Shown here: one piece after another, positions 1-59,018 of the stretch
How the letters are laid out: the number at the start of each line of letters is the position of its first letter
Numbering within the stretch: position 1 is the first letter of the stretch
Assembly (NCBI GenBank): GCA_903923925.1
Contig: CAIXZF010000070.1
Span: 1 to 59,018, forward strand
Origin: an uncultured Bacteroidales bacterium
GTDB lineage: Bacteria; Bacteroidota; Bacteroidia; Bacteroidales; CAIXZF01
Reading direction: 5' to 3'
Length of the DNA: 59,018 nucleotides
Made by a program: the position numbers and the translations under genes
The notes under the pieces: model-generated
What the model saw: only the letters and a program-made list of their open reading frames with translations
The model's database searches: none
What the model was told of the DNA's origin: nothing

Positions 1-3000
1 AACATAACCTATACTTATACAAACATATATGGTTGTACAAGTTCTGCGACCAATTCAATAAACGTAGTGGCATTGCCAAATGTTACCTGGACAAGCTCGC
101 TGCCTTCACAGTGTGCTTCTGCTACATCATATTCTCTGTCAGGAGGATTACCTGCAGGAGGAACATATTCAGGAACAGCTGTGAACGGAGGTGTTTTCAA
201 CCCTTCGGTTGCCGGAGCCGGTACCTACACACTAACTTATTCATTCAAAGATATCAATAACTGTATTAACGCTGCCACAAATACGATAGTGGTAAACCCA
301 TTGCCAGTGGTTTCTTGTACAGGAACGCTTGCATCACAGTGTGTTTCCGCCACAACTTATACGTTGTCCGGGTGTACTCCTGCCGGAGGAACATACACAG
401 GAACAGGAGTTACAGGCACAAATTTTAATGCGAGTGTTGCAGGTACCGGGTCTTTCGCTATAACCTATACTTTAACAAACAGCAATAATTGTACTTCCTC
501 TGCAACAAACTCTATAACAGTATTTCCTTCGCCAACAGCTCATGCTGCTGCAATTCAGGTATCACTTTGCTCAGGTTCAACAATTCAGTTAATTGGCAGT
601 TCAACTGGTGGTAGCGGATTAGGGTATGCTTATTCATGGTCGGGTCCTAATAACTTTACATCAACTCTACAGAATCCAATAATTATAAATTCACAAGTAA
701 ATAATTCAGGGACATATTTTCTGACAGTTACTGATGGAAATGGATGTACCTCAATAAATAGTTCATCTGTAGCAATAATTATTTTTCCTCTTCCTATAGC
801 CACTGCATCTGCAGCTCAAAATACTGTGTGTGTTGGGTCGACAATTAATTTATTGGGAAGTGCAAGTTCGGGCAGTGGAACAGCTTATACATTTAGTTGG
901 TCGGGAGCAAACGGATTCACTTCAAATTTGCAGAATCCCATTATTAATACAGCAGACCCTGCGTACAGTGGAAGTTATTACCTAACTGTCACTGATGGGA
1001 ATGCTTGCAGTTCAACAAATAGTGCAAATATTATTATTACACTTAATCCTATCCCTGCAGCAGCAGGGGTAATCACCTGTTCTGCATCCGTTTGCCAGGG
1101 GCAATCAGGCGTTGCGGTCAGTGTGCCAGCAATTTTAAATGCTTCTTCCTATGTATGGACATTGCCAATTGGTACAACTGTTATCAGTGGGGCAAACACG
1201 GCTAGTTTAATTGTAAACTTCAGTTCATCGGCTGCGACAGGTTCTCAGACTATAACAGTGAAAGGAAGCAATACTTGTGGTTTTGGACCTATTAGTACCT
1301 ATTATCTGAGTGTAAATCCATTGCCAGGAGCAATAACTTCGATAAGCGGAGCTGTTAGCGTTTGCTCAGGACAAACAGGTGTATCTTATGTAGCCGGGAA
1401 CTCGGCATCAGCCTCCAGTTACATTTGGACGCTTCCAACAGCTACCACAGGTACTTATAATTTAAATCAGGCAATACTAAATTTTGGGACTACATCAGGA
1501 AATATAACAGTAAAGGGCAGTAATTCCTGCGGTGATGGAACTGCATTTACTATTGGTATTACTGTAAATCCAACGCCAGTTATTGTATTTCCGAATTTAG
1601 CACCTGTGTGCTTAAACGCTGCTCCTTTTATGTTGAATGGTGCATCTCCTGCAGGAGGAACATACTCAGGAACTTCTGTGGCAGCAAACATTTTTAATCC
1701 ATCGGTATCCGGCTCAGGTACATTTCCAATAACATACACCTATACCAATGCACAGGCTTGTTCCAGCTCTGCGATAAAAAATCTGACGGTTAATCCACTA
1801 CCAATTGTAGCTCTTGGAAGTTTTAGTGCTGTTTGTGCTGATCATGCTCCAATAACACTGAGTGGAGGAAGTCCTTCAGGAGGTACATACAGTGGTACAG
1901 GAGTATCAGCAAATACCTTTAATCCGGCTGTTTCAGGTCCAGGTAACTTTACGATAACATATTCATATACAAATGCAATTGGTTGTTCAAATTATGCCTA
2001 CAGCACTATTACAGTTTATGCTATTCCTGTTGTTACATGGAATAATTCAAATGTAAGTCAATGCGTTTCCAGTACTTCCTACAGTTTAAGTGGAGGAAGT
2101 CCTGCCGGAGGTACTTATAGTGGTCCTGGCGTAAATGGGACCAATTTTAATGCAGGTATAGCTGGATCCGGAACACATACTTTGACTTATACCTATACAA
2201 ATTCAAATGCTTGCAGAGCTTCAATCACCAATACTATAGTAGTTAACCCTTTGCCAATTGCTAACGCAGGAACAAATCAAACGATTAACATTGGTCAGTG
2301 GACGGTATTAAGCGGAAGTGCCTCAAACGGTTCAGGCAATTATTCTTATCAATGGACACCAAGTGCAATGATTAGTGGACTTTCCAATATTGCAAATCCA
2401 CAAACGCTTAGTTTAAATTCTTCAACCACATTTAGTCTTGTAGTAACTGATTTAAGCACTGGATGTGCCAGCCTGCCATCTCAGGTAACAATAACAGTAG
2501 CGGGAGTTCCATTGAGTGTAACTGCCAATTCGAACCTAACAATAATTTGTAGCGGCAAATCTGTAAATATTAGTGCATTAGCTACTGGCGGAAGTACTAA
2601 TTACACCTATTCATGGAGTTCAGTTCCGGCTGGATTTACATCGACACAAGCAAATATCAATGGAGTTACACCTTTGGGAACTACAACGTATACTGTTGTT
2701 GTAAATGATGGGTTTAACACTGCTACATCTTCTGTTTTAGTGAACGTTAATCCCTTACCAAGTGTTTCGTTTACTGGAGTATTAGCACAACAGTGTATTT
2801 CATCAACTACCTACGCATTAACAGGAGGGTTGCCAGCAAATGGTACCTATTCTGGTACTGGCGTAACAGGAACAAATTTCAATGCCAGTATTGCTGGTAT
2901 TGGTACATTTACATTGACATACACCTTCCTGAACACCACGACCGGATGCACAAATTCCGCAACAAATACGATTACAGTTGTTGCTATACCAGTTGTTACA

Positions 3001-6000
3001 TGGAATACAACATTGCCAGGACAATGTATTAATTCAACTACTTTCCAGCTAACTGGAGGAAATCCGGCTGGTGGTACTTACGGTGGAGCAGGTGTTACTT
3101 CAGGCGTTTTTAATGCGTCAGTTGCAGGAGTTGGAACACATGTTTTAACATATTCATACAAAGATGCAAACAACTGTACCAATTCTGCTACCAAATCGAT
3201 AATTGTTAACTCACTGCCAATTGTAACATTCCCAGGACCATTAACCTCTGTGTGTATTTCAAGTACATCGTATTTGCTCTCCGGAGGAACTCCTTTAGGA
3301 GGAACATATAGCGGAGTGGGAGTAAGCGGCAACAACTTCAATGCAAGTGTAGCAGGTCTTGGTTTAAAATCAATTACGTACTCGTATACTGATGGCAACG
3401 GATGCGTTTCTTCAGTTTCTGCACCAATTACTGTAAATCCATTACCTGTAGTAACATTTACAGGAACAATACCAAACCAATGTTTATCATCGTCAACATA
3501 TACACTAACCGGTGGTAGCCCAACAGCTGGCGTATATAGTGGTGCCGGTGTTACAGGAACTAATTTCAATGCTTCTTTGGCTGGAATCGGAACATCTACA
3601 ATTTCGTTTACCTATACGAATGTTTACGGTTGTACAAATATTGCCACTAATGCAATTCTGGTTGTACCTCTTCCAACAGTGGCCTGGACGAGCTCATTGG
3701 CTTCTCAATGTGCCTATACGACAACCTATAATTTAGCGGGTGCAACTCCTATTGGTGGCACATATTCTGGCAATGGTGTTTCATTTGGTATTTTTAATCC
3801 GTCGACTGCCGGAGTGGGAACACATACCATGACTTATACCTACACAAATTTGGATGGTTGTACTTCATCCGTTACAAATACAATAGTTGTAAATCCACTG
3901 CCAACTGTATCATTTGCCGGCACTCTTGTTACGCAATGTGAATCGTCGACAACTTATGCCTTAACAGGCGGCTCTCCTGGCGGGGGACTTTATTCCGGTA
4001 CTGGAGTTTCTTCATCAAATTTTAATGCAAGTATTGCCGGGGCTGGTAACTTTTCACTAATCTACAGCTATACTAATCCGGCAACCGGATGTACAGGGTC
4101 AGCATCAAATACAATTCAAGTTAATCCATTGCCTGCTACTCCAGGAACAATTACCGGTCCTTCAACATTTTGCAAGGGTTCAACTCAAACATATTCGGTT
4201 GGAACTATTGCGAATGCACTTACCTATTTATGGACTGTTCCAACAGGAGCAACAATTACAACAGGATCAACTACAAATACAATTTCAGTAACATTCAGCT
4301 CAAATGCAATTAGCGGAGCAATTACCGTTAGAGGTGTAAACGCTTGTGGAAATGGACCTTTAAGCCAGGCCAGGAATGTAACTGTAAATAATATTCCAAT
4401 TGCCAATGCAGGAGCGGATCAGAATATAACAATCGGATCAACTGCTACTTTAAATGGCAGTGCAAGTTCAGGAACAGGTAGTTACTTCTATTCATGGTCT
4501 CCTTCAGCATCATTAAATAATTCAAATATCCAGAACCCAACAACAATTTCTCTTACAAACTCAATACAATATTGTTTAACTGTAACGGATGCATCAACAG
4601 CTTGTGTCAGTGCAGCAGATTGCATGATGGTTAATGTTAATGGTACACCATTGCAAATACTTGGCATTACAACAATTCCCAATCCTGCAACGATATGTAT
4701 TGGTGGTAGCTTACAATTAAATGCAACTGTAATAGGAGGTACTCAAAGTTATACCTACCTATGGGTATCAAATCCTGCTGGATTTACTTCAACTTTTTCT
4801 AATCCAGTTGTAACACCAACTTCTACTACAATATACACACTCTCTGTTTTTGATGGAATAAATACCGTTTCAAGTATAAAAACTGTAACTGTTAATCCAC
4901 TTCCTGCTATTGCCTTCCCGTCGCTGACTCAAATCTGCGTTAATGCTGCTCCTATTATTTTAAACACAGCAATACCAGCAGGTGGAAGCTATTCAGGAAT
5001 TGGAGTAAATGCAAACAGCTTTAGTCCCTCAGTTTCAGGAGTAGGCACCTTCCCAATAACCTATACTTACTTCAGCCCAACAACAGGATGTACAAATACA
5101 GCTACTAAAAATCAAGCGGTTAATCCTCAACCAACTGTAAGCTGGACCACAATTCTGCCAGGTAAATGTATTTCTGACACCGCCTTTCTATTGAATGGTG
5201 GGCTCCCTGTTGGTGGGACTTATGCCGGAAATGGTGTTGTGGCAGGAAAATTCAATCCATCTTCAGCTGGTACCGGAGTGCATACAATCAACTACATTTA
5301 TTCAGACATCAATGGATGTACAAAAACTGTTTCCAACACAATTACAGTTAATGCATTGCCGGCAGTAAGTTTTTCAGGAAACCTTACCCCTCAGTGTATC
5401 AGTTCAACAGCATATGCATTATCAGGTGGTTTGCCTTTGGGAGGAACTTACTCAGGAGCAGGTGTAAATAGTGTTTCAGGTGGATTTAATGCTAATATTG
5501 GGGGGCCTGGAATTCATACGATTACGTACACTTATACTAACAATAATGGATGTACCAATGCCGCAAGTAATACGATAAATGTTGTTCCCTTGCCAATGTA
5601 TAGTGTTAATAATGACACTTCAATTATGCCCGGAGCAACTGCCACATTATCAGTGACAAATATTTCAGGTAACGGACCGTTCACCTATCTCTGGAGCAAT
5701 GGATCAGCAAATTCTTCAATCCAGGTTTCTCCGAATTCAATAACGACATATTCAGTGACAGTAGATGATAATAATGGTTGTTCAAGAACCGATGAGGTAA
5801 CAGTAGATGTGAATGTAAGCAATGAGCTAACAATTTTACTTCCGAATTTAGCGAGTTGTTCCGGAAACGTAATATATCCAATTATAGTAAATAGTTTTAA
5901 TAATGTGGCTTCCATTTCCCTGACAATTAAATACAATAATCAATTTATTACTTATTCAGGTTATTCGAATCCATATTCAGTGCTTTCAAATGGGACATTA

Positions 6001-7380
6001 ATTGTTAATTCTACGAATACTTCTATTCAAATTGGATGGTTCTCGTTTACTCCGATTAGCATTTCTGAAGGAACATTGCTTGATTTAAATTTAATAGCCG
6101 CCCAAGGTACTTCTAATCTCGAATGGGATTTAGTTACACCAGGAGCATGTTATATAACAGATTTCAATGGTAACCAAATACCATTAATCAGTGAAAATGG
6201 ATCAATTACTACCCTGAGCTGTTCAACTGTTCAAGGCGTTTTCTCCTATGATAACCTGGTTTCAACACCACTAAGTAACTGTCAGGTTGAAGTAATCAGA
6301 GATACCGAATCAACTACAAAGGCAGTTACGAATAGTGCCGGGCAATTCAATTTTGGCAATCTGCCCGACGGAATCCACATTATCAATCCTTCTTGTCATA
6401 AGCCAGTTGGAGGTATAAATTCTACCGACGCATTATTAATACTAAAGCACTTTGTTAATTATATCACCTTAAGCGGGTGGAAGCTGAAAGCAGCAGATGT
6501 TGATGCAACTCATTTTATTAATGCAGCAGATGCCCTTATGATTGCAAAACGTTTTGTTGGATATATCAGTACATTTCCTGCCGGGGATTGGCTATGTGAA
6601 AAAGATACAATTAATGTAGCTGGTCCAACTACTATAACATCAAATCTCAAGGCTATCTGTTTTGGTGATGTTGATGGATCTTATGTTCCTCCTGCAAAAC
6701 TGGAGCCTGAAGTTTTCCTTATTGAAGAAGGAGAGCAAACGATTGCTTCGCTTGATTTAGTTGAAATTCCATTCAGAATAAGCGAGCCTGCCGATATTGG
6801 AGCAGTTTCATTAGTCATGAATATTGATCAAAATGTTGCTAAACTCCGGAATGTTAAAATGAATCAGGATGGAGAACTCTTGTATAATGTGATTGATAAT
6901 GAAGTCCGTATTTCCTGGTACAGTTTGATTCCGTTGCATTTAAATGCAGATGATGTGCTATTTTCTTTGGTATTGGAGCTGAATTCAAAAGCATTGAAGA
7001 ACAGTAATTCTGAATGGTTAAGTATATATGCCGGAAGCCAGATTGCAGATGCAGATGGGATTTTACTAAGAGGAGTTACCCTAAGCAGGCCAAGCTTAAA
7101 GCTGAATCAGAATGTTGCATGGCTCGGCCAGAATATCCCGAATCCCTTCTATGGGTTTACAACAATCCCATTCTATATACCAGAGAAAGCTGAAATGCGG
7201 CTTGTTGTAACGGATATGTTGGGACAAAAGGTATTTGCTTCAGAGAAACAACAATATGAGGCTGGAAATCAGGAGATCAATATCAAGGTTAATTTGCTGC
7301 CTGGAGTTTACATTTATCAGATTGAAGTTAATGGTTTGCAAGAGAATATCAATTTAAGCAGGAGGATGGTAGTAGAGTAA
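1..7380 (+). CDS. Giant secreted cell-surface protein, 5'-truncated by the window edge, exported by T9SS via a type A C-terminal domain. Built from more than 15 tandem ~90-aa Cys-containing Ig-like repeats plus PKD-like repeats, then two cohesin-like modules, a carboxypeptidase-regulatory-like beta-sandwich, and a dockerin-like module.
   Basis: The reading frame is open from nucleotide 1; the ORF-track 'start' at 67 is a GTG inside the repeat array. The repeat motif 'LP.V.W....QC.S.T.Y.L.GG.P.GGTYSG.GV....FN.S.AG.GT..ITYTYTN..GC..SATN.I.V' recurs throughout. PKD-like units have the form 'ANAG.DQ.I..GS...L.GSAS.GSG.Y.Y.WSP...NP....P..TT.Y.LTVTD...C'. The C-terminus 'NIPNPFYGFTTIPFYIPEKAEMRLVVTDMLGQKV...GVYIYQIEVNG' matches the Por_Secre_tail/T9SS type A CTD pattern. 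Confidence 0.85.
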   Translation, partial: NITYTYTNIYGCTSSATNSINVVALPNVTWTSSLPSQCASATSYSLSGGLPAGGTYSGTAVNGGVFNPSVAGAGTYTLTYSFKDINNCINAATNTIVVNPLPVVSCTGTLASQCVSATTYTLSGCTPAGGTYTGTGVTGTNFNASVAGTGSFAITYTLTNSNNCTSSATNSITVFPSPTAHAAAIQVSLCSGSTIQLIGSSTGGSGLGYAYSWSGPNNFTSTLQNPIIINSQVNNSGTYFLTVTDGNGCTSINSSSVAIIIFPLPIATASAAQNTVCVGSTINLLGSASSGSGTAYTFSWSGANGFTSNLQNPIINTADPAYSGSYYLTVTDGNACSSTNSANIIITLNPIPAAAGVITCSASVCQGQSGVAVSVPAILNASSYVWTLPIGTTVISGANTASLIVNFSSSAATGSQTITVKGSNTCGFGPISTYYLSVNPLPGAITSISGAVSVCSGQTGVSYVAGNSASASSYIWTLPTATTGTYNLNQAILNFGTTSGNITVKGSNSCGDGTAFTIGITVNPTPVIVFPNLAPVCLNAAPFMLNGASPAGGTYSGTSVAANIFNPSVSGSGTFPITYTYTNAQACSSSAIKNLTVNPLPIVALGSFSAVCADHAPITLSGGSPSGGTYSGTGVSANTFNPAVSGPGNFTITYSYTNAIGCSNYAYSTITVYAIPVVTWNNSNVSQCVSSTSYSLSGGSPAGGTYSGPGVNGTNFNAGIAGSGTHTLTYTYTNSNACRASITNTIVVNPLPIANAGTNQTINIGQWTVLSGSASNGSGNYSYQWTPSAMISGLSNIANPQTLSLNSSTTFSLVVTDLSTGCASLPSQVTITVAGVPLSVTANSNLTIICSGKSVNISALATGGSTNYTYSWSSVPAGFTSTQANINGVTPLGTTTYTVVVNDGFNTATSSVLVNVNPLPSVSFTGVLAQQCISSTTYALTGGLPANGTYSGTGVTGTNFNASIAGIGTFTLTYTFLNTTTGCTNSATNTITVVAIPVVTWNTTLPGQCINSTTFQLTGGNPAGGTYGGAGVTSGVFNASVAGVGTHVLTYSYKDANNCTNSATKSIIVNSLPIVTFPGPLTSVCISSTSYLLSGGTPLGGTYSGVGVSGNNFNASVAGLGLKSITYSYTDGNGCVSSVSAPITVNPLPVVTFTGTIPNQCLSSSTYTLTGGSPTAGVYSGAGVTGTNFNASLAGIGTSTISFTYTNVYGCTNIATNAILVVPLPTVAWTSSLASQCAYTTTYNLAGATPIGGTYSGNGVSFGIFNPSTAGVGTHTMTYTYTNLDGCTSSVTNTIVVNPLPTVSFAGTLVTQCESSTTYALTGGSPGGGLYSGTGVSSSNFNASIAGAGNFSLIYSYTNPATGCTGSASNTIQVNPLPATPGTITGPSTFCKGSTQTYSVGTIANALTYLWTVPTGATITTGSTTNTISVTFSSNAISGAITVRGVNACGNGPLSQARNVTVNNIPIANAGADQNITIGSTATLNGSASSGTGSYFYSWSPSASLNNSNIQNPTTISLTNSIQYCLTVTDASTACVSAADCMMVNVNGTPLQILGITTIPNPATICIGGSLQLNATVIGGTQSYTYLWVSNPAGFTSTFSNPVVTPTSTTIYTLSVFDGINTVSSIKTVTVNPLPAIAFPSLTQICVNAAPIILNTAIPAGGSYSGIGVNANSFSPSVSGVGTFPITYTYFSPTTGCTNTATKNQAVNPQPTVSWTTILPGKCISDTAFLLNGGLPVGGTYAGNGVVAGKFNPSSAGTGVHTINYIYSDINGCTKTVSNTITVNALPAVSFSGNLTPQCISSTAYALSGGLPLGGTYSGAGVNSVSGGFNANIGGPGIHTITYTYTNNNGCTNAASNTINVVPLPMYSVNNDTSIMPGATATLSVTNISGNGPFTYLWSNGSANSSIQVSPNSITTYSVTVDDNNGCSRTDEVTVDVNVSNELTILLPNLASCSGNVIYPIIVNSFNNVASISLTIKYNNQFITYSGYSNPYSVLSNGTLIVNSTNTSIQIGWFSFTPISISEGTLLDLNLIAAQGTSNLEWDLVTPGACYITDFNGNQIPLISENGSITTLSCSTVQGVFSYDNLVSTPLSNCQVEVIRDTESTTKAVTNSAGQFNFGNLPDGIHIINPSCHKPVGGINSTDALLILKHFVNYITLSGWKLKAADVDATHFINAADALMIAKRFVGYISTFPAGDWLCEKDTINVAGPTTITSNLKAICFGDVDGSYVPPAKLEPEVFLIEEGEQTIASLDLVEIPFRISEPADIGAVSLVMNIDQNVAKLRNVKMNQDGELLYNVIDNEVRISWYSLIPLHLNADDVLFSLVLELNSKALKNSNSEWLSIYAGSQIADADGILLRGVTLSRPSLKLNQNVAWLGQNIPNPFYGFTTIPFYIPEKAEMRLVVTDMLGQKVFASEKQQYEAGNQEINIKVNLLPGVYIYQIEVNGLQENINLSRRMVVE
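5821..6220 (+). other. Cohesin-like beta-sandwich module 1 within the giant protein
   Basis: 'NELTILLPNLASCSGNVIYPIIVNSFNNVASISLTIKYNNQFITYSG...' follows the cohesin-like pattern G..V.VP......I..L...YD...L. Tentative; no HMM was run. Confidence 0.35.
6409..6591 (+). other. Dockerin-like module with duplicated F-hand-like helices
   Basis: 'GGINSTDALLILKHFVNY...AADVDATHFINAADALMIAKRFVGY' shows two repeats, 'INSTDALLILKHFV' and 'INAADALMIAKRFV'. These resemble dockerin type I 'VNSTDLTLLKRYVL'. The Ca-loop Asp/Asn positions are only partly conserved. Confidence 0.5.
6733..6990 (+). other. Cohesin-like beta-sandwich module 2
   Basis: 'EQTIASLDLVEIPFRISEPADIGAVSLVMNIDQNVAKLRNVKMNQDGELLYNVIDNEVRISWYSL'. 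Confidence 0.35.
7129..7377 (+). other. T9SS type A C-terminal sorting domain
   Basis: 'QNIPNPFYGFTTIPFYIPEKAEMRLVVTDMLGQKVFASEKQQYEAGNQEINIKVNLLPGVYIYQIEVNGL'. Confidence 0.75.
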
Positions 7381-7513
7381 AGTTAATTTTATCAGAGGCT
7401 AAAGCCTGCCTCTGGTCACATATCCAATGAGATGTGAATTAACAAGCAATTTACTGAAACAGAACCAAAATAAAATGAAGACTTAGCATGATTTTTGGTG
7501 CTTTTGGTACTGT

Positions 7514-9253
7514 ATGCAAAAAAAATTGGTGCTTTTCTTTAGTTTTTTGACTATCATTTCTGGCGTCTACTCCCAGCAGGAGTCTGCTGTTCTGCGCATG
7601 TATAAAGAAGCAGATCTGGTTTTTCGTGTCAGAATTGCTGCAACTTCACTTTCCGAAACTCCTTACTTTACGCACGATTTGGGTACAGAGTGGTATTCCT
7701 TTCATTTTTCAATAGTACATAAATACAAACAAAGAACATCGAGTGCTGACAGTAATTTTCTTTTGCCTCATTTTTACAATGCTCCTCCAATTAGCGATAG
7801 TATTAAACCCGGGAAGGAGTACATTGTATTTCTGAAAGCTGACAGGCCAGCCGATGGATATTCGAATCAGCCTTCTGATTTTTCAGGCTACCAGGTAATC
7901 CTTAAGGATGGTCTTGTAATGTATTCAGATACATGGGATAAAAAACTGAAAGGACTTTTAAAGGAAACCTCATTTGACAGGGCTGTTTATGCTTGTTATT
8001 GGAAAGCTGTTAGGCGGAAAATTCATAGCATAATCAGAAAAGAAGCTTTTGTTCACGGCAGGAACACGAATACTTCAATGCAGCATCTAAACAGCTGGCT
8101 AGCTTCTCATCAGACTGTTGATGCCTTGCATGGAGATTCTTGCGGGATTCATATTGATATTTATCCTGGCTGGGTGGATGAGGGTATTCGGTTTCTTACA
8201 TCTTCAGGGCCAATCGAAAAACAGATGACAATTGGACTTGGGAAAGTAAGAAAATGGGGCTTTCTTTATCACTGGGTGGGTTTGCATTCTTCTTGTGATA
8301 AATTGATTTTCAGAGGTTTGTGGGATTCGCCCGGAGTATTGGAAGCATTTCGGAAAAATTGTCTGGACTTCAGGTTTCAAAGGATAAGCAATTGGAAAAG
8401 CCAAAAGGATATTGAAATTTCTACTGTACATTTTTACGATACAATTACGCCTGTTTCAATGACAAGTCCACTGATCCGGATAAAAGTGAAGCTGCTTAAC
8501 AGGTCGGCTGGTCCTTTGAATGTTCTCTGGCCCGACAAACAGGATGATGGATGGGAGATCTTTCTCTTTCGGATGCTGGAGAAAGAGGGGGGATTCTGCA
8601 AAGAAGATGGCGAATTTCTCGAAATGCCTCCCTTAACTTCCATTGGTCCGTCGATGGTCAGGCTGATGCCAGGAGATTCTCTGGTTGGCTGGCATAGTTT
8701 TAATGATCCTTTTTGTTGCGATACTGATCCCACAGCCTGCCATGACCTTTCAGCTCTTACTGAGGGGGACTGGAAAACAGGACTAGTTTACAAACCTATG
8801 ATTTCTGCAGGTGATACCAGTGTTTACTGGAACCCTGAAGGTGGTAGCCGGATTTTATGGAACAATAGGTCAATCCACATTAATTCAGTAAAAGAGGCAA
8901 AACAGATGACCGTCAGAGCCAGGTTACTCGAGAAGACTGGCGATTACTTGAATTACCACGGACAAAGAGGCCGGTATGATGCCCTGGTGGCAGTTATTGA
9001 GGTTCCCGGAGATTGTCCATTCAAACAAGGAGATACAATTGCCTGCCGTTTTCCTGTAAATATCCATTATTTATTGAGGTTGGCTGAATCCCGGCCCGCA
9101 ATGAATGCCGAATTAATGACAGCTGGTGATATGCTGGAAATTGATTTCCTGGCAAATTATCCTCCGGATGAATTCAACTTAAAATCAGGCCAAAGTATAA
9201 AAAATTATCTGCTTCTGAATTCTATGAATACACTGCGGTTTATCGAGAGGTAA
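7514..9253 (+). CDS. Secreted protein of unknown function, 579 aa, Trp/Cys-rich
   Basis: ATG start. N-terminal signal peptide 'MQKKLVLFFSFLTIISGVYSQQ'. No recognizable catalytic motif and no T9SS CTD. Confidence 0.7.
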   Translation: MQKKLVLFFSFLTIISGVYSQQESAVLRMYKEADLVFRVRIAATSLSETPYFTHDLGTEWYSFHFSIVHKYKQRTSSADSNFLLPHFYNAPPISDSIKPGKEYIVFLKADRPADGYSNQPSDFSGYQVILKDGLVMYSDTWDKKLKGLLKETSFDRAVYACYWKAVRRKIHSIIRKEAFVHGRNTNTSMQHLNSWLASHQTVDALHGDSCGIHIDIYPGWVDEGIRFLTSSGPIEKQMTIGLGKVRKWGFLYHWVGLHSSCDKLIFRGLWDSPGVLEAFRKNCLDFRFQRISNWKSQKDIEISTVHFYDTITPVSMTSPLIRIKVKLLNRSAGPLNVLWPDKQDDGWEIFLFRMLEKEGGFCKEDGEFLEMPPLTSIGPSMVRLMPGDSLVGWHSFNDPFCCDTDPTACHDLSALTEGDWKTGLVYKPMISAGDTSVYWNPEGGSRILWNNRSIHINSVKEAKQMTVRARLLEKTGDYLNYHGQRGRYDALVAVIEVPGDCPFKQGDTIACRFPVNIHYLLRLAESRPAMNAELMTAGDMLEIDFLANYPPDEFNLKSGQSIKNYLLLNSMNTLRFIER

Positions 9254-9464
9254 TGATGGCAGGTAAATTTATTTGTAGTGGCTGATTTGCGCAAAATTGC
9301 TGCTATTTCGATAGAAATCAACCTACTATAGATTCATATATATATATCTTTGAAATTATCTTGACTTTTAGGTATTTTTAGTGTACTATTGTGGAATCAA
9401 TCCCAAATTGAGACACCTCTCTTGCTATGAGATTTTATAAGATATTTATATAAAAACTTAGTAT

Positions 9465-12400
9465 ATGAAAGCAACTTCTACCTTAATTATTTCGACTGTT
9501 TTTTTCAGTCTGTTCTTCCTATTTTCGCAGCATGTTTCAGCCCAGGGAACAAAGAGCGGAATGAAGTCTAATTCTCTAAATCCAACCAATTCAACCGAAA
9601 AGGTTACAAAGCAATTACAGCCTACTGATTTGATAAATCCGATTTCAGTGAAATTGAATTGTCTTGACGACATTATGCAGGTAGCAGATCCTGGCCTTTG
9701 CGGAGCTATCGTTGAATATCCAATGCCGACATATGAAGGTGGCGTACTTACAATAGTTGGTCAGATGTCTGGTACTTTTTTTTCTGTTGGAGAAACATAT
9801 GTTTTTTTTGTTGTTACCGGTGATAACGGGAATCAGATTTCGTGTCCAATGTTAGTTACAATACTGGATATTTACAGTCCTACGATTATTACTTATCCTC
9901 CGATGATATCTGCAAATACCAATCCCGGAGAAAATTACGCCACCAATCCTGGTATTACTGCTCCTGTTGCCACTGATGAATGTGGTGTAGCCGGGCTAGT
10001 AGCAACAAATAATGCCCCAACTGAGTTCCCTATCGGGACTACAACAGTTATATGGACCATACATGATGCTGCAGGAAATTCAGTAAGCTGTTCACAGTTG
10101 GTTACTGTTTCAGATCTTGAACCTCCACTTGTGCAAGCGCCTGCAAATAAAACTGTTTCAGCGGATCAGGGTTTATCTTCTGCCAGTAATGTAGATTTGG
10201 GTACCCCTGTGGCAACAGATAACGATATTGTAAGCAGTATTTTAAACGATGCTGCTGCTGCCTTTGTACTTGGCAATACTGCCATAACCTGGACAGCCAC
10301 AGATGCCTCAGGAAACACTTCTACTGCTACGCAAATTGTTACAGTTGTGGATCTTGAGCCACCTGTGATAATAGCTGCGGCCAATCTGACCTTACAAACA
10401 GAGGCCGGAAATTGTTCAAACTCATCTGCTTCAATTGGATTGCCCCTGGCTAACGACAATGATTTCATTGCCTCAGTAAGCAGCGACAGACCTGAAGCAT
10501 TCCCTCTCGGAACTACCACAGTTACATGGACTGCCACTGATGCAAGCGGTAACACATCTACAGCCACTCAGCTGGTAACTATTATTGATTCTCAGGCCCC
10601 AACACTTGTGAGCGCCCCTTCAACTATTACAGCCACAACCAACCACGGCTTTTCCTATTCAACCGGAATATCCTTAACTCCCCCTGAATTTTCAGATGAT
10701 TGTTCAGTGAATATAACTTTAACTAATAATGCTCCTGTACAATACGCTCTCGGAAATACTACTATAACATGGACGGCAACAGATGAGGCTGGTAATATAT
10801 CAACAACAAATCAACTTGTTATTGTGAATGATAATGAACCACCCATTCTGACATGTTCATCGAATATGACCAGTGAACTATGCAATAATGTAGTTAATTA
10901 TACAATAACAGCTTCCGATAATAGTTCGAACCCTGTTACTATTGTTTCAAATCCACCTTCGGGAAGCACTTTTCCTGTAGGTTCAACTACAGTAACTTCT
11001 GTTGCAACAGATTTAGCGGGCAATTCATCGAGCTGCAGTTTTACGGTAACAATTCTTCCGAATTCAGGTGCAATTGCATCTTACAATACTGGTTTATGCA
11101 CAGGAACTACCTTATCGCTTTTTGCAAGCGGAGGTGTAACCTATGCATGGTCGGGGCCGGGTTGTTTTCATTCCAATGTTCAGAACCCGACGCGTTGCAG
11201 CACAACTTCTGCAATGGCAGGGAATTATACTGTAACGGTTACAAACAGCAATGGATGTACAAGTTCGGCAGCTGTTAATGTTGTGCTAAATCCTCTGCCA
11301 GGAACACCAACATCAATATCAGGTACTGCTTCAATTTTAAGAGGAGGAACCTATACTTATATCACAACTATATCAAATGCCAGCAGTTACATCTGGAGTT
11401 ACACAGGAACAGGAGCCACAATTACAGGTACTGGAAATACTGTAAAAATTGCGTTTTCCAGTACTGCCACAAATGGAATTTTGAAAGTAAAAGGACAAAA
11501 TAGTTGTGGTTTTGGAGCAATAGCAAGTGTAAATATTACAACAACTCCGGGTTCTTGTATCCATGTTTACAGTTCGAAACATCATGTAGGTGAGGGTTGT
11601 CATCCAACTACAGTTAAATCGCCCTGTGCTCCGATAAATTCTTCAGGAACACAGTGCGGGTTCAAGGTATACAAGTCGCATGACATTGGTTACACTGCAA
11701 AGAGAAATTGTTTCAGCAATATTTATCATGGTTCTAATTCCGGGGGTTCCAGTGGTTCCAGCTATAATCCGGGCTCCGATGTTACATCATGTGTAAATAT
11801 TACCGGCCCTGAATTAAGCAATTGCGGTGGCAGTCCATCCTACAAATATGATATTGTTGTTCCTGCAGGAAAGCGTTACCTGGTTGTAGGCGAATATGCG
11901 GGTGGAGAGAATCAGAATGGGAGTACTCAAAGTAATGTATGTTCAGGAAAAAGAACATACAATAAGAACAATCATTCAGGTTATTGTGATGATGATGATG
12001 ATGGCGATGATGATGGTGATGACGACCCTGCTTTCCAGGCAGGTTGTTCCAAAGACATGTATATCCAGATTATTGAGGATGCTTATGGAAAAGTAAGGCC
12101 GGCAAATACGGATTGTATTCCGGGTTCATTGTTGTTAATCACTGCTCCGAACTATATTGAATTTACAGATAGCATTGAACTTCTTCCGATTGTTTATGAA
12201 TCTGTTGAAGGTGCATGGGAAGTTGGAGTTACTGCTACACCTCCTGAAGGATTCTACAGTGTTCAGGATTCATTACAGGCACAGCTTAACACTTCAAACT
12301 TAAGTGTTTTACAGTTTAGTCTTGTTGATACCGGCAGCGTGTGGACTGCAACCACTGTAAATACTACCCTGAAACATAACAATAAGGATATCAGGCATAC

Positions 12401-12728
12401 TGTAAATCCATCAATGATCGATCATAAAGTTAAAAAGGACTATCTTTCACAGAACTTCCCGAATCCATTCAGCGGGGAAACTACTATCCCATATCTCCTG
12501 CCAAACGATAGTAAGGTAAAATTATCAGTGTATGATATTTATGGTAGAGAATTAGTAGTTCTTGTAAATAAAGAACAGAAAAAAGGAAGTTATTCTGAAA
12601 CCTGGAAAGCTTGTACTTCTTCGGGTTGCAATCTTACTTCGGGAGCTTATCTTGTAAGACTACAGGTTACCTCTACGGAAAACGGAAATACGACTATCAA
12701 CAATAAAACTATGGTTTACATTAAATAG
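9465..12728 (+). CDS. T9SS cargo protein with HYR (hyalin-repeat) domains and PKD-like domains, then a Cys-rich region with a poly-Asp/Gly tract and a type A CTD
   Basis: Signal peptide 'MKATSTLIISTVFFSLFFLFSQHVSAQG'. About five HYR-type units, e.g. 'DLEPPVIIAAANLTLQTEAGNCS...FPLGTTTVTWTATDASGNTSTATQLVTIID'. PKD-like units 'GLCTGTTLSLFASGGVTYAWSGPG...GNYTVTVTNSNGCTS'. The acidic tract 'CDDDDDGDDDGDDD' lies at about nt 11989-12027. The C-terminus 'NFPNPFSGETTIPYLLPNDSKVKLSVYDIYGRELVVL' is a T9SS CTD. Confidence 0.85.
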   Translation: MKATSTLIISTVFFSLFFLFSQHVSAQGTKSGMKSNSLNPTNSTEKVTKQLQPTDLINPISVKLNCLDDIMQVADPGLCGAIVEYPMPTYEGGVLTIVGQMSGTFFSVGETYVFFVVTGDNGNQISCPMLVTILDIYSPTIITYPPMISANTNPGENYATNPGITAPVATDECGVAGLVATNNAPTEFPIGTTTVIWTIHDAAGNSVSCSQLVTVSDLEPPLVQAPANKTVSADQGLSSASNVDLGTPVATDNDIVSSILNDAAAAFVLGNTAITWTATDASGNTSTATQIVTVVDLEPPVIIAAANLTLQTEAGNCSNSSASIGLPLANDNDFIASVSSDRPEAFPLGTTTVTWTATDASGNTSTATQLVTIIDSQAPTLVSAPSTITATTNHGFSYSTGISLTPPEFSDDCSVNITLTNNAPVQYALGNTTITWTATDEAGNISTTNQLVIVNDNEPPILTCSSNMTSELCNNVVNYTITASDNSSNPVTIVSNPPSGSTFPVGSTTVTSVATDLAGNSSSCSFTVTILPNSGAIASYNTGLCTGTTLSLFASGGVTYAWSGPGCFHSNVQNPTRCSTTSAMAGNYTVTVTNSNGCTSSAAVNVVLNPLPGTPTSISGTASILRGGTYTYITTISNASSYIWSYTGTGATITGTGNTVKIAFSSTATNGILKVKGQNSCGFGAIASVNITTTPGSCIHVYSSKHHVGEGCHPTTVKSPCAPINSSGTQCGFKVYKSHDIGYTAKRNCFSNIYHGSNSGGSSGSSYNPGSDVTSCVNITGPELSNCGGSPSYKYDIVVPAGKRYLVVGEYAGGENQNGSTQSNVCSGKRTYNKNNHSGYCDDDDDGDDDGDDDPAFQAGCSKDMYIQIIEDAYGKVRPANTDCIPGSLLLITAPNYIEFTDSIELLPIVYESVEGAWEVGVTATPPEGFYSVQDSLQAQLNTSNLSVLQFSLVDTGSVWTATTVNTTLKHNNKDIRHTVNPSMIDHKVKKDYLSQNFPNPFSGETTIPYLLPNDSKVKLSVYDIYGRELVVLVNKEQKKGSYSETWKACTSSGCNLTSGAYLVRLQVTSTENGNTTINNKTMVYIK

Positions 12729-12791
12729 GAACTTGTGTCTCTTTCAGTTTTAACTTGCAAATAATAGAAAGTTAAAGGTTAATTCAAAGCG

Positions 12792-12830
12792 GCCCTCTCT
12801 GAAATTCAGGGAGGGCTGTTGATTTGTTTG
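12792..12830 (+). terminator. Rho-independent terminator-like hairpin plus T-tract
   Basis: The stem is GCCCTCTCTG/CAGGGAGGGC with one G-U wobble and an AAATT loop, followed by 'TGTTGATTTGTTTGGTTCTGTTTC'. It lies 63 nt after the stop of 9465..12728. Confidence 0.45.
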
Positions 12831-13107
12831 GTTCTGTTTCAGAATATTGTGGGGTATTTCACATCTCATTGGTTATCTGCCACGCAGCAGGCTTCACCTC
12901 TATTCCCAGCCCTTTCTTCTCGAGGAGAAAGGGAGCACTGTTGTCAAAGATTCTGGGACGTGATAAAGCTTTGTTATTGTTCTATTTGCTACAAACAAAT
13001 GGCTCCGCTGGAGACAGTTTCGATTTTGTTGTTAAATTAGCAATCTCAAAATATCACGACATTCGATGATTTAATTGAGGAAATTATTTAGGAATTATTC
13101 CTGATCA

Positions 13108-13893
13108 ATGAATACTGAAAGAGCAGAACAGCTATATAAGGTCTACTATTTTAATGAAAAAGATCCTTTTGGGATCCATTCGCGGTCGTTTTATAAGATA
13201 AGGGACAGATTTGTACTAAAAACTTTTGCAAAAGAATTTCGTGGCAATACGAAACAGATGCTTGATATTGCCTCCGGTCCGGGAACTCTGATGAAGAAAA
13301 TTCATTCAGCACATCAGAATCTAACAATTACATGTTCGGATATGAACCCGGTTGCCTTGAAATTTCTGAAAGCTAATACTCCTTTTATTATACTGGAATT
13401 AAAGTTGCCAAAACTGGAAGAGGCTAACAATTGCTTTGACATTGTCAGTTGTTTTGATACTTATTATCTTCTGAATGAAGAAGATAAGATTATTGCCTTA
13501 AACAGGATTTTTGAATTGCTGAAGAACAAGGGAAGTTGTTTTATTGTAGACTCGGATTTATCGGGATTAATTAATCTAGCGCAATTCAGAGAAAAGGAGA
13601 AAGTGTGCTATAGAACAGATAAAATTTCCAAGATCCTTTACTTTTCACTGGAGGAAAAACTGAGAAATAAGTATTATGTACTGAATGAAGTTTACAGAAA
13701 TAAGCTTATTGAATATAAACTTTTACCTGAAGGCTACTTCCCCCGCCTTAGCACTATGTTTTGGGTAATTTATTACCTGCTTTATCCTTTAAGAATACTC
13801 AATAAATTGTTGTATAGCAGTGTTTTAGTAAATAATTTGTTTTCTTTTTTCGGGAAAGAAAAATATGAGATATTTGTTTATGAGAGAATTTAG
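13108..13893 (+). CDS. Class I SAM-dependent methyltransferase
   Basis: Motif I 'LDIASGPGTL'. Post-I acidic residue in 'ITCSDMNP'. Motif II 'FDIVSCFDTYYLL'. Confidence 0.7.
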   Translation: MNTERAEQLYKVYYFNEKDPFGIHSRSFYKIRDRFVLKTFAKEFRGNTKQMLDIASGPGTLMKKIHSAHQNLTITCSDMNPVALKFLKANTPFIILELKLPKLEEANNCFDIVSCFDTYYLLNEEDKIIALNRIFELLKNKGSCFIVDSDLSGLINLAQFREKEKVCYRTDKISKILYFSLEEKLRNKYYVLNEVYRNKLIEYKLLPEGYFPRLSTMFWVIYYLLYPLRILNKLLYSSVLVNNLFSFFGKEKYEIFVYERI

Positions 13894-14232
13894 GGCATAA
13901 AAAAACCCATCATTTGACGGGTTGAGTTTTAGTTTCCGCTTGCGCGTATATAACTTTTTTGATCTCTGCACTTTCCCTTTGGGAACAAGGTGCATCCTGG
14001 ATAAACTTTTAACCAGTTTTGATTTTTGTTTGTTTGTAAGTTTCATTTTGCATTTCAATATATATCTTTTTCAGCAAAATTGCTGTCTAAGACAGTACAA
14101 AGGTACGACTAATCTGTAGAATTCCTTTCACAACAGCTTCGTTGGAAATAATTTCTTAAGTCCATGATTCCTATATAAAAGGAATTCCTTAGTTTTATCC
14201 TCCAGAAGTAATAAATAGTGTGTTATTAAAAT

Positions 14233-16359
14233 ATGAGCAGCAAAAAAAAAGTAATAAAAAGCCATATAGCAGCAAAAGAAGTTAAGAAGCAGCCGTTTTC
14301 CCAGCCTCCATTCCTATTTACAAGCAGCAGATCTCAGATCGTAGGAATAACATCAGTTCTACTACTGGGTTTGCTTGTATATTCGAATTCATTTGTGGCT
14401 TCATTTCAGCTCGATGACTACTATACTATTGTTGATAATCTGAAAATCAGAAGTTTATCACATACTTCCGATTGGTGGCATTTTGCACAGAATAGACCGG
14501 TTTCAATTTTTACATTTGCGTTGAATTACCATTTCTTTCAACTTGAAGTATGGTCGTATCATGCTGTTAACCTGATCATTCACCTTACCAATGCTATTTT
14601 AGTATGGTGGCTATGCCTACTGATCTTCTCCAGCCCGGCGATGGAGGATAACAGAATGAACAGATTTAAATATGATATTGGAATTATTGCAGCCTTGCTT
14701 TTTGTATCACATCCACTTGCTACAGCCTCTGTAACATATATTGTTCAGAGGATGGCTTCACTGGTAAGTTTGTTTTATCTGCTTTCGATAGCCATGTATT
14801 TAAAAGCGAGGTTAGAGCAGAAACTGAATATCAGTGCTTTGCTTTTTTACATCGCTGCTGCAATTAGCGCTATGCTGGCGCTTAAAACCAAGGAAAATGC
14901 ATATACACTACCTTTTGCCATTCTTCTTGTTGAAACCTTTTTTATGCGTAAAAGTGCACTAAAGAAAGGTTTAGGAGATTTCAAAAGTATTGGCATCCTT
15001 GTTATCGGACTGGCAGTATTATTTATTATTCCATTTCTAACCACCTTTTCTGGTATTAAGCCGGTAATGCCATCATTAGGGAAGACACCCGTGATTGTAA
15101 CACCACTGAACTATCTTTATACACAGTTCAGCGTAATTGTAAAGTATATCCAATTATTAGTTCTGCCTGTAAATCAAAATGTTGACTATGATTGGGAAAT
15201 GGTTGATACGCTATTTTCGTTTCACACCTTAGCAAGTCTGATTTTTCTGATTTCCTTTCTTGTTTTAGCAGTCTATCTGTTTAAAAAGCAAAGGTTGATT
15301 TCCTTTGGAATTTTCTGGTTCTTTCTTACATTGGCAGTAGAATCAAGTATAATTCCCCTTGCGGATATGATTTTTGAGCATAGGACATATTTGCCTTCTG
15401 TTGGCTTTTTTCTCATTCTTACGTATACCGTTTTTTACTTTTTTGCAGAAAAGAACAAAGGACTTATTTTCGGAATAGTTGGTATTCTTCTTCTTACGAA
15501 TTCAATTTTGACCTTCGAACGTAATAAGGTTTGGAAAGATGGAGTAAGTTTATGGACAGATGCAATTAATAAATCGCCAAATGTAACCAGACCACTGATA
15601 AACCGTGGATTTGCCTATGTGCGGATTGAGCAGTGGGATAAAGCAATTGCCGATTATACAAGAGCAATTGAACTCGATTCTGTTTATAACTACGAAGCTT
15701 ATTCCAAGCGCGGAATTGCCTATGGGAATATCGGTGAATGGTGGAAGGCAATTGCAGATTGCAGCAAAGCTATTGAGTTGGAGCCCAAATTGGTTAAAGG
15801 ATATTACAATCGGGCTGTAGCATGGGCCAGCCTTGGAAAAGCGGAGATGGCTGTTCAGGACTTTAATTTTGTACTTGGACTGGATGCCAATTTTGAAAAG
15901 GTTAATTATCAGCGGGGAGCATTACTTATGAACCTCGGGTATTATGACAGAGCGCTGATTGACTTTAATAAAGAGTTTTCAATTCATAAACCAACTGCAG
16001 AGCAAATCTATAACAGGGGATTCGTGAATGAAAAGCTGAATAAGTGGGATATGGCAATTGAAGATTACACTACTTCAATTAACTTAGATCCGGATTATGT
16101 GTCGGCACACTACAACAGGGCAATAGCATATTATAAAACCGGACAAAAAGAGAAGTCGATCCCCGATTACAATAATGCCATACGCTTAAGTCCGAAAGAG
16201 AAGGAAATGTATTACATGCGTGGACTTGCATTTAGTGATCTCGGACAGACTGAAAAGGCAATAAATGATTACACAAAGGCACTTGAACTGGATCCAAATT
16301 TTACAATTGCAAGTAATAACCGTGCTGCTTTATTAAAGAAGTCGGGTAAATTTAAATAA
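14233..16359 (+). CDS. Polytopic membrane protein with about 8 C-terminal TPR repeats. Putative GT-C fold, PMT/TMTC-like glycosyltransferase.
   Basis: About 11 hydrophobic helices fall in residues 30-440. TPR units include 'LINRGFAYVRIEQWDKAIADYTRAIELDS' and 'YSKRGIAYGNIGEWWKAIADCSKAIELEP'. The GT-C assignment is inferred from architecture only. Confidence 0.55.
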   Translation: MSSKKKVIKSHIAAKEVKKQPFSQPPFLFTSSRSQIVGITSVLLLGLLVYSNSFVASFQLDDYYTIVDNLKIRSLSHTSDWWHFAQNRPVSIFTFALNYHFFQLEVWSYHAVNLIIHLTNAILVWWLCLLIFSSPAMEDNRMNRFKYDIGIIAALLFVSHPLATASVTYIVQRMASLVSLFYLLSIAMYLKARLEQKLNISALLFYIAAAISAMLALKTKENAYTLPFAILLVETFFMRKSALKKGLGDFKSIGILVIGLAVLFIIPFLTTFSGIKPVMPSLGKTPVIVTPLNYLYTQFSVIVKYIQLLVLPVNQNVDYDWEMVDTLFSFHTLASLIFLISFLVLAVYLFKKQRLISFGIFWFFLTLAVESSIIPLADMIFEHRTYLPSVGFFLILTYTVFYFFAEKNKGLIFGIVGILLLTNSILTFERNKVWKDGVSLWTDAINKSPNVTRPLINRGFAYVRIEQWDKAIADYTRAIELDSVYNYEAYSKRGIAYGNIGEWWKAIADCSKAIELEPKLVKGYYNRAVAWASLGKAEMAVQDFNFVLGLDANFEKVNYQRGALLMNLGYYDRALIDFNKEFSIHKPTAEQIYNRGFVNEKLNKWDMAIEDYTTSINLDPDYVSAHYNRAIAYYKTGQKEKSIPDYNNAIRLSPKEKEMYYMRGLAFSDLGQTEKAINDYTKALELDPNFTIASNNRAALLKKSGKFK

Positions 16360-16381
16360 AAAGGACAATAATATCTTACAA

Positions 16382-17260
16382 ATGGAAAACCCCGGACTCA
16401 GTATTATTGTACCAGCCTTTAATGAGGCGGTTAATCTTGAAATAATCTTACCGCAGCTTATTGATTATTCTTTGAAACGACAGTGGCAAATAATTCTGGT
16501 AAACGATGGCTCTTCAGATTTTACCAGAACTTTCCTGAATAATTTCGTTAATGAAAGCAATCTTACTATTTTTCATCATAAAGTTAACAAGGGTTATGGA
16601 GCGGCTTTAAAAACTGCTATAAATGCAAGTAATACAGAATATTGTATAACTTTTGATGCCGATGGGCAACATTATACTGAAGATATTGACAGCCTTTTAG
16701 ACCACATTATTCAAAATGATGCCGACATGGTTGTTGGTTCACGTAAGGGATTAAAGTCAGCTTCAATAATTCGGGGCTTGGGGAAAACAATAATCAGGAT
16801 AATTGCGAGGATTCTGATGCCTGTACCTATACATGATATAAATTCAGGTATGAAAATCTTCAGAACAGATCTGGCTAAAAAATATGCTTATCTCGGTCCG
16901 GACACCATGTCGTTCAGTGATACGTTTACGCTTGTTTTCATCAATAACAAACATCTTGTTTTAGAAAAGGCCATCCGGATAAAAGATAGAATCAGCGGCC
17001 AGAGCACGATTGGCATTCAAACTGCTTTTCAGACGATTATGGAGATAATTAATATTGTTATTCTCTTCAATCCCATGAAAATATTTCTGCCGGTTTCTTT
17101 GATTTGTATCTTTTTTACTTTGCTTTGGGGACTGCCAATAGCCTTTATGGGAAGAGGAGTTAGCACAGGTTCCTTGTTAGGAATAATTTCAGGGCTCTTC
17201 TTTTTCCTGATGGGACTTATGGCTGAACAGTTGAGTTTGATACGGAAAAGACAGAATTGA
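16382..17260 (+). CDS. GT2 glycosyltransferase with two C-terminal TM helices. Polyprenyl-phosphate sugar synthase-like, in the GtrB/DPM1/ArnC class.
   Basis: 'LSIIVPAFNEAVNLE', 'VNDGSSD', 'FDADGQH'. The C-terminal hydrophobic segments are 'IFLPVSLICIFFTLLWGLPIAF' and 'LLGIISGLFFFLMGLMA'. Confidence 0.8.
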   Translation: MENPGLSIIVPAFNEAVNLEIILPQLIDYSLKRQWQIILVNDGSSDFTRTFLNNFVNESNLTIFHHKVNKGYGAALKTAINASNTEYCITFDADGQHYTEDIDSLLDHIIQNDADMVVGSRKGLKSASIIRGLGKTIIRIIARILMPVPIHDINSGMKIFRTDLAKKYAYLGPDTMSFSDTFTLVFINNKHLVLEKAIRIKDRISGQSTIGIQTAFQTIMEIINIVILFNPMKIFLPVSLICIFFTLLWGLPIAFMGRGVSTGSLLGIISGLFFFLMGLMAEQLSLIRKRQN

Positions 17261-18051
17261 TGCAACAGGCTGATCATACTTTTATTATTCCTGCCTTTGG
17301 AAATTCGGATTTCCTTGAAGCATGTATTCTCTCGCTGAAACAACAGACTATTCCAGGTAAAATACTGATTACAACATCAACACCTTCGGTATTTCTGACT
17401 GAAATTGCAGAGAAATATCAGCTTGAAATCATTGTGAATGAAAGTAAGACTGGTTTGGCCAGCGACTGGAGTTTCGCCTATAAAGCATGTACTAGCAAAT
17501 ACCTTACACTTGCTCATCAGGATGATTTGTATAATACTAACTATGCAGAAACCTTTATTAAAGAGGCTGAAAAACATGGGAATATTGACTGTCTTATCCT
17601 ATTATCTGATTATAATGAGTTGAAAATAAATAGCTTACGTAATAGGTCTGTAGTTATCTTTATTAAGAAGATATTGTTATTGCCGTTTCTTTTTAATAAT
17701 AGCCTTCGTAAGCGTATTTCAAAAAACTTGCTTCTTGTTTTTGGAAATCCTGTTGCCTGCCCTTCGGTAATGTTTAATGTTGAAAACATCGGGAGCTTTG
17801 AATTTAACAGCGAATATCTGTATAATGTTGATTGGGAAGCCTGGATCCGGCTGGCAAAAAGAAAAGGCAGCTTTGTATATATAAAAAAGAAAATGATGGG
17901 CCACCGCCTGCATAGAGAATCGCAAACCAGCATACAGATTGAGAGCACTATCAGGCAGAAGGAAGAGGAAAAAATTCTGAAATCGATATGGGGGAAATGG
18001 GTAGGGGGGATTCTATTTTTCTTCTATGGTTTTGGGGGGAAATTCAATTAG
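17260..18051 (+). CDS. Glycosyltransferase family 2-like protein
   Basis: The likely ATG at 17260 overlaps the upstream TGA (tgATG); the ORF-track start at 17257 is a TTG. 'HTFIIPAFGNSDFLEACILSLKQQT' is typical of a GT2 N-terminus. Confidence 0.6.
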   Translation: MQQADHTFIIPAFGNSDFLEACILSLKQQTIPGKILITTSTPSVFLTEIAEKYQLEIIVNESKTGLASDWSFAYKACTSKYLTLAHQDDLYNTNYAETFIKEAEKHGNIDCLILLSDYNELKINSLRNRSVVIFIKKILLLPFLFNNSLRKRISKNLLLVFGNPVACPSVMFNVENIGSFEFNSEYLYNVDWEAWIRLAKRKGSFVYIKKKMMGHRLHRESQTSIQIESTIRQKEEEKILKSIWGKWVGGILFFFYGFGGKFN

Positions 18052-18761
18052 TTTGATTTCCGGATTGCCCATCTTTTTAGAATATGCATCATCAATACAA
18101 GGCGGTAGCGAATCTGGTAATGGATTGGAAGATAGTTCTTTCTGAAGGTTGTAATAGTGTTATTTCCATGCCGTCTGTAATAAATTAAGGGTTTACGGAG
18201 GAGGAAATAATTGCCTCTTAGCGCTGCATTCAGCCCGATCCAGCTATCGTGCATGGCGATGTTCGAAGGGAAGGGAAGTACAATTTCCAGAATTTTCCGG
18301 TTGAAAGTCATGCAGCATCCCATAAACGAATTGTTTACCCAGTTTCTCAGGAAGCCTTTCCCCGAGAAGTTAACAGCAAAAAACGATTCATTTAGGATAT
18401 TGCCGCTGGCATCAGTAACAAAAGCATCACTTAAAACCAGGTTGTATTTTTCCATCAAAGGTGTGATAATAGCGACTTTATCTGATACCCATACATCATC
18501 CTGATCAGCAAGGTAGATGATATCTCCAATAGCTTGATTAAGTGCATTTTCAACATTGTGAACCAGTCCTGCTTTGTTTGGATTTTTTGATATTTTTATA
18601 CGATTATCATTGATTGCCAGTAGTTTAGCAAGGGTTTTATCGGTTGAATTATCGTCGGAAATAACAATTTCATCACCAGGATTTAACTGCATGAGGATGG
18701 AATTGATCTGTTCTTCAATATAAAGTTCGCCATTAAATGTGGGGATGCAGACGCTTATCAT
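18048..18761 (-). CDS. Glycosyltransferase family 2
   Basis: 'MISVCIPTFNGELYIEEQINSIL', 'VISDDNSTDKT', and a DxD-type 'YLADQDDVW'. Confidence 0.8.
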   Translation of the reverse strand: MISVCIPTFNGELYIEEQINSILMQLNPGDEIVISDDNSTDKTLAKLLAINDNRIKISKNPNKAGLVHNVENALNQAIGDIIYLADQDDVWVSDKVAIITPLMEKYNLVLSDAFVTDASGNILNESFFAVNFSGKGFLRNWVNNSFMGCCMTFNRKILEIVLPFPSNIAMHDSWIGLNAALRGNYFLLRKPLIYYRRHGNNTITTFRKNYLPIHYQIRYRLVLMMHILKRWAIRKSN

Positions 18762-18794
18762 TTTAACTATCGATCAGGATTTAAAGATAATGGA

Positions 18795-20354
18795 TTAAAT
18801 GGAAGCTGTATCAATAATGCCAAAACCATTTGCAATGGCACACAGGGGAATCAACCGTTCGGCAGCATGCGCGAGCGATCCGTCAACAGATGCAAGCATT
18901 GCATTTGACTCAGCAAGAAAATCTGAAGGTTTGATGCCGAGATCGGGCAGGCGATAAAGGGCTTCGGCACGGAACCAGAACATTGTTCCAGCAGGGAAGT
19001 AAAATTTTCGTGGAACAGGAATAGATAGTTTTTCTGCGAAAAAGTCTATCATTCTTATATTAATATTATGAGGATCCCTGTAAAGAAAGAGAAAATTTTC
19101 CGGTGCAATTATTCCAATCTCCGGATGTTTATCAAAATAATTTAAAATCCGGTTCACAATACTGCTGTTTCCGAGTAAGCTGGCGAAGGTGCCGGTTCGC
19201 CAGGCAATGCCGGAAGTATCGCTAAAGTGCGGCGACTGCTTTGAATGAATCTTGCAGATATACTTGTAGTTGAGCGGAATTATTTTTTTAAAGATTTCAA
19301 GAAATGGTGCTATGTCTCTGCCCCGGTTTTCGAAAACGTAGATGCAACTGTCAGGGAACAGGGCTTGTAAGGTTTTTACACTCTCTTCGGAGGCAGCAGG
19401 ATTAACAGAGATATACAAATCGAAAGGCTGGGTTATATTGTTCAGATATGTGCAAATTTCCTCCATTAAGTCAAAGTAATACAGATGTAGGATAATGGCT
19501 ATATTGTTCTTTTTCGTGAAGGATAACTGTGATGATTCAGCAAGTTTTACAATCGATTCAGCAGGTGCAGGATTATTAGAGTCAGAAACATTGAGAAGTA
19601 GGCTGAGCAGAGATCTGATGTAAATTTCGTAGCTGGAAAGTTCATTCAGGCTGGCCTTAGTATTATCCGCTGTATTTTTATTTTTGGGTGAAAGGACAAT
19701 AATTTTTGCGCTGTCAATACCAAGATCGTGAATTATTTTTTTTGCCGACTCCGAATCAACCGCAATCACATCCGCATTTTCAACAATAAAGTTCAATTCA
19801 GGAAAAAGTGCTTCCGGATTTTGGTTCAGCTCATGTTTGTTGAGAATAACCAGGCTGATGATATTTTGAGCTTTGAAATAGGTGAGGAAGTGGCAAGCCT
19901 TTAAATTGTTGCAAACGGCAAAGTTGTAATTTTTAGATTTCAAACTTTTTATGTCCGTTTCAGGATTCTTTGCTGATGCAAAGCTTAAACCATAAAACCT
20001 GAGTGAAGTAAAGCTGTTTAATGTTCTAACAGCTGCCAGTGAAAACTTGCCAGCTGCCAGCACTGCGGTTTCATAGCCGAAAACAAAGTGAAGAAATTTC
20101 GGAATTTCGGAATTTGACAGCCGTATTTCCGAAACTTCATTGGAGCAGCAAAAAATTACTTTTTTGGAGGTAGATTCAACAGAGCGATCCTCAGTCTGAG
20201 GAAGCCGGATACCATTGAGATAATAGAAGAACCGATTAATAAAGCTTGGTAAGCCGTCTCTTTTAAGCAATTCAAAAGCATGTGGAATATCTTTCCATGC
20301 TTTTGTAATTACCAGGTAAAATCTAATAAATAAGCTAGCGACTGAACTGACCAA
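18795..20354 (-). CDS. Rhamnan-synthesis-F (RgpF)-like polysaccharide biosynthesis protein. TTG start.
   Basis: 'AIILHLYYFDLMEEICTYLNNITQPFDLYISV' resembles the RgpF family core. It is adjacent to wzt/wzm, as in rgpCDF-type clusters. No ATG lies near the N-terminus; the ORF begins with TTG. Confidence 0.5.
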   Translation of the reverse strand: MVSSVASLFIRFYLVITKAWKDIPHAFELLKRDGLPSFINRFFYYLNGIRLPQTEDRSVESTSKKVIFCCSNEVSEIRLSNSEIPKFLHFVFGYETAVLAAGKFSLAAVRTLNSFTSLRFYGLSFASAKNPETDIKSLKSKNYNFAVCNNLKACHFLTYFKAQNIISLVILNKHELNQNPEALFPELNFIVENADVIAVDSESAKKIIHDLGIDSAKIIVLSPKNKNTADNTKASLNELSSYEIYIRSLLSLLLNVSDSNNPAPAESIVKLAESSQLSFTKKNNIAIILHLYYFDLMEEICTYLNNITQPFDLYISVNPAASEESVKTLQALFPDSCIYVFENRGRDIAPFLEIFKKIIPLNYKYICKIHSKQSPHFSDTSGIAWRTGTFASLLGNSSIVNRILNYFDKHPEIGIIAPENFLFLYRDPHNINIRMIDFFAEKLSIPVPRKFYFPAGTMFWFRAEALYRLPDLGIKPSDFLAESNAMLASVDGSLAHAAERLIPLCAIANGFGIIDTASI

Positions 20355-20395
20355 TATTTTGAGGATTTAATTTTAATCGGCTAAATTATAGAAAA

Positions 20396-21688
20396 TCAGG
20401 CGTCCAATATGCTTATTTTGTGTGGAATATCAATACCACTTTGAGTTTTAAGCGAATTTGAAGTACTAACCCGGAAGGATGAAAAATTATCCTTCAAAAT
20501 ATAAAATAGCCTTCCTGAGCTGTCGGAAACGGAAACAGATAGTGAATATATACCTTGATGAAAGTAATTTTGCATTTCGTATGAGATGGCAAAATTGCCT
20601 GGTTGAATAGCACCACATTTGAAATTTTCTGCCCTGGAGTCGGAAGAAAATAATGTCTGATCGGAGTTGTTATTAATTATTAGTTTGAAAATCAGGTCAC
20701 TAAGCAAAATAGTAGATTTAAACCTGAGTTTTATTTTGAAACTGCATCCATAAGGCAGAATTTCAGTTAGCTGGTTATCAGAGTCGAAGAATAGCGCTTG
20801 CTGAATTTCAAGTGCTTCTTCTTCGGTTTTACCCGAAGTATTTGCATCAGGTTCATCGGATTTTTTCCAGACAGATCCTTCATAGTTATCAGCAAGTCCC
20901 CGTTCTGTAAATAAAGCCTTTTCGTGTTCAGAACTTGATTGGCTCTCTTTCAGGATATTGGAATGCATATATTTCGATAAGGCTTCATTTGCAGAGCCCA
21001 GGCAGGCAATTTTTCCGGATTCCAGGTAAAGCACTCTGTTGGAGTACTTCTGAACAGAGTTTGTATCATGTGAAACAAAGATTATTGTTCTGCCCGATTT
21101 GATGATTTTCTCAAAAACTGCAAAGCACTTCATCTGGAAATTTGCATCTCCAACGGCAAGCACCTCGTCCATAATAAGAATCTCTCTGTTTGATTGAACG
21201 GCTGTTGCAAAGGCAAGGCGAACCTGCATGCCACTTGAATAATTCTTAAGTTTCAGGTGTATGAAATGTTCAAGTTCAGAAAACTCGACAATACTTTTAT
21301 ATTTTCTGTCGATATCTTTTTTTGATAAACCAAGAATTGTGCTGTTGAGGTAGATATTATCTTTTCCTGAGAGATCGGGATTGAAACCAACACCTAATTC
21401 GAGAAAAGGTGAGATTTCGCCATTAACTGTTATCCGGCCCTCATCAGGTGTGTAAATTCCTGCCAGAATTTTGAGAAGCGTTGATTTGCCGCTGCCATTT
21501 CTCCCAATTATGCTGAAGAATTCACCTTTTTTAACATCGAAGGATATATTGTCGAGTACTTTGAATTTTTCGGTGGAGATTTTTTTATTGAAATGCAGTA
21601 GTCTCTCCCTGATTGTATTTCTGTTTTCACAGGGAATTACAAAGGATTTTGAAAGATTTTGGACACTGAAGGACAGGTTTTTATTCAT
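20396..21688 (-). CDS. wzt: Wzt-type ABC transporter ATP-binding protein for polysaccharide export, with a ~190-aa C-terminal substrate-binding extension
   Basis: Walker A 'GRNGSGKSTLLKILAG'. Signature 'YSSGMQVRLAFA'. Walker B 'ILIMDEVLAVGD'. H-loop 'FVSHD'. The C-terminal beta-rich domain is characteristic of Wzt. Confidence 0.85.
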   Translation of the reverse strand: MNKNLSFSVQNLSKSFVIPCENRNTIRERLLHFNKKISTEKFKVLDNISFDVKKGEFFSIIGRNGSGKSTLLKILAGIYTPDEGRITVNGEISPFLELGVGFNPDLSGKDNIYLNSTILGLSKKDIDRKYKSIVEFSELEHFIHLKLKNYSSGMQVRLAFATAVQSNREILIMDEVLAVGDANFQMKCFAVFEKIIKSGRTIIFVSHDTNSVQKYSNRVLYLESGKIACLGSANEALSKYMHSNILKESQSSSEHEKALFTERGLADNYEGSVWKKSDEPDANTSGKTEEEALEIQQALFFDSDNQLTEILPYGCSFKIKLRFKSTILLSDLIFKLIINNNSDQTLFSSDSRAENFKCGAIQPGNFAISYEMQNYFHQGIYSLSVSVSDSSGRLFYILKDNFSSFRVSTSNSLKTQSGIDIPHKISILDA

Positions 21689-21693
21689 GATAT

Positions 21694-22428
21694 TTAAAGG
21701 AGTTCGATCAAATTCCGTGAGGCTCTTTTCAGGAACAATATGCTACCAATGAGTGCAGGTATAAAAATGCAGATGAAAATGATGTGGTGATTCCAATGAG
21801 AGAAACTGTTTTCGACAAGTGCAAAGCGGGCATGTTCAAGAATGTAGGTCAGCGGATTTGCATAGAGGAAAGAGCGAACAGGGTATGGAATATTCGTAAT
21901 AGGATAAAGGATAGGCGATGCAAAAAAGAGAACCTGAAGCAGTACTTCCCAGATTTGATTTAAATCGCGGATCCGGACATAAAGTGGTGCTGCTATAAAT
22001 GAGAATACTACAGTAATTCCGTAAAGCAGCAGCGCATAGTAGAAAAAAATAAGGATGTAAAGTGGTGTTGGGAAGATATGATAATAGCCGCAAAGAAAAA
22101 TAAATAGTATTATAAGGTTAAAGCCAAAAGCTATTGCGCTGTGAATTGTTGAAGCAATGATGATAGTCCATTTTGGAATATTGATCTTTTTGAGGATATG
22201 TGCTTTATTCACGAAACTTGCCATTCCGTTTGTGGTTGAATCCTGAAAAAAGTTGTACAGAATTAAACCGATAAGTAAGTTAATCGAGTAGTTTTTCTGC
22301 TGGTTATGAAAAAGAGTTGAAAAAACAAAATTGATAATCAGAAAGTTGCTGAAAGGTTTGAGGAATACCCACACAATACCCAGAACCGAACCCTCATACC
22401 GCATTTTCAGATCTGTTTTAGCTAGCAT
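21694..22428 (-). CDS. wzm: ABC-2 type polysaccharide export permease (Wzm)
   Basis: Six hydrophobic helices. Start with 'MLAKTDLKMRYEGSVLGIVW'. The first ATG is at 22428; the ORF-track start at 22491 is a TTG. Confidence 0.8.
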   Translation of the reverse strand: MLAKTDLKMRYEGSVLGIVWVFLKPFSNFLIINFVFSTLFHNQQKNYSINLLIGLILYNFFQDSTTNGMASFVNKAHILKKINIPKWTIIIASTIHSAIAFGFNLIILFIFLCGYYHIFPTPLYILIFFYYALLLYGITVVFSFIAAPLYVRIRDLNQIWEVLLQVLFFASPILYPITNIPYPVRSFLYANPLTYILEHARFALVENSFSHWNHHIIFICIFIPALIGSILFLKRASRNLIELL

Positions 22429-22512
22429 CCAGATTGTTTCGCGGTTGTATTTTCGGTTTTGGGAACCTTCTATCTCATATGAAGCTTTCAAATTCGGCTT
22501 TGTAAAAGTGTT

Positions 22513-23028
22513 TCATTTAACTAATTCTTCAATTTTCATTTTCATTTTATCGAATTCTTCCCTGTTAAAAAGCCTTGTCAGATAAGCGATTTTCCCATTC
22601 TGATCAATGATAATATTTCGGGTTACACCTGCATCTTTTTCAGCATATAATTCGAAAATCTGCCCTTCGGGATCGAGTAAAATTGGGTACGAAATACCTG
22701 TGGCTGCTGCGATTCTTTTTATTTCTTTATCTCCTTCTTTTAAATCGATACCAAAAATTACAAAGTTGCCTTTATCCTTATGGAGTTGCCAGATTTCACT
22801 TTCAATAAAGGGCATTTCCTTGCGGCATACGCTGCACCAGCTGGCAGTAAACTGCAGCATAACTACTTTGCCAAGGTAATCGCTTAGCTTTTTTGTAGAG
22901 CCATCCGTAAAAGTTAATGTAAACCCTGGCGCAGTGTCGCCAATTTTTACAATATGCTTTGGGTCAGCCGCTTCCTGAGAAAAGAGGAATAAGGGGATAA
23001 ACAGAAATACGAATAAACTTAATTTCAT
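22513..23028 (-). CDS. TlpA/ResA-like periplasmic thiol-disulfide oxidoreductase
   Basis: Signal peptide 'MKLSLFVFLFIPLFLFSQ'. CxxC active site 'FTASWCSVCRKEMP'. Confidence 0.8.
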   Translation of the reverse strand: MKLSLFVFLFIPLFLFSQEAADPKHIVKIGDTAPGFTLTFTDGSTKKLSDYLGKVVMLQFTASWCSVCRKEMPFIESEIWQLHKDKGNFVIFGIDLKEGDKEIKRIAAATGISYPILLDPEGQIFELYAEKDAGVTRNIIIDQNGKIAYLTRLFNREEFDKMKMKIEELVK

Positions 23029-23056
23029 TTTGCAGAATGTTTAAGGCAAAGATAAA

Positions 23057-26000
23057 TTATTCAGGCATAGGTTTCCAAAACATGTGTTTTTGACCAAAAA
23101 CAGGAAGAATTGAAGCAAGTGTCCCACTTGCAAAAATAAGCAATCCAATTATCAATAATAGCACTGCAGGAAATTCAAAAGCAGGTGAAACAAATGATGG
23201 AATTATTGAAGTAAGTGCTGCCAGAACCCCAAATCCCAAACCAGCTGTCAGGATTAACATATTTTCAGTAATTAACATGAGACGGATGAAATTTTTCCGG
23301 AAACCAATTGCAAGATAAATTGACAGTTCTGCCTGCCTTTCCTGGGTGTTACGTAAGAGGAAGAACCCCAAACCGATAGTTCCGAGAATAACTCCTAATC
23401 CCCCAAGAAGCATAAATACGGATAAATAAGTGTTCTGAACTGAATTAAATTCTGCAAGCCGTTGTGAGGCTGCTGTGAGCACAAGACCCTGATCCTGAAA
23501 AAGGTACTGAAGTCGTTGAGAAATTGTATCGCGTCTGGAATAAGGACCCTGAACCAGAAAGATTGTTGAACTGCCATAGGATGGGTAATGTATTCTGAAC
23601 AGGCTATCCGATATCAGGATATTGCCCTGGAATATTGAATTATCAAGCCCGCCAATGAGTTTTAATTTTAAAATCCTGCCGGATTCGTCATGGTAGAGCA
23701 GAGTATCTCCGATTTTTTTACGCAATCCCCAGCTAATAACTGTCTGATCGGCAAAAGCCGGGATAAGGTCTGCAGATACTGCTGTTTTAAGAGCTCGCCA
23801 GGGATGTTTTCTGTCAACGGAATCATCAACTGCTGTAAACGTAAACATCCCTTCTTTGTCGAATAAATCAGAATTGATGCCCAAAACAGCGGGCTGTTTA
23901 ACCTGGTTCAGATTCAGGCAGCTGGCATCGCTGCCGGAAAGTTGTGGGATCTGAATGAAATGGACATCCTTAAATGCGGGTTCATCATTAATGGAGAACT
24001 TCTTTTTACCAAATGGAGTGTTGAGGTTATAGGCAACAGGGATAACGGTTTCACCCCAGAATAACACTCCTCCTGAACCTGATTTTGCATTATTTTCTGA
24101 ACCATAAAAGCTTCTGTGATTTGCACCTGTAATCATAATACTGAAAGTGCCCAAAGCCAGAAGTGTTATAATGCCCATTGTTCTTCCCGGATTAATTGAT
24201 GCATTCTTACGAACAAGAATCATGAAATCTGGAAAACCAGAGGGAGTAATATTTTGCAATTTTCTTAAAAAGTAATATGTCCCCGCCAGAAGTCCGGCCA
24301 GTAACAGCCCACCGGCAACCATAAACAACAAAGGATTGTCGGTTTTTGAAATGAACAAAAGGTAAATAAGCAGGAGTAATGAGCTAAGAATGAATGCTGA
24401 TGATAAAATTGCGAAAAGCAATCCTTTGCTGAGTCTGACAAGACTATAGTTCAGCGAATTCCTGAGCAGCACGCTAACTGAAAGCCTGAGATTTTTAACA
24501 AGAACAAACAGAATTACAATAATGGACAGAACAATGCCTGTAAATGACCCAGTTATCAGTGTTTGTAAGCTAATAAATGTTTCTAAAGTCGATGTTCTTA
24601 CAGCATCTTGCCAGATTGTGTTCAAACCCGCAATCAGGAGTTTGTTGTAGATAATTCCTGAGAATGCCCCGCAGATACCTGCAACTACGGAAACGATTAA
24701 TACTTCTGCAAGAAATAGTTTTATGATTTGTCTTTTACGAAACCCTAAGGAAGTAAGAATTCCTGCCTCCTTTAAACGCGATCTGGCATGAAGGCTGAAA
24801 AGCATCCCAATTAATATGAGTCCTGCCAGGATTAGGAAAAAACTGAGGCTGATAAAAAGTCCTCCAAAATCAGTGGAATTTTTTGCTGAGGCTAAACCTT
24901 CATCGTAAACTGGGGAGAATAATAGTTTGAAGGAAGCAGGTTTTAGCTTTTTCATCCATAGTTTTTCCAGAGAAGAAATTGAATTTCTTTTTTCGGAAAA
25001 CCTAATGGCTGTTAGCTTGCCAAAAGGATTTTTCCAGATTCTCTGCCCGGCTTTCAGCGAAATGAATGCTTTGGGTGTTCCCCGGAACATTCTCCAGTAA
25101 TCCTCATCTTTTTCCCTGATCTTTTTGAGGTTTATTGGAACCCCGGTTTCCCAGTCGCGACAGTTTCCGGCTTCGTTCACACCTGGAAATTTTGGCATAA
25201 GCCCCGGATCCCAAACAGGATTCTTGATTGGAAGTGTTGATTTCAAAAGGAAAACAGAAGTTTCCTCCTTTAATGTCCGCATTGGACCCATTATGTAATA
25301 TGTCAGCCATATGGAATCGCCGGCTTTTATTGCAAGATCAGCAGCAAGCCAGTCGTTGATCAGAATTTCATTTTCTTTCAGATTGGTATTTAGAAAACCA
25401 CTATCGGCAGCAACGATAAAGGAGTAAGGAGCCGAATTTGTTTTTGTGGAAATAGAGTTTGCCAGATAACCGAGAACTGCTGAAGGATTATCGATTGCCT
25501 GCACTAATGTTGCTGAAAGTGAACTGTCGAGAAATATACGTTCAGAAGTGATTTCAAGCGTATTATTGTTATTCAGTGGGGAGATTTTTATACCGGCATC
25601 CAGGGGTTTCCAGCAAAGCTTTAGGAGGCTGTCGAGCTTGCTTGCCGAAAATGAGCAGCTGCCGGAGTTTTCTGCAAGCAGAACATTTGCATTTCCATTC
25701 ATTTTGAGTTTTGCAGCCATTTGTTTCAGGCTGATAAAAACATTGAAAGGAGCGGCCTGGTTACTTTTCAGGCTGAACCTGCCAAAACTAATGTTAGTAG
25801 CGATGCTTTTTACCTTTAGTCGGATAGAAACAGAATTAAGAGTTTCAGAAACAAATGGTGCATTCTGAGGAATCTTGTCGGGTATTCTGATTTTAAGCAG
25901 AAACTCATCACCAGATTTTAACCCAAGCCTTAAGGCAGTATTCTCACTAATAACAGCTTCGTCAGCTTCTGGAATTTCGCAGTTTTCAGTAAAAAGATCC

Positions 26001-26347
26001 CTGAATTTATCGTTAATTCCATAAATTTTTATGTTGTTGATTACCTGGGTAGTGTTCGTGTTTATTGCGATTCCGTTCGATTGCAACACAGGAGCAACTG
26101 TTGCTTTGCATTTGCTGCTTATTTCTGAAGCAAGTGAATCTCTGAATAAGCGGTCGCCCGATTCTACAGCAAAGCGAATTTTCCCAAGCCGCTGATCTGT
26201 CAGTTTCTGCAGGCTGAACCTAACTGAATCACCGATAATAAGTGCACCCGTTAAAACAGCAATGCTAACAAGCATACCAGCTGCTATTGCCAGGTAAGGC
26301 TTTCGGAAATACCAGAGATTCCGGAAGATCAGTGAAGCCTTGTTCAT
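23057..26347 (-). CDS. ABC transporter permease with two FtsX domains, MacB/YbbP-like, 1096 aa
   Basis: N-terminal TM 'YLAIAAGMLVSIAVLTGALIIG'. Two 4-TM blocks, at residues ~500-700 and ~950-1090, are separated by large extracytoplasmic domains. Confidence 0.8.
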   Translation of the reverse strand: MNKASLIFRNLWYFRKPYLAIAAGMLVSIAVLTGALIIGDSVRFSLQKLTDQRLGKIRFAVESGDRLFRDSLASEISSKCKATVAPVLQSNGIAINTNTTQVINNIKIYGINDKFRDLFTENCEIPEADEAVISENTALRLGLKSGDEFLLKIRIPDKIPQNAPFVSETLNSVSIRLKVKSIATNISFGRFSLKSNQAAPFNVFISLKQMAAKLKMNGNANVLLAENSGSCSFSASKLDSLLKLCWKPLDAGIKISPLNNNNTLEITSERIFLDSSLSATLVQAIDNPSAVLGYLANSISTKTNSAPYSFIVAADSGFLNTNLKENEILINDWLAADLAIKAGDSIWLTYYIMGPMRTLKEETSVFLLKSTLPIKNPVWDPGLMPKFPGVNEAGNCRDWETGVPINLKKIREKDEDYWRMFRGTPKAFISLKAGQRIWKNPFGKLTAIRFSEKRNSISSLEKLWMKKLKPASFKLLFSPVYDEGLASAKNSTDFGGLFISLSFFLILAGLILIGMLFSLHARSRLKEAGILTSLGFRKRQIIKLFLAEVLIVSVVAGICGAFSGIIYNKLLIAGLNTIWQDAVRTSTLETFISLQTLITGSFTGIVLSIIVILFVLVKNLRLSVSVLLRNSLNYSLVRLSKGLLFAILSSAFILSSLLLLIYLLFISKTDNPLLFMVAGGLLLAGLLAGTYYFLRKLQNITPSGFPDFMILVRKNASINPGRTMGIITLLALGTFSIMITGANHRSFYGSENNAKSGSGGVLFWGETVIPVAYNLNTPFGKKKFSINDEPAFKDVHFIQIPQLSGSDASCLNLNQVKQPAVLGINSDLFDKEGMFTFTAVDDSVDRKHPWRALKTAVSADLIPAFADQTVISWGLRKKIGDTLLYHDESGRILKLKLIGGLDNSIFQGNILISDSLFRIHYPSYGSSTIFLVQGPYSRRDTISQRLQYLFQDQGLVLTAASQRLAEFNSVQNTYLSVFMLLGGLGVILGTIGLGFFLLRNTQERQAELSIYLAIGFRKNFIRLMLITENMLILTAGLGFGVLAALTSIIPSFVSPAFEFPAVLLLIIGLLIFASGTLASILPVFGQKHMFWKPMPE

Positions 26348-27072
26348 AGTGTTTGCATCAGTGAGAGTTTCCCGGAACTAAGCCTGTAGAATTGATTTGT
26401 TTGCTTTGCCAGTTCAAGCGAATGCGTTACAATCAGCAATGCCATTTGATGCTCCCGGCTTAATTCTACCAGAAGCTTTCCCACAATACCGGCATTTTCA
26501 GCATCAAGTGAACCTGTAGGTTCGTCGGCTAAGAGCAAACGGGGTTTGTTAATTAACGCACGAACTACTGCTGTTCGCTGGCATTCCCCGACAGAAAGCT
26601 GATAAGGCCGTTTTTGCGAATGCTCCTTTAGCCCGACTCTTTCTATTAAATACAATGCACGATCGATGGTTTCTTTATGGTTGGATCTGTTTTTTCCCGG
26701 TAAAGTTGGCAGCAAAACATTTTCCAGAAGGTTAAGCTGCGGAATAAGATAATGTTGCTGGAATACATGTCCGATAAAGCGGTTTCGCAACGATGCCAGT
26801 TCTTTTTCATTAAGTGTATCTGTTGCTGTACCGTTTAAAAATACTATCCCGGAACTTGCCTTTTCCAGTGTCCCGATAATATTAAGCAGTGTGCTTTTTC
26901 CTGAGCCTGATGGACCAACAATTGCGATGGAGTCATTCCCGCAAATCTGAAAATTTATAGAATCAAGAACATGGTTTCGGATTGCAGTTCCGGGCTGCTC
27001 AAAATATTTGGAAATAGTTTTGAATTCTGCCAGTGCTGTAGATACCGTATCAGGGATTGGAATATGATACAT
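26344..27072 (-). CDS. ABC transporter ATP-binding protein, MacB/LolD-like
   Basis: 'GPSGSGKSTLLNIIG', 'LSVGECQRTAVVRAL', 'LLLADEPTGSLD'. ATGA overlap with the permease gene. Confidence 0.9.
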   Translation of the reverse strand: MYHIPIPDTVSTALAEFKTISKYFEQPGTAIRNHVLDSINFQICGNDSIAIVGPSGSGKSTLLNIIGTLEKASSGIVFLNGTATDTLNEKELASLRNRFIGHVFQQHYLIPQLNLLENVLLPTLPGKNRSNHKETIDRALYLIERVGLKEHSQKRPYQLSVGECQRTAVVRALINKPRLLLADEPTGSLDAENAGIVGKLLVELSREHQMALLIVTHSLELAKQTNQFYRLSSGKLSLMQTL

Positions 27073-27087
27073 AAGACTATTTCATTT

Positions 27088-28380
27088 TCAGTTCAAGGTT
27101 ACACTTTTGTATACTTGCAGCATCTTTTCTGTAAGCTTAGTACAATCAAATTTTTCTTCGATAGCTTTTCGCCCTGCAATACTCATTTTAATAAGCAAAT
27201 CCTTATCTGAAATGACTTCTTTGAGCTTAGTTGCCAGCGCTTCTGCTGTATTCGGGTGGTAGATTACTCCTCCGCCCGATGATTGTATAATTTCCGGGAA
27301 AGCTCCAAGATTTGGCTGAACCAGCGGAATGCCTGCCGCCATAGCTTCCAGCTGGTAGAGTCCGAATGCTTCCCCTTTTAAAACCGGCACCGAAAGCACT
27401 GTTATATTTTTAAGAAATGCTTTAATACCATCAGCTGTGAAATCATCAAAAAACACAACATCTTTAACACTATTTGCAGTCCTGAGTTTAGATAACTGTT
27501 TGTTAATAAAAGCTTTATCGTCATTTGTTCTGCCACCTGTAACATGAAGTCTGAGTGATTTAAACTCCTTAAAAGATTTCAGTCTGATGAAGGCATCTAC
27601 AAGGACTCCAAAACCGTTTTCTTCACAAATTCTTGAGAGAAATCCAATAGCAGGCGAGCTTGTATTTGGTTGATTATATTCATATTGGCCCGGCAATATT
27701 CCAATAGGAATTCGATGAATTTTTTCATCGGGAATTGAGAGTTTCGTTTTCATCAGGTCTGCGAAGAAGTCACTTACTGCTACGAAGGCATCCACATCGC
27801 GGGCCTTTTCAGCAAGCAATTTCCATATTTTATCCTGGTAATTCTGGTGCATTGCATCAATCCAGACATCCTCATCCTGAAGTGAACAAACTACCGGAAT
27901 TCCCACCTCCTTTTTTATCAAAGCAGCCATCCCCAGAAGCAGGGCATTGGAAAAGTGAACTACATCAGGTTTCTCGTGGTATTTGAGATAATCAACCAGC
28001 TGCCGAAGTTCTGTTGCCTGGTTCCCATCAATACCAAGCAGCATAGATTCTGTCATGGCTTCCAGTCCTTCGGCTCGCGTTGAGCCGGCTTTACTTGCAG
28101 CATATTTAAGAATCCATTTTGCATTAAACATATGTTCCATCCATCCGGGCATATTTCGAAGCCATGGAAATTGCTGTTTCAGATAAATATTCACAGCACC
28201 ATAAAATACAGGTATTTCCGACTGCTCGAGGTTTCCATTCATAGTAAGCGGAAGGTAAACCGGCAGCGTTATTGCATCGTGCCCCGCTTGCCGCAATGAT
28301 CGCACATAGGCACTGTCGCGCAAACAGTTACCGCAATAAAATGTGCCTCCAAATCCTGGTACTATGTTGATAATTTTCAT
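27088..28380 (-). CDS. Glycosyltransferase family 4 (GT-B, group 1)
   Basis: EX7E region 'EAFGLYQLEAMAAGIPLV'; 'FIRLKS...LHVTGG'. Confidence 0.8.
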   Translation of the reverse strand: MKIINIVPGFGGTFYCGNCLRDSAYVRSLRQAGHDAITLPVYLPLTMNGNLEQSEIPVFYGAVNIYLKQQFPWLRNMPGWMEHMFNAKWILKYAASKAGSTRAEGLEAMTESMLLGIDGNQATELRQLVDYLKYHEKPDVVHFSNALLLGMAALIKKEVGIPVVCSLQDEDVWIDAMHQNYQDKIWKLLAEKARDVDAFVAVSDFFADLMKTKLSIPDEKIHRIPIGILPGQYEYNQPNTSSPAIGFLSRICEENGFGVLVDAFIRLKSFKEFKSLRLHVTGGRTNDDKAFINKQLSKLRTANSVKDVVFFDDFTADGIKAFLKNITVLSVPVLKGEAFGLYQLEAMAAGIPLVQPNLGAFPEIIQSSGGGVIYHPNTAEALATKLKEVISDKDLLIKMSIAGRKAIEEKFDCTKLTEKMLQVYKSVTLN

Positions 28381-28405
28381 TTTGCAATAATTTATAAGAA
28401 ACTAA

Positions 28406-28423
28406 GACATGCCATGGCATGTC
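28406..28423 (-). terminator. Palindrome GACATGCCATGGCATGTC followed by a U-rich tract on the minus strand. Putative terminator of the long minus-strand operon.
   Basis: 18-bp perfect palindrome. The minus-strand downstream sequence is 'TTAGTTTCTT'. Lies between the stop of 28447..31050 and the start of 27088..28380. Confidence 0.45.
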
Positions 28424-28446
28424 CATACAGAATTGTTTATGTGTTA

Positions 28447-31050
28447 CTAATGACCGAAGGCATAAACTTTTCCATCCTGAGCCCCGACCACAATAAATTC
28501 AGAAATAACCGCTGCTGTGCTTCCCGAAGGACTCCCGATGTCGAAGTTCCAGCACTCTTTGCCTGTGGAAATATTTAAAACAAGAAGTCTGCCCTCACCA
28601 GATACAATAATTACATAATTTCCTGCGATAACTGGCGATGCGTCGACCTTCCCCAGTACTTTTGTTTTCCAGAGTACTTTTCCTTTCAATGCATTAAAAC
28701 AATAAACATAATGATTCTGAGTGCCGGTGATAACTCTGCTTTCATCAATTGCAGGAGATGCAAGAAAGGACCCGCTGACTTCTGTTTGCCATAAAACTTT
28801 CTTTTGCCGGGTATTGATACAATAGAAAATACCATCATAATTGCCAAAAAAGGCTTTGTCTCCCTTAGTTGTAGGTGAGGCAGGAATGTAAGTTCCAATG
28901 TCGTTATTGCCAGTTTCCTTTCCTGTATCTGTATTTACATAGCGCAACATTCCGTCGCAACCACCGAAAACTGCATTTCTTCCGCTTATTGCAGGCGAAC
29001 CGTTTATGAAATTCTCTGTTGCGAATTTCCAGATTACTTTTCCGGAAGAAGCATCCAGGCAATACAGGTTAAAATCATAACTTCCCACAAGAATCCTTTT
29101 CTGAATCTTATCCGGACCGTATGTCCAGTTGCAGGCACCGGAAATCTGACCATCTGTTTTGTATTTCCATTTCAATTTGCCGCTATTTGCATCAAAAGCA
29201 AACAGAATACCCCCGAGTGATCCTATAAAAACGGTATTGTCAAGAATTAGGGGAGGAGCTTCTATCGCGGTTTTAGTATTGTATTTCCATTTTAACTGCC
29301 CTGCTGTTGTAAGTGCGTACAGATTTCCGTCGTTCGAGCCAATATAGATAATATCATTAAAAATTACTGCTGAAGATTTGATGGCATCTCCTGTTTTAAA
29401 TGTCCAGAGGAGTTTGAATGGCGGCGAAACAGGAGCAGCTGTGTTTCCGCTGAGTTGATTATCGCCCCTGAACGAGGGCCAGCAATTTGAGGCTTTCTGT
29501 TGGGCGAGTAATGGAATACTGAACAGAAATACGATCAGAAATGCAATTTTAAATGATAAAGCAGCTGTGGGACAGGCCTTTACGCATGCTTCTGCTTTAC
29601 TAGTGAGTGCTTTTTTAATAGATTCATTAAATGGAACACCAATTTCTACATCAAATCCCCGGCCTATATAAGTGAGTCCCGCGCTTTCTCTGTCTTCTCC
29701 GGCAATTTCAACACAAAGTCCGCAACGGATGCATTTTTGGGGTTCATATACTACAAGGTCATGCTGATAGGATTTAGTAAGAAGTTTTCTTTCAGAAGCT
29801 GCAAAATGATTCCTGTCTGCCTTATATTCATCTGAATAATTCCGAAGTTTGCAATTGCCGGCTTTGCGGCAGTCGCAATGTAGGCATCGTTTTGCTTCCT
29901 GAATTGCCTCCTTGCTGTTAAAGCCATTCAGAAATCCTTTTTCCGGTTCGAACCTATTGTCATCGGTACTTTCTTTCAGATATTCAAGCAGTTCAGATTG
30001 TGTAATTTTATTGATTCTTGAGTTGAATTTAATTCCGTGAGTTTCTGAAGTTCCGCTTAAGTAGGAGCTGGCTTTCATTGCTGCTGATTTACCTTGTGCC
30101 GCTGAACGGATGGCCATTTTTTGTTCACGGATGAAACTTCCGCAGGTGAAAACATTCTGAGGAAAAACTTCACCAAAAACACGTTTCGACTCCTCATCTT
30201 TAATTCCTGCTGCGAGAATAACAGCATCAAAATTCTCCTGAAAATCATTCCAGTTTTCTTTCGTTACCGAGTGGTTCATAATAAACTGGCCTCCCATTCT
30301 TCTGATAACATCTATATCAGCATCCAGCATAGTTCCTGGAAGAATTTCATCAGGAATTTCATACCGTAATGTTCCGCCTGGCTGTGAATTTTTATCGAAA
30401 AGGATGCAGGTATGTCCCGATTTGAGAAGGTAAAAAGCAGCTGAAAGTCCAGCGGGACCAGTGCCGATTACAGCGACCTTTTTCCCCGATTTTTCTGTTA
30501 AAGGAAGTTGAGGGATACTGCGATTGGAACCCACGGCAGTAAACCTTTTGAGCAAACAGATTGAGACAGCTCCGTCCAGACTTTTACGATGACAGGCTTT
30601 TTCGCAGGGTGCTGCACAAATATATCCCATTACAAGGGGTAAGGCAATTTCTTCCAGAACAACTTCAAGTGCTGTCTGAATATTTCCAACTGCAATCAAA
30701 CGATTCATGAGAGGGATATTCATAAAAGCAGGGCATGATAAACGGCAGGGAGCTTCACAATCGCCAACATGATCGCTTAAAAGAAGCTCAAGCGCTTCTT
30801 TTCGCGCAGCAAGAACATCAGGTGAATTCGTAATAAGCTGCATTCCCGACCCACATGGCATGGCACAGGAGGGGAACAGATTTCCTGTTCTCTGATCCTT
30901 AACCAGGCATACCATACAGGATGGATGGCAGGAATGATCCTTTAAATAACACATCGATGGAATCTGAATGCCAATAGAAGCAGCTGCCTGCATAACAGAT
31001 GTACCATCTTCAACTTCAATTTCCGTATTATTTACCGTTAATTTTATCAT
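28447..31050 (-). CDS. In-frame fusion of three parts. N-terminus: NuoG-type 2Fe-2S domain plus GltD/NfnB-like FAD/NAD(P)H Fe-S oxidoreductase plus 2x[4Fe-4S] ferredoxin. Middle: hydrophobic signal-peptide-like segment. C-terminus: PQQ-like 8-bladed beta-propeller.
   Basis: 'MIKLTVNNTEIEVEDGTSVMQAAASIGIQIPSMCYLKDHSCHPSCMVCLV' matches a NuoG/HydA N-terminal 2Fe-2S domain. Rossmann motif 'VAVIGTGPAGLSAAFYL' with 'DKNSQPGGTLRYEIP' matches GltD. Ferredoxin 'CIRCGLCVEIA...CVKACPTAAL'. Then 'KIAFLIVFLFSIPLLAQQKASNCWPSFRGDN' is followed by PQQ-type repeats ('...DGNLYALTTAGQLKWKY', 'LFAFDANSGKLKWKY', 'LYCLDASSGKVIWKF', 'VYCFNALKGKVLWKT'). The junction is at about nt 29495-29548. Confidence 0.7.
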   Translation of the reverse strand: MIKLTVNNTEIEVEDGTSVMQAAASIGIQIPSMCYLKDHSCHPSCMVCLVKDQRTGNLFPSCAMPCGSGMQLITNSPDVLAARKEALELLLSDHVGDCEAPCRLSCPAFMNIPLMNRLIAVGNIQTALEVVLEEIALPLVMGYICAAPCEKACHRKSLDGAVSICLLKRFTAVGSNRSIPQLPLTEKSGKKVAVIGTGPAGLSAAFYLLKSGHTCILFDKNSQPGGTLRYEIPDEILPGTMLDADIDVIRRMGGQFIMNHSVTKENWNDFQENFDAVILAAGIKDEESKRVFGEVFPQNVFTCGSFIREQKMAIRSAAQGKSAAMKASSYLSGTSETHGIKFNSRINKITQSELLEYLKESTDDNRFEPEKGFLNGFNSKEAIQEAKRCLHCDCRKAGNCKLRNYSDEYKADRNHFAASERKLLTKSYQHDLVVYEPQKCIRCGLCVEIAGEDRESAGLTYIGRGFDVEIGVPFNESIKKALTSKAEACVKACPTAALSFKIAFLIVFLFSIPLLAQQKASNCWPSFRGDNQLSGNTAAPVSPPFKLLWTFKTGDAIKSSAVIFNDIIYIGSNDGNLYALTTAGQLKWKYNTKTAIEAPPLILDNTVFIGSLGGILFAFDANSGKLKWKYKTDGQISGACNWTYGPDKIQKRILVGSYDFNLYCLDASSGKVIWKFATENFINGSPAISGRNAVFGGCDGMLRYVNTDTGKETGNNDIGTYIPASPTTKGDKAFFGNYDGIFYCINTRQKKVLWQTEVSGSFLASPAIDESRVITGTQNHYVYCFNALKGKVLWKTKVLGKVDASPVIAGNYVIIVSGEGRLLVLNISTGKECWNFDIGSPSGSTAAVISEFIVVGAQDGKVYAFGH

Positions 31051-33420
31051 TTATTGAATAATTACGGAATTTACAGGACAAATCTGCCGGCATATATCAC
31101 ACTTTATACATTTCTCGTGATCAATGTTATGCAGTTCATAAGGTTTAAATTCGATGGCATCAGCAGGGCATTGCTGAGCACATTTAGTACATCCGATACA
31201 ATCGTTTGTTATACAATAGGTTATTAATGGAAGGCATTTCCCGGCAGGGCAGATTCCTTTCAGATGAGCTTCATATTCCTCGCGGAAATAATGTAAAGTC
31301 GAAAGGATAGGGTTAGGAGCAGTTTTTCCCAGGCCGCAGAGGCTGCCGCTTTTAGTACTTCTGGCTAGCTTTTCCAGCCTGATAAGGTCAATTTCATCTG
31401 CTTTGCCTTTCCGGATATTTTCTAATATTTCAAGCATTCTCCTTGTACCTATTCTGCAAAAGGTACACCTTCCACACGATTGATTTTGAGTGAATGAAAG
31501 GAAATAATGTGCAATATCAACCATGCAATCTGTCTCATCAAGAACGATAAGTCCACCTGAACCCATCATAGAGCCAGCTGCTGCAAGTTCTTCAAAATCA
31601 ATGGCTAATTCTGCCTTAGATGCAGGAATACAGCCTCCAGAAGGGCCTCCGATTTGAACTGCTTTAAACTTCAATCCACCAGGAATACCTCCTCCGATTT
31701 CTTCCACAATCTGCCGGATCGTAATCCCCATAGGAACCTCAATAAGCCCCCCTCGCTTCACTTTACCGGCAAGGGCGAAAACCTTCGTTCCCTTACTGTT
31801 TGCTGTGCCATTAGCAGCAAATGCATCGGCCCCATGTTGCAGTATCCACGGAATCATGGAGAATGTTTCTGTATTGTTAATTAATGTGGGATGCTTGTGA
31901 AGCCCGCTAACAGCAGGATAAGGCGGTCGAAGCCTGGGGATTCCGCGTTTTCCTTCCACCGAAGCAATTAGTGCAGTTTCTTCGCCGCAAACAAAGGCAC
32001 CTGCACCTTCGAAAATTTCTATATCAAATGAAAACGTACTACCAAAAACAGATTGCCCGAGAATACCTTCTTTTTTACAGATAGCAAGTGCTTCGGCAAT
32101 CCGTTTAACAGCCAGAGGGTACTCAGCCCTGATGTAGAAAAGACCTTTGGTAGCAGACGTAGCGTAGGCAGCAATCAGCATCCCTTCTATTATCCGGAAT
32201 GGATACGACTCCAGCAGCATCCGGTCCATGAATGCACCAGGATCGCCTTCGTCACCGTTACAGATCAGGTATTTTTCTGCACTAATCTGATCTTTAACAA
32301 GTTGCCATTTTGTCCCAGTCGGGAAACCAGCGCCTCCTCTTCCTCTCAGACCACTATTCTTTATAATTTCAATGATCTGCTGTGATGATAACGAAGAAAG
32401 ACAATGTTCCAGAGCCTTGAAGCCTCCAGAATTTTTGTACTCCGTGAGATCGCAGGGTTTTAAAACTCCTCTGTTTTCGGTCGCTATTGCTAATTGAGGC
32501 CCTAAAAATTCTGATAGCGGTGTATCACGTTGTTCCCAGTTGTATTTCCGGAACGATTGCTGTTTTCCTTCCTCAATTACTCTTTCGAAAAGTCCTAAGA
32601 AATTGGATTTAAGTCTGTTAACAAGTCCTGAAGGTTGAAAATGCTTCAAAACAACAGCTCTCACCTCATCGGGTCTTATTTTTGCATAAAAGGCAGTTGG
32701 CTCTCCGGGTTTTACGATCTCCAGCACTGGCACCTGGTTACAGATTCCAACGCAGCCCACTTGTTTCACAATTACATCAAGCTTTGTCTGTTTTATTGTT
32801 CTGTCGAGTTCATTTTTTACTTCCATGCTGCCGCTCGCCGCACAACAAGAACCGAGACCGATACGAATTTCGCCTTTCCCATGCTGAATCTCAGACAACA
32901 TCTGAGTTTCAGATCTCATCTCAAGAGGTTGAGAGGTAGTTGACCTCAGTTGAAAATCAATCAAAACTTCACCAACTGTCTGAGCTGAAACATGCCCATA
33001 GGTTACTTCATCAATTTTTACAACAGGTGCCAGTGTGCAACACCCAAGGCAGGCAACCTTTTCAATGGTAAATTCCCCTGCAGTATCTGTATCCGAATCT
33101 TCTTCCAACTTTAATTCACGGCGGAATGCATCAAGAACAGTTAGTGCGCCTTTCACATGGCAGGCCGTTCCTGTGCATACTTTTATAATATGTTTTCCAG
33201 CTTTTTTGTGCCGGAATTGTGAATAGAATGTTGATATTCCAGTAATTGATGAAGCTGTGATTTCTGTGATCTCACAAACTCTCTGCAAAGCTTCCTCGGG
33301 CAGGTAGTTGAATTTCTGTTGAATTTCCTGAAGAATAGGGATAACAGCCTCGGGAGAAGTAGTATGCCGGGCTACAATTCTGTCGACAATTGACGAGATG
33401 TTTTCTTCCTTTTTCTCCAT
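31051..33420 (-). CDS. Fused NuoE-like (2Fe-2S) and NuoF-like (FMN, NADH, 4Fe-4S) protein with C-terminal 2x[4Fe-4S] ferredoxin. HydC-HydB/StnB-StnC-like NADH-binding flavoprotein.
   Basis: NuoE motifs 'CTGTACHVKGA' and 'CLGCCTLAPV'. NuoF motifs 'LRGRGGAGFPTGTKW', 'GEETALIASVEG' and 'QSCGRCTFCRIGT'. C-terminal 'CIGCTKCAQQCP' and 'CIKCDICRQICP'. The first ATG is at 33420 and forms a TAATG overlap with the stop of the upstream gene; the ORF-track start at 33435 is a TTG. Confidence 0.85.
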   Translation of the reverse strand: MEKKEENISSIVDRIVARHTTSPEAVIPILQEIQQKFNYLPEEALQRVCEITEITASSITGISTFYSQFRHKKAGKHIIKVCTGTACHVKGALTVLDAFRRELKLEEDSDTDTAGEFTIEKVACLGCCTLAPVVKIDEVTYGHVSAQTVGEVLIDFQLRSTTSQPLEMRSETQMLSEIQHGKGEIRIGLGSCCAASGSMEVKNELDRTIKQTKLDVIVKQVGCVGICNQVPVLEIVKPGEPTAFYAKIRPDEVRAVVLKHFQPSGLVNRLKSNFLGLFERVIEEGKQQSFRKYNWEQRDTPLSEFLGPQLAIATENRGVLKPCDLTEYKNSGGFKALEHCLSSLSSQQIIEIIKNSGLRGRGGAGFPTGTKWQLVKDQISAEKYLICNGDEGDPGAFMDRMLLESYPFRIIEGMLIAAYATSATKGLFYIRAEYPLAVKRIAEALAICKKEGILGQSVFGSTFSFDIEIFEGAGAFVCGEETALIASVEGKRGIPRLRPPYPAVSGLHKHPTLINNTETFSMIPWILQHGADAFAANGTANSKGTKVFALAGKVKRGGLIEVPMGITIRQIVEEIGGGIPGGLKFKAVQIGGPSGGCIPASKAELAIDFEELAAAGSMMGSGGLIVLDETDCMVDIAHYFLSFTQNQSCGRCTFCRIGTRRMLEILENIRKGKADEIDLIRLEKLARSTKSGSLCGLGKTAPNPILSTLHYFREEYEAHLKGICPAGKCLPLITYCITNDCIGCTKCAQQCPADAIEFKPYELHNIDHEKCIKCDICRQICPVNSVIIQ

Positions 33421-35210
33421 TATTTCGAGATGCAATAAATGTTTTTATTTCCCCTCAGAAAGATCATTCCATCGGCAAAAGCTGGTGTGCAGAAGGAACC
33501 TTCTCCAAGCTGTGGCTCAGCAATTGAAGTAAAGATTTTGTCGGCCTTGAAAATATGCATAATGCCTTTGCTGTCAAGCAGATAGATTTTTCCTTCAACA
33601 AGCACAGGCGACGAATAAACCTTATTGCCAAACTCTTTTTCCCATAATTTCTTGCCGGTTTTCGCTTCATAACATGCAACAGTGCCATAACTGGTTGTAA
33701 GGAAGAGGTAATTTTCTGTAGCAACAGGGCTTGGCACATCCGATAAATACTCGGTATCTTCCCAAAGAATTTTTGGTGTATCGCCAATCTGTATCGCTGA
33801 AAGTTTCGAATATTCGTTCACTGCATATACAATGCCATCAGCGTATGCCAGAGAAGGCCCGACTTCTCCCGATATACAGTCGATTTTCCACAGTTCTTTT
33901 CCGGTAACTGCATCATAAGAGGCCACACTAGGATCGGCGGCCAGAATAATCTCCACTCTACTGCCAGTATTTACAACAATGGGTGAAGCCCAGGAAATCC
34001 GCACCTTGCGTGGGGTATTCCAAATAACGTCTCCTGTTTTCCCGGCAAGTGCTGTAATGCTGGCGCTGCCACTCTGATCGTATTGAACGATGAGTTTATC
34101 CTGAAACATCATCAATGATGAGGAGTGCCCGTAATGATTTTTAGGCAGGCCAAGGTTTTTACTCCAAACCTTTTCACCTTCCATATTGAGTGCAATCAAA
34201 TCACCATTTGCAAAAATGGCATAAACTCTTCTGCCATCGGTAGTTAGTGTGGGAGCAGAGAAACCGGTTTCAATATTAACTTTTGGTGCTTGTCCGGGGC
34301 TGCCGGGAATTTTATCCACAGTGGTTTTCCAGACAAGCTTTCCGGAATTCACATCCAGGCAATATACTTCCCGGGTTTTTTCGTTAGCCCCTGACAGGAA
34401 AAGTTTATCTTTCCAAACAATCGGGGAATTATATCCCTGCAAAGGAATATTCGTCTTCCATTTGATATTTTTACCGCTCTTCCCATCCCAATTTACAGGG
34501 ATATTTTTCTGCCATGCAATGCCATTTCCACCCGGACCCCGGAAAGAAGTGAAATTAGAGCGAATTTCCTGAATTCCGGGAAAACCGTCGACAGAGGAAG
34601 AAGATGCAACAGTGTTTGAATCTGGAGAATCATTGGTATTGCCATCTAATTCTTGCGCACTGTTCTTCTCAATTCCATTAAAACGTTCTGAAGAATCTGC
34701 CGATTTTGAGTTCATTAACAAGGCAATGTCAATTTCCCTTCCCAATTCATTATGCGAAAGCCAGGCAAAAATGAAGGCCGTTACAAATAGAAATATTCCC
34801 GCTCCCGCTATCCAGTTTCTGCTTATTTTACGAAGTTCGAATATGTTAAACTTCTTAGAATCAGGAACTTCAGGAAGTTTATGTCTGAAATATTCAATGA
34901 TCTGCAGACAGATAATTATTACAAGGATGCTGCAAAACAAAAGTAAGCCACCCGTTTTTACCTGCCATTGATTGGTGAAGAAAGCGCGACGGGCCAGCAG
35001 ATCCAGTTCACGTATTTGGTCTCTAAGCTGCTGATTTTCAGGATTTGCCTGCAACTGATCAACCATCGAATTTAAGGCTTTCGTGTTCAGTGGATCAGCA
35101 CGTTGAAGCTGCAAGTAGTTAACAATAATCAATACGCAAAGCAGCACAGCAAGCACAGCGCTTATGATGGCGATGTTTTGCAAAAGGCGGATGTTTGGTT
35201 TGATTATCAA
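33420..35210 (-). CDS. Membrane-anchored PQQ-like beta-propeller protein. Three N-terminal TM segments, a low-complexity linker, then the propeller. TTG start.
   Basis: TM 'NIAIISAVLAVLLCVLIIVNYL', 'GGLLLFCSILVIIICLQII', 'AGAGIFLFVTAFIFAWL'. Repeats 'VYCLDVNSGKLVWKT', 'LIALNMEGEKVWSKN', 'ITALAGKTGDVIWNT', 'VASYDAVTGKELWKI', 'VACYEAKTGKKLWEK'. N-terminal propeller motif 'FTSFRGPGGNG'. Confidence 0.7.
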   Translation of the reverse strand: MIIKPNIRLLQNIAIISAVLAVLLCVLIIVNYLQLQRADPLNTKALNSMVDQLQANPENQQLRDQIRELDLLARRAFFTNQWQVKTGGLLLFCSILVIIICLQIIEYFRHKLPEVPDSKKFNIFELRKISRNWIAGAGIFLFVTAFIFAWLSHNELGREIDIALLMNSKSADSSERFNGIEKNSAQELDGNTNDSPDSNTVASSSSVDGFPGIQEIRSNFTSFRGPGGNGIAWQKNIPVNWDGKSGKNIKWKTNIPLQGYNSPIVWKDKLFLSGANEKTREVYCLDVNSGKLVWKTTVDKIPGSPGQAPKVNIETGFSAPTLTTDGRRVYAIFANGDLIALNMEGEKVWSKNLGLPKNHYGHSSSLMMFQDKLIVQYDQSGSASITALAGKTGDVIWNTPRKVRISWASPIVVNTGSRVEIILAADPSVASYDAVTGKELWKIDCISGEVGPSLAYADGIVYAVNEYSKLSAIQIGDTPKILWEDTEYLSDVPSPVATENYLFLTTSYGTVACYEAKTGKKLWEKEFGNKVYSSPVLVEGKIYLLDSKGIMHIFKADKIFTSIAEPQLGEGSFCTPAFADGMIFLRGNKNIYCISK

Positions 35211-35228
35211 GGGGATTTGTTTTAACTT

Positions 35229-35414
35229 TTAATTTAATTTCATCATCAGAAAATCATCCAGATTGATTTGTTTTATTCCCTGGTCGATAAGCTGATACAA
35301 GAGGTAACTTTTTCCAACTCTTCGCTGTCCTGTAATTACCTTAATGATTTGTTTGCCAATAAACAGTTGAATTTTAGCAATATATTCCGGCCGGACTGTG
35401 TATTTATGTTTCAT
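35229..35414 (-). pseudogene. Remnant 61-aa N-terminal fragment of an AAA-family ATPase gene (Walker A only)
   Basis: '...KVITGQRRVGKSYLLYQLI' is a Walker A motif resembling the N-termini of ~400-aa Bacteroidota AAA/DUF4143 ATPases. The ORF stops after 61 aa, and the space downstream is occupied by the next gene. Confidence 0.4.
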
Positions 35415-35443
35415 GTATATCGTAAAAAAAACTGATGAATAAT

Positions 35444-36706
35444 TTATACTTTAACCGGACAATACTCAATGCATCTGTTACAACTTAAGCATGTTCCTTT
35501 ATTTGGAACGTAATCTGGATTGTAATTTGTAATAAGCCGGCCAGCGATCAGAAGGCCAAAGGTTAATCCCATGAAACCACCCAGTAACCAGCCACCGATA
35601 TAGAATTTGCGCAGGATTTCATTTGTTTCTTCAAGTAGTTGTTTAGCAGGCTTTCCGGAGGATTTGAAAGCTTTTATCTCATAGGATTCAGGTTTTTCCT
35701 GCATTTTTACCGGATCCATTACAGCTTTGGCGAGCCTCACACGAGGATTAACTTCTGCCAATGTTGTGTGTAACTTTGAACCGGTGTAACCGCCAGCTGC
35801 AATTAAAACAGGAATTAGAATGCATATCAGTATGAATTTTTTAAGTAACTCTTGTTTTGTTTCCGGATTTTTTACAGTGATGGGGATATTGATGGCATCA
35901 TAGGGACAAGTATTTTCACAAAGCTTACATTGAATGCAATTAGCAGGAGTGATGGTCATATGCTTTTTTGAAAACCGGCTGAACCAGTTCAGGATAACAC
36001 CATACGGACAAAGAAAACGACAATAGGGTCTTGCAATAAAAACGCCGCTGCCTAGCAGAATACCTGCAAACACAAACATCCCGAATGAGGCATTAAGCCT
36101 GAATATTCCAACAAAGGGATCGTATCTGCAGATGATGAAATCGGTGCCAGTTGCAGCATAGAGTACGGCCAAACCAAGGTATAAATAGGGCAAGAGTCCA
36201 AGAACGGAATTGAGTCGTGAGCCCATTTTTTGAGGTTGTATTGCTACCAGGTCCTGCATTGCCCCGAATGGACAAACACCTGCACAAAAGGTTCGACCAT
36301 AAAATAAGGTAAATACCAGCGGAATTACAAAAAATGCCAATGCAGTGAAGGGCAAAGTGTAAGCTGAATAGAAAAGTCCAAGGCTTACATTCTGAATAGC
36401 TCCGATTGAACATACACAACCTTCGCGGTAAAAACCAAAATATGCCAGGCTGAAAATTGAAATCCAGAAAACGCCTTTGCGGCTGCGTTTTTTAAGTATT
36501 AACCAGCTAATCAGAGATAAAGTGCTTAACAAAACCAATACATCCAGGTAGGCGAGGAGTTCATAACGCGGGCCGGGTTGCAAAGTTTCAGGTTGGGTAT
36601 AAGCTGATTCAAATTCAGGTTTTGGAAAGCGTTGTTTGGCAAAACTTTCCATCGACTGAAACAAAGTAAGCAGGAACAACAGAAATAAAATGGCCTTCTT
36701 TCTCAT
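35444..36706 (-). CDS. NapH/MauN/CcoG-like polytopic membrane iron-sulfur protein
   Basis: Signal peptide 'MRKKAILFLLFLLTLFQSMESFA'. Cytoplasmic-loop CX3CP motifs 'FCAGVCPFGAMQDL' and 'YCRFLCPYGVILNW'. C-terminal ferredoxin motifs 'CIQCKLCENTCPYDAI' and 'CLSCNRCIEYCPVKV'. Confidence 0.8.
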   Translation of the reverse strand: MRKKAILFLLFLLTLFQSMESFAKQRFPKPEFESAYTQPETLQPGPRYELLAYLDVLVLLSTLSLISWLILKKRSRKGVFWISIFSLAYFGFYREGCVCSIGAIQNVSLGLFYSAYTLPFTALAFFVIPLVFTLFYGRTFCAGVCPFGAMQDLVAIQPQKMGSRLNSVLGLLPYLYLGLAVLYAATGTDFIICRYDPFVGIFRLNASFGMFVFAGILLGSGVFIARPYCRFLCPYGVILNWFSRFSKKHMTITPANCIQCKLCENTCPYDAINIPITVKNPETKQELLKKFILICILIPVLIAAGGYTGSKLHTTLAEVNPRVRLAKAVMDPVKMQEKPESYEIKAFKSSGKPAKQLLEETNEILRKFYIGGWLLGGFMGLTFGLLIAGRLITNYNPDYVPNKGTCLSCNRCIEYCPVKV

Positions 36707-37368
36707 CCTTCCTGCTGAGTTTTATCGTTTGCCAGTCTTTCTGTACCAAAACCGTTTAGCAAATAAGGTTTGTTTGCCGGCACCCGGCTGAAGGCTTCCG
36801 AGGGACAAACCCTTGCGATAGAGCATTCGTTGCAGTTTACGCAGCGGTTGTGCCGGATTTGCAGCTGCAAGGAGCCGTTGCCAAAGGCATCACAACCCTT
36901 CACACATTTGGCGCAGCCAATGCATAAGAGTTCATCAACAGTATATTCATAAAAGGGATCCTCTATGAACTTTCTTTTTAAGGCATTTGTCGGGCACAGC
37001 TGGTTTTCGGCAGCTGTTGTAAGGGTTTTTGTTTCAGGTTTGAAATAACCACCACAAAGGTCGCAGTAGCCGCACATCACATATGCATGTGTGCACTTTA
37101 CTGCCGAAGGCGTTATTACACAAGCAGTTGCACATCGTCCGCATTGAATACATTTTGATGGGTCGAGCTGCCATACTGTACTCCTGAGGCTTACGGCTTC
37201 AGCTTGATTGCAGCTGTCGGATAAGCTGCAACTCCCGCAGGCAAAATTAAACTTGCAATTCTCATCATCCCTGCGTGGGCGCAGCATGAGAGTTCCTCCC
37301 AGAACTACAAGCCCGGTTAATAATCCTCCTCGTACGCATTTCGCAATAAATTCCCTTCTGCTAGGCAT
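36703..37368 (-). CDS. Tat-exported NapG/MauM-like poly-ferredoxin with about four [4Fe-4S] motifs
   Basis: Twin-arginine signal 'MPSRREFIAKCVRGGLLTGLVVLGGTLML'. The ATG is at 37368; the ORF-track start at 37410 is a TTG. Cys clusters 'CIQCGRCATAC', 'CGYCDLCGG', 'CIGCAKCVKGC', 'CVNCNECSIARVCP'. ATGA overlap with the NapH-like gene. Confidence 0.8.
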   Translation of the reverse strand: MPSRREFIAKCVRGGLLTGLVVLGGTLMLRPRRDDENCKFNFACGSCSLSDSCNQAEAVSLRSTVWQLDPSKCIQCGRCATACVITPSAVKCTHAYVMCGYCDLCGGYFKPETKTLTTAAENQLCPTNALKRKFIEDPFYEYTVDELLCIGCAKCVKGCDAFGNGSLQLQIRHNRCVNCNECSIARVCPSEAFSRVPANKPYLLNGFGTERLANDKTQQEG

Positions 37369-37375
37369 ACGATTT

Positions 37376-38365
37376 TCAATTATTATTTTTACTATCGATA
37401 TTCGGTGCAAAAACCCTTACCATTTTCTTTACAGGATCAAGTACTATAATTCTATCCTTTGAATCAACACAAAGATCCAATCCCCTGGTGCCTTCTTTGA
37501 ACGACTGCGGTAGTGCTACTACACATTTCAACTTTCCTTCCGAAGTGTATATTTTAACCCTTTCAATCCCTTTTTCACTTGTCACAAAAGAACCATCTTT
37601 CAGTATTGTAAAGTGGGATGGATTACAGCATCCACAAAAGCCCTCTATCTCCATAGAAGTAATACCCCAGCTTTTGATGAGATTCCCTTCAAAATCAAAC
37701 TTCTCCATCAGATGTCGGCCAGGATTAGCAACCCAGAATTCATTTATTCCGGAAATTCCGAGATCAAAATACGGACTTGGCACCACAAAACCAGGAATAC
37801 CCCTGTGTGGGTCTTTATCACCGATATGCCCAATTAACTTGCCAGAAATATCATATTGGTAAACGCTTGTTAAGCCGGCATCTGCCACAAATACATTCTT
37901 ACCATCGCTGGAAATTGAAGTAATAATTGATGATTGACTCACCGGTTCCCATTTCTCCTTCAGTTTACCATCCATGTCAAGAATTTCAATCCGATCTTCC
38001 ATACCAAGGAGGATATTTTTATCCGGATCTATTGTAATGCATAAAGCATTTCCATCAAGAGCTATTCTTTTGAGAAGATTACCAGTTTTAGTAAAGATTT
38101 CAAGAAATTTATTCCCAGCAACATAGATCCTGTCGGAATAATCCGTAGCAACACCATGCATCTCAAGCATTTGTGGTCGGAAGGCAAGGTTTTCATTATA
38201 GGACACACTTACAGAATCAAACTTATTCAGGTGTTGTATATCATATTCATAAGGATTGCTTTTACTGTATTTAACACTACTATTACTGAAAAGATCGTGT
38301 GCGATGTATGTCACTACTGAAAAAAATAAGGCTAAACCAGCAATGATTAATATTTTATGTTTCAT
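37376..38365 (-). CDS. NHL-repeat beta-propeller protein, secreted or N-terminally anchored
   Basis: N-terminal hydrophobic 'ILIIAGLALFFSVVTYIA'. NHL-like units 'KNVFVADAGLTSVYQYDISGKLIGHIG' and 'EFWVANPGRHLMEKFDFEGNLIKSWG'. Confidence 0.6.
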   Translation of the reverse strand: MKHKILIIAGLALFFSVVTYIAHDLFSNSSVKYSKSNPYEYDIQHLNKFDSVSVSYNENLAFRPQMLEMHGVATDYSDRIYVAGNKFLEIFTKTGNLLKRIALDGNALCITIDPDKNILLGMEDRIEILDMDGKLKEKWEPVSQSSIITSISSDGKNVFVADAGLTSVYQYDISGKLIGHIGDKDPHRGIPGFVVPSPYFDLGISGINEFWVANPGRHLMEKFDFEGNLIKSWGITSMEIEGFCGCCNPSHFTILKDGSFVTSEKGIERVKIYTSEGKLKCVVALPQSFKEGTRGLDLCVDSKDRIIVLDPVKKMVRVFAPNIDSKNNN

Positions 38366-38366
38366 G

Positions 38367-39842
38367 CTATTTTGCTTTAATGTCGATGCAAACCATTTGC
38401 TTCGAATCTCTCATTAATAAATATCCGCCCGTAATTGCAAGAGGTCCCCATGAATCTTGTCCGTCGATGATTTTCTTTTTACCGAGGACTTTAAATCCTG
38501 ATGGAGAAGCAGTTGCAATAGTTAGTTCACCATCATCATTGAGGATGAAGAACTTGTTATCGGCGAGTATATAAGGCCCGAGACCAAATCTAACTGTTTT
38601 TCCGCTACTCATTATCATTTTCATACAATTATCCGATTTGTAGCATACAAACTGGTTACGGGTTTCACCTGCATCCTTGGGCTGAACACCATAAACATAT
38701 CCTTTATAGAAAACAGGTGTTTGCTGCTCTGAGGCCATCCCTTCCAGTGGCTTATATTTTTGTAGTACTTCCGCAGAAAAAGTTCCTCTGTTCTCTTTAA
38801 GTTGGATAAGTAAACTTCCAGCACCATATCCTGCGGTAAACAGGATTTTTCCATCATCAAGAATACAGGGTGAAGGCGCAACTACCGAGGGTGAAAATGC
38901 AGTGGATTCCCAAAGTATTTTTCCCTTGTTTTTACCACTGCCAGAAACTCCGCAAATTCCACCAATGGCAATGTAAACATACATTTTTTCTCCGTTGAAG
39001 GTCATTGGCATTATTGATGAATGCGACATTTTCCAGTTATGCGGATTGGGAGTTTCCCAAACTTTTTTACCTGTTTTGCAATCTATTCCTATTAAAAGAG
39101 AGCTTCCTCCGGTTGCAATAATTGCTGTATCCTTGTCAATTAACGGGCATTGTCCGGTATACCAGAATGGCACCTCTGTTTTGTATTCCTTTGCCAGATC
39201 AATTCCCCAGTTTAATTTTCCACTGATCCTGTCAACGCACATCACCTGGCAGCGAGGACCTATAGTAAGCACGTATTTTTCATTCACAGCCGGAATGGTC
39301 CTTGATAAGCCATGATTTCTTTTCAACTTTACATGATACCAGCGCCTCCATAATTCAACCCCGCTTTTCAGGGAAAAACAGCGGAGCATATCCGATCTTT
39401 TAATTTCGTCATAATCAATAAGATAAACCCGGCCATCATACACTGCTGCTGCTGCATGTCCTTCTCCCAGACTTACTTTCCATAAAATTTTCGGTGCTCC
39501 TGCATCAAAGTTAGTTATGAGACGAATGTTCTCTCTGTTGATGTTATCGAAATCAGCTCCCCTGAAACGCGGCCAGCGGGTATCCGGTATATCAGTAACG
39601 CTTGTAAATGTCGAAAAACTATCGCCAATGATCACTTGTTCGGGAGGAAGCTGATTACCCTTATTCTTGTTGTCCATTCCTGGAACCGATAAGGTAAAGG
39701 TTTTAACAGGATTGTATGCCAGCCACCAAATCAGGATAACAACAGCAATAATTGCTATTGAAATGAGAACAAGACTGGCAGGTTTTCTGAACATTCTCCT
39801 ATTTTTTTCTTCTGATATCATAGGCGAGCAAAACCTGACCAT
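38367..39842 (-). CDS. Membrane-anchored PQQ-like beta-propeller protein with a single N-terminal TM
   Basis: TM 'LVLISIAIIAVVILIWWLAY'. 'WPRFRGADFDN' motif. Repeats 'QVMCVDRISGKLNWGI' and 'LIGIDCKTGKKVWET'. The alternative ATG at 39794 would remove the 44-nt overlap with the upstream gene. Confidence 0.7.
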   Translation of the reverse strand: MVRFCSPMISEEKNRRMFRKPASLVLISIAIIAVVILIWWLAYNPVKTFTLSVPGMDNKNKGNQLPPEQVIIGDSFSTFTSVTDIPDTRWPRFRGADFDNINRENIRLITNFDAGAPKILWKVSLGEGHAAAAVYDGRVYLIDYDEIKRSDMLRCFSLKSGVELWRRWYHVKLKRNHGLSRTIPAVNEKYVLTIGPRCQVMCVDRISGKLNWGIDLAKEYKTEVPFWYTGQCPLIDKDTAIIATGGSSLLIGIDCKTGKKVWETPNPHNWKMSHSSIMPMTFNGEKMYVYIAIGGICGVSGSGKNKGKILWESTAFSPSVVAPSPCILDDGKILFTAGYGAGSLLIQLKENRGTFSAEVLQKYKPLEGMASEQQTPVFYKGYVYGVQPKDAGETRNQFVCYKSDNCMKMIMSSGKTVRFGLGPYILADNKFFILNDDGELTIATASPSGFKVLGKKKIIDGQDSWGPLAITGGYLLMRDSKQMVCIDIKAK

Positions 39843-41049
39843 GCCTGATATACATCACTCCTTTATGTATTACAGGGTGGGAAAAATGTTCCTTTGTGCC
39901 GACCGTAATTTTAAATGTGCTAACGATTTCCGGTTTATTTTTGTTCGGACGAATCAGGTAAACATCTCCGGGAATAGAATAATAATAAAGCAGATTATCA
40001 GCATAAATAACTGATCCTCTGCCAATCTTCAGGGAATCAAGTGCCTGCCCGGTATTTGCATCAAAAACCCTGAAGTCTTTCCTGCTGAAATAGCAGGAAT
40101 ACAGATAATCACCCAGCTTAATAAAGCCTCCCATATAATTGTCAATCACATCGTTGCGCCAGAGCTGTGTTACTTCTTTGCCATCTTCTGAGAGTTTTAG
40201 TTTTACAGCGCCATTGCCATCGCCTTCAAAGTAATAAATGAAACCATCTTCATACCAGGCTGAGTTGCTGTGCGTATCACCATTTCCTGATTTACGCTCC
40301 TCAACTGGAATATTTACCTGCTCATGTGTCCATAAAAGTTCTCCGGTTTTTGCATCAATACCAAGCATTGCATAGGCAGTGAACGTAACAAGCAGTGTTC
40401 TTGAAGGCAGTGTTATCAGAATTGGTGAATTATAGGCAGGAGATTCCCCTTTTCCCTTACAGATCCAAACAATTTTCCCTGAGAAACGGTTAAACGCAAC
40501 CACGTTAGTGTCAATTCCCCCTGGGACAAGGTAAACAAGATCATTGTATATCAATGGCGATTCTGAATGTCCATGATAAGTGAACCTTCCATGAAGATCT
40601 TTGACCATATCCACAAACCATTTTCTAGTACCGGTTTTCAATTCAAAACATGCCAGGTTTCCCAGGCCTGAACAGGTATAGATCAAATCCTCAGTAACAG
40701 TGGGAGTTGACCGCGATCCGGGGAAAGTTTTTACCCATTCTTTGCCGTAATCCGACCTCCATTGCAGTTTGCCTTTATGGTCGAATGCGAAAAGATAGCC
40801 AATGCTGTCTTTTTCACCCATAACATAAATCCTGTCTTCAGTAATTGAAGGTGATCCATATCCATTTCCGATGCTATCGGCCTGCCATCGCTGAGCAGGC
40901 CCTCCCTCAGGCCAGCTTGTTAATAGGTCATTTTCAACGAAAATACCTTTCCGCTCAATCCCTCTCCATTGTGCAAAAGCCTGGGAATAAGAATAATAAC
41001 CTGAAGCTGTTAAAACCAGAACAAGAATAACCCGAACAATTGCCTTCAT
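39799..41049 (-). CDS. Secreted PQQ-like beta-propeller protein
   Basis: Signal peptide 'MKAIVRVILVLVLTASGYYSYSQA'. 'AQWRGIERKG' motif. PQQ-type repeats 'YLFAFDHKGKLQWRS', 'LACFELKTGTRKWFV', 'VVAFNRFSGKIVWIC', 'MLGIDAKTGELLWTH'. Confidence 0.75.
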   Translation of the reverse strand: MKAIVRVILVLVLTASGYYSYSQAFAQWRGIERKGIFVENDLLTSWPEGGPAQRWQADSIGNGYGSPSITEDRIYVMGEKDSIGYLFAFDHKGKLQWRSDYGKEWVKTFPGSRSTPTVTEDLIYTCSGLGNLACFELKTGTRKWFVDMVKDLHGRFTYHGHSESPLIYNDLVYLVPGGIDTNVVAFNRFSGKIVWICKGKGESPAYNSPILITLPSRTLLVTFTAYAMLGIDAKTGELLWTHEQVNIPVEERKSGNGDTHSNSAWYEDGFIYYFEGDGNGAVKLKLSEDGKEVTQLWRNDVIDNYMGGFIKLGDYLYSCYFSRKDFRVFDANTGQALDSLKIGRGSVIYADNLLYYYSIPGDVYLIRPNKNKPEIVSTFKITVGTKEHFSHPVIHKGVMYIRHGQVLLAYDIRRKK

Positions 41050-41053
41050 GGTA

Positions 41054-42268
41054 TTATTGTTTTAGATTGTACACCATCAGCGAGGTTCCATGCCGAACAT
41101 AGAGCCGGCCATTTGCAATAACCAGGTGAGCCCAATGCTGATTTGCCCCAAAGGGTACTTTAAAACTGCTGATTTTCTTATAGCCGGTAGAAAGAGGTTC
41201 GACCAATGCGATTTCACCACTTTCACCATAACAATATAACATTCCATCCGCCGAAATGATAGTTCCCCTGTTCACAGGCTTTTCTGAGCCAAGTTCTTTT
41301 CCGGTTTTCCAGTCGAGACTCCACCAGGCTTTACCTGAATCGTCAGAGCCATAAATAATCCCATTAAGCAGAACAAAGCCGCCCATTCTGTTGTCAAGTG
41401 AAGTATTCCGCCACAATTCTGTTACTGAACTGCCATCAGCAGCCACTTTGAGCATAATCCCTCCTTTGCCATATCCTGAAGCACAATAAAGCTGACCATC
41501 ATGAAATAATGGAGTATTTGCGTGTACAGAGTATTTATTCGGCCACTCCTGGCTCCACAATAATGTACCGTTTTCAGCATCAATACCCAGAATAGAGCTG
41601 GCTGTTTGTGTTACAACAATTTTACGATTTGGCAAACGTATCAGTGCAGGGGAACAATATGCACTTTTCTCACCATTTCCCTTACACGACCACAAAAGCT
41701 TCCCGCTCATCCTGTCAAGAGCTATTACATTCTTTTCTTTTCCGCCTGCAGTGCAGAATAATTTATTCCCATCAGCAAGCAGGTTTTCTGTAACGCCCCA
41801 TTGTATATTCTCTGCGCCATAATCTTTCATGATATCAACTTCCCAGATTTTAGCGCCATTTTCAGCAGTCATACACACAATCTTACCAAAAGAACTCATA
41901 ATGTAGAGTTTCCCATCATAAAACAGTGGGGTTGAACGGACTCCCGGCCAGCTTTCTGTCCATTCTTCTGCAAATGGAACCTGCCAGAGCAGCTTCCCAT
42001 CCAGTGAAAAAGCAAAGATAGTGCCCATTCCACTGATAGTACCCGCTGTATAAACGCGGTCTTTTGTAACTGCTGCTGAGGAATGTCCGTCGCCCAGCTC
42101 ATCAAAATGCCACAAAAGTGCAGGTCCAGCTTCTGGCCAGGCCTTACTTAAACCGGTTTCAGCATAGATTCCATCGCGGTTAATTCCGCGCCATTGAGCA
42201 ATTTCCTGTGAAAATACAAGGTTTCCAACAAAGAAAAGAAGGCAGAGAAGTGTAATTTTTTTTAGCAT
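41054..42268 (-). CDS. Secreted PQQ-like beta-propeller protein, paralogue of 39799..41049
   Basis: Signal peptide 'MLKKITLLCLLFFVGNLVFSQE'. 'AQWRGINRDG' motif. Repeats 'IFAFSLDGKLLWQV', 'IVCMTAENGAKIWEV', 'VIALDRMSGKLLWSC', 'ILGIDAENGTLLWSQ'. Confidence 0.75.
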   Translation of the reverse strand: MLKKITLLCLLFFVGNLVFSQEIAQWRGINRDGIYAETGLSKAWPEAGPALLWHFDELGDGHSSAAVTKDRVYTAGTISGMGTIFAFSLDGKLLWQVPFAEEWTESWPGVRSTPLFYDGKLYIMSSFGKIVCMTAENGAKIWEVDIMKDYGAENIQWGVTENLLADGNKLFCTAGGKEKNVIALDRMSGKLLWSCKGNGEKSAYCSPALIRLPNRKIVVTQTASSILGIDAENGTLLWSQEWPNKYSVHANTPLFHDGQLYCASGYGKGGIMLKVAADGSSVTELWRNTSLDNRMGGFVLLNGIIYGSDDSGKAWWSLDWKTGKELGSEKPVNRGTIISADGMLYCYGESGEIALVEPLSTGYKKISSFKVPFGANQHWAHLVIANGRLYVRHGTSLMVYNLKQ

Positions 42269-42540
42269 AAGAAGGAATTTAATTGAAGGTATAAATTTAG
42301 GATTTTATCGTTAATATCCTGCACAAGTGGGCTTATTGAAATTGATTCCTGATGGATACACTTTGTTAAATTTTTCCAAAAAATAATTTGGTGTCGTTCA
42401 TTAATATCCGTAACTTATATTGCTTTTTGCAAACGTGGTTTTGAAGGGGTTCTGGATATCTAAATCATACAAAACCAAAGTATTATAAAAGATGACTTGG
42501 GTTTTTACCCAAAAATCAGCAAACTTTAATCACTAACAAT

Positions 42541-44613
42541 ATGTATTCTCTAAGTTTAATGTTAACAGGAATTGGAATCCTCGTTTTCCTAATCATTATT
42601 TTTAATTCTGTCGTTGTGGTTGGTGGCCGAAGCCTGGCAATGATCGAAAGACGCTATTTCGGAACCAATATGCCACAAGGCAGGGTAATTGCCATGAAAA
42701 ACGAAATCGGCGTACAGGCCCGAACTTTGGGCCCGGGAATGCATTTCCTTATTCCTTTTATTTACAAGGCCAGGAAGTCCGATTTTACCATTATTGGTGA
42801 AAATGAAGTGGGTATAATCGAATCCATTGACGGTTCGCCTGTGCTTCCCGGAAAAATCTTCGCCAGGGTTGTCGAAAACCATAATGCTTTCCAGGATGGT
42901 GAAGCATTCCTGATGAATGGTGGCGAAAAGGGACCTCAGATTTCTATTCTGCCTCCGGGAAATTACAGGATAAATATCGCATTGTTCACAGTAAAAAAGT
43001 TGCCTGTTGTTATTATTGATAAAGGTCAGATTGGTTTGGTTACTGCAATGGATGGTGACCCAATAAATCCAGGCCGCCTGCTTTCTCAGTTTGTCGAAGG
43101 CCACTCAAATTATGAGGATGGTGAACAATTCCTGAAAAAAGGAGGCCAAAAAGGTCCGCAATCGCAGATTTTGCTTCCAGGAACCTATCGTATTAATCTC
43201 GACCTCTTCAGGGTTGAGCTGCGCGAAGCAACTGTTATCCCTTCTGAAAAGGTTGGATTAATCACTGCGCTCGACGGTGAGCCGCTGCCGGAAACAGAAT
43301 ATGTAGCCAAATCGGTTCCTGATCACAGCGACTACCAGAATGTTTCAAAATTCCTTGCCGCCGGTGGACAGCGCGGACCGCAATACGATGTGCTCCGTCC
43401 GGGTACATATTATATTAATCCGCTGATGTTCAAAGCAGAGTTGGACGAAGTTGCCAGAGTAGAACGCGGGCAGGTAGCTGTTGTAATTTCAAACGTTGGT
43501 GATGAGCCTATTCATTCCAGTAAATTCGAAGATGAGAAAAAGCTGGAGGAGGTTCCTGTTGCACCAGATTCTACTACCATGTCGGAAGCCGAACAACGCG
43601 TAAAATACGGTATAGAGCGTTATGTGGTTCCTAAGGGATATCGTGGTATCCAGAAAGAAGTTGCTGGACCTGGTATTTACTATCTGAATCGTCGCGCTTT
43701 TATTGTTTATATTGTTGATACTACGAATATTACTATCGATTGGGATGAATCTGTGGATACCAAGTTCGATCCTCTGAAAGTGGTTTCACGAGATGGTTTT
43801 GAGATCAATGTTTCGGTGAAGGTGATTATCCGTGTTCGTCCCGACCAGGCTCCGTATATGGTGGCAAAAATCGGTTCCATCGACAACCTCATCAACCACG
43901 TGATCCATCCGATGATTGATTCTAGTTTCAGGAACCAGGCATCTTCTACTTCGGCTATGAATTTCCTTCAGGACAGGCAGGAAGAGCAACACAAGGCAGA
44001 AGAGCGTACCCGTACCGAACTCGAAAAGTATCATGTGGAGTGTGTTTCTGTGCTCATCTGCCAGATCAAACTGCCTCAGGAACTCATGGATACACAGACC
44101 AAAAAAATCATTGCCCAGCAGCAAACTTCCATGTACCAGGAGCAGCAGAAAGCCGAGCAAACCCGAATTGCTACAGAAAAGACCCGCTCAGAAGCCGAAC
44201 TTCAGAAACAGCTTGTTGAAGCAGAAATAGGAGTGAAAATTGCCGAACAAACCAAGGCTAAAACCATCCGTTTTGCCGAGGGTGAAGCCGAAAGTACCCG
44301 TATCCGTGCCGAGGGTGAAGCCAAAGGAATTATTGCAATTGGTAATGCCGAAGGCTCTAAAATTCAGGCAGTCGGAGAAGCTACAGCTAAAGCATATGAA
44401 CTTCAGAACAAAGCTATCGGGCAACAGGGTGTAACAGCCATTGAAATTGCCAAGCAAATCGCCATGGGACAGGTAAAAATTACGCCCGATTTCCTCGTTC
44501 AGGGCGATGACAAAGCCGGCAACCTGCTCTCCGGATATCTCATGAAACTGATTACCGATAAAAAAGAAATGCCTGCATCAACCAAAACTGAAGAAAAAGG
44601 CGAAACATTATAA
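42541..44613 (+). CDS. SPFH/flotillin-family membrane protein with four N-terminal ~70-aa internal repeats and a C-terminal Glu/Ala-rich coiled coil
   Basis: TM 'LMLTGIGILVFLIIIFNSVVVVGG'. Repeats 'GGEKGPQISILPPGNYRINIALFTV', 'GGQKGPQSQILLPGTYRINLDLFRV', 'GGQRGPQYDVLRPGTYYINPLMFKA'. SPFH core 'ISVKVIIRVRPDQAPYMVAKIGS'. C-terminus 'AEGEAESTRIRAEGEAKGIIAIGNAEGSKIQAVGEATAKA'. Confidence 0.75.
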   Translation: MYSLSLMLTGIGILVFLIIIFNSVVVVGGRSLAMIERRYFGTNMPQGRVIAMKNEIGVQARTLGPGMHFLIPFIYKARKSDFTIIGENEVGIIESIDGSPVLPGKIFARVVENHNAFQDGEAFLMNGGEKGPQISILPPGNYRINIALFTVKKLPVVIIDKGQIGLVTAMDGDPINPGRLLSQFVEGHSNYEDGEQFLKKGGQKGPQSQILLPGTYRINLDLFRVELREATVIPSEKVGLITALDGEPLPETEYVAKSVPDHSDYQNVSKFLAAGGQRGPQYDVLRPGTYYINPLMFKAELDEVARVERGQVAVVISNVGDEPIHSSKFEDEKKLEEVPVAPDSTTMSEAEQRVKYGIERYVVPKGYRGIQKEVAGPGIYYLNRRAFIVYIVDTTNITIDWDESVDTKFDPLKVVSRDGFEINVSVKVIIRVRPDQAPYMVAKIGSIDNLINHVIHPMIDSSFRNQASSTSAMNFLQDRQEEQHKAEERTRTELEKYHVECVSVLICQIKLPQELMDTQTKKIIAQQQTSMYQEQQKAEQTRIATEKTRSEAELQKQLVEAEIGVKIAEQTKAKTIRFAEGEAESTRIRAEGEAKGIIAIGNAEGSKIQAVGEATAKAYELQNKAIGQQGVTAIEIAKQIAMGQVKITPDFLVQGDDKAGNLLSGYLMKLITDKKEMPASTKTEEKGETL

Positions 44614-44614
44614 A

Positions 44615-44650
44615 TTCTGCAGGGACATGCCATGGCATGTCCCTGCAGAA
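44615..44650 (+). terminator. 36-bp perfect palindrome TTCTGCAGGGACATGCCATGGCATGTCCCTGCAGAA immediately after the stop codon. Terminator-like hairpin or protein-binding palindrome.
   Basis: The palindrome is visible directly and lies 1 nt after the TAA at 44611-13. It shares an 18-bp core with the palindrome at 28406-28423. Confidence 0.45.
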
Positions 44651-44668
44651 CATAAAGATTGTAGGCCT

Positions 44669-46621
44669 ATGAAAACAATTACAGTGTTATATTTCAGTAT
44701 ATTCCTGGTGTTGCAGATAGCTAACGGGCAAACAATAAGCTACGCCACCAGCAATTCTCCGGTCTGTGCTGGTTCCACAATAGAACTGAAGGCTGCATGT
44801 GGTCAATCCTTCGTCTGGACAGCACCAAATGGCTGGACATCAACCCAGCAAAACCTGACAATAACCAATATGCAAATGGCGAATGCCGGAACCTACAACC
44901 TCACGATGTGGGATAATGAAGGGGTTATTCATAGTGCATCGGTTGTTGTTGTGGTAAACCCAATTCCGGTGGCGAATGCAGGTATGGATGTTAATTGCAG
45001 TTGTGGCTTCGGGTGTCCCTTATCCGGTTCTGCCAGCGGAGGAGCAGGTGGTCCATATAATTTTCACTGGGATCCTGCTGAAGAACTGGTCAATGCAAAT
45101 GTTCAGAATCCATTAACAGTATGGTCAACTACAGCAACGAAATTTTATCTTACTGTTATTGAACAGTCTACAGGTTGTTCCAGTCGTAAGGATTCTGCCA
45201 ATGTTAATATTTATGGCTGTATTGGTTGTTCGGTGTCCTCTATTCCTTCGGAAATCTGCCAGGGAGGGTTTGCACATATTAAGACACAACTCTTTTTTGA
45301 TACTATTGATCATATATATAATTGGACTTCAAATCCGCCGGGTGTTGTATCTTCATATGCCGAGTTTAATGTGAATCCAACAGTAACAACCACTTATTAC
45401 CTGGAAACACATTCAAGTTGGTTTGAGTTTTACCATGCCTACGACACTGTAACTGTTACAGTATTAAATACTGCACCTCAATACATTGGCGGGATAAGCG
45501 GTCCTGAGACGGTCTGTAAAGGATTAAGGAGCATTCAATACAGTGTACAGCCAGTACCTGATGCAAGTTCTTATCAATGGTCGCTTCCTGCAGGTGTTAC
45601 AGGCCAGAGCACTACAAGCACAATCACTGTAGATGTCGGGCAGGATGCGGTCTCAGGAAATATAGGTGTTGCAGCACAGAATGCCTGTGGTTTGAGCCCG
45701 GGATCAACAAAAGCGATTACTTTTAATACTTGTCCTGTAGAAGTGAAGCTGGATACATTTATTTCATGCGTGGGAAATCAGGTTATTGTACCAGTTAAGG
45801 TGAAGAATTTCAGGGATATCGGGAAGTTTTCGCTCTCCTTAAATTATGATTCAGCCAAAGTATCGTTTACTGCGTATCAAAGTATAAACGCAGGTATTGA
45901 GCCATTATCAGTTACAAATACAGCCGGAATTCCTTCAACGATAAGCATATCATCCACTACTCCTTTCGGGTCATTAATAAGCGACGGGGAACAGCTTGTC
46001 AATCTTGTTTTTACCTGTAAAAATGGGCTTGCCCCACTTGTCTGGAGCACTACAGCACTCTTCAATTCAACGTTTTACAGTCCCTGTGGCGAGCTTTTGC
46101 CAGCCACATTAATAAACGGATTGCTTAGGAGCGGAGTTCAGTTGTTTGGGATTGTCCGATATAACAATGTGGTCAATTCACCACTTCACAGTGTTAACGT
46201 TACATTAAAACAAAACGGAGTAATTAAGGGAGAGGTCGTTACAGATCAGAATGGGCTTTACAGCTTTCCGGATGTTTGTCCGGGAAATTATACCGTACAG
46301 GCACACAGCACTCAGCCATGGGGTGGATGCAACTCCATCGATGCCCTGCTTATCCTCAAACATTTTGTTGAAGTTGCCCTGTTGGATGGCTTGTCTTTAC
46401 AAGCTGCTGAAACAGATAATTCTGGCTACATTAACAGTGCTGATGCATTATTGGTATTAAAACGGTTTACTGGCTTAAGCAGTTCTTTCCCGGCAGGAGA
46501 TTGGGTGTTTGAAGAGAAAGCCTTTACAGTGCCATTTAATGGAAATTCACAGATAGATCTCAAGGGACTCTGCAAAGGAGATGTAAACGGATCGTTTGTA
46601 CCGGAAGTTGGTAATCCGTGA
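44669..46621 (+). CDS. Secreted protein with PKD-like domains, a cohesin-like module, a carboxypeptidase-regulatory-like beta-sandwich and a C-terminal dockerin-like module. No T9SS CTD.
   Basis: The ATG at 44669 gives the signal peptide 'MKTITVLYFSIFLVLQIANGQ'; the ORF-track start at 44627 lies inside the palindrome. Cohesin-like region 'VGNQVIVPVKVKNFRDIGKFSLSLNYDSAKVSFTA'. Dockerin-like region 'CNSIDALLILKHFVEV...ETDNSGYINSADALLVLKRFTGL'. Confidence 0.75.
   Translation: MKTITVLYFSIFLVLQIANGQTISYATSNSPVCAGSTIELKAACGQSFVWTAPNGWTSTQQNLTITNMQMANAGTYNLTMWDNEGVIHSASVVVVVNPIPVANAGMDVNCSCGFGCPLSGSASGGAGGPYNFHWDPAEELVNANVQNPLTVWSTTATKFYLTVIEQSTGCSSRKDSANVNIYGCIGCSVSSIPSEICQGGFAHIKTQLFFDTIDHIYNWTSNPPGVVSSYAEFNVNPTVTTTYYLETHSSWFEFYHAYDTVTVTVLNTAPQYIGGISGPETVCKGLRSIQYSVQPVPDASSYQWSLPAGVTGQSTTSTITVDVGQDAVSGNIGVAAQNACGLSPGSTKAITFNTCPVEVKLDTFISCVGNQVIVPVKVKNFRDIGKFSLSLNYDSAKVSFTAYQSINAGIEPLSVTNTAGIPSTISISSTTPFGSLISDGEQLVNLVFTCKNGLAPLVWSTTALFNSTFYSPCGELLPATLINGLLRSGVQLFGIVRYNNVVNSPLHSVNVTLKQNGVIKGEVVTDQNGLYSFPDVCPGNYTVQAHSTQPWGGCNSIDALLILKHFVEVALLDGLSLQAAETDNSGYINSADALLVLKRFTGLSSSFPAGDWVFEEKAFTVPFNGNSQIDLKGLCKGDVNGSFVPEVGNP
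46328..46507 (+). other. Dockerin-like module with two F-hand-like repeats
   Basis: 'NSIDALLILKHFV' and 'TDNSGYINSADALLVLKRF'. The second repeat retains the D-N-G-N-D Ca-loop spacing. Confidence 0.5.
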
Positions 46622-46755
46622 GTTTGAAGCAACAAATTCAGGCGTTTGTGCCAAAGCAAATCGTAATGTAACAATTTACCAGTTTATCAATAAATCAATG
46701 TAATAATGTACTAATTTATCAATGTTCTTGCCTGGTAAAAAGCTATAATGCCATA

Positions 46756-49700
46756 TTATCTCATCAATGTAACCGAACCTTTTTCCATATTTCGTCTGAA
46801 GTGGGAATCTGTTCCTTCGCCTTCCCAGGAAATCACGTAAACATACACTCCTGCCGGACATTCCTGCCCATTTTTTGTACCATCCCAGCCCTCGTTAATG
46901 TTCTCTGAAGAAAACATAAGTGCTCCCCAGCGATCATAAATATTCATGTTAAACCTGATCAGATCTGTAGAGGCTTTTGCAGAGAAAATATCGTTTACGC
47001 CATTGCTGTTTGGTGTAAACGCGCTTGGAATCCAGATATTTGTACAGGATTTAATAAAGATAGAATCATAAACTGTGCAACCATCATTACCAACGGCTAC
47101 CCAATACAATCCAGGTTCATTGATGGTAATTCTATTGGTGGTTTCTCCATTCGACCATATACAAAATGTACTGTCGTTGAATCCGGCATTCAGTACTAAT
47201 ACATCGCCCAGGCAAATATAGCCTGTGTCATATAAACTCACAACAGGAGTCAGTACCACATTGATATCCACTGATTTTGTTGAAATACACCCTTCTGTGG
47301 AAGTACCGGTAACAGTGTAAGTAGAATTAAACTTAGGAGTGGCAATTACAGTCGGACCAAAACCCGCTGATAATCCTTTTATCGGAAACCATTGATAGCT
47401 GGCAGCTCCTGTTGCACTAAGGTTTACCGATGAATCAGCACAAATATGCGGATTGGCTGGTGTAATACCGATGACAGGCAGCGGATTAACACTAACATTT
47501 ACACTGTCGTTGTTTGAGCAGCCGTTTTCATTTGTAACAGTAACATAATACATTGTAGTTATCAAGGGCGACACCATAGTGGAGTCAATATTCTCACCAT
47601 TGCTCCATAAATACATATCGCCTCCTGAGGCAACAAGTTCCACAGAATCTCCAATACAGATTGTTTTATTTCCACCTGCATCAACAATTGGTTTAATATT
47701 TACAGTAACTTTAAGTGTATCAGTGTCTGTACATCCATTTACAGTAACAGTAACTATATATGTTGTTGTTACTTCAGGGTAAACATAAGGGTCGGGAATA
47801 TTAACAGCACTTAAACCTAAGGGAGGTCCCCATGCATAAAGGCCGCCACCACCAGCGCTTAGTTGTGCTGTATCGCCCAGACATACAACAATGTCGCCTC
47901 CTGCAGTGGCAGTCGGAATTGGAATAACGGATATTGAAAACAACATATCAGGACCAATACAGCCACTTGCCACAGGAGTAACAGTAATAACTCCAACCAT
48001 TGGACTGCTTGTGTTATTAGCGGCCACAAAAGCGTTAATATCACCCATTCCATACGCTGGTAACCCGATGAATGTCATGCTGTTCGACCAGTTAAAAACC
48101 GTTCCGGCAACTCCGCTGGTAAACGATATAAGGTTCGTAAGACTCCCTTTGCATACAGTGTCATTTGGTACTGAATCAACCTTTGGTGAAGGCTTAACGG
48201 TTATGGTATAAACCTTGTTACTTCCGGAACATGCGTTTACATGAGGTGTAACAGTTATAGTGGCTATCTGTACCGTATCCGAAGTATTTATCGCATTAAA
48301 GGCCGGAATGTTTCCTGTGCCTGTACCTGCTATTCCAATTGTAGGAACGCTGTTAGTCCATGCGAAAGTTGTTCCGTTTGTAAGTCCTGTAAAAATCTGA
48401 GCTGGAATCAAAGCACCATTGCATACAGTAACATTGTTCATCGAACCCATTGCAGGTGTTGGGGTCACAGTTATAGTAAACGTCATAACCTGCCCGTTGC
48501 AGCTGTTGGCAGAAGGAGTAACTGTTATTGTTGCTGTTATTGCCGAGGCTGTGGTATTTACTGCCGTAAATGCAGCAATACTTCCACTTCCGCTGGCTGC
48601 AAGCCCGATTGTTGGATTCGTATTAGTCCAGTTAAATGTAGTGCCGGTAACAGTTCCTGTAAAATTGAATGGTCCGGCACTTTCGCTGTTGCAATTACTC
48701 AGATTAGTGATTGTATTTACGTTTGCCTGTGGAATAATACTATAAACAAAGTTAACAACTGTTCCCTGGCATGTTCCGTAATTCGGTGTTACATGACAAG
48801 TGTCAATAGCTATCGCATTCGTATTGTTGATGGTCGTAAATTGCGCAATATTCCCTGTTCCGCTTGCAGCAATACCAATAGTAGTGTTATTGTTCGTCCA
48901 TGTATATGTTGAACCGGGAACACTACTTGTGAAATTTACCTGATTACTCAGATTCCCGCCGCATATGCTTTGATTTGTGATAGCATTAACTGCAGGTGTT
49001 GGATTAATTGTTATCGTGAAAGTCTTAATTGTTCCCGTACAAGCGTTTGATGTTGGGGTTACTGAAATTGTTGATGTTATTGGAGCTGCTCCGGAATTAT
49101 TTGCAGTGAAAGATGCAATATTCCCATTTCCATTTGCTGCCAGCCCGATGTTTGGATTGCTGCTTGTCCATGAAAATGTTGTTCCCGCCAGTGGTCCGGT
49201 AAAATTAATTGCTGCAGTCGAACTGCCATTACAGAATGTCTGGTTCGGAATTGTATTTACAATTGGTAAAGGATTTACAGTGTAGGTAAATGTTGATGTG
49301 GTTCCGTTGCATCCTCCTGCATGTGGTGTCAAAGTAATAGTAGCTACAACCTGTACAGCCGATGTATTTGCTGCTGAGAATGCTGCAATATTTCCGGTTC
49401 CTGAAGCACCAAGTCCTATGGATGTTGTACTATTCGTCCAGGTGAAGGTTGATCCGCTTATTGCGCTGGTAAACACAATAGGAGTGGTGAGACTGCCGGT
49501 ACATGCACTTTGATTTGTAATTGGATTAACAACTGGTTTTGGATTGATAGTGAAAGTAAATGTCTTTGGTGTGCCATCACAAGCATTTGCGAATGGCGTT
49601 ACTGTAATTGTAGCAACTATAATTGCACTAGTAGTATTTACAGGTGTGAAGGAGGCAATATTTCCTGTTCCTGTTGCTGCCAGACCTATTGTTGGATCAC

Positions 49701-51885
49701 TGTTTGTCCAGGTGAAAGTACTCCCGGTAACCGGCCCTGTGAAGCTAACAGCAGTTGTTGCTGCACCATGGCATCTGGTCTGGTTGTTTATTGTTGTTAC
49801 GGTTGGTGTTGGATTAACCTTGATGGTGAAAGTGCTGCTGCTGCCATTGCAACCATTTGCATGAGGCACAACTGTTATTGTTGAGGTAACAGAGGCAGTT
49901 GTCGCGTTAATCGCTTGAAAAACTGCAATGTTACCTGTACCTGACGAGCCTAATCCTATACTTGATGTAGTGTTGGTCCATGTAAACGTTGAACCGGCAA
50001 CTGGCCCTGTTAATGTTATTAAGGCAGTTGAATCATGGTCGCAAATAACTTGCCCAGTTACTGCTGTAAGGGTTGGCGTGGGATTTACTGTAATTGTAAA
50101 TGTTATTGGAGTCCCACTGCAGCCGTTTTTAGCAGGTGTAACTGTAATTGTTGCAACCAGCGGAGCAGAAGTTGTATTTGTAGTTGCAAAAGCACCAATA
50201 TTACCTGTGCCGCTTGCAGCTAACCCGATAGCTGGTGTGCTGTTCGTCCATGTATATGTTGTGCTTGTTAAAGATCCTGAAAATGAAATGGCAGAAGTAT
50301 TTGTACCCTTACATTTTGTTTGATTGCTTACTGTGTTAACTGTTGGAGTGGGTCTGATACTGATTATAATTACAACAGGTGTTCCCGTACAGATGCTGGC
50401 ATGAGGTGTAATTGTTATTGTTGCGGAGAGATTTGTACTACCACTGTTCACAGGCGTAAACGCAGGAATATTACCTGTTCCGCTTGCTGGCAGACCTATT
50501 GCCGGATTGCTGTTTGTCCATGTGAAAATAGTTCCACCTACAGGACTGGTAAATGTAATAGGGTCCGTAAGAATTCCATGGCAAAATGGTCCCGGACTGG
50601 CTGGATTAACTGTTACTGAAGGGATTCCACCAACATAAACCTGCTGACACATAACAGATTGTGTAGCTAAGCCTTCATTAACAATAAGATTGATATTGTA
50701 AGTTCCTGGAGCATTATAGGAAATAGCCGGCGGATTCTGAAGGTTGGATGAGGGAATAAGCGCATTTGTACAAGTTGGAAAACTTAACCTTGAAATAGTG
50801 CTGCTGCCTACATTTGCAACTAATGCAAATAAGGTATCACCCTCTCTGTATATTTCAGAAATATTATGAGGGAAACCAAAAGCGGCAATATTGCCTAATG
50901 ATGCACCACTTGGAATACTTGTAATTCCGGAAGGGAAAGTCAACCTTACAATATCATCAACCGGACTTTCATTCACAACAAAGGCAATTGTTTGTCCGCA
51001 GTCGCGAAGAATAGTGATAGAGCGTGGATACTGAAGCGTATTTTGTGGATTTCCGATTGAAATGCCACTAGTAGGATTATTTAAAAGACTTGATCCGAAA
51101 TCGATTCTGCAAATCGTGCTGTTGTTGCGGTTCACAACAAAAACATACCAGCTCCCATTTTCCTGAATCGGAAAGAAACCAACCGGCTGATTCATTAATC
51201 CACCGATATTGCCAAGATCTACTCCGGTAGGAGTGTTGGCAAGACTATTCCCGAAACTTAATCTGACTAATGTGCTGGTGTTGTTATTTCCAACCAGTGT
51301 ATACCAATTCCCGTTTTCCTGCCAGGTATATAAACTGTGCGGATAATTTAAAACTGAACTGATATTACCAAGATCTTCAGCTACCGGAACATTCGCCAGG
51401 CTGTTGCCAAAATCCAGACGATACATATTGTAATTCTGCATACCACCGGCAATCAATCCATACCAATGGCCATTATCATTCTTTACCTGTATTCCCTCAA
51501 TCTTAGGATTCATGATTCCAAGATTTCCCAGATCTGTTGAAACAGGTGTATTTGAAAAACTATTGCCGTATGAATTAACAGTTAACCCGGCACTGAAATG
51601 ATTGGTAACAAATGAATAGTGACTTGTATTATCCTTTGCAAGAGTGATATAAACCGGACCAACGAGGTTTCCAAGGTTTCCAAGATTCTGGCCATTTGGA
51701 GTATTCGACAAATTTCCTGAACAGAAATTCCAATAATATGTACTCCCGTTTGTGGATGTATTCTGAATATTAAAAACCTGGTTTACACAAACAGTGTCTG
51801 GAATATTGAAATTGGCAGTTACCTGTCCAAAATTTTCAGAAAGAATGAAAACTAACCCGATTATCAAAAATATCAATCTCTTCAT
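46756..51885 (-). CDS. SprB-like giant cell-surface adhesin. About 13 tandem near-identical ~88-aa Ig-like repeats and a T9SS type B C-terminal domain.
   Basis: The ATG at 51885 gives the signal peptide 'MKRLIFLIIGLVFILSENFGQ'; the ORF-track start at 51939 is a TTG. Repeat unit 'TPTVNTVSNQTKCKGTNTSAISFSGSLTSTTYTWTNSTPAIGLAASGTGNIGAFATTNTTSAPLVATITVTP..GC.GT..TFTITVNP'. C-terminus 'IWIPSAFTPNSNGVNDIFSAK...NMNIYDRWGALMFSS...GVYVYVISWEG' matches the type B (gliding-motility-associated) CTD pattern. Confidence 0.8.
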   Translation of the reverse strand: MKRLIFLIIGLVFILSENFGQVTANFNIPDTVCVNQVFNIQNTSTNGSTYYWNFCSGNLSNTPNGQNLGNLGNLVGPVYITLAKDNTSHYSFVTNHFSAGLTVNSYGNSFSNTPVSTDLGNLGIMNPKIEGIQVKNDNGHWYGLIAGGMQNYNMYRLDFGNSLANVPVAEDLGNISSVLNYPHSLYTWQENGNWYTLVGNNNTSTLVRLSFGNSLANTPTGVDLGNIGGLMNQPVGFFPIQENGSWYVFVVNRNNSTICRIDFGSSLLNNPTSGISIGNPQNTLQYPRSITILRDCGQTIAFVVNESPVDDIVRLTFPSGITSIPSGASLGNIAAFGFPHNISEIYREGDTLFALVANVGSSTISRLSFPTCTNALIPSSNLQNPPAISYNAPGTYNINLIVNEGLATQSVMCQQVYVGGIPSVTVNPASPGPFCHGILTDPITFTSPVGGTIFTWTNSNPAIGLPASGTGNIPAFTPVNSGSTNLSATITITPHASICTGTPVVIIISIRPTPTVNTVSNQTKCKGTNTSAISFSGSLTSTTYTWTNSTPAIGLAASGTGNIGAFATTNTTSAPLVATITVTPAKNGCSGTPITFTITVNPTPTLTAVTGQVICDHDSTALITLTGPVAGSTFTWTNTTSSIGLGSSGTGNIAVFQAINATTASVTSTITVVPHANGCNGSSSTFTIKVNPTPTVTTINNQTRCHGAATTAVSFTGPVTGSTFTWTNSDPTIGLAATGTGNIASFTPVNTTSAIIVATITVTPFANACDGTPKTFTFTINPKPVVNPITNQSACTGSLTTPIVFTSAISGSTFTWTNSTTSIGLGASGTGNIAAFSAANTSAVQVVATITLTPHAGGCNGTTSTFTYTVNPLPIVNTIPNQTFCNGSSTAAINFTGPLAGTTFSWTSSNPNIGLAANGNGNIASFTANNSGAAPITSTISVTPTSNACTGTIKTFTITINPTPAVNAITNQSICGGNLSNQVNFTSSVPGSTYTWTNNNTTIGIAASGTGNIAQFTTINNTNAIAIDTCHVTPNYGTCQGTVVNFVYSIIPQANVNTITNLSNCNSESAGPFNFTGTVTGTTFNWTNTNPTIGLAASGSGSIAAFTAVNTTASAITATITVTPSANSCNGQVMTFTITVTPTPAMGSMNNVTVCNGALIPAQIFTGLTNGTTFAWTNSVPTIGIAGTGTGNIPAFNAINTSDTVQIATITVTPHVNACSGSNKVYTITVKPSPKVDSVPNDTVCKGSLTNLISFTSGVAGTVFNWSNSMTFIGLPAYGMGDINAFVAANNTSSPMVGVITVTPVASGCIGPDMLFSISVIPIPTATAGGDIVVCLGDTAQLSAGGGGLYAWGPPLGLSAVNIPDPYVYPEVTTTYIVTVTVNGCTDTDTLKVTVNIKPIVDAGGNKTICIGDSVELVASGGDMYLWSNGENIDSTMVSPLITTMYYVTVTNENGCSNNDSVNVSVNPLPVIGITPANPHICADSSVNLSATGAASYQWFPIKGLSAGFGPTVIATPKFNSTYTVTGTSTEGCISTKSVDINVVLTPVVSLYDTGYICLGDVLVLNAGFNDSTFCIWSNGETTNRITINEPGLYWVAVGNDGCTVYDSIFIKSCTNIWIPSAFTPNSNGVNDIFSAKASTDLIRFNMNIYDRWGALMFSSENINEGWDGTKNGQECPAGVYVYVISWEGEGTDSHFRRNMEKGSVTLMR
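48150..50650. repeat. Intragenic tandem DNA repeats, ~264 bp x ~9-13 copies, encoding the Ig-like repeat array
   Basis: The periodic near-identical protein repeats are also seen as a stack of spurious plus-strand ORFs at 47891-50619. Confidence 0.7.
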
Positions 51886-51941
51886 CTGGTAACAACTAAG
51901 TGTGGTTTGTGCTATTGGGAGTAAGGGCAATGTTAACAATA

Positions 51942-51965
51942 CGCCTGCTCAATAAAGAGCAGGCG
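51942..51965 (-). terminator. Hairpin CGCCTGCTC-AATAAA-GAGCAGGCG between two giant minus-strand genes
   Basis: Perfect 9-bp stem with a 6-nt loop. Lies 14 nt downstream, on the minus strand, of the stop of 51979..56910. The minus-strand tail is 'TATTGTT'. Confidence 0.4.
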
Positions 51966-51978
51966 CAGTATTAAGGAG

Positions 51979-54900
51979 TTATTTTTTAACAATCTTCTGA
52001 GTTAGTACATTATTTTCATCTTTCAGCATCAGGCAATAAACACCGGGATCAAGATTTTCCAGATCAAGAGTTAATCCCTGAATGTTCAGGAGATTCTTCT
52101 GAATTACCTGTTTTCCAAGTGCATCCAGCATGATAAGTTCGCCATTCTGTATTGTTCTTCCGAATTCAACCCTCAGGCTTGATGTGGCTGGATTTGGGTA
52201 TGAAACCATATAATTACCGGTTTCATGGTTCTCAATACCAACAGTTATAGGTGGTATAAGCATCACAGAGTCAACTTCAGCCTTGTCGCCATTGCCACCA
52301 GTACCTGTTGCATCACTGTATTTACAGGAGGATTGCAGACTGATACGGAATGGAGTTCCCAGGTATTGGGTAAGAACAAATACCTTGTAAACAAATGGAT
52401 CACCGGTGCCGGTTGCAGGGTTGAAATCAGTAACACCTGCAGTGTCGGCTAGCTGAGTAGTCTCATTCAGCATAACCCTGAACCATGAATACAAGGCACC
52501 TGTTGAGTAGGTCTGACGTAAAGCAAGTTTTAACCATAACCCAGCAGAACTGCTTACAGAAATATCGCAGGTTGAAGCAGTTGCAATATGGTCAATATAA
52601 CCCCATGCCTGTGCTGCAGTAGTATTTCCACTGGTTCCACCTGGCCATGTTCCTGCAACATTTCCTGTAAACTGCAGGCCTGTTGAACCGTTTAAACCAA
52701 TAGCAGGGACAACAGCAACAGCTGAATTTGTTCCGTTTGCAAGTGCGAAGTAATCGTTTGTTACCTCAAAGGTTTCTGTAAATGGTAAAGAACTTATTGA
52801 TGGCAGTTCAGACAATGTGTAAGTAACCATGTTATTAGTAAGAGTAGGGTCGTTTGCAAGGAAGGTTTTAGCAACGCAGGAGAATGGTCCGCCTGCACTC
52901 AGGTTTGCAGTTTGTGTGAATGTAAAATCGTATTGTGTTCCTGGTGCAATGGTAGCATGTATGGTATCGTGAACTAATGTAGTTCCACCATTAACACTAT
53001 AGGCAACGGGAAGATCTGTAATAGCCATTTGTCCGCTGTTCTTCACCCTGATAACGATAGGTTCAGCATTAGTAAAACCACAGGAGGTCTTTGGTGATAA
53101 CCACTCAAGACACTCTGCATCAGCGGTTGCTTCTTTAATCTCGAAATCATCAACAGCAAAACCTTCACTGTTGTTTACCTGATTCGACTGGAAACGGAAC
53201 CTGAAACTTACTTTTGCTTTACCAGCTAAACTTGGCAAACCTGTTCCAACCTGAACCCAGCCATTGCTGTTTCCACTCCACTTTGGTGGGGCTACCGGAA
53301 GCTGTGCTGAATAATTATTGTAAAATAGAGTGTCAGCCTGTACTTTATACCAGGTGCTGTCATTTACAGATACTTCCATTACCATCGCATCAAAATTAGC
53401 GACCATAACAAAGTTTAACCAAACAGAAAGGTAAGGATTAACCAATCCTGTAAAATTATAGCATGGTGAAGCCAGCCACATATCTGAATTTGGAGAAAAT
53501 GCGTTAGTAAGTCCTGTTATCCAGGCATTAACTCCGCTATGTGCCGTGTTAATAGTAGCTTTGGCCGGTGTTCCAAGTTCCCAGTTATTTGTGCCTGCAA
53601 TAGCAGCTGTAGTCCAGCCTGTAAATGAAGTACCTTCAAAATCCTGAAGATGAGGGTAGGTTGAAATGTAAGGTACAGTTGAAACTGTTCTTTTTGTTGT
53701 ATCATTTGTTGGATAAGGGTCGTTAAGCAGGTTAGTTGCAACTGTTATCACATGTGCACCAGGAGCACTTAAATCGAGCCCGCCTGTAAATGTATAAGTT
53801 GCTGTACTATCTGGTAATATTGTTCCGGTAAAGGTTTCAGAAATCCATACACCATTGTCAGCTTGAGTACTTACGTTAAAATCTACAGCTGGATTTGTTC
53901 CATTATTTTTAATGGTGAAGGTGATGTGCTCTGTAGTTCCTAATCCGCAACCAGAAGTTGGCGAAGTAATTGCAACTGCTGCAACTTCCTGTGCTGGTTT
54001 CTCTGCGATAATAAAATTGTCAATGAAAGCATTGTCGCCTAATGCGTAAGCACCACCTGGTGAATATTTACAAGCTGATTCCAGAGTTACCTTGAATTGG
54101 GTATTCGCATAGGCTGATAAGTCAAAAACCTGTGTAGCGTAAGCATCTGTTGTGGCTGTTACAGGATTGAAATTGGTAATACCACTCTCAGTGGGCACAG
54201 CAATAGTGTCATTAATTAATACCCTGAAAAAAGAATAACGAGGGCCACCATTTGTAATATTAATCTGGCGAAGGTCAATTTTTAATTGAGGATGATTGAG
54301 GTTGGTTGCATCCACCATACAGGTGGCTGCTTTGCCAAGATGGTCAGCATAGCCAAACGCCTGAGCTGCAGTTGTGTTATTTCCACTGCCAGCAGGCCAT
54401 GTTCCTGCAACTGCTCCACCGGTCATACGTAAACCATGCGAATTGTTAACACCAATAGCGGTATCAACCAATACTGATGCGTTTGTAGCTCCTTCAACGC
54501 TCATGTAATTAGTGTAACCCAATTCAAAATCTTCGAGGAATGGGAAGGTATTAATTACAGTTAAGTTTGAAATTACCTTTGAAAGTGTATCATTCAAAGG
54601 ATTATTGTCATTTGCATATGCAGTGTAAAACTTAAGTGCATGACCACCCATTGCGGATAGATCAATTGCATTGGAAAATGTGTAATTGTAAGTTTCACCG
54701 GCATTGAGCGTAACAAAAGCTGTTTCAGAAACGGTATTACCATTATTATCATTAAAATAAACAGGAATATCACTTATTGGAACATAGCCATTATTTCTGA
54801 TCACAATTTGTGCAACCTCATTACTTGTTAGTCCGCAGCCAGAAGCCGGAGTGATAATACTCGCAACAGAAGCATCTGGCTTTGCAAGGTCGATATTTAC

Positions 54901-56910
54901 CTCATCAAGACCAATGTCTGTTTGAGCTCCACCTCCACCATTTCTTGTTGCTCTGAATCTGATAATTACGTTCGATGATTCACTGTTGCCTAACTGAATA
55001 ACTTCCTGTGTCCAGGCAGGAACAGTAGTAAACTTTTGAAGGAAGGTGAAAGTAGTACCACCATCTTCTGATTCCCAAACAGCCAAACTGTCTGCTCCGC
55101 TGGTATTAATGTAGTAAAACCTCAATTCTTTAAATCCGGGTGTGGTGAAATCAACGAAACAATTCATAACACCTGTGGCACCATTTGCAGCACTGTTCGA
55201 ATGGAACCTTGCTGACAATGCTGTTGTGTTTGCACCGGTAGGGTTGTAGATACCAGTATTTACAGCGGTCCAGTTAGCAGAACCTCCGTCATTTGAACGT
55301 CTCCATGAAGCATTTCCTGTAATCGGATTACTAATCCAGTAATTGCTTGGAACATCATTAGAGTCCAGTTTATTTACCCAAAGGCTGTCAAAACTTTCGT
55401 GGAATGGAATAGGTGCATAAGGTTGATAAAAAACGTTCTTCGAAATAGTATCGTTTGTAAGATCACCATCAATAAATCCATTTGGTGAATTTGTCCAGGC
55501 TTTAATAGTTGAAGCACCAGTTGATGAAAAGGTGTAATTCCCTAAAATAATACCTGATTCACTGGAACCAGCAGCAATAATACCATTCCATAATAATGCA
55601 GGCTGCAGCACTCCGTCTACTGCCCAGTCAATATTTACTGAGGTTAGATCCATACTGCCATAGTTTTTCAGATCAACAGTAACGTCCTGATTTGCTGAAG
55701 ACATTGCAGCAGGTGGATTTGTAATTGCAGACACTCCTGCATCATTATCCGGTGCCATAAAAATCTCCACATGGTCAATTCCGATATCGGTTCCACCGGC
55801 TGCAGCAGTCCCTGTCGTCTTGAAACGCAAAACAACATTCGACGACAATGAACTACCAAGATCTTTGGAATATTGCTGCCAGTTTGTGGTAGTGGCATAT
55901 TTTCCTAAAAATGTAAAACTAGCACCACCATCTTCGGATATATATAATCCAAGACTGTCGGTGCCACTTGTGTTGATATACCAAAATTTAAGTTTTTTGA
56001 TACCATTTACGTTGAAATCCAGATAAAGATCATAATCATTTGCAATAGCAGTACCTGATGAATGGAATCTAGCTGAATGTGTTGATCCATTTGCTCCTGC
56101 TGTTGCATAAGCACCTGTTACTGTTCCCCAGCCAGCTCCTGCATGTCCGTCATCATCTCTTCTGAGCGAATTATTTCCCATAGAAGGGAAATTTCTCCAT
56201 GAAAAATCAGGAACATCTCTCAATCCGTCACCATTTAACCATACATCATCAAAGGTCTGAGTATAAGGAATTAGTGCATAAGAAGGGAAATACTGGCTTG
56301 GTGTGTTGCAACCTGCTCCTGGAGTTCCATAAACAGGAGCACCATTTGCCAGAGCAAAGGAGTTGGCATTTAAGATGTTAGCTGCAATCCAGTTATCGCC
56401 GATGGTATTGTCAGCATTCGGGTCGCAAAGCATTATTGTTGAACCATTTCCGGCTGCGGTCAAGGGCCATGGTGCATTCGGACTGTACCGAACAGAATCC
56501 ATTGTTATTCCAAGTGCAGATTTTAATACGATTGATGCGCCATTATTCGCAAGAGTCTGGCCAGCGGTCCATTGGTATACTCCTAAAATTCCATAATAAG
56601 CTTCTGCCCTAACAGAGTTTCTTGCAACTACAACATATGTGCTGGGTTGAAGTGTGTAAGAAGGAAAGGTAAACGTTACAGCAGTTGTCAACTGAAATGC
56701 AGTCATATCAACCGGGTCAGCTGTATTGTTATAAATTTCAATAAACTCCAGGGAGTCACCTGTTCCTCCTGTCGAGGGGTCGTTGTACATTACCTCCGTA
56801 ATTACCACTTCCTGCGAATAAGCATGAAATGTAAATAACATGGCAATCAAAACCACAATTAATGTAAGGATTTTTTTCATTTTCATCATCTTTTGAATTT
56901 GATTTATCAT
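51979..56910 (-). CDS. Large T9SS type A CTD surface protein with an N-terminal lamin-tail domain (LTD) and repeated beta-rich modules
   Basis: Signal peptide 'MKMKKILTLIVVLIAMLFTFHAYSQE'. LTD 'VVITEVMYNDPSTGGTGDSLEFIEIYNNTADPVDMTAFQL'. Two homologous ~450-aa modules, 'DDVWLNGDGLRDVPDFSWRN...' and 'DSLWVNKLDSNDVPSNYWISN...'. C-terminus 'YPNPATSSLRVEFGRTIQNGELIMLDALGKQV...GVYCLMLKDENN'. Confidence 0.8.
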   Translation of the reverse strand: MINQIQKMMKMKKILTLIVVLIAMLFTFHAYSQEVVITEVMYNDPSTGGTGDSLEFIEIYNNTADPVDMTAFQLTTAVTFTFPSYTLQPSTYVVVARNSVRAEAYYGILGVYQWTAGQTLANNGASIVLKSALGITMDSVRYSPNAPWPLTAAGNGSTIMLCDPNADNTIGDNWIAANILNANSFALANGAPVYGTPGAGCNTPSQYFPSYALIPYTQTFDDVWLNGDGLRDVPDFSWRNFPSMGNNSLRRDDDGHAGAGWGTVTGAYATAGANGSTHSARFHSSGTAIANDYDLYLDFNVNGIKKLKFWYINTSGTDSLGLYISEDGGASFTFLGKYATTTNWQQYSKDLGSSLSSNVVLRFKTTGTAAAGGTDIGIDHVEIFMAPDNDAGVSAITNPPAAMSSANQDVTVDLKNYGSMDLTSVNIDWAVDGVLQPALLWNGIIAAGSSESGIILGNYTFSSTGASTIKAWTNSPNGFIDGDLTNDTISKNVFYQPYAPIPFHESFDSLWVNKLDSNDVPSNYWISNPITGNASWRRSNDGGSANWTAVNTGIYNPTGANTTALSARFHSNSAANGATGVMNCFVDFTTPGFKELRFYYINTSGADSLAVWESEDGGTTFTFLQKFTTVPAWTQEVIQLGNSESSNVIIRFRATRNGGGGAQTDIGLDEVNIDLAKPDASVASIITPASGCGLTSNEVAQIVIRNNGYVPISDIPVYFNDNNGNTVSETAFVTLNAGETYNYTFSNAIDLSAMGGHALKFYTAYANDNNPLNDTLSKVISNLTVINTFPFLEDFELGYTNYMSVEGATNASVLVDTAIGVNNSHGLRMTGGAVAGTWPAGSGNNTTAAQAFGYADHLGKAATCMVDATNLNHPQLKIDLRQINITNGGPRYSFFRVLINDTIAVPTESGITNFNPVTATTDAYATQVFDLSAYANTQFKVTLESACKYSPGGAYALGDNAFIDNFIIAEKPAQEVAAVAITSPTSGCGLGTTEHITFTIKNNGTNPAVDFNVSTQADNGVWISETFTGTILPDSTATYTFTGGLDLSAPGAHVITVATNLLNDPYPTNDTTKRTVSTVPYISTYPHLQDFEGTSFTGWTTAAIAGTNNWELGTPAKATINTAHSGVNAWITGLTNAFSPNSDMWLASPCYNFTGLVNPYLSVWLNFVMVANFDAMVMEVSVNDSTWYKVQADTLFYNNYSAQLPVAPPKWSGNSNGWVQVGTGLPSLAGKAKVSFRFRFQSNQVNNSEGFAVDDFEIKEATADAECLEWLSPKTSCGFTNAEPIVIRVKNSGQMAITDLPVAYSVNGGTTLVHDTIHATIAPGTQYDFTFTQTANLSAGGPFSCVAKTFLANDPTLTNNMVTYTLSELPSISSLPFTETFEVTNDYFALANGTNSAVAVVPAIGLNGSTGLQFTGNVAGTWPGGTSGNTTAAQAWGYIDHIATASTCDISVSSSAGLWLKLALRQTYSTGALYSWFRVMLNETTQLADTAGVTDFNPATGTGDPFVYKVFVLTQYLGTPFRISLQSSCKYSDATGTGGNGDKAEVDSVMLIPPITVGIENHETGNYMVSYPNPATSSLRVEFGRTIQNGELIMLDALGKQVIQKNLLNIQGLTLDLENLDPGVYCLMLKDENNVLTQKIVKK

Positions 56911-57122
56911 TGTTTAACTTAAATATTTTTATATTCCTGAATAGAATAAACTAAGTGGAAGATATGCTTCATATTAAATAATGAAGGTAGTCTACGAAAA
57001 TAGTAGACAGCGAAATCAAAAAAGGTTCGCTGAAGATATAAAAAAATATTCTACCAGTATGAAAATGTTTAAATCCGGGCAGTGGTGTTAATAATTACAG
57101 GTATTTTATATCTGGTTTCAGA

Positions 57123-58769
57123 TTATTTTATAAGAGCATCAAATAATACTTCGGGTACAAAATAGGTAGTTCCTTTATTTAAAACCAATGTATTTAAGGG
57201 TATCAGCTGATTGTTCTTTTTAAAAAAACTCACATTTGAAGAAATCTCATAAGTATCCTGGCCTTTTTTGATCCGGAATGGCATTTTGCTTATAATTATA
57301 TATGAATTAGAATTTTCTTCTGATGATATAGCTTTGAAGTATTTAGTTGTTTCAGCTTCTAAATTTCCCAGATTTAGTTGTTTGGCGATGTAATTTCCAA
57401 TGTCAGAATTCTCAACAACTCCTGTAAGCCTGTCATTTTTCGGATGATAAATGCCCAGGAAAACATCTTCATTGGTATGTCCGCTTGTTGTCCAGCCTAT
57501 GGAGGCTTTGTCGCTCAAGGTATGTCCAAGATAGGAAATCAAATTACCCGGTAAATCGGTTGAGGAAATTTTTGAAGTTGTGGACGGGAACTTTATAAGT
57601 TTTAAATCGGAGACCAGATTTTCTGTCTCTGCATCTGTTAATTTTATTGAATACTCCTGTTCAATCAGCTTTGAAAAATCTGATGTATTCAGTAAAGTAT
57701 TTCCCTGGTTATCAATCTTCTTCAGAATTGTTTCATACACCCATCGACTTGAATGTTTTGCACTTTTTAATGGACCGATTACATTCCTGGGAATATTCAT
57801 CTTATCAAATGAAATGGATTTATCACCATAGACACTTCCCATGGTAATTCCACCGTTTCCATGATCCGGACAAACAATGACAAGAGTGTTTTTATCCTTT
57901 TTCGCAAAGTCAATTGCCATTTTTACAGCCTTGTCAAAGGCAAGAAACTCTGTTACAACACCTTTGGGATCGTTATTATGAGCAGCCCAGTCAACCTGGC
58001 TTCCTTCAACCATTAGGAAAAAGCCTTTCTTGTTCTGGCTGAGCAACTGTATAGCCTTGTCTGTCATTTCAGAAAGTGAAGGCTCTTTTGTTGTATCTCT
58101 GTCGCAGTCGTACGAAAGATATTTCTTTCCATCCAGCCAACCGTCAAACAATGCCCAAGTGGGTTTCTTTAGGGCAGCTTTAGTATTGAAATTCTTAAAT
58201 GATTGATAATCGGTTATCATTCTGTATCCAAGACTGTCGAAAACAGGTTTGAGACCAGGATTTGAAAGGTAAGCATAACCGCCACCAAAAACCAGGTCAG
58301 GACTATTATATACAAATTGTCTGGCTAATACATCATAGGAATCACGGTTAAAATAATGACAAACAAAATCAGCAGGAGTTGCATGCGGAAACTGGCAGGT
58401 AACCACTATTCCTGTCGACAGCCCTTTGAGTCTGGCAAGTTCGAGTACCGATATACAGGGCGTATTATCAGCCTTTACCCCAACATAACCTGATTTTGTC
58501 TTGTTCCCTGTTGCAAATGCCGTAGATGCCGGTGCAGAATCCGTTATAGTGCTGTCATAGGAATTCGTTTTTACCAGTCCACAAATGATTTCATCAATTG
58601 CAAGTGGTTTATCACCCTGATACCAGCGTGCCAGCGATAACACATCAGTGCTCGTCCCGTCAGGTATAAGCAAAATCACATTTTTAACCTGCTGTTGCGG
58701 GAATAGGATACCCGGTAATAACATCAACAGCACAAACCATAATAAAAAACGTATAGGAATGCATTTCAT
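57123..58769 (-). CDS. Alkaline phosphatase family protein (PhoA-like) with a ~90-aa C-terminal extension
   Basis: Signal peptide 'MKCIPIRFLLWFVLLMLLPGILFPQQ'. 'LLIPDGTSTDV' and 'TDSAPASTAFATGNKT' resemble the PhoA 'DSAASATA' active-site region. 'VEGSQVDWAAHNND' and 'CPDHGNGG' are also present. Confidence 0.8.
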   Translation of the reverse strand: MKCIPIRFLLWFVLLMLLPGILFPQQQVKNVILLIPDGTSTDVLSLARWYQGDKPLAIDEIICGLVKTNSYDSTITDSAPASTAFATGNKTKSGYVGVKADNTPCISVLELARLKGLSTGIVVTCQFPHATPADFVCHYFNRDSYDVLARQFVYNSPDLVFGGGYAYLSNPGLKPVFDSLGYRMITDYQSFKNFNTKAALKKPTWALFDGWLDGKKYLSYDCDRDTTKEPSLSEMTDKAIQLLSQNKKGFFLMVEGSQVDWAAHNNDPKGVVTEFLAFDKAVKMAIDFAKKDKNTLVIVCPDHGNGGITMGSVYGDKSISFDKMNIPRNVIGPLKSAKHSSRWVYETILKKIDNQGNTLLNTSDFSKLIEQEYSIKLTDAETENLVSDLKLIKFPSTTSKISSTDLPGNLISYLGHTLSDKASIGWTTSGHTNEDVFLGIYHPKNDRLTGVVENSDIGNYIAKQLNLGNLEAETTKYFKAISSEENSNSYIIISKMPFRIKKGQDTYEISSNVSFFKKNNQLIPLNTLVLNKGTTYFVPEVLFDALIK

Positions 58770-58795
58770 AAAGTGCGATTCAGATTATCCGACAA

Positions 58796-59018
58796 AAATA
58801 CAATGATTTTGCCATCCCCGACACATTGTAGAGACGTAGCATGCTACGTCTCTACGGCCGACGGGACTGGACACCGTCCCGTCAAACGACACCGCCCCCG
58901 CCAGCCACAATTATGCTGCCATAATAAATACAATGATTTTGCCATCCCCGACACATTGTAGAGACGTAGCATGCTACGTCTCTACGGCCGACGGGACTGG
59001 ACACCGTCCCGTCAAACG
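58796..59018. repeat. Direct repeat of a 93-bp palindrome-rich unit, at 58796-58888 and 58926-59018, separated by a 37-bp spacer. It continues to or past the window edge.
   Basis: The two copies are identical. Each contains the 28-bp perfect palindrome GTAGAGACGTAGCATGCTACGTCTCTAC and the hairpin GACGGGAC-TGGACACC-GTCCCGTC. Confidence 0.75.

Follow-up and report, generated by a model that had tools for sequence, protein, structure and literature searches.

We identified a fixed C-terminal cassette, consisting of a CarboxypepD_reg/transthyretin-like beta-sandwich (m2), an atypical dockerin (m3), a diverged cohesin (m4) and a T9SS C-terminal sorting domain (CTD), in a giant protein of an uncultured Bacteroidales bacterium. 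The stretch of DNA analysed, referred to as the window, is 59,018 nucleotides long. The m2-m3-m4-CTD cassette is conserved and is carried by many unrelated Bacteroidota passenger proteins. We interpret it as part of a T9SS-anchored, non-cellulolytic cohesin-dockerin display system in which both the binding and a split calcium loop are putative, and we assign this interpretation a probability of about 0.55.

The open reading frame of the giant protein lies in frame 1, is open at the 5' edge of the window and ends with a stop codon at 7378-7380. Its full-length form is represented by P0060, a protein of 4,482 amino acids with an N-terminal signal peptide (MKLINKAIIVFILGIFLIVPSELLAQA), whose C-terminus agrees with the translated window in 2457 of 2459 positions; the window holds the final 2,459 of the 4,482 residues. 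The protein is organized as follows:

1-5820, + strand: passenger region with PKD_6/Ig-like repeats (PKD_6 4e-42, Ig_2/Ig_7)
5821-6219, + strand: cohesin module m1, the candidate free receptor
6220-6396, + strand: CarboxypepD_reg/transthyretin-like beta-sandwich m2, placed like the X-module of X-module/dockerin (X-Doc) dyads
6397-6696, + strand: extended dockerin m3 (Dockerin_1 match; PDB dockerins 2ccl_B/1ohz_B)
6697-7131, + strand: diverged cohesin m4, between the dockerin and the CTD (hhalign, 2xdh_A, AlphaFold2, Foldseek)
7132-7380, + strand: type A T9SS C-terminal sorting domain and stop codon

The order cohesin, CarboxypepD_reg-like module, dockerin and cohesin ahead of a type A CTD, which had been proposed in a sequence-only reading of the window, was recovered with Pfam/NCBIfam models, AlphaFold2 (AF2), hhalign and Foldseek. 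The CTD is recognized by Por_Secre_tail in Pfam (28 bits, cut-off 27) and by TIGR04183 in NCBIfam (32.5 bits, cut-off 23), and its fold agrees with solved T9SS CTDs. With a match to the type A models (TIGR04183/PF18962) at its extreme C-terminus and a signal peptide at the N-terminus of P0060, the giant protein indeed carries its cohesin and dockerin modules on a T9SS anchor, as had been supposed. No T9SS core genes were found in the 59-kb window, which contains several further genes for CTD-bearing cargo. An AF2 model of the 519-amino-acid cassette from m1 to the CTD reached a pLDDT of 93.2 and a pTM of 0.73, the latter value, over five domains, suggesting a defined arrangement of the modules. 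In a Foldseek search of the PDB with this model the top matches were the CipA Coh9-X-DocII fragments 4fl4 and 3kcp, with approximately 305 aligned columns.

Pfam searches supported the dockerin and left the cohesins below threshold: Dockerin_1 (PF00404) matched m3 with 23.3 bits (cut-off 22.9), whereas Cohesin (PF00963) scored 17.9 bits for m1 of the giant protein, under the cut-off of 24.1, and m4 gave no Pfam match. These weak scores of the window modules are rescued by the AF2, hhalign, profile-versus-PDB and Foldseek evidence. PF00963 is present in homologues of m1, and m4 aligned to m1 by hhalign with 97.8% probability (E 6.8e-13). The m4 profile matched the Archaeoglobus cohesin 2xdh with an E-value of 6.9e-8, and 2xdh ranks first or close to first, by structure and by sequence, among the matches of m1 and m4 alike. 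Modelled alone, m4 gave a pLDDT of 90.6 and a pTM of 0.84, and the best 48 Foldseek matches of this model in the PDB were cohesins without exception. The structure predictions upheld the proposed module types. The cohesin modules have the nine-stranded jelly-roll beta-sandwich of approximately 140 residues known from solved cohesins. The m2 module scored 25.9 bits with CarboxypepD_reg (cut-off 32.3) and resembles the transthyretin-like domains of carboxypeptidase D. Among the best 150 representatives and in the genomic loci, m2 lies directly N-terminal to nearly every full-length m3, with few exceptions (m3-only or m3-m4 open reading frames), a constant and immediate position which is that of the beta-sandwich in an X-Doc dyad.

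The family profile of m3 matched 31 PDB sequences, nearly all of them solved dockerin chains (best E 4.5e-13). The duplicated helices noticed earlier are present, with INSTDALLILKHFV at 6415-6456 (helix 1) and INAADALMIAKRFV at 6517-6558 (helix 3), and the two copies of the 21-residue repeat share 11 of 21 residues. An origin of these helices by chance or from low-complexity sequence was rejected, because they score far above noise in the HMM, PDB and structural comparisons. AF2 predicted helices at residues 201-211, 219-225 and 235-246 and strands within 257-280. In its score above the gathering threshold and its duplicated segment of approximately 22 residues with helices 1 and 3, m3 agrees with type I dockerins, and its helix residues agree with those of bona fide dockerins. 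The elements of m3 are:

6409-6429, + strand: first calcium loop, degenerate
6496-6531, + strand: second calcium loop, canonical (DVDATHFINAAD)
after helix 3, + strand: beta extension, FPAGDW and four strands
6658-6693, + strand: terminal motif (CFGDVDGSYVPP)

The second loop contains the canonical ligands (D226-V-D228-A-T230...N234...D237). The first loop retains just N200 (position 9) and D203 (position 12); its positions 1, 3 and 5 are C192, K194 and V196 in the window protein and x, K and W in the consensus, and the profile alignment of m3 with 2ccl_B begins at loop position 6. The pair of uninterrupted 12-residue EF-hand-like calcium loops, each with ligands at positions 1, 3, 5, 9 and 12, is therefore not found in m3, which on its sequence is an atypical dockerin with a first calcium loop that lacks ligand positions 1, 3 and 5. 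Downstream of the beta extension lies a near-invariant GD-x-[DN]-x-[ST] motif, which in 227 modules is conserved as strongly as the canonical calcium ligands (G89 99%, D90 100%, N/D92 98%, S/T94 98%), and dockerin-terminal proteins end right behind it. The first calcium ion is probably bound through a putative split loop with ligands from both ends of m3: the N-terminal GG-x-N-x-x-D would supply positions 9 and 12, and the GD-x-[DN]-x-[ST] motif, returning after the beta extension, would supply positions 1, 3 and 5.

Searched exhaustively with HMMER, the m3 profile gave 238 matches, counted as representatives of 50%-identity clusters, at E<=1e-30; at E<=1e-10 there were 2,743. Among 141 newly retrieved representatives, 51 have the order m2-m3-m4-CTD, approximately 23 further ones carry one to three m1 cohesins upstream of it, and approximately 35 end in m2-m3. 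One Ignavibacteria protein has m2-m3-m4 at a contig end. The scan for other dockerin-bearing proteins that had been suggested was productive: two such proteins are encoded in the 59 kb of the window, and 71 dockerin loci were found in approximately 11 MAGs, with at least 22 copies in one MAG; these copy numbers are lower bounds, since the scan used one strict peptide pattern derived from nine closer sequences. Cassette proteins and dockerin-terminal proteins co-occur within the same genomes. The m4 module follows the dockerin directly in every CTD-bearing case seen, with an m3-m4 linker of approximately 5 residues, and it was never seen without m3 in samples which, being gathered with the dockerin as query, are biased in this respect. 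A search with the m4 profile for stand-alone signal peptide-m4-CTD anchors gave three matches among 1,262 candidates, all fragments or mis-called starts, which is a weak negative. Cohesins of the m1 type do occur without a dockerin, in multi-cohesin arrays and in a small signal peptide-m1-CTD gene adjoining a cassette gene. The m2-m3 dyad is N-terminal or internal in P0013, P0018 and P0047, and small proteins of 190-206 amino acids consist of a signal peptide and m2-m3 only. In related MAGs multi-cohesin scaffoldins are accompanied by many dockerin proteins, as in cellulosomes; the cohesin side includes m1x3-m2-m3-m4-CTD proteins and arrays of four cohesins, and a single MAG has at least 11 dockerin-terminal proteins. 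An in-frame TAG in locus L020 was considered as a programmed readthrough stop between m3 and m4-CTD and rejected, because it sits inside the beta extension; it is a pseudogene mutation or a sequencing error.

Proteins that end exactly in m2-m3 have Sec signal peptides, lack a CTD and are encoded in the same genomes as the cassettes. Their other domains include Peptidase_C25 with propeptide (gingipain-like), Peptidase_M14, GH129, GEVED, Laminin_G_3 and SBBP, and neither a cellulase nor the cellulose-binding module CBM3 was found in the 20 dockerin-terminal proteins scanned. The cargo consists mainly of peptidases and adhesin-like repeat proteins, with one GH129-like enzyme. Two pairs of tandem paralogues, an M14 pair (54% identity, 463 amino acids) and a C25 pair (44% identity, 661 amino acids), differ only in the C-terminal tag, which is X-Doc in one copy and a CTD in the other. 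The second dockerin-bearing protein of the window belongs to the CTD-less type:

44669-46621, + strand: 664-amino-acid protein with signal peptide, Ig/PKD_6, m1, m2 and m3, without CTD
45731-46132, + strand: its m1 cohesin
46139-46309, + strand: its m2
46310-46606, + strand: its m3 dockerin

Its m1 scored 29 bits with Pfam Cohesin, over the cut-off, and PKD_6 and CarboxypepD_reg were also matched; local HMMs gave 152 bits for m1, 74 for m2 and 144 for m3. The protein ends 4 residues past the FVPE that trails its GDVNGS motif. It is the second member of the proposed system in the window and a candidate docking partner or adaptor.

In T9SS cargo, the CTD guides export of the folded protein by the T9SS, after which the CTD is swapped for an outer-membrane anchor. 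Following this established route, the giant Ig/PKD-repeat surface protein would be exported by Sec and the T9SS, its CTD would be traded for an outer-membrane anchor, and region 5821-7380 would form its anchoring end. The architecture suggests that m2-m3 acts like the X-module/dockerin dyad of clostridial scaffoldins, that m4, probably in cis contact with m3, forms the foot of the stalk, and that the m1-type cohesin is a free socket. CTD-less Sec proteins ending in m2-m3, such as the 664-amino-acid protein and, in related genomes, C25 peptidases, M14 carboxypeptidases and a GH129-like enzyme, would plug into the m1 sockets and thereby be exposed on the cell surface, which would make the system a non-cellulolytic counterpart of the cellulosome with a T9SS anchor. 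Comparison across genomes speaks for genuine assembly: dozens of paralogous dockerins occur in the same genomes, many of them terminal on CTD-less secreted enzymes, and other dockerins are found on CTD-anchored proteins with one to three extra cohesins. The non-covalent assembly proposed in the sequence-only reading is partly supported by these data, with a qualification: the constant position of m4 directly behind the dockerin in CTD-bearing proteins points to a built-in unit, possibly cis-bound, and not to a free pair, and the upstream m1-type cohesin is the likelier receptor.

The same constancy of m4 could mean that m2-m3-m4 is a rigid, calcium-stabilised and cis-locked spacer, which recruits nothing in trans and holds the passengers off the outer-membrane anchor or aids presentation or processing of the CTD. 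The fixed module order, the very short linkers, the lack of any m4 without m3 in the dockerin-query samples and the high pLDDT and pTM of the whole cassette are in line with such a stalk. We regard it as unlikely, as it leaves unexplained that approximately 35-40% of the modules are m2-m3 alone at the end of CTD-less secreted enzymes, and it accounts neither for N-terminal m2-m3 and the proteins of 190-206 amino acids with signal peptide and m2-m3, nor for the independent m1 cohesin arrays and signal peptide-m1-CTD genes. Another possibility is that m2-m3 is an alternative sorting or attachment tag for a ligand other than a cohesin (a surface glycan or LPS, a component of the T9SS or another export system, or some other receptor), the neighbouring cohesins being incidental. 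The dockerin is atypical, m2-m3 stands in for the CTD at exactly the same place in the tandem paralogues, and for CTD-less dockerin proteins no other way over the outer membrane is known. This explanation is very improbable in our judgement: a C-terminal secretion signal would not be expected at the N-terminal and internal positions seen in P0013, P0018 and P0047, cohesins accompany m2-m3 in the same proteins, genomes and neighbourhoods, and the dockerin-like helix residues also speak against it.

If the dockerins do bind cohesins, the dockerin of one cassette might bind m1 or m4 of the next protein, giving chains or a lattice of adhesins on the surface, in which proteins of the 664-amino-acid type would be adaptors or chain extenders. 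Both the giant protein and the 664-amino-acid protein carry cohesin and dockerin together, and self-association is said to have been suggested by the Bayer laboratory for Archaeoglobus proteins with both modules. Terminal and cassette dockerins are alike at candidate contact positions; a comparison of the two classes found no class-specific surface residues (maximum JSD 0.21), so that sequence alone cannot assign each dockerin its cohesin, and nearest-neighbour class purity was 81% versus 53% expected by chance. Self-assembly nevertheless seems quite unlikely to us, since most cassette proteins (51 of approximately 75) have m4 only and no m1, and since m3 and m4 would have to remain unpaired in cis despite their short linker. 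A more extensive scheme, a large T9SS-linked "display-some" of uncultured Bacteroidota and probably an Ignavibacteria relative, is likewise doubtful. There, X-dockerin enzymes without an outer-membrane export signal of their own would use a new type of dockerin, with its first calcium site split, to dock in the periplasm onto cohesins of CTD carriers, carrier and docked enzyme would ride through the T9SS as a folded complex, and the tandem CTD/X-Doc paralogues would represent two surface-addressing routes for one enzyme. The T9SS-anchored display system remains the preferred reading.

Among the closest known counterparts of this display system is the Coh9-X-DocII part of Clostridium thermocellum CipA with the type II cohesin of SdbA (3kcp, 4fl4, 2b59), which has the same module order: a cohesin, a beta-sandwich 'X' that accompanies the dockerin (as m2 does here for nearly every full-length m3) and the dockerin, with a cohesin tying the assembly to the cell surface. 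In contrast to CipA/SdbA, a single polypeptide here includes the anchoring cohesin (m4), and attachment is by a T9SS CTD instead of SLH repeats. The m2 module is transthyretin/CarboxypepD_reg-like, its likeness to the CipA X-module being treated as an analogy by position, and m3 differs from the CipA dockerin in its degenerate first loop and beta extension. Furthermore, peptidases take the place of cellulases, no CBM3 was seen and the organism is a diderm. Non-cellulosomal cohesins and dockerins have reportedly long been known, a survey of them being ascribed to Peer et al. in 2009 (FEMS Microbiol Lett; cited in PMC8542988). Modules of the Archaeoglobus fulgidus 2xdh type likewise combine cohesin and dockerin in non-cellulolytic hosts, sometimes in one protein, as here. 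The literature searched contained neither the fixed m2-m3-m4-CTD cassette nor the extended dockerin or the CTD-versus-X-Doc pairs.

The gingipain RgpB of Porphyromonas gingivalis, a standard T9SS cargo with an Ig-like domain and a CTD, is built like the giant protein: a signal peptide leads, and the passenger is followed by a beta-sandwich and, at the very C-terminus, a type A CTD. In contrast to RgpB, some C25 and M14 paralogues here have m2-m3 in place of a lost CTD. We know of no cohesin or dockerin in known T9SS cargo. In Ca. Stygibacter (Cloacimonadota), dockerin enzymes and a CTD-anchored scaffoldin were proposed to form a cellulosome-like complex, the enzymes having signal peptides and C-terminal dockerins and including a gingipain-like C25 peptidase (PMC8542988). 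The overall logic is the same as here, in another phylum and inferred from InterPro domains only; an X-Doc-cohesin-CTD cassette, an atypical dockerin or paralogue pairs were not described (PMC8542988). For Chlorobium chlorochromatii a cohesin-dockerin pair, Cag_2037/Cag_2038, was proposed with an AlphaFold 3 contact (bioRxiv 10.64898/2026.03.19.712371). These are also giant Ig-repeat surface proteins of the FCB group with a proposed cohesin-dockerin link; they form a single pair, exported by T1SS with an RTX passenger and without a CTD cassette, whereas the family here has dozens of paralogues. Similar ideas have thus already been published for Cloacimonadota and Chlorobiota, and the earlier description of the window as a cellulosome-like architecture outside Clostridia holds for the cohesin-dockerin architecture but overstated its novelty and does not extend to the cargo, which is not cellulases. 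The cassette itself is widespread.

Gram-positive cellulosomes are the textbook case of assembly through cohesins and dockerins. In Bacteroidota, little is to our knowledge known about the arrangement of T9SS cargo on the surface, past its anchoring to A-LPS (anionic LPS). A conserved, highly paralogous and CTD-fused cassette, together with peptidases that swap CTD and dockerin, offers a testable route to multi-protein surface complexes in diderms, and the CTD-less partners raise the question of how the outer membrane is crossed. The atypical dockerin, with its possibly split EF-hand and its beta extension, would give the synthetic-biology toolbox an orthogonal plug-socket pair. As judged from the modules and their distribution, the cassette probably enables these bacteria to mount secreted proteases, among other proteins, on the cell surface.

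The segment at 5821-7380 is the tail of a frame-1 open reading frame that starts beyond the 5' edge of the window and stops at 7378-7380. P0060, a database entry with 4,482 aa, agrees with the translated window at 2457 of 2459 C-terminal positions. Its N-terminus is a typical signal peptide, MKLINKAIIVFILGIFLIVPSELLAQA, and its body carries PKD_6 and Ig-like repeats, so the gene product is a giant secreted repeat protein; the name adhesin, given to it in the sequence-only reading, is plausible. The tail is organized as follows:

5821-6219, cohesin (m1)
6220-6396, CarboxypepD_reg/transthyretin-like sandwich (m2)
6397-6696, extended dockerin (m3)
6697-7131, diverged cohesin (m4)
7132-7380, type A T9SS C-terminal sorting domain (CTD)

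A Pfam and NCBIfam scan of the final 559 residues recognized Dockerin_1 (23.3 bits vs a cut-off of 22.9), Por_Secre_tail (28 vs 27) and TIGR04183 (32.5 vs 23). Cohesin for m1 (17.9 vs 24.1) and CarboxypepD_reg (25.9 vs 32.3) stayed below their cut-offs and m4 gave no match. The dockerin segment alone matched solved dockerins (8x39 at 6.8e-6; 2ccl_B/1ohz_B at 0.0035-0.03). Local HMMs trained on homologues placed m1 to m4 at cassette residues 1-133, 136-192, 193-292 and 296-430; the m1 and m4 HMMs each match the other's module, and hhalign aligned the two with 97.8% probability (E 6.8e-13, 103 columns). The AlphaFold2 model of the 519-residue cassette (pLDDT 93.2, pTM 0.73) has three predicted helices at the position expected for the dockerin and is beta elsewhere. 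Its Foldseek matches in the PDB are led by CipA Coh9-X-DocII fragments (4fl4, 3kcp) and include single cohesins such as 2xdh (TMt 0.82). Modelled alone (pLDDT 90.6), m4 has a predicted cohesin fold, its best 48 Foldseek matches all being cohesins, and its sequence profile matched the Archaeoglobus cohesin 2xdh_A at 6.9e-8. Taken together, the HMM, profile, hhalign, AlphaFold2 and Foldseek results indicate that every module originally read in the string before the type A CTD is real.

The dockerin is atypical. When the m3 profile is aligned to the C. thermocellum Xyn10B dockerin (2ccl_B), the match begins at loop-1 position 6, and no solved dockerin covered profile positions 67-99 in the profile search. 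Positions 1, 3 and 5 of loop 1 in the window protein are C192, K194 and V196, which leaves N200 (position 9) and D203 (position 12) as the only ligands; loop 2, DVDATHFINAAD, is canonical. Helix 3 is followed by FPAGDW, four short strands and the motif C-x-G-D-V-[DN]-G-[ST]-[YF]-x-P, right behind which the dockerin-terminal proteins end. Among 227 distinct modules this motif (G 99%, D 100%, N/D 98%, S/T 94+4%) is as conserved as the recognized ligands (N 96-97%, D 99-100%), and AlphaFold confidence stays high over it, at about 93, with a drop confined to the linker of five residues behind it. As G-D-x-[DN]-x-[ST] represents the opening half of an EF-hand loop and GG-x-N-x-x-D its closing half, we infer from sequence a split first calcium site, which the returning C-terminal segment would complete.

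In word-indexed homology searches the module string turned up behind very different N-terminal regions, among them PKD, HYR, beta-helix, FISUMP, peptidase M14 and polysaccharide deacetylase domains. The m3 profile, run exhaustively with HMMER against 1.84 billion cluster representatives, returned 19,886 proteins at E<=1e-3 (ordinary dockerins included), of which 2,743 reached E<=1e-10 and 238 reached E<=1e-30; the full 98-position profile was covered in nearly all of the best 150. When 141 new representatives were scored with the local HMMs, 51 carried m2-m3-m4-CTD and about 23 more had this cassette preceded by one to three m1 cohesins; about 35 had m2-m3 at the C-terminal end with 0-4 residues left over, and about 10 had it directly behind the signal peptide. 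Nearly every full-length m3 is preceded by m2, and in CTD-bearing proteins m4 almost always separates m3 from the CTD. An Ignavibacteria MAG (CAIOZA01) contains the best genomic match to the window dockerin (67% identity), on a protein with three m1 cohesins followed by m2-m3-m4 (L003), which indicates that the cassette is not confined to Bacteroidota proper. A giant HYR protein of 5,359 aa from a Bacteroidota MAG (MCX6270090.1; P0047) carries m2-m3 right behind its signal peptide and m1x3-m2-m3-m4-CTD at its C-terminus, with a putative plug at one end and putative sockets at the other. Six proteins of 417-762 aa (P0048, P0050-P0053, P0161) contain 5-10 tandem dockerin-like stretches each, which match profile positions 5-67 only and therefore lack the beta extension.

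Cohesins of the m1 type also occur without any dockerin, as arrays of three or four (P0035, P0037, P0042), in signal peptide-cohesin-...-CTD proteins (P0021, P0022) and in a small signal peptide-m1-CTD gene adjoining a cassette gene (L069). An m4-type cohesin without m3 was never seen, including in a shallow m4-profile search (gene fragments only).

Other dockerin-bearing proteins were indeed present in related genomes: one strict peptide pattern found 71 loci in about 11 MAGs (Bacteroidota, Bacteroidales, Lentimicrobiaceae and one Ignavibacteria), with at least 22 in one lake MAG and at least 12 in another, and cassette-type and dockerin-terminal genes co-occur in the scanned genomes. The dockerin-terminal proteins start with ordinary Sec signal peptides and lack a CTD. 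Among 20 scanned, Peptidase_C25 with propeptide occurred three times and Peptidase_M14 twice, besides GH129-like, GEVED, Laminin_G_3, SBBP and DUF4394 domains. Four proteins of 190-206 aa consist of signal peptide, m2 and m3 only (a tandem pair at L049 2068-2685 and 2689-3303; L009 104-673; L071 2986-3594). At L020 an otherwise intact m2-m3-m4-CTD gene has an in-frame TAG within the dockerin beta extension (3226-3228), probably a pseudogene or a sequencing error.

The window itself encodes only two dockerin-bearing proteins, the giant protein and one of 664 aa. This second protein and the other genes considered are:

44669-46621, signal peptide, Ig/PKD_6, m1, m2, m3, then stop (664 aa)
7514-9253, +, 579-aa ORF directly downstream of the giant gene, no Pfam match at E<=0.01
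9465-12728, +, large T9SS cargo, HYR x6, PKD, type A CTD
46756-51939, -, large T9SS cargo, PKD_5 x7, Ig_7, CHU_C (type B CTD)
51979-56910, -, large T9SS cargo, LTD, CARDB, MAM-like, type A CTD
16382-22491 and 27088-28380, polysaccharide synthesis/export block (three GT2, RgpF, Wzt/Wzm-type ABC transporter genes, a GT1/GT4 gene)
28447-42268, -, PQQ_2/BamB-like and Fe-S gene cluster

The three large cargo genes contain no cohesin or dockerin. A tie between the polysaccharide block and the surface glycan that anchors T9SS cargo is speculative. The last cluster is unusual in its domain content, encoding five PQQ_2/BamB-like beta-propeller proteins, one of them (867 aa) fused to Fer2_4, Fer4_20 and NAD_binding_8, a 794-aa fusion of NuoE-like 2Fe-2S, NuoF (Complex1_51K, NADH_4Fe-4S) and Fer4, and two further 4Fe-4S proteins.

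At three loci the gene beside a dockerin-terminal gene is a paralogue ending in a CTD instead. These tandem pairs of M14 or C25 peptidases, in which one copy has m2-m3 at its end where its neighbour has a T9SS CTD, are:

L007, 1303-5162
L012, 2086-5383
L056, 526-5676

In the two pairs that were aligned (M14, 54% identity over 463 residues; C25, 44% over 661), the copies part ways only at the C-terminal tag.

From the established behaviour of type A CTD cargo, the CTD would take the giant protein through the T9SS and leave it anchored. The m2-m3 unit would work like an X-module-dockerin (X-Doc) dyad with m4 as its built-in partner or base, and m1-type cohesins may be free sockets for m2-m3 tags on secreted proteins that lack a CTD, a recruitment model to which we assign a probability of roughly 0.55. 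The giant protein would then serve both as an adhesin-like fibre and as a platform for docking, and the 664-aa protein, which has a single cohesin and a single dockerin, as an adaptor. The free X-dockerins without passenger could cap the sockets, compete for them or regulate them. That the cassette is only a structural stalk locked in cis is unlikely, as this leaves both the terminal-only dockerins and the independent cohesins unexplained. Self-polymerisation seems improbable. It is very improbable that m2-m3 binds something other than a cohesin or acts in sorting; its N-terminal and internal placements speak against this. No class-specific residues distinguish terminal from cassette dockerins, and sequence comparison therefore does not assign their partners. 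We know of no way for CTD-less dockerin proteins to cross the outer membrane; that they pass the T9SS bound to the cohesin of a CTD carrier is a doubtful suggestion. The module identities and order, cassette recurrence and paralogy, two dockerin-protein classes and paralogue pairs are observed, and the T9SS-anchored cohesin-dockerin assembly proposed earlier is supported in part.

Structurally, CipA Coh9-X-DocII with the SdbA cohesin comes closest, but here the anchoring cohesin is part of the same polypeptide and a CTD takes the place of the SLH anchor; the closest relative of m1 and m4, by sequence and structure, is the non-cellulosomal Archaeoglobus cohesin. The description 'cellulosome-like' does not carry over to function, since the sample of dockerin proteins yielded neither cellulases nor CBM3. 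The same system logic was proposed from domain annotation for Ca. Stygibacter (Cloacimonadota), with a CTD-bearing cohesin scaffoldin and enzymes that carry dockerin tags, a C25 peptidase among them (PMC8542988). For Chlorobium chlorochromatii, modelling joins giant proteins through a cohesin-dockerin contact (bioRxiv 10.64898/2026.03.19.712371), and dockerin Pfam matches in Bacteroidales are mentioned in passing (PMC6487960, PMC10266427). In the literature searched we found no description of the m2-m3-m4-CTD cassette, of an extended or split-loop dockerin, or of CTD/X-Doc paralogue pairs. Novelty is tempered by the earlier proposals in sister phyla, and the weight of the finding lies in the breadth of the family, in its direct fusion to a T9SS signal and in the testable questions that follow from it.

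Follow-up and report, generated by a model that had tools for sequence, protein, structure and literature searches.

Organization of the cluster

The window analysed here, 59,018 nucleotides of DNA from an uncultured Bacteroidales bacterium (contig CAIXZF010000070.1), carries on its minus strand a tightly packed, head-to-tail gene set at positions 28447-42268 (Table 1). The proteins that an earlier note on this DNA had listed are all present at their coordinates, but the set comprises nine ORFs and one gene remnant rather than ten genes, and the co-conserved cluster extends downstream to 23057, with a glycosyltransferase (GT) and a MacB-type ABC transporter encoded at 23057-28380. Neighbouring genes overlap as ATGA (g5/g6) or TAATG (g7/g8), abut as TAAATG (g8/g9) or lie 1-4 nt apart (g3/g4 and g1/g2), and most junctions are predicted to be translationally coupled. 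The only real gaps are one of 233 nt, with the remnant inside, and one of 66 nt 3' of g9; because of the former and of a hairpin 3' of g9 (28405-28424), internal transcription boundaries are possible. The 61-aa remnant, which matches AAA_14 weakly, is missing from related loci, where other selfish insertions are found instead, and lies outside the system.

Domains were assigned by Pfam and NCBIfam profile searches of the cluster proteins. As the earlier note had observed, the cluster contains no hydrogenase or formate dehydrogenase. A molybdopterin partner is likewise absent, and in the domain and motif search of the cluster proteins, motifs for an H-cluster, for molybdopterin and for heme c (CxxCH) were all missing.

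Table 1. Positions of the cluster genes and their parts in the window
Feature	Coordinates	Strand	Description
g1	41054-42268	minus	404 aa; first gene of the cluster
g2	39799-41049	minus	416 aa
g3	38367-39842	minus	491 aa; 475 aa from ATG at 39794
g4	37376-38365	minus	329 aa
g5	ORF 36703-37410; from ATG 36703-37368	minus	221 aa from ATG at 37368
g6	35444-36706	minus	420 aa
AAA_14-family ATPase remnant	35229-35414	minus	61 aa; between g6 and g7
g7	33420-35210	minus	596 aa
g8	ORF 31051-33435; from ATG 31051-33420	minus	789 aa from ATG at 33420
g9, whole	28447-31050	minus	867 aa
g9, N-terminal part (g9a)	29560-31050	minus	BfuA-like electron-transfer protein (predicted)
g9, linker and transmembrane helix	29497-29559	minus	KIAFLIVFLFSIPLLA
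g9, C-terminal part (g9b)	28447-29496	minus	fifth PQQ-like propeller
d1	27088-28380	minus	GT4 glycosyltransferase
d2	26344-27072	minus	LolD/MacB-type ABC ATPase
d3	23057-26347	minus	duplicated FtsX-type permease, 1096 aa

The flavoproteins encoded by g8 and g9

The product of g8 had been described as a HydBC/StnBC-like fusion of NuoE, NuoF and a ferredoxin, and its Pfam domains bear this out, with a NuoE-like [2Fe-2S] domain, a second [2Fe-2S] domain, a NuoF-type FMN/NADH site with its [4Fe-4S] cluster, an SLBB domain and a C-terminal 2x[4Fe-4S] ferredoxin domain, in that order. Its best relatives of solved structure are NfnB (9n5u_B, 2e-199), 9bov_B, 8oh5_B of StnABC and HydB chains, and residues 190-792 are co-linear with the NfnB and HydB chains (E values of 1e-199 to 1e-160), whereas the non-bifurcating NuoF of complex I, a more distant relative, is matched at about 1e-100. 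All of its cluster cysteines are invariant among 64 orthologues. This domain set, together with the invariant motifs, fits the bifurcating BfuBC core as the core of Bfu enzymes, which are reversible, has been defined (PMC9304861).

In g9, a GltD-like flavoprotein and a fifth propeller are joined via a transmembrane helix in a single uninterrupted ORF of 867 aa, which was called at all four places listed, of the 17 contigs from several assemblies that carry the NapH-like gene of this organism. The N-terminal part, g9a, contains a Fer2_4 [2Fe-2S] domain, a GltD-type Fer4_20 domain with two [4Fe-4S] clusters, an FAD-type GxGxxG Rossmann motif and two further [4Fe-4S] clusters; its cluster cysteines are conserved across homologues, it probably carries FAD, and no C-terminal catalytic domain was found in it. 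The earlier assignment to a 2Fe-2S plus GltD/NfnB-like FAD oxidoreductase thus holds for these domains, but not for the NADPH site that the label "Nfn/Stn-like" implies. In the alignment with StnA (8oh5_C), which with 9bov_A and NfnA (9n5u_A) is among the best PDB matches, StnA residues ~290-464 are skipped, so that about 175 residues are left without counterpart, and g9a retains only one GxGxxG. The NAD(P)H-binding domain is missing in all homologues examined, down to 42% identity, fused and unfused alike (alignment A4), and the majority of the best 150 representative clusters share this domain-less architecture in a single stretch of 490-560 aa. On these alignments, g9a is best classified as a BfuA-like protein lacking the NAD(P)H-binding domain.

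A hydropathy peak at residues 489-520 marks the transmembrane helix, which starts seven residues past the last cluster ligand, Cys493, so a cytoplasmic wire would end at the membrane. Beyond it, g9b matches Beta-prop_ACSF4 (200 bits) and PQQ_2 (130 bits) and is predicted to be periplasmic. In most genomes its counterpart is a gene of its own, of about 370 aa, and the helix of g9 corresponds to the signal peptide of that gene. The fusion is found in the window, in P0002-P0008 and at locus L003, and the lineages that share it with the window show 42-53% identity.

An iron-sulfur pair at the membrane

The pair that had been likened to NapG and NapH resembles these proteins in architecture and at the level of family, but not more closely. 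The g5 protein shows Fer4 matches and a twin-arginine signal, with R18, R19 and F21 (ORF numbering) and 16 cysteines invariant across orthologues, and is predicted to be a Tat-exported polyferredoxin whose cysteines would suffice for four [4Fe-4S] clusters; none of the NapG/MauM models matched it. In g6, a polytopic iron-sulfur membrane protein, the Fer4_5 domain of the NapH family (PF12801) is matched at 59 bits, but the NapH/MauN model at only 46 bits, far under its cut-off of 213. Two CX3CP and two CxxCxxCxxxCP motifs are present, the 2x[4Fe-4S] domain is interrupted by two extra transmembrane helices, and three further invariant cysteines (C97, C99 and C193) are predicted to lie on the periplasmic side; the predicted structure of g6 is poor (pLDDT 52). 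In two species (loci L034 and L053) g5 and g6 are fused, and these fusions retain a hydrophobic segment that the predicted topology does not readily accommodate. NapH-like proteins have been described as modular transmembrane electron-transfer units that pair with, among others, the beta-propeller enzymes NirS, ExaA and NosZ (PMC8238504).

The propellers

Five PQQ-like propellers and one NHL propeller had been noted, and all six are recognizable, the fifth PQQ-like one as the C-terminal half of g9 and not as a separate gene. PF13360 (PQQ_2) is matched by g1 (98 bits), g2 (77 bits), g3 and g7 (105 bits). The paralogues g1 and g2 (39% identity) are predicted to be secreted, g1 having a hydrophobic N-terminus with a predicted signal peptide, and many related genomes have one gene of this type only; in every other propeller a transmembrane anchor is predicted. 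In g3 this is a single N-terminal segment (residues 17-49, from hydropathy), and g3 is also the best conserved propeller, with 52-76% identity across loci and about 110 residues conserved at 97% or more. In g7, three N-terminal transmembrane helices (6-38, 82-110 and 132-153) are followed by a low-complexity linker and the propeller. The NHL match of g4 is weak in the Pfam and NCBIfam calls; its AlphaFold2 model bears out a six-bladed NHL propeller (pLDDT 86.7), with the NHL domains of TRIM2 and Brat as the best Foldseek matches in the PDB. It carries an invariant vicinal pair, Cys246-Cys247, in the motif GFCGCCNP.

No cofactor or metal site is recognizable in the propellers, which could be scaffolds. 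They score 37-76 bits against PQQ-dehydrogenase models (cut-off 480) and belong to the wider PQQ-like superfamily. Orthology to BamB was rejected, as the scores of 27-144 bits stay well under the BamB cut-off of 285, the lipobox is lacking and at least four distinct conserved orthogroups are present.

Conservation of the gene order

We compared 80 loci, 55 of them with sufficient upstream flank and 48 with sufficient downstream flank. The order g3-g4-g5-g6-g7-g8-g9a-g9b-GT-ABC-FtsX, on one strand, recurs in different species and families. About 50 genomes at species level within the Bacteroidales retain it, with protein identities of 40-70%, even though selfish genes unrelated to the cluster have been inserted many times. 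Carriers in culture include Maribellus luteus, Labilibaculum euxinus and Draconibacterium. Upstream, g8 is kept in 54/55 loci, g7 in 53/55, g6 in 52/55, g4 in 51/55, g5 in 50/55 and g3 in 45/55; downstream, g9b is kept in 46/48, d2 (ABC) and d3 (FtsX) each in 45/48 and d1 (GT) in 42/48. Since flavoprotein genes, NapGH-like pair and propellers are thus co-localized in nearly all related loci with enough flank, the earlier reading outlasts the neighbourhood search. All 80 loci belong to one order-level lineage, Bacteroidales, so common descent, and not selection, could account for part of this synteny. The parts are also tied together by two kinds of fusion, flavoprotein-propeller and NapG-like-NapH-like.

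A candidate electron route across the membrane

On balance, it is probable that the cluster encodes one membrane-associated redox machine, in which a Bfu-family flavoenzyme related to HydABC and NfnABC has its third redox partner outside the cytoplasm. In such a machine, NADH would trade electrons with the FMN of g8, and ferredoxin with the C-terminal 2x[4Fe-4S] domain of the same protein, while g9a, with one [2Fe-2S] cluster, four [4Fe-4S] clusters and probably FAD, would be the wire that delivers the electrons to the membrane on its cytoplasmic side. There the cytoplasmic 2x[4Fe-4S] domain of g6 would accept them, and g6 would pass them across the membrane to the four-cluster ferredoxin g5. 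From g5 they would reach a membrane-anchored platform made up of the PQQ-like propellers, four or five in number (g1/g2, g3, g7 and g9b), and of the NHL propeller g4 with its vicinal cysteine pair. The conduit across the membrane would be heme-free and all-iron-sulfur. The direction that we prefer is outward, with NADH and reduced ferredoxin re-oxidised together, as in HydABC, where the acceptor is the proton; here it would be a periplasmic or external compound, and fermentative Bacteroidales would be the users. This looks like an undescribed route by which electrons would leave (or enter) the cell, and our literature search found no paper describing the cluster. The earlier interpretation is supported in part. 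Gene content, conserved domains and cluster ligands, the loss of the NADPH domain, gene order and fusions are seen in the sequences; that the proteins form a complex, the route of the electrons and which way they run, and redox chemistry of any kind in the propellers are what we infer from the genes.

The same machine may instead run in reverse, the propellers oxidising a low-potential donor and g5/g6 feeding g8/g9a, which would bifurcate to NADH and reduced ferredoxin; this is possible, if unlikely. Bfu enzymes work both ways (PMC9304861), periplasmic oxidases, among them the PQQ enzyme ExaA, also deliver electrons to NapH-like units (PMC8238504), and the propellers are members of the wider PQQ-like superfamily. 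However, their scores fall far below the PQQ-dehydrogenase cut-off and no donor-specific cofactor motif was found in them. Known carriers, moreover, are fermenters requiring electron sinks, and the sequence has no feature that sets the direction.

It is quite unlikely that the genes are independent neighbours, that is, a soluble Bfu-type enzyme acting on a cytoplasmic substrate at an exposed FAD, a quinol-dependent NapGH-like/propeller system and an unrelated GT/ABC operon. NapGH of E. coli acts as a quinol dehydrogenase (cited in PMC8238504), so g6/g5 might draw on menaquinol instead of the Bfu module. In three loci (L019, L025 and L029) the flavoprotein genes have no NapGH-like genes and upstream propellers nearby, unrelated genes can interrupt the cluster, and the domain-less BfuA-like module has other fusion partners elsewhere, a full GltD-like domain in P0372 and a URO-D-like domain in P0416. 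Against this, the order has held through insertions in about 50 species, the flavoprotein is fused to a propeller through a transmembrane helix in several lineages, and the g7/g8 overlap and the g8/g9 junction span the supposed boundaries.

It is very improbable that g8 and g9a supply the NADH-oxidising N-module (NuoEFG equivalent) that the 11-subunit NDH-1 of Bacteroidota is missing, with periplasmic genes adjoining them only by chance. The two proteins do hold counterparts of the cofactors found in NuoE, NuoF and the N-terminal part of NuoG, and nuo clusters without nuoEFG occur in the Bacteroidetes/Chlorobi group (PMC3534657). However, nuo genes were found neither in the window nor in the annotations of cluster genes and insertions across the 80 loci, the partner genes beside g8/g9a are always g6/g5 and propellers, and g8 is nearer to NfnB and HydB than to NuoF. 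The large C-terminal domain by which NuoG docks on NuoCD/NuoI is missing from g9a.

An ordinary Nfn/Stn-type NADH/ferredoxin:NADP+ transhydrogenase is hardly credible, for although StnABC and NfnABC are the best solved relatives of both flavoproteins and a Bfu survey lists Nfn-type BfuB sequences in Bacteroidetes, it is contradicted by the deletion of the NADPH-binding Rossmann domain.

In the machine that we favour, the MacB-type ABC transporter and the GT4 glycosyltransferase would probably serve assembly or substrate handling. The GT4 assignment of d1 comes from both Pfam and NCBIfam, and its N-terminal CxxC is invariant (Cys16 and Cys19). The ATPase d2 matches the LolD model at 217 bits, under the cut-off of 308, and is assigned to the LolD/MacB type. 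The permease d3, with PF02687 and ADOP-like matches and about 10 transmembrane helices, has a start codon that overlaps the stop codon of d2 (ATGA).

Gene layout and domain content of the cluster

Nine open reading frames (g1 to g9) lie head to tail on the minus strand, exactly between the ends that the earlier note had assigned to the cluster. It had counted ten genes plus one gene remnant; the remnant is there, but the flavoprotein and the fifth propeller, described as separate genes, form a single ORF of 867 aa (g9) with no intervening stop codon. The tight stop/start junctions were also found as described, with g7 and g8 overlapping as TAATG and g5 and g6 as ATGA; in addition, g8 and g9 abut (TAAATG) and 1-4 nt separate g1 from g2 and g3 from g4. 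The g6-g7 gap of 233 nt holds the remnant, a fragment of an AAA_14 ATPase gene, and the 66-nt gap 3' of g9 contains a hairpin. The proposed stretch is conserved as a unit, but the unit does not stop at its end, since three further genes downstream (d1, d2 and d3) are conserved with it. Consensus promoter and terminator scans of the window gave nothing above shuffled expectation, and no Rfam family matched anywhere in the window, where a riboswitch or other RNA had been sought as a clue to the ligand.

Annotation with Pfam and NCBIfam confirmed the domain list drawn up earlier. H-clusters of hydrogenases, molybdopterin domains and CxxCH heme motifs were not detected in any of the cluster proteins, in agreement with the reported absence of a hydrogenase or formate dehydrogenase partner, and for lack of a single CxxCH motif in these proteins a cytochrome-based conduit was rejected. 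None of the nine cluster proteins was found to have an FMN-binding domain, and no ApbE was seen among the cluster genes.

Features of the cluster, its surroundings and related loci (nucleotide positions refer to the window unless a locus is named; C numbers are residues of g8)
Feature	Position	Strand	Remarks
Repetitive secreted protein	67-7380	+	
Repetitive secreted protein	9465-12728	+	
Polysaccharide-type gene set	13108-22491		directly downstream of the studied region
TlpA/ResA-like protein	22513-23028	-	28 nt past d3
Duplicated FtsX permease (d3)	23057-26347	-	ATGA overlap with d2; co-conserved
LolD/MacB-type ABC ATPase (d2)	26344-27072	-	co-conserved
GT4 glycosyltransferase (d1)	27088-28380	-	co-conserved with the cluster
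Hairpin	28405-28424		3' of g9
Cluster g1-g9	28447-42268	-	
AAA_14 ATPase remnant	35229-35414	-	61 aa; between g6 and g7
Band_7/flotillin-like protein	42541-44613	+	690 aa; divergent from g1
Repetitive secreted protein	44627-46621	+	
Repetitive secreted protein	46756-51939	-	
Repetitive secreted protein	51979-56910	-	
Propellers	g1, g2, g3, g7, C-terminal 40% of g9	-	PQQ_2-type (Pfam/NCBIfam)
g5		-	twin-arginine ferredoxin (Pfam/NCBIfam)
g6		-	Fer4_5 (NapH-family) membrane protein (Pfam/NCBIfam)
g8		-	NuoE + [2Fe-2S] + NuoF + 2x[4Fe-4S] fusion (Pfam/NCBIfam)
g9	first 500 residues	-	[2Fe-2S], GltD-type Fer4_20, FAD-type Rossmann motif, further [4Fe-4S] motifs (Pfam/NCBIfam)
g8 NuoE-like [2Fe-2S]	C87, C92, C129, C133		conserved, 64 orthologues
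g8 second [2Fe-2S]	C197, C198, C228, C232		conserved, 64 orthologues
g8 NuoF cluster	C654, C657, C660, C700		conserved, 64 orthologues
g8 C-terminal two [4Fe-4S]	C746-756 and C776-786		conserved, 64 orthologues
g5-g6 single ORF	L034:3280-5154		624 aa
g5-g6 single ORF	L053:839-2752		637 aa
MaoC-like dehydratase	L008:6068-6532		about 154 aa; between g7 and g8
Hybrid sensor	L039:4211-7558		between g7 and g8
Hybrid sensor	L053:4697-7405		between g7 and g8

A Bfu-type core and a flavoprotein lacking the NADPH-binding domain

Residues 190-792 of g8 are co-linear with NfnB 9n5u_B (2e-199), 9bov_B, 8oh5_B and HydB of bifurcating hydrogenases (1e-185 to 1e-160); complex I NuoF matches at about 1e-100, in the core region only. 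The cofactor set that separates bifurcating BfuBC cores from non-bifurcating NuoEF homologues was set out by Schut et al. 2022 (PMC9304861), a survey of which we draw on a part. On the BfuB side, g8 has the NuoF FMN/NADH domain, the SLBB domain, the NuoF [4Fe-4S] and the C-terminal 2x[4Fe-4S] (matches to Complex1_51K, SLBB, NADH_4Fe-4S and Fer4_21/Fer4_7), as well as the extra BfuB N-terminal [2Fe-2S], which together with the NuoE-like [2Fe-2S] of BfuC brings the total to six clusters; 2Fe-2S_thioredx matches g8 twice, at residues 18-160 and about 198-276. Across 64 orthologues these ligands vary little or not at all, and His724, Cys729 and Cys734, which may belong to the sixth cluster (B2), are likewise invariant. 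Judged by these motifs, g8 is predicted to carry the cofactor set of bifurcating BfuBC cores as defined in that part of the survey.

In the same part of the survey, BfuA links the core electronically to a third-substrate module that varies, the membrane-bound types Mbh-Bfu and Nuo-Bfu are predictions, and Nfn-type BfuB sequences are recorded in Bacteroidetes (PMC9304861). The BfuA counterpart in the window is the flavoprotein part of g9 (g9a), whose closest solved relatives are StnA (8oh5_C), Caldicellulosiruptor NfnA (9bov_A) and an archaeal NfnA (9n5u_A). In the alignment, StnA is covered from residue 4 to about 290 and again from 465 onwards; the intervening stretch of about 175 residues faces about 15 in g9, and we take the missing stretch to be the NAD(P)H-binding Rossmann domain. 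The same gap is common to all ten homologues aligned with g9a, fused and unfused, and g9 has a single GxGxxG motif. The description of this protein as GltD/NfnB-like stands for the FAD half and its two [4Fe-4S] clusters (Fer4_20 and NAD_binding_8 matches, with a predicted FAD site), but not for the NADP(H)-binding module with a second Rossmann domain that characterises Nfn-Bfu/StnABC. Invariant in the orthologues are G196/G198/G201 and the seven Cys of the two Fer4_20 clusters (Cys98/102/106/145/149/153/165). In a search of 1.84 billion representative proteins, the best 150 clusters were mostly of 490-560 aa with one continuous match stretch, and canonical forms of 645-711 aa, with two match stretches, did not come up until identity had fallen to about 40%.

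A canonical Nfn/Stn transhydrogenase is thus contradicted by the missing NADPH domain. Instead, g9a appears to be a retained wire with one [2Fe-2S], four [4Fe-4S] and probably FAD, devoid of an NADPH site and of a C-terminal catalytic domain. This is likely to be an annotation trap, given that the genes resemble 'Nfn' or 'glutamate synthase small subunit' and yet are predicted to be unable to bind NADPH. BfuA-like modules without the NADPH domain are also found fused to a complete GltD-like domain with Pyr_redox and Fer4 (P0372, 1133 aa) and to a URO-D-like domain (P0416, 951 aa), which suggests that the domain-less module is a reusable electron-transfer adaptor.

The two parts of g9 are joined by a hydrophobic helix, KIAFLIVFLFSIPLLA, starting seven residues past the last cluster ligand, Cys493, so that in fused forms the last cluster of g9a would sit directly at the membrane. 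Seventeen contigs, from several assemblies, carry the NapH-like gene of this organism, and the 867-aa gene recurs at all four of the places shown; the fusion is therefore not a sequencing artefact. Most related genomes have separate genes of about 520 and 370 aa, the helix corresponding to the propeller signal peptide, and fusions turn up again in lineages whose proteins share no more than 42-53% identity with the g9 of the window.

NfnABC/StnABC chains (8OH5, 9BOV, 9N5U) are the best PDB matches for both g8 and g9a (1e-199 to 1e-68). g8 corresponds to their B and C subunits and shares their cofactor domains, and g9a corresponds to the N-terminal two thirds of A, comprising a [2Fe-2S], a GltD-type insertion that carries two [4Fe-4S] plus an FAD motif, and NuoG-like [4Fe-4S] clusters. 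In contrast to those enzymes, B and C form one protein, and A has neither an NADPH-binding domain nor the formate-dehydrogenase-like domain at its C-terminus. Moreover, A shares an ORF with, or lies next to, a transmembrane helix and a periplasmic propeller, and the genes are clustered with those of membrane and periplasmic Fe-S proteins. With the HydABC/Bfu family, as treated in the part of PMC9304861 used here, the system shares BfuA as a wire and a BfuBC core that contains FMN, the additional [2Fe-2S] and, at the C-terminus, 2x[4Fe-4S]. It differs in that modules of the H-cluster, NiFe, pterin, F420 and rubrerythrin types are all absent; the candidate for the third module is instead the NapH-like/polyferredoxin pair with the propellers, the like of which does not occur in that part of the survey.

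The membrane and exported Fe-S proteins

The genes g5 and g6 had been described as a NapG/NapH-like pair, which holds for the architecture but not for the family models. g6 scored 46 bits against NapH/MauN TIGR02163 (cut-off 213) and 41.5 against NF007013 (cut-off 234), so it is not NapH by model, and the NapG/MauM models were not among the 25 best of 36 NCBIfam matches to g5, with E up to 10. In contrast, g6 has the PF12801 architecture, with two CX3CP motifs after transmembrane helices and a C-terminal 2x[4Fe-4S] domain (Fer4_5, 59 bits in two stretches). Its CX3CP motifs (Cys141/145-Pro146 and Cys229/233-Pro234) and two CxxCxxCxxxCP motifs (Cys257/260/263/267 and Cys406/409/412/416) are invariant, two extra transmembrane helices split the ferredoxin domain, and three more invariant Cys (C97, C99 and C193) are predicted to lie on the periplasmic side. 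In g5, the RR-x-F signal and 16 Cys do not vary among 41 orthologues, and that number of Cys would suffice for four [4Fe-4S] clusters. An AlphaFold2 model of g6 from a 48-sequence alignment had a pLDDT of 52, too low for tracing a Cys path through the membrane.

As in NapGH, MauMN and NosGH, a polytopic protein that has two CX3CP motifs and, on the cytoplasmic side, a 2x[4Fe-4S] domain is paired with a Tat-exported four-[4Fe-4S] ferredoxin, and the two genes are adjacent and overlapping. Unlike in NapGH, g6 has the additional helices and conserved Cys, and no NapG/MauM model is among the best matches of g5. No association with napA, napB or napC was seen, and molybdopterin and cytochrome c genes are absent from the cluster and related loci. 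There are no nos, nap or mau genes either, and a cluster of that type was rejected. In two species (L034 and L053) g5 and g6 are a single ORF; at the fusion junction a hydrophobic stretch is retained just before the conserved QRFPKPEF motif, which is hard to square with a topology in which the ferredoxin domain and the N-terminal segment of g6 that comes after it are both periplasmic.

NapH-like proteins are modular transmembrane electron links whose periplasmic partners include the propeller enzymes NosZ and NirS and the PQQ enzyme ExaA (Meheust et al. 2021, PMC8238504). The cluster resembles NosR/NirI/PceC and the NapH-like flavinylated systems in this use of a NapH-family Fe-S protein and in the propellers on the periplasmic side, where beta-propeller enzymes are often the partners. 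It differs from them in that a four-cluster ferredoxin, rather than an FMN-binding domain, is the periplasmic relay, the cytoplasmic side is a Bfu module and the propellers are outside known enzyme families.

The propellers

The propellers fall into at least four orthogroups with 20-26% mutual identity (39% for g1 and g2), each conserved across species, which argues for distinct, non-redundant roles and not for casual duplication. By prediction, g3, g4, g7 and the propeller part of g9 (g9b) have transmembrane anchors and g1 and g2 are secreted. We considered whether they might be ordinary BamB orthologues present once per genome, and they are not: the TIGR03300 scores are 69, 40, 27, 76 and 144 bits against a cut-off of 285, no Cys follows the signal peptides (no lipobox), three carry membrane anchors, and five paralogues lie in the one cluster. 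PQQ alcohol or methanol dehydrogenases were likewise rejected (TIGR03075, 45, 37, 61 and 76 bits against 480, and no match for g3), and no more than 40-200 of the 595 positions of the PF01011 profile are matched. No recognisable cofactor site was found in the propellers.

Searches of PDB sequences with orthologue profiles of g3 and g9b gave repeat-level matches only (BamB, PQQ dehydrogenases, designer propellers), the closest likeness of g9b being to highly symmetric archaeal surface-protein propellers. A match of g3 to tetrathionate hydrolase was weak (E 3e-5) and out of register, and was rejected as an assignment and kept as a precedent only. BamB, the PQQ alcohol dehydrogenases and tetrathionate hydrolase, all PQQ-like propellers with eight blades, belong to the same repeat family (PF13360/PF01011) as the cluster propellers, and tetrathionate hydrolase illustrates that cofactor-free PQQ-like propellers can be periplasmic enzymes for inorganic sulfur compounds. 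For g4, the Pfam NHL match of 19.5 bits falls under the cut-off of 20, but a six-bladed NHL fold is predicted by AlphaFold2 (pLDDT 86.7), the model matching TRIM2 and Thin NHL in Foldseek with a target-normalised TM-score of 0.8 (E 5e-16); the PDB matches of this model were generic NHL domains only (TRIM2, Thin, Brat and the designer 'Pizza'), with no enzyme among them. The sole notable feature among the propellers is an invariant vicinal Cys-Cys in g4 (Cys246/Cys247, GFCGCCNP).

Conservation across genomes

A scan with the flavoprotein alignment, using one genome per GTDB species, found a relative in at least 555 species, and 80 loci were kept; homologues of individual proteins were taken from the best 120 matches, which are close Bacteroidota relatives. 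All 80 loci are from Bacteroidales in the broad sense except one MAG labelled Chlorobiota, and represent one order-level lineage, as the searches rank the nearest relatives first; they include Lentimicrobiaceae, Prolixibacteraceae, Marinifilaceae, Rikenellaceae and Draconibacterium. Because the widespread cluster is also present in the cultured Maribellus luteus XSD2 and Labilibaculum euxinus A4, it is directly testable.

Flavoprotein and propeller genes, whose failure to co-localize in related genomes would have argued against a common system, occur in the same order in nearly all loci with sufficient flanking sequence. Of the 55 loci that extend 9.9 kb or more beyond the flavoprotein gene on its upstream side, g8 was found in 54, g7 in 53, g6 in 52, g4 in 51, g5 in 50 and g3 in 45; among the 48 loci with enough downstream sequence, g9b was present in 46, the ABC ATPase and the FtsX permease in 45 each and the glycosyltransferase in 42. 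The genes found are in the order of the window and on one strand, with protein identities to the window of 40-76%. This order persists despite small unrelated insertions at varied junctions across species, namely IS200-like transposases (5 loci), RhuM (4), 23S-rRNA-IVP proteins (4), DUF1016/YhcG nucleases (3) and a MaoC-like gene, in loci that include L008, L014, L016, L020, L023, L033, L058-L064, L068 and L073; the AAA_14 remnant of the window is one more such insertion. Moreover, the parts are linked by gene fusions of two kinds, flavoprotein to propeller across a membrane helix and g5 to g6.

The MaoC-like dehydratase gene lies between g7 and g8 in six loci (L008, L020, L022, L023, L033 and L034). 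At the same junction L039 and L053 have a PAS/histidine-kinase/receiver hybrid sensor instead, which could be a regulator of the cluster.

Proposed electron path and alternatives

Taken together, the gene content suggests that the cluster most likely encodes a Bfu-family enzyme with an extracytoplasmic third redox partner. In the path that we postulate, g8 would exchange electrons with NADH and ferredoxin, and the Fe-S chain of g9a would carry them to the membrane surface, where the cytoplasmic 2x[4Fe-4S] domain of g6 would accept them; g6 would convey them across the membrane to the Tat-exported four-cluster ferredoxin g5, which would pass them to the propeller platform. The electron donor of g6 and g5 is then likely to be the Bfu module, not quinol as in NapGH. 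We somewhat favour outward flow, owing to general knowledge of the physiology and not to the sequence; in this direction the system, like HydABC with its protons, would serve as a valve for the joint re-oxidation of NADH and ferredoxin. Conversely, a periplasmic donor may feed bifurcation in the reverse direction, which we consider less probable.

Transfer to g6 and g5 could also be mediated by quinone, or the genes could make up two independent systems. E. coli NapGH is a precedent, in three loci (L019, L025 and L029) the flavoprotein genes are split from the others and lie beside unrelated genes, and the domain-deleted BfuA modules of P0372 and P0416 have other partners; against this reading, however, are the gene fusions and the persistent gene order. 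The group has an 11-subunit NDH-1 without NuoEFG (PMC3534657), but the gene neighbourhood gives no support to g8 and g9a being the missing NuoEFG.

A more far-reaching version of the Bfu-family reading, which we regard as rather unlikely, is that the cluster is a heme-free, quinone-independent, all-Fe-S conduit with an extracytoplasmic couple as the third Bfu substrate, and that the cofactor-poor propellers are a new periplasmic catalytic platform. The vicinal-Cys site of one propeller would then come into play, with sulfur or polysulfide, disulfides and insoluble acceptors as candidate targets. If true, fermentative Bacteroidales would have an electron valve to the outside as a counterpart to hydrogen production.

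The characterised Bfu enzymes that we found all act on cytoplasmic substrates, membrane-bound forms being only predicted. If confirmed, the wiring of a Bfu core to a pair of NapH-like protein and polyferredoxin would be a third route for balancing NADH and ferredoxin in anaerobes, besides hydrogenases and Rnf, and a cytochrome-free route of extracytoplasmic electron transfer in Bacteroidota, which to our knowledge have few multiheme cytochromes. We found no description of the cluster in open-access papers and bioRxiv preprints, and the words 'propeller' and 'PQQ' are absent from the part of the Bfu survey (PMC9304861) used here. The system belongs with the Bfu family and the NapH-like conduits; a proven catalytic role of the propeller platform could take it beyond both.

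Downstream genes and neighbourhood

The glycosyltransferase d1 has an invariant N-terminal CxxC (Cys16 and Cys19, in FYCGNC), a near-invariant His34 and an invariant His142, a set that we do not recognise as a usual GT4 feature and that could be a metal or redox site. The ABC ATPase d2 and the permease d3, with its FtsX domains, resemble the type VII ABC (mechanotransmission) systems MacB, LolCDE and FtsEX, in which cytoplasmic ATP drives work in the periplasm. Unlike in those systems, d3 is a duplicated, ADOP-like permease of 1096 aa and no adaptor or outer-membrane partner was seen; synteny is the single tie between this transporter and the redox genes.

Just past d3, on the same strand, lies a gene for a TlpA/ResA-like secreted thiol-disulfide oxidoreductase (CSVC), of which no homologue was seen in the 80 related loci, many of which end short of its position. 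On the other side of the cluster, the Band_7/flotillin-like membrane protein has counterparts of 684-690 aa at the same position in other assemblies of this organism. Five large Thr/Ser/Asn-rich repetitive secreted proteins (664-2437 aa), with many Ig-like or PKD-like repeats by their sequence, are encoded in the window and presumably resemble cell-surface or type IX secretion cargo of Bacteroidota. The polysaccharide-type gene set, read from translations, comprises a methyltransferase, a TPR membrane protein, GT2 glycosyltransferases and an ABC-2 permease, together with an ATPase with a long C-terminal extension that is Wzm/Wzt-like in combination with the ABC-2 permease.

Follow-up and report, generated by a model that had tools for sequence, protein, structure and literature searches.

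The window, a 59,018-nucleotide stretch of contig CAIXZF010000070.1 from an uncultured Bacteroidales bacterium (GCA_903923925.1), contains an open reading frame (ORF; 28447..31050) in which an Fe-S flavoprotein of cytoplasmic type runs into a beta-propeller, raising the question of whether two genes have genuinely fused here and, if so, whether their products are physically linked at the membrane. The ORF list bears out the in-frame fusion reported in a preliminary description, which gave no strand: the gene lies on the minus strand, as do all further features described below, starts with an ATG at 31050, stops at 28447-28449 and encodes 867 amino acids in the order Fe-S flavoprotein (aa 1-498), hydrophobic helix (aa 499-516) and propeller (aa 524-867). 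The frame reads through the junction, and at least 20 contigs carry the identical protein. The ORF is thus real and reproducible; it shows no decay, and its architecture has evolved repeatedly. We consider it probable that this is a genuine in-frame gene fusion whose product holds the flavoprotein at the inner face of the membrane and exports the propeller.

At the junction the ORF reads '...CVKACPTAAL|SFKIAFLIVFLFSIPLLAQQKASNCWPSFRGDN...', with S499 beginning at nucleotide 29556 and W524 at nucleotide 29481, and the tryptic peptide bridging the two halves, as read from the sequence, is IAFLIVFLFSIPLLAQQK. Reading through this region confirmed that the junction lacks both an in-frame stop and a canonical start: from aa 462 to 512 there is no in-frame ATG, GTG or TTG, only ATT, ATC, ATA and CTG codons, and the two remaining frames are both closed. 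The open frame is not due to chance, since the 369 codons past the junction encode a sequence with 59-63 % identity to stand-alone orthologous propellers.

The flavoprotein half begins with a [2Fe-2S] domain of the HydA/NuoG N-terminal type (Fer2_4; aa 1-76, 30823..31050; Pfam PF13510, E=8e-12), which aligns with residues 4-101 of StnC. This is followed by a two-[4Fe-4S] domain of the GltD/DPD type (Fer4_20; aa 98-172, 30535..30759; Pfam PF14691, E=3e-11) and a FAD-binding Rossmann module (aa ~186-335, 30046..30495) with an intact GTGPAG at 196-201 and Pfam matches to NAD_binding_8, DAO and Pyr_redox_2 at aa 190-231, both aligned to StnC 102-324. A Cys-rich segment (CLHCDCRKAGNCKL) and a NuoG-like [4Fe-4S] ferredoxin domain, the last residues of which are CVKACPTAAL, complete this half (aa 385-498, 29557..29898; Pfam Fer4/Fer4_Nqo3 at aa 432-498; aligned with StnC 566-670); AF2 confidence is low in this last region. 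Overall, the N-terminal 498 residues align with StnC (E=1.5e-83), 9bov_A and NfnA, and Foldseek confirms the structural match to StnABC/NfnABC, electron-bifurcating transhydrogenases of the Bfu family (PDB 8oh5, 9bov, 9n5u) with which the protein has the [2Fe-2S], GltD-type two-cluster, FAD and NuoG-like [4Fe-4S] domains in common. The phmmer alignment to StnC spans chain residues 4-324 and 465-670 and jumps ~325-464, which in the StnC domain map (PMC10482914) is the NADPH-binding second Rossmann fold, where Stn and Nfn have their substrate site, represented by ~15 residues in the query versus ~140 in StnC. Because this NADPH-binding domain is missing, the earlier label 'GltD-like' is only partly right: the GltD-type Fe-S and FAD parts are present, but this is not a complete GltD, an identity that was rejected (NCBIfam NF009454, 334.8 bits, cut-off 916; TIGR01317, 115.8 bits, cut-off 447.7). 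By alignment and domain content, the cytoplasmic half is a StnC/NfnABC-like subunit (BfuA-type, Bfu family) without the NADPH domain.

The gene directly upstream (31051..33435), whose TAA stop abuts the ATG of the fusion gene, encodes a NuoE-NuoF fusion of the BfuC-BfuB/StnA-StnB type (HydC/HydB-like), with an extra [2Fe-2S] domain and two C-terminal [4Fe-4S] clusters. Its Pfam matches comprise two 2Fe-2S_thioredx stretches, Complex1_51K, NADH_4Fe-4S and Fer4_21, and it matches NfnB (9n5u_B, E=2.4e-199) and StnB (8oh5_B, E=2e-190). A bifurcating-type HydB/HydC-like module thus adjoins the fusion gene as it does in the Bfu family, and its product is clearly the predicted cytoplasmic partner of the flavoprotein.

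The other half of the fusion (28450..29481) is an 8-bladed PQQ-like/BamB-like beta-propeller that starts with WPSFRGD and contains the invariant motif FGGCDG. Pfam matches (PF13570, 199.6 bits; PF13360) extend over ~aa 520-867, the AF2 model has eight blades with pLDDT of 95-98, and Foldseek matches include BamB (E ~1e-23), YxaL and tetrathionate hydrolase. These 8-bladed proteins without PQQ have the same fold (TM-score by target ~0.65-0.85; Pfam PQQ_2, Beta-prop_ACSF4) and share its predicted extracytoplasmic location, and the orthologue of the window propeller is a lipoprotein in some other phyla; however, identity to them is only 16-21 %. Two identities were rejected: BamB, for which the NCBIfam models score far below their cut-offs (TIGR03300, 144.1 against 285.2; NF008351, 123.8 against 423), the window protein lacks a lipobox and the gene context is a redox cluster rather than the BAM machinery, and PQQ-dependent dehydrogenase (TIGR03075, 75.9 against 480.05).

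Further propellers are encoded upstream. The nearest paralogue (33420..35210; Pfam PQQ_2), syntenic in all related loci examined, has three N-terminal transmembrane helices in a Kyte-Doolittle scan and is therefore natively membrane-anchored. Beyond it lie a NapH/NosR-like membrane polyferredoxin (35444-36706; Pfam Fer4_5, an NCBIfam NapH/MauN match below cut-off, Kyte-Doolittle), a ferredoxin whose translation carries the Tat-type signal SRREFI (36703-37410), and an NHL-repeat protein followed in the list by three more PQQ_2 propellers (37376..42268; Pfam, N-termini and Kyte-Doolittle scan), one propeller with an N-terminal membrane anchor and two with Q-rule signal peptides. The scan thus gives two of the cluster's propeller paralogues membrane anchors of their own, and propellers close to the membrane are native to the system. 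Two paralogue N-termini quoted in the preliminary description are real, 'MLKKITLLCLLFFVGNLVFSQEIAQWRGINRDG' belonging to ORF 41054-42268 and 'MKAIVRVILVLVLTASGYYSYSQAFAQWRGIERKG' to ORF 39799-41049, but they were wrongly placed downstream: the genes are upstream of the fusion gene, because the operon runs on the minus strand. Downstream, and syntenic in related loci, are a GT4 glycosyltransferase, an ABC ATPase, a 1096-aa FtsX-type permease and a TlpA/ResA-like redoxin (22513..28380; Pfam, NCBIfam and gene order).

Between the two halves lies what was formerly the h-region of a signal peptide (SFKIAFLIVFLFSIPLLA; aa 499-516, 29503..29556), which in alignments matches the signal peptides that split orthologues carry and would now serve within the protein for export and as a membrane helix. 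No other 19-residue stretch of the whole protein is as hydrophobic as residues 497-515 (Kyte-Doolittle 2.34), and the h-region and AQQ-type site proposed earlier to follow the ferredoxin motif were indeed seen. The helix contains 15 strictly hydrophobic residues (IAFLIVFLFSIPLLA), which equals the median for the signal peptides of stand-alone orthologues (n = 58; interquartile range 13-17) and lies within the ~7-17 taken for a Sec/signal peptidase I h-region, ~19 or more being taken for a bitopic anchor that spans the bilayer; across the other fused lineages the segment has 15-22 such residues. The candidate signal peptidase I site, A516|Q517-Q518 (29497..29505), was read from the sequence and follows the Bacteroidetes Q-rule (L-L-A|Q-Q, with Pro at -4, the small residue Ala at -1 and Gln at +1). 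Gln close to the helix end occurs in 7/9 fused and 40/58 split forms, and a +1 Gln is what characterises the substrates of signal peptidase I in Bacteroidetes (PMC5837995). The window helix has no N-terminal position, initiator Met or basic n-region; it begins at residue 499, with K501 as the sole n-region remnant. Counted from the flank sequences of the nine fused proteins, ~18 K/R residues precede the helix versus 5 that follow it, a distribution in line with the positive-inside rule for a predicted N-in/C-out orientation, whereas the window's own charge bias is weak (K491 and K501 precede the helix, K519 follows it). Only eight residues separate the helix from C493, the final cysteine ligand of the Fe-S domain, so that the window protein has no flexible tether; in fusions retained for a long time, the Fe-S domain and the propeller are 34-103 residues apart. 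AF2 gives pLDDT < 50 at residues 424-519, where no clean helix is modelled.

We propose that an in-frame deletion took the end of the flavoprotein gene (its last few codons and the stop), the short spacer, and the beginning of the propeller gene (its start codon and the charged signal-peptide n-region). The 498-residue flavoprotein would then fold in the cytoplasm and dock onto its NuoE-NuoF-like partner, while segment 499-516, on leaving the ribosome, would engage the Sec machinery as an internal start-transfer signal (N-in/C-out) and the 8-bladed propeller would be threaded into the periplasm. The outcome would be a redox module kept on the cytoplasmic side of the inner membrane and, on the outer face at the same spot, a propeller in 1:1 ratio. 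The merger would thereby tie together, at the membrane, both parts of a so far uncharacterised redox gene cluster of Bacteroidota. We infer this topology, docking and membrane tethering from the translated protein and its relatives. Weighing against this account are the mere 15 strictly hydrophobic residues of the helix, the missing tether, the low AF2 confidence around the helix and, as set out below, the raised distance of the C-terminal half and the lack of diverged relatives with the window's junction.

With 15 hydrophobic residues and an A|Q site, the helix has the look of a typical, cleavable signal peptide of the Bacteroidota, and it could therefore be either a signal-anchor or an internal signal peptide that is cleaved. 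It is quite conceivable, at somewhat less than an even chance, that the fusion is genuine and the link transient, with signal peptidase I cutting A516|Q517 once the propeller has been exported. Such a polyprotein would yield a tail-anchored flavoprotein, with residues 499-516 as its C-terminal membrane tail, and a propeller released into the periplasm, the N-terminus of which would probably be a pyroglutamate; what is disputed is the permanence of the physical link only, not the genuineness of the fusion. There is precedent in the cytochrome b-c1 polyprotein FbcH of Bradyrhizobium japonicum, in which cleavage of an internal signal peptide by signal peptidase has been demonstrated experimentally. 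There too, one ORF encodes two redox proteins that work within the membrane or on its opposite faces, and an internal segment resembling a signal peptide exports the C-terminal part; however, the N-terminal partner in FbcH is a polytopic membrane protein, whereas that of the window is a cofactor-rich flavoprotein of soluble type and its cleavage site is a candidate. Cleavage is also suggested by the features of the window segment, which do not distinguish it from an ordinary Bacteroidota signal peptide, by a +1 Gln that matches known substrates, and by the small-residue/Gln sites kept in seven of the nine fused proteins, including clades that have diverged to 66-72 % identity. Against it, the Gln could be conserved simply because the mature fold begins with it, and three older fused lineages have hydrophobic segments of 20-22 residues, nearer to stable anchors (Mann-Whitney p=0.004, uncorrected for phylogeny and with variation within clades).

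Related loci show how the fusion originated. The outcome named earlier as refuting the fusion, orthologues with a stop codon plus a start codon where the two parts meet, is indeed the common state: the two genes are separate and adjacent in 71/73 species-representative and 64/64 metagenome loci, or ~135/137 of those classified, and the fused state is correspondingly rare (2/73 and 0/64). At split loci the flavoprotein gene ends in a stop, a spacer of 16-66 nt follows, and the next gene encodes the orthologous propeller, of the identity given above, which has a Met and a signal peptide of its own; the two reading frames can also overlap. The signal peptides of the propeller orthologue are of the lipoprotein type in loci labelled KSB1, Aminicenantes and Eubacteriales. 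Split orthologues show the origin of the fusion, not that the fusion is an error.

Fusion has also occurred repeatedly. The other fused proteins (P0002-P0008 and P0377), encoded in the same syntenic conserved cluster, all consist of the flavoprotein, a variable linker, a hydrophobic helix and a W-x-x-(F/Y)RG(D/N) propeller. In a neighbour-joining tree, which left out the divergent fused lineage P0377 found later, fused genes were monophyletic in 0/200 bootstrap replicates, 4-5 state changes were required in 199/200, and a grouping of the window with P0002 was recovered in 0/200. The fusion thus arose independently at least 4-5 times in this cluster, at least four of these elsewhere than in the window, and three clades have kept it with the ORF still open in fused pairs at 66, 67 and 72 % identity. 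Recurrence, retention in three clades and absence of decay all support the genuine fusion that was raised as one of two options at the outset.

These findings also bear on the improbable case that the window carries an in-frame deletion that arose recently in a single clonal population and is neutral or slightly harmful, the merged gene being tolerated or heading to loss and uninformative on function. The window's own junction is known from nucleotide-identical contigs only, and no relative exceeds ~70 % identity. Among diverged relatives, the nearest of which are at most ~62-70 % identical, none has the zero-linker junction of the window, so retention over time is not demonstrable for the window's own fusion. 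The rarity of the fused state fits this case, as do the short spacers and overlapping frames, which make chance fusion easy, and a slightly raised distance of the C-terminal half to the reference clade (the highest in the compared set, 1.05 vs 0.86-1.00, that of the N-terminal half being the lowest). However, the window gene keeps 88/91 and 50/52 of the columns conserved at ≥95 % (138/143 in all), that is, essentially all highly conserved positions in both halves, and its differences are conservative; neither half shows decay. The other independent fusions, three of them maintained through long divergence, show that the architecture is compatible with function. Without an alternative start for the propeller, moreover, a non-functional fusion would amount to the loss of a gene conserved in every related cluster.

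Such a start is hard to find in the window, and we regard it as very unlikely that the propeller is also, or only, translated from a non-canonical internal codon (ATT502, CTG505 or ATC506) with the fusion protein as a by-product. Near-cognate codons do occur at aa 502-512 in an AT-rich context, and the ancestral Met persists in frame ahead of the helix in P0002, P0004 and P0007, making dual expression conceivable in those lineages. However, canonical starts are lacking in the window from aa 462 to 512, initiation at ATT or CTG is very rare in bacteria, and the product would have a signal peptide without an n-region. An assembly or sequencing artefact merging the two genes, the other option raised at the outset, has nothing in its favour except the rarity of the arrangement and is refuted by recovery of the exact 867-aa protein on the ≥20 contigs, which come from several samples and were built with assemblers of three kinds (Logan, MEGAHIT-style k141 and scaffold assemblies), by nucleotide identity over the junction in 5/5 readable contigs from independent samples (four with no difference across the whole gene), and by the need to lose a stop, spacer, start and n-region, for which a homopolymer slip is insufficient.

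The genuine, membrane-tethered fusion that we favour differs from known Bfu complexes in ways that may indicate a distinct system. Where StnC continues into an FdhF-like C-terminal domain (683-1172), missing from the window protein along with the NADPH Rossmann fold, the latter runs into a predicted membrane helix and periplasmic propeller, and whereas Stn and Nfn are soluble, the window protein is predicted to be membrane-attached. A survey of the Bfu family (PMC9304861) makes no mention of propeller, PQQ or transmembrane variants. The polytopic Fer4_5 protein and Tat-signal ferredoxin of the cluster resemble the two parts with which NapGH/NosGH/NosR-type systems pass electrons to periplasmic enzymes; however, no score reaches its family cut-off, neither a nitrate nor a nitrous-oxide reductase is encoded in the cluster, and the periplasmic partners here are the NHL protein and propellers that appear to lack cofactors.

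Tentatively, and with more doubt than confidence, we suggest that the recurrent cytoplasm-to-periplasm fusions point to a Bfu-family enzyme (flavin-based electron-bifurcation-type) that is attached to the membrane, has not been described before and is part of a new trans-membrane redox system. A NuoEF-like NADH/ferredoxin module would sit on a BfuA-like subunit that lost its NADPH site, the complex being held at the inner membrane face in a fixed 1:1 ratio with the periplasmic 8-bladed propeller and joined by the NapH/NapG-like pair, the four further propellers, the NHL protein and the TlpA-like redoxin. Such a system would occur widely among anaerobic Bacteroidales and Marinilabiliales and have relatives in loci that carry the labels KSB1 and Aminicenantes.

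Translation of the window bore out a fused open reading frame at 28447-31050 with a junction free of stop and start codons; the gene lies on the minus strand, opens with an ATG at 31050 and encodes 867 aa. Pfam assigns the product Fer2_4 (residues 1-76), Fer4_20 (98-172), an FAD-type Rossmann fold from residue 190, Fer4/Fer4_Nqo3 (432-498) and a PQQ-like propeller from about residue 520 to the end. The junction reads ...KAEACVKACPTAAL-SFKIAFLIVFLFSIPLLAQQKASNCWPSFRGDN... (S499 at nt 29556, W524 at nt 29481) and is spanned by the peptide IAFLIVFLFSIPLLAQQK. It contains no in-frame stop, both other frames are closed, and residues 462-512 are free of ATG, GTG and TTG codons. The 19-residue stretch with the highest hydrophobicity in the whole protein is residues 497-515 (Kyte-Doolittle 2.34), and the Fe-S domain is separated from the propeller by 25 residues. 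An AF2 model of the full fusion is confident for the N-terminal module and the propeller, with pLDDT below 50 at residues 424-519, and is therefore uninformative on the helix and on relative domain placement. The paralogue N-termini quoted in the preliminary description are present in the ORFs at 41054-42268 and 39799-41049, although both lie upstream of the minus-strand fusion gene, not downstream as had been stated.

Orthologous loci usually encode the two halves separately, with a stop, a spacer and an independent Met at the position of the junction. In these split loci the flavoprotein terminates a few residues past CPTGA(L/M/I), followed by the stop, 16-66 nt and a 371-379-aa propeller gene that has its own Met and signal peptide and whose product shares 59-63 % identity with the C-terminal half of the window protein. 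Of 80 species-representative loci taken, 73 were classifiable (71 split, two fused), as were 64 metagenome loci, all of them split. Cultured relatives in which the two genes are separate include Marinifilum fragile JCM 15579, Maribellus mangrovi FJH33 and Gaoshiqia hydrogeniformans Z1-71. With the C-terminal half as the sole query, every match was a stand-alone propeller of 268-440 aa under a generic name, and neither a new fusion nor a functional name was gained. The signal peptide of stand-alone propellers in Bacteroidota ends in a small residue plus Gln, and orthologous propellers in loci labelled Eubacteriales, Aminicenantes and KSB1 carry a lipobox-type signal (LLLCTC in L026, FLTCSG in L029 and VIACST in L038, respectively), which suggests that the propeller is lipid-tethered to the membrane outside Bacteroidota.

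In the direction of transcription, the conserved cluster comprises two or three PQQ_2 propellers, an NHL protein, a Tat-signal ferredoxin, a NapH/NosR-like Fer4_5 membrane protein, a propeller of ~600 aa with N-terminal transmembrane helices, a ~790-aa NuoE-NuoF fusion, the Fe-S flavoprotein, its propeller, a GT4 glycosyltransferase, an ABC ATPase and a large FtsX permease. Species-representative genomes yielded at least 576 matching stretches. NCBIfam gave no model at cut-off for any cluster protein, and literature searches found no paper on this cluster or on a membrane-anchored BfuA.

The possibility that an assembly error or indel had merged two genes is refuted by the identical junction in independent contigs. 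The exact 867-aa protein was called on at least 20 contigs from several samples and differing builds (Logan, a k141-type assembly and scaffolds of several SAMEA samples); four readable contigs show zero nucleotide differences over the whole gene and a fifth is identical at the junction. ERR4195033 and SAMEA6872850 are among the source samples. Judged from the split loci, a merger would require the loss of the stop, spacer, start codon and signal-peptide n-region, for which a one-base slip would be insufficient. A 761-aa, 100 % identical protein (P0001) was ruled out as a truncated variant because its tail is a chimeric contig end: in ENA ERZ18648440 scaffold_45490 (L091), unrelated GC-rich sequence follows gene position 2183 at nt ~2500-2626. 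In the protein database, it is this false 761-aa protein that represents the 90 % cluster.

Protein searches identified eight further fused proteins, P0002-P0008 (40-53 % identity) and P0377 (33 %), the last being the sole propeller fusion added by an exhaustive HMMER census. All eight share the order of flavoprotein, variable-length linker, hydrophobic segment and a propeller opening with W-x-x-(F/Y)RG(D/N), and those with retrievable context lie in the same cluster. The spacing between Fe-S domain and propeller is 34-103 residues in P0002-P0008, and P0377 is as compact as the window protein. Neighbour-joining analysis of 68 sequences, each with its two halves concatenated (200 bootstraps, P0377 left out), recovered monophyly of the fused genes in 0/200 replicates, and parsimony required 4-5 state changes in 199/200. 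P0002 grouped with a split gene in 195/200 replicates and with the window in none, and the junction sequences of different fused clades are mutually unrelated. On these comparisons, the same two neighbouring genes appear to have been fused at least four to five times. Low identity and a different junction argue for a separate origin of P0377. Fused pairs in three clades have diverged to 66, 67 and 72 % identity with the ORF still open, indicating that the fused architecture is functional and maintained in those lineages.

P0377 (L092/L093, 9001-11202) has a low-complexity stretch in place of the FAD domain and a zero-linker junction, and its internal signal ends in a lipobox-like FSSC; at its locus the GT4 gene is relocated and the FtsX gene is followed by an additional propeller. 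P0257 (1133 aa) and P0314 (951 aa) were rejected as propeller fusions because their C-terminal add-ons are unrelated. The same N-terminal module is followed in one case by a further full GltD-like unit bearing ferredoxin domains and in the other by a ~430-aa domain. The C-terminus of the Fe-S flavoprotein is evidently a favoured site for the attachment of other modules.

At columns at least 95 % conserved among split orthologues, the window protein keeps 88/91 residues in its N-terminal half and 50/52 in its C-terminal half, with conservative replacements. In the compared set, the N-terminal half has the shortest distance to the reference clade and the C-terminal half the longest, by a small excess (1.05 versus 0.86-1.00). 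Together with the reproducibility of the contigs and the recurrence of the fusion, the retention of conserved positions supports a genuine fusion in which a retained signal peptide connects a BfuA-like subunit with a periplasmic propeller. No relative above about 62-70 % identity was present in any collection searched, and a metagenome scan with the junction segment found none above ~70 % (0/64 classifiable loci fused), so no bounds could be placed on how old the window's own junction is. The ancestral Met is still in frame before the helix in P0002, P0004 and P0007, and P0377 has an in-frame Met at the helix start. Among the fusions examined, the window gene is the only one without an in-frame Met in or before the helix, and it also lacks a linker. 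Since it has no canonical internal start, its propeller would be made only as part of the fusion.

The N-terminal module is most similar to StnC of StnABC (8oh5_C, E=1.5e-83), 9bov_A and NfnA of NfnABC, with which Foldseek agrees. Its alignment spans StnC residues 4-324 and 465-670 and, when set against the StnC domain map (PMC10482914), the gaps indicate that the module lacks the NADPH-binding Rossmann fold as well as the FdhF-like C-terminal domain. Where StnC continues into that C-terminal domain, the window protein instead turns into a membrane helix and propeller. The missing NADPH domain led to rejection of a complete GltD; family-wide in Bacteroidales, including the stand-alone flavoproteins P0009-P0120, the Rossmann fold that binds NADPH in StnC/GltD is lacking and only the FAD-binding part is retained (30046-30495, minus strand, aa ~186-335). 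The upstream gene encodes a fused StnA/StnB-type (NuoE/NuoF-like) module of 794 aa (31051-33435, minus strand; NfnB match E=2.4e-199), and its stop codon directly adjoins the start of the fusion gene. Its extra [2Fe-2S] and C-terminal 2x[4Fe-4S] make up a predicted cluster set of the kind usually seen in bifurcating HydB/HydC modules. At its 5' end, this NuoE-NuoF gene shares positions 33420-33435 with the 3' end of the upstream propeller gene. A survey of the Bfu family mentions no propeller, PQQ or transmembrane variants.

The propeller is modelled by AF2 as an eight-bladed PQQ-like fold (pLDDT 95-98) resembling BamB, YxaL and tetrathionate hydrolase at 16-21 % identity (Foldseek). A BamB function was rejected, with scores below cut-off and the wrong gene context. 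In all fused homologues the propeller (window 28450-29481, minus strand) contains an FGGCDG motif with an invariant Cys (C698), and many orthologues have a further Cys just before the first Trp (C523). These Cys residues might act in redox chemistry or bind metal; in other respects the propeller seems free of cofactors.

Fusions of a cofactor-loaded cytoplasmic enzyme subunit to a secreted protein are rare, and they work only when a topology signal survives in mid-protein. The hydrophobic segment most likely acts as an internal start-transfer signal with N-in/C-out orientation, such that the cofactor-bearing N-terminal module would fold in the cytoplasm and bind its NuoEF-like partner while the propeller is exported through Sec. 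This reading is favoured because about 18 K/R residues lie upstream of the helix versus 5 downstream (counted over nine fused proteins), stand-alone orthologous propellers are all predicted from their signals to be extracytoplasmic, and hydropathy points to native membrane anchors in two paralogues of the same cluster.

After export, signal peptidase I may cut the window protein at A516|Q517. Fifteen residues of the segment are hydrophobic, a number equal to the median for 58 stand-alone signal peptides, and Pro, Ala and Gln occupy positions -4, -1 and +1; the site matches the Bacteroidetes Q-rule (PMC5837995), and small-residue/Gln sites are retained in most fused lineages. Alternatively, the segment may stay uncut as a membrane anchor, in keeping with hydrophobic segments of 20-22 residues in three older fused lineages. 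Fused forms have a median segment length of 20 versus 15 in stand-alone proteins (p=0.004), a comparison that covers about five lineages, is not phylogenetically independent and has within-clade spreads of 15/20 and 16/22, and is thus only suggestive as a discriminator between anchored and cleaved forms. Either way, the flavoprotein would be attached to the inner face of the membrane. With neither linker nor canonical internal start, the window offers a natural experiment on the fate of an internal Bacteroidota signal peptide, which may be cut or kept as an anchor.

At least four to five fusions, several of them kept in their lineages, provide a Rosetta-stone argument for a soluble-looking Stn/Nfn-like complex located at the membrane and in stoichiometric partnership with the propeller across it. 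The fusion is chiefly of value as a clue to a physical link within a large, widespread and unnamed redox cluster, on which it places the first testable architectural constraint.

After the FtsX permease gene, a secreted TlpA/ResA-like thiol-disulfide oxidoreductase is encoded at 22513-23028 (minus strand), as it is at the same position in the locus of the stand-alone P0009, which hints at periplasmic thiol chemistry in the system. Directly downstream (18048-22491, minus strand) are genes for a Wzt/ABC-2 polysaccharide exporter, an RgpF-like rhamnan synthesis protein and a GT2 glycosyltransferase; with the conserved GT4, these suggest a possible link of the cluster to cell-envelope glycans. Three giant ORFs of 1643-2437 aa (67-7380, plus strand; 46756-51939 and 51979-56910, minus strand) carry PKD, Ig or CARDB repeats and end in type IX secretion C-terminal sorting domains (Por_Secre_tail, CHU_C), and these repeats and sorting domains confirm the Bacteroidota origin of the window.

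Follow-up and report, generated by a model that had tools for sequence, protein, structure and literature searches.

PQQ-like propellers of environmental Bacteroidales: four old paralogue classes that may be periplasmic subunits of one conserved membrane redox system

The window analyzed here—the whole stretch of 59,018 nt taken from contig CAIXZF010000070.1 of assembly GCA_903923925.1, an uncultured Bacteroidales bacterium (CAIXZF01)—carries a series of adjacent genes, all on one strand, with intergenic gaps of 0–7 nt or overlaps (Table 1). Five of the products, which we call P1 to P5, match Pfam PQQ_2 at 58–130 bits (cut-off 27.6) and are the PQQ-like propeller paralogues that a sequence-only reading of this DNA had proposed. 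That reading placed all five in a tandem expansion at 33420–42268, and there it was half right: four lie in the interval, the fifth is part of a fusion outside it (28447..31050), and propeller and redox genes are interleaved. P1-P2-P3 are the only truly consecutive propeller genes in the window, and the interval also holds three genes that went unremarked in that reading, for an NHL-type six-bladed propeller, a ferredoxin with a Tat signal, and a NapH-like membrane Fe-S protein.

Table 1. Features of the gene cluster and its 3' neighbors, in coordinates of the window
Feature	Position	Strand	Details
P1, PQQ_2-type 8-bladed propeller, secreted	41054..42268	-	404 aa; signal peptide; AQWRG
P2, PQQ_2-type propeller, secreted	39799..41049	-	416 aa; signal peptide; AQWRG
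P3, propeller with single N-terminal TM anchor	38367..39842	-	ORF 491 aa; WPRFRG
NHL-type 6-bladed propeller	37376..38365	-	N-terminal anchor helix; F243-x-G-C246-C247-N-P motif
Tat-signal ferredoxin	36703..37368	-	221 aa from MPSRREF; four conserved Cys motifs
NapH-like polytopic Fe-S protein (Fer4_5)	35444..36706	-	two CX3CP and two CxxCxxCxxxCP motifs
P4, three-helix membrane domain, Ser/Asn-rich linker, propeller	33420..35210	-	596 aa; FTSFRG
NuoE-NuoF-ferredoxin fusion	31051..33435	-	NuoE-like, [2Fe-2S], NuoF-like (FMN/NADH site), C-terminal 2x[4Fe-4S] ferredoxin domain; equals BfuC+BfuB core
BfuA-like part of flavoprotein-P5 fusion	29563..31050	-	aa 1-496; [2Fe-2S], NuoG-type and GltD-type Fe-S, FAD-type Rossmann motif, C-terminal 2x[4Fe-4S]
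Hydrophobic helix of fusion	29494..29562	-	aa 497-519, ALSFKIAFLIVFLFSIPLLAQQK; between last Fe-S domain and P5
P5, propeller half of fusion	28447..29493	-	aa 520-867 of 867; WPSFRG
Hairpin	28405..28424		between P5 and GT4/ABC genes
GT4 glycosyltransferase	27088..28380	-	syntenic with cluster in most loci
MacB/LolD-type ABC ATPase	26344..27072	-	syntenic with cluster in most loci
Double FtsX permease	23057..26347	-	1096 aa; syntenic with cluster in most loci

How are the five propellers held? The signal peptides of P1 and P2 end in VFS-QE and SYS-QA, respectively, and by eye, no lipobox Cys is seen where either would be cleaved. P3, for which the gene callers favor the ATG at 39794 (475 aa), has one hydrophobic helix (aa 24–42), and P4 has three (12–30, 87–105, and 134–152) followed by its Ser/Asn-rich linker. 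All five are predicted to be periplasmic, because the flavoprotein fusion has a transmembrane helix ahead of P5. The anchors and the fusion are thus as had been read from the sequence, and the three “membrane topologies” survive as differences of tethering only: it is the predicted tether, not the compartment, that distinguishes one propeller from another. Similarly, of the N-terminal motif said to be common to all five, W(P)xFRG/AQWRG, a version is present in each protein, and only the core [FW]RG is shared.

The earlier reading also held that the paralogues were not redundant, and here, we agree. P1 and P2 are 39% identical, and all other pairs share about 20–25%, far from near-identical recent duplicates. 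The propellers fall into four classes, with median scores of 302–604 bits within a class vs. 31–90 bits between classes, and each class has its own orthologues, at the same position, in nearly every sufficiently long locus of other genomes. P3, P4, and P5 are single-copy, and where a locus extends far enough to include them, their position is essentially always the same; the P1/P2 class, at one to five copies per locus, is the only one to vary in number, and “expansion” is apt for it alone. Even there, P2 has separate orthologues in related genomes (58–63% identity), the closest relative of every P1/P2-type copy in multicopy loci (149 of 149) is in another genome, and same-locus copies reach 60% identity at most. 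Judged by these comparisons, the five propeller genes are old, non-redundant paralogues and not recent duplicates.

The set is not peculiar to this bacterium. A matching gene cluster occurs in at least 516 species genomes, from sediment and digester Bacteroidales, from which we chose 80 species loci of several families for comparison of synteny. Gene order across these 80 species is nearly invariant—P3, NHL propeller, Tat-ferredoxin, NapH-like protein, P4, NuoE-NuoF-ferredoxin fusion, BfuA-like flavo-FeS protein, P5—and is complete in loci of sufficient length, apart from a missing or extra element in a few (L029, L071, L073, and L081). We found no other recurrent gene family around the cluster in the 80 loci, no cytochrome c or pqq genes in those loci or the window, and no published description of such a system in the literature searched.

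What, then, are the propellers? An AF2 model of P3 (pLDDT 85) has eight blades and by this model, the PQQ_2-type fold of BamB; its top Foldseek matches are BamB chains (target-normalized TM 0.72–0.74, E about 3e-17), and the nearest folds overall are BamB and tetrathionate hydrolase. The window propellers resemble BamB in fold and size; they differ in being encoded among redox genes, not BAM genes. Against the BamB family model (TIGR03300/NF008351), all five fall below the 285.2-bit cut-off (P1 69.1, P2 40.5, P3 27.5, P4 76.4, and P5 144.1), and by eye, none has the form of the BamB lipoprotein: P1 and P2 are without a lipobox Cys, P3 and P4 have inner-membrane helices, and P5 is fused or, where unfused, has an AxA-type signal peptide. 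The assignment to a BamB-like scaffold class, therefore, stands as a statement about nearest folds and fails as one about family. The same reading judged the proteins too short for PQQ-quinoprotein dehydrogenases, and this was borne out. The propeller parts share with those enzymes the repeat family (Pfam PQQ/PQQ_2) and the periplasmic location, but at about 350–400 aa vs. about 550–700 aa, they are about 200 aa shorter, they have no cytochrome partner gene, and their scores against the PQQ alcohol/methanol dehydrogenase model TIGR03075 (P1 45.5, P2 37.0, P3 no match, P4 61.5, and P5 75.9 bits) compare with a cut-off of 480. Pfam and NCBIfam searches gave no cofactor-binding signature in the PQQ-like propellers.

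Tetrathionate hydrolase (PDB 6l8a), a cofactor-free, eight-bladed PQQ-like enzyme, is among the top fold and sequence matches for P3 and P4. The sequence match is weak and partial (E 1e-5 to 1e-7), with the repeats out of register; a profile search for full-length homology that would include the catalytic Asp region gave only three short, out-of-register segments (E 1.4e-5), and we would not take the match as evidence for a common active site. The conservation of P3 and P4 themselves is more telling. Across about 75 species, 145 positions of P3 and 127 of P4 are at least 90% conserved, the latter including the motifs NHYGHSSSL, GEVGPS, and TSYG, and in both proteins, the conserved set includes rings of polar residues (His, Ser, Glu, Gln, and Arg) immediately ahead of the inner strands of successive blades—the kind of conserved patch for which the sequence-only reading had suggested a search. 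Such conservation goes far beyond the needs of a generic scaffold and looks more like that of pockets or tight interfaces.

The NHL protein offers a different kind of site. Its AF2 model (pLDDT 84) has the six-bladed NHL fold, with Foldseek matches to the NHL domains of TRIM2 and TRIM3 (E 1.5e-17, target-normalized TM 0.80), and its Pfam NHL score of 19.5 bits is just under the cut-off of 20. The vicinal-cysteine motif F-x-G-C-C-N-P is kept in 81 of 81 sequences, and GCCNP is kept in 147 of 150 diverse representatives. We regard this pair—which lies in the NHL protein and not in the PQQ-like propellers, a point of difference from PQQ dehydrogenases—as the strongest candidate for a site of redox activity or metal binding.

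Two Fe-S proteins would connect these propellers with the cytoplasm. The ferredoxin, whose ORF extends to 37410 and whose gene call gives 221 aa, has SRREF ahead of a hydrophobic stretch; across 75 sequences, RR.F and the four Cys motifs are at least 95% conserved. A Tat signal with four [4Fe-4S]-type motifs is what one would expect of a NapG/MauM-like exported ferredoxin, but it matches no NapG model in NCBIfam and does not reach the cut-offs of the NapG-type families; the protein is, therefore, NapG/MauM-like by likeness and not by membership. The NapH-like protein matches Fer4_5 at 59.1 bits (cut-off 22) and has the polytopic form, CX3CP motifs, and two ferredoxin-type motifs of NapH/MauN; at 46.0 bits vs. 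a cut-off of 213, it falls short of the NapH/MauN subfamily model TIGR02163. A comparison of 80 sequences shows 15 of its Cys to be fully or almost fully conserved: C141/C145, C229/C233, C257–C267, and C406–C416 are invariant, and C97, C99, and C193 are on predicted periplasmic loops. In one locus (L019), the two proteins form a single ferredoxin-NapH fusion ORF, the topology of which would be inconsistent if the ORF is real.

A role in moving electrons across the membrane, with the cytoplasm or quinone on one side and periplasmic enzymes on the other, has been proposed for NapH-like proteins, also for some that adjoin PQQ-type ExaA (Meheust et al. 2021, PMC8238504). The pair described here is like NapGH, MauMN, and NosGH in joining a polytopic Fer4_5 protein, with CX3CP and predicted-cytoplasmic ferredoxin-type clusters, to a Tat-exported multicluster ferredoxin. 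It differs from these pairs and from the NapH-like systems of that survey in its extra helices and a hairpin inserted between the two cluster motifs, in a gene cluster with neither an FMN-binding domain nor ApbE, in its partner, which is a Bfu-type NADH module and not demonstrably quinol, and in its presumed terminal enzymes, which are propellers instead of Nap, Nos, or NirS.

For the cytoplasmic module, the closest likeness is to the bifurcating Stn/NfnABC enzymes. Its NuoE-NuoF-ferredoxin fusion matches Pfam 2Fe-2S_thioredx, Complex1_51K, NADH_4Fe-4S, and Fer4_21; its best solved relatives are NfnB (9n5u_B, E 2e-199), 8oh5_B (of a complex that we take to be StnABC), and HydB. Residues 190–792 align with NfnB 7–593, the full BfuB length, whereas plain NuoF covers only aa 330–724, and 329 of 794 positions are at least 90% conserved. 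The BfuA-like protein aligns with 8oh5_C in two parts (2–321 with 4–324 and 299–498 with 465–671), and NfnA also aligns. Residues 325–464 of 8oh5_C are skipped, and thus, about 140 aa, the NADPH-binding domain, are missing from the BfuA-like protein, which excludes NADP(H) as third substrate. Only one GxGxxG motif is present, the orthologues have about 520 aa, and the FAD motif is partly conserved, with the Asp of the GD motif absent. The BfuA of an Nfn-Bfu/Stn transhydrogenase, which has GltD-type FAD and NADP(H)-binding domains, is, therefore, not what is encoded here.

In the Bfu family of electron-bifurcating enzymes (Schut et al. 2022, PMC9304861; PMC11829005), of which NfnABC has been solved (PDB 9n5u), one finds the same NuoE-like and NuoF-like core with extra N-terminal [2Fe-2S] and C-terminal 2x[4Fe-4S], as well as a BfuA partner with NuoG-type N terminus, GltD-type Fe-S clusters, and FAD motif, and the window fusion carries the full BfuBC-core domain set (PMC9304861). 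The differences, apart from the missing NADPH-binding domain, are the joining of BfuC and BfuB in one protein and the neighboring genes for membrane and periplasmic partners, one of which, a periplasmic propeller, is in some genomes covalently attached through a transmembrane helix. In the parts of the Bfu survey (PMC9304861) covered by term searches, “propeller,” “PQQ,” and “NapH” do not occur.

That covalent fusion, the BfuA-like flavo-FeS protein and P5 as one 867-aa polypeptide, deserves a closer look. Most genomes encode P5 separately, as a secreted protein (53 loci are unfused), and the P5 half is 62% identical to a separate 371-aa gene of one of them (L005). Unfused orthologues have a normal signal peptide exactly where the fusion has its helix; by this alignment, the helix is the former P5 signal peptide, now joining cytoplasmic and periplasmic halves. 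A possible signal-peptidase site, LLA-QQ, is kept in the fused P5, and the tether may, therefore, be cut. An independent assembly (P0001) has the identical fused sequence, seven more fused clusters share 40–52% identity, and a hydrophobic segment separates the halves in each of the six whose junctions were compared (P0002–P0007). In a neighbor-joining tree, fused forms appear at three or more separate places, and the nearest relative of the window protein is unfused.

We lean, if not heavily, toward the view that the PQQ-like propellers represent four paralogue classes of ancient origin and serve as periplasmic subunits of one conserved membrane redox system in environmental Bacteroidales. The sequence-only reading had suggested a multisubunit periplasmic assembly, which synteny and the fusions make plausible, but it overlooked the interleaved redox genes; this same genomic context suggests a physical complex. 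In such a complex, NADH and probably also ferredoxin would react at the cytoplasmic Bfu/Stn-type module, made up of the NuoE-NuoF-ferredoxin fusion and the BfuA-like protein without its NADPH-binding domain. From the BfuA-like Fe-S chain, which would end at the membrane surface, electrons would enter the NapH-like protein at its cytoplasmic clusters and, once across the membrane, reach the four-cluster ferredoxin exported by Tat. The periplasmic end station would be the NHL propeller, the tethered P3, P4, and P5, and a variable number of soluble P1/P2, and the polar residues conserved on the central faces of P3 and P4 would bind a substrate or cofactor or dock partner proteins. What the sequences show is the domain content, the conserved residues, the predicted topology, the nearly invariant synteny in 80 species, and the recurrent fusion of the flavoprotein to P5; the complex itself, the outward direction of flow, any bifurcation, and a catalytic role for the propellers are what we infer. 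Several observations count against this view. Apart from the ferredoxin, no periplasmic component has a recognizable redox cofactor site, which leaves electrons no evident way out of the ferredoxin. The possible signal-peptidase site in the fused P5, the partly conserved FAD motif, the low NCBIfam scores of the NapH-like protein and ferredoxin, and the fusion ORF of L019, if real, also speak against it.

Three other accounts have to be weighed against such a redox system. The propellers could be cofactor-free, non-catalytic, BamB-like platforms that position or stabilize other parts, be it the ferredoxin and NHL protein or the MacB-type ABC machine encoded nearby, with the chemistry left to the NHL or NapH-like protein. 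Among known PQQ_2 proteins that lack PQQ, scaffolds are the majority, and the BamB folds (Foldseek E about 3e-17), the lack of a cofactor-binding signature in the propeller searches, and a P1/P2 copy number of one to five are all in keeping with this idea; the 145 and 127 positions of P3 and P4, with polar motifs where propellers usually have their active centers, and the keeping of four distinct classes across at least 80 species are not, and we think it unlikely. Alternatively, the propellers could bind PQQ, or a scavenged or protein-derived quinone, and oxidize a periplasmic substrate, whose electrons would run inward by way of the ferredoxin and NapH-like protein and end up on quinone or in the NAD+/ferredoxin module. 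Quinoprotein-type donors are too oxidizing for reduction of NAD+ or ferredoxin, and we rate this account as highly improbable: TIGR03075 gives 37–76 bits for four of the five and no match for P3 where 480 would be needed, the proteins have 370–400 aa vs. at least 550 aa for quinoproteins, and cytochrome c and pqq genes are absent from the window and 80 loci. These count against Pfam PQQ and PQQ_2 matches, a Bfu-type module that is in principle reversible, and the NapH-like clusters that adjoin ExaA-type PQQ enzymes in 172 genomes (PMC8238504).

Finally, the propellers might have nothing to do with the redox genes or be interchangeable recent tandem copies, as adjacency on one strand and the clear kinship of P1 and P2 (39% identity) might tempt one to believe. 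This is barely credible and already contradicted by synteny (class-specific orthologues at the same position in nearly every sufficiently long locus), by class separation (20–25% identity), by the tree in which the flavoprotein-P5 fusion recurs, and by the comparison of copies, no same-locus one of which, at 60% identity or less, is closest to another.

If the membrane redox system that we favor is taken further, it could be an undescribed Bfu-family complex that spans the membrane and has its third substrate on the far side from the cytoplasm. Oxidation of NADH, in which ferredoxin would be cosubstrate or coproduct, would feed the NapH-like protein, Tat-ferredoxin, and a propeller-only periplasmic module in which the NHL Cys pair and P3/P4 pockets would form a new, cofactor-light reductase, perhaps for disulfide/polysulfide-type sulfur compounds or a metal(loid). 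We consider this extension possible but doubtful; were it true, an undescribed membrane-spanning Bfu-type system would be widespread in sediment and digester Bacteroidales.

Beyond the 3' end of P5, the next gene is usually GT4; a MacB-type ABC ATPase comes after it, followed, in loci with enough sequence, by the FtsX permease of that ATPase. These genes are neighbors of the cluster by position, and a functional tie to it would be putative.

Nine closely packed genes run along the minus strand from 42268 to 28447, with spacings of 0-7 nt or outright overlap and a single exception, a gap of 233 nt containing a gene fragment. PQQ_2-type propellers (P1 to P5) are present in five of the gene products, and on the best-supported reading these propellers are a non-redundant set of periplasmic subunits within a single transmembrane electron-transfer system.

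Features of the propeller cluster, its surroundings and three comparison loci
Feature	Coordinates	Strand	Description
P1	41054..42268	-	Pfam PQQ_2
P2	39799..41049	-	Pfam PQQ_2
P3	38367..39842	-	Pfam PQQ_2
NHL-type propeller			329 aa
Ferredoxin (Fd)			twin-arginine signal SRREF
NapH-like protein			polytopic Fe-S protein; Pfam Fer4_5, 59 bits
61-aa ORF	35229..35414	-	begins MKHKYTVRPEYIAKIQLFIGKQIIKVITGQRRVGKSYLL
P4	33420..35210	-	Pfam PQQ_2
NuoEF fusion			794 aa: NuoE + [2Fe-2S] domain + NuoF + 2x[4Fe-4S] domain
Flavoprotein (N-terminal half of 867-aa protein)			NuoG-type [2Fe-2S], GltD-type Fe-S clusters, FAD Rossmann motif, two more [4Fe-4S] motifs
P5 (C-terminal half of 867-aa protein; coordinates of the whole protein)	28447..31050	-	Pfam PQQ_2
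Hairpin	28405..28424	-	perfect 8-bp, GC-containing: GGACATGCCATGGCATGTCT
Upstream k-mer region	about 42269..42568		contains ATTTAGAT
ResA/TlpA-like gene	22513..23028	-	periplasmic thiol-disulfide oxidoreductase
Polysaccharide export/synthesis set	18048..22491	-	ABC-2 permease, Wzt-type ATPase with Wzt_C domain, RgpF-like protein, GT2
Giant surface proteins (four)	67..7380, 9465..12728, 46756..51939, 51979..56910		1,087-2,437 aa
L004/L005 (locus in a 5.47-Mb genome)	11636..18932		Bro-N gene and amtB-glnB insertions
L019 (locus of a single MAG)	9341..11290		Fd + NapH-like in one 649-aa ORF
L003 (locus in another genome)	3540..3755		71-aa ORF: Tat signal + Cys-rich Fd N-terminus

How do these propellers reach the periplasm? 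A hydropathy scan and a reading of the sequences bore out what the sequence-only reading had proposed for four of them: P1 and P2 carry signal peptides, P3 has a single helix, and P4 combines three helices with a Ser/Asn-rich linker. The flavoprotein fusion that it described is real, but the propeller concerned, P5, falls outside the range it gave (33420-42268), and it did not mention the hydrophobic helix (aa 497-519) that separates the flavo-FeS half of the 867-aa protein from the propeller half. From these signal peptides and helices, including the one before P5, all five propellers are predicted to be periplasmic. The N-terminal motif said to be shared is present, but its common core is only [FW]RG. 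The loop joining helices 1 and 2 of P4 (aa 31-86), also predicted to be periplasmic, has a conserved motif of its own, P....L...IR..DLL.RRA.F...WQ...G, which suggests that the membrane domain is more than an anchor. Just upstream, the 61-aa ORF in the gap between the NapH-like gene and P4 comprises only the Walker-A N-terminus of an AAA_14-type ATPase and looks like a gene remnant; it is also called in L086 and L088, which are other assemblies of the same organism, while the NapH-like and P4 genes abut or overlap in L001 and L004/L005 and lie 100 nt apart in L003.

P1 and P2 are 39% identical and every other pair of propellers 20-25%. Orthologues taken from 80 species-level genomes sort into four separate classes, with median scores of 302-604 bits within a class and 31-90 bits between classes, and these values support the earlier proposal that the paralogues are not redundant. 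The P3, P4 and P5 classes are single-copy; the number of secreted P1/P2-type genes varies. Where the upstream boundary is clear (45 loci), 11 loci have one, 19 have two, 11 have three and 3 have four, and up to five occur in some loci. "Expansion," as the cluster had been described, thus holds for this class, but not as a recent event: for each of the 149 P1/P2-type copies in multi-copy loci the closest relative lies in a different genome, and copies sharing a locus are at most 60% identical, from which we infer ancient duplication with differential retention. Recent tandem duplication was rejected on the low identities, the separate classes and the closest relatives in other genomes.

On the cytoplasmic side, the closest match of the NuoEF fusion among solved structures is bifurcating NfnB (9n5u_B; E 2e-199, aa 190-792 aligned), other close relatives being HydB and the B chains of 8oh5 and 9bov; ordinary NuoF aligns with aa 330-724 only. 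The 8oh5 structure is that of the Sporomusa ovata StnABC transhydrogenase. With its 1,172-aa C chain the flavoprotein half aligns in two segments (2-321 to 4-324; 299-498 to 465-671), so that about 140 residues are missing, namely those that form the NAD(P)H-binding domain in GltD-type proteins. The short length is common to all orthologues, and the flavoprotein GxGxxG and GG motifs are conserved, although the Asp of the GD motif is not. Judged by sequence, then, the module has a Bfu-type core, as defined in PMC9304861, and cannot use NADP(H) as a third substrate. That paper places Bacteroidetes members under "Nfn" and mentions no propellers, NapH or periplasmic partner. None of the nine cluster proteins (0/9) reached a curated NCBIfam cut-off.

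Between the two compartments lies the NapH-like protein, in which 15 Cys are invariant or nearly so across 80 sequences: two CX3CP motifs, two CxxCxxCxxxCP motifs divided by a two-helix hairpin, and C97, C99 and C193. By the positive-inside rule and the order of the helices, the last three would lie in periplasmic loops and the others on the cytoplasmic side. Fd orthologues retain RR.F and the four cluster motifs. NapH has cytoplasmic clusters and NapG is Tat-exported, a pair that the NapH-like protein and the Tat-exported Fd mirror. A sequence search of solved structures with these two proteins returned only generic ferredoxin motifs. The arrangement likewise agrees with the "NapH-like" conduits that Meheust et al. 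put forward (PMC8238504); they noted NapH-like genes adjoining ExaA-type PQQ protein genes in 172 genomes. FMN-binding and ApbE genes are absent from the present cluster. Two loci depart in gene structure. The fused Fd-NapH ORF of L019 may be an assembly or frameshift artefact; if genuine, its junction topology is puzzling, for the former NapH signal peptide is internal. In L003 the 71-aa ORF immediately precedes a ferredoxin gene of 190 aa, so either the gene is split or there is a frameshift.

The NHL protein is modeled confidently (pLDDT 84) as a six-bladed NHL propeller on an N-terminal helix, and the model matches the TRIM2/3 NHL domains (E 1.5e-17). F243-x-G-C246-C247-N-P is invariant in 81/81 orthologues, among which there is no further invariant Cys or His. 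In a profile search of 1.84 billion representatives, 1,316 clusters had E-values of 1e-30 or better and almost all were 300-360 aa long; GCCNP is kept in 147 of the 150 best. Vicinal Cys form a strained disulfide over PQQ in methanol dehydrogenase and are Hg/As ligands in MerA, MerT and ArsD; here, the pair is the only obvious redox- or metal-active feature of the end module.

Might propellers and redox genes simply be coincidental neighbours? When one genome per species was scanned, using a NapH-like protein alignment as query, at least 516 species gave matches. The 80 best loci come from Lentimicrobiaceae, Prolixibacteraceae, Marinifilaceae and other Bacteroidales, plus two MAGs labelled Chlorobiota. 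Contexts of the homologues show the same gene order in unrelated assemblies, and a tblastn map gives P3-NHL-Fd-NapH-P4-NuoEF-flavoprotein-P5 in loci of sufficient length, with few exceptions (Fd not detected in L029, an extra weak P3-like match in L071 and L081, a P2-like gene between Fd and NapH in L073). Among all other ORFs of the 80 loci, clustering found no further recurrent family beyond the usual downstream genes, and cytochromes, molybdoenzymes, ApbE/FMN-bind and outer-membrane barrels were not recurrent near the cluster. The flavoprotein-P5 fusion also bears on coincidence. P5 is encoded separately in 53 loci, where it has a signal peptide of its own and its gene often overlaps the flavoprotein stop by 4 nt. 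Fused forms are present in the window, in an independent assembly whose sequence is identical (P0001) and in seven further protein clusters (40-52% identity), and an assembly artefact was rejected on this evidence. Fused forms occupy at least three positions in a rough NJ tree, where the window's nearest relative, P0009, is unfused. A hydrophobic segment is kept between the last CPTGA-type cluster motif and W..FRG in all six junctions examined from the seven clusters (P0002-P0007); in the window the helix follows the last Fe-S domain after only about three residues. The fusion is a recurrent Rosetta-stone link from the cytoplasmic redox module to a periplasmic propeller, with the caveat that a possible signal-peptidase site, LLA-QQ, is retained.

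Two other rivals are a pure scaffold role for the propellers and a role as quinoprotein-like dehydrogenases feeding electrons inward. The model of P3 (pLDDT 85) is a propeller of eight blades, and the solved folds nearest to it are BamB and tetrathionate hydrolase. Curated cut-offs rejected BamB and PQQ-dehydrogenase membership, and tetrathionate-hydrolase membership was rejected as the sequence match is partial and out of register. Across about 75 species, 145 positions of P3 and 127 of P4 are conserved at 90% or more, including KRNHG.SRT.PA, TGQCP, MSH.S, APSP, EQQTP and GLGPY in P3 and NHYGHSSSL, GEVGPS, TSYG and LGE in P4. We infer from strand order only that the motifs immediately precede the inner strand of one blade after another, on the top face. 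Propeller active and ligand sites usually have this position.

In the electron-transfer reading, electrons would start at the Bfu-type NADH/ferredoxin module, pass to the NapH-like protein and then, through the Tat-ferredoxin, reach an end module of NHL protein and propellers. Export through such an Fe-S wire would consume membrane potential instead of building it, which fits a reductive envelope function or, alternatively, bifurcation in which a periplasmic acceptor would take the "downhill" electron while ferredoxin is reduced. There is a substantial chance that the cluster hides a new type of periplasmic reductase.

The Bfu-type bifurcating enzymes known so far are soluble complexes of the cytoplasm, and the membrane-bound types are limited to two predicted ones (PMC9304861). 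The genes of the present module lie together with those for a transmembrane Fe-S conduit and for periplasmic partners, and in some cases the module is covalently fused to one such partner. The parts of the cluster belong to known kinds and the cluster is not described in the literature searched; the apparently undescribed features are the way they are combined, the missing NADPH domain, the membrane-crossing fusion and the GCCNP NHL family. If true, this reading would provide a new route linking the NADH and ferredoxin pools of fermentative Bacteroidales to cell-envelope chemistry and a first functional context for the very large set of propellers annotated only "PQQ-binding-like" or "BamB family," for an NHL family of about 1,300 50%-identity clusters and for the puzzling cytoplasmic Fe-S clusters of NapH-like proteins. 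Draconibacterium orientale DSM 25947, Ancylomarina euxinus and Labilibaculum, cultured carriers among the 80 best loci, make the question directly testable.

Downstream of P5 there is usually a GT4 glycosyltransferase, then a MacB/LolD-type ABC ATPase and, where the 10-kb flank extends that far, its 1,100-aa double FtsX permease. The hairpin in the 66-nt gap from the P5 stop to the GT4 start may be a terminator or attenuator dividing the redox genes from GT4-ABC-FtsX; a scan for sigma-70 promoters and terminators was uninformative in this Bacteroidota genome. In the 300 nt upstream of the first propeller gene, a weak k-mer signal, the 8-mer TATTTAGA, recurs in 17 of 72 loci, and it and the related ATTTAGAT of the window could be a promoter or operator element. 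In L004/L005, P5 and GT4 are separated by a Bro-N gene, and GT4 and the ABC ATPase by an inserted gene pair for an ammonium transporter and P-II; flanking synteny is otherwise kept. The ResA/TlpA-like gene directly follows the FtsX permease in the window and was not detected in any of the comparison loci; few reach that far, and the two that do, L001 and L003, have other genes there. The polysaccharide set lies farther downstream on the same strand. Finally, the four giant surface proteins, with PKD, HYR, CARDB or lamin-tail domains and type IX secretion C-terminal sorting domains, are consistent with a Bacteroidota origin.
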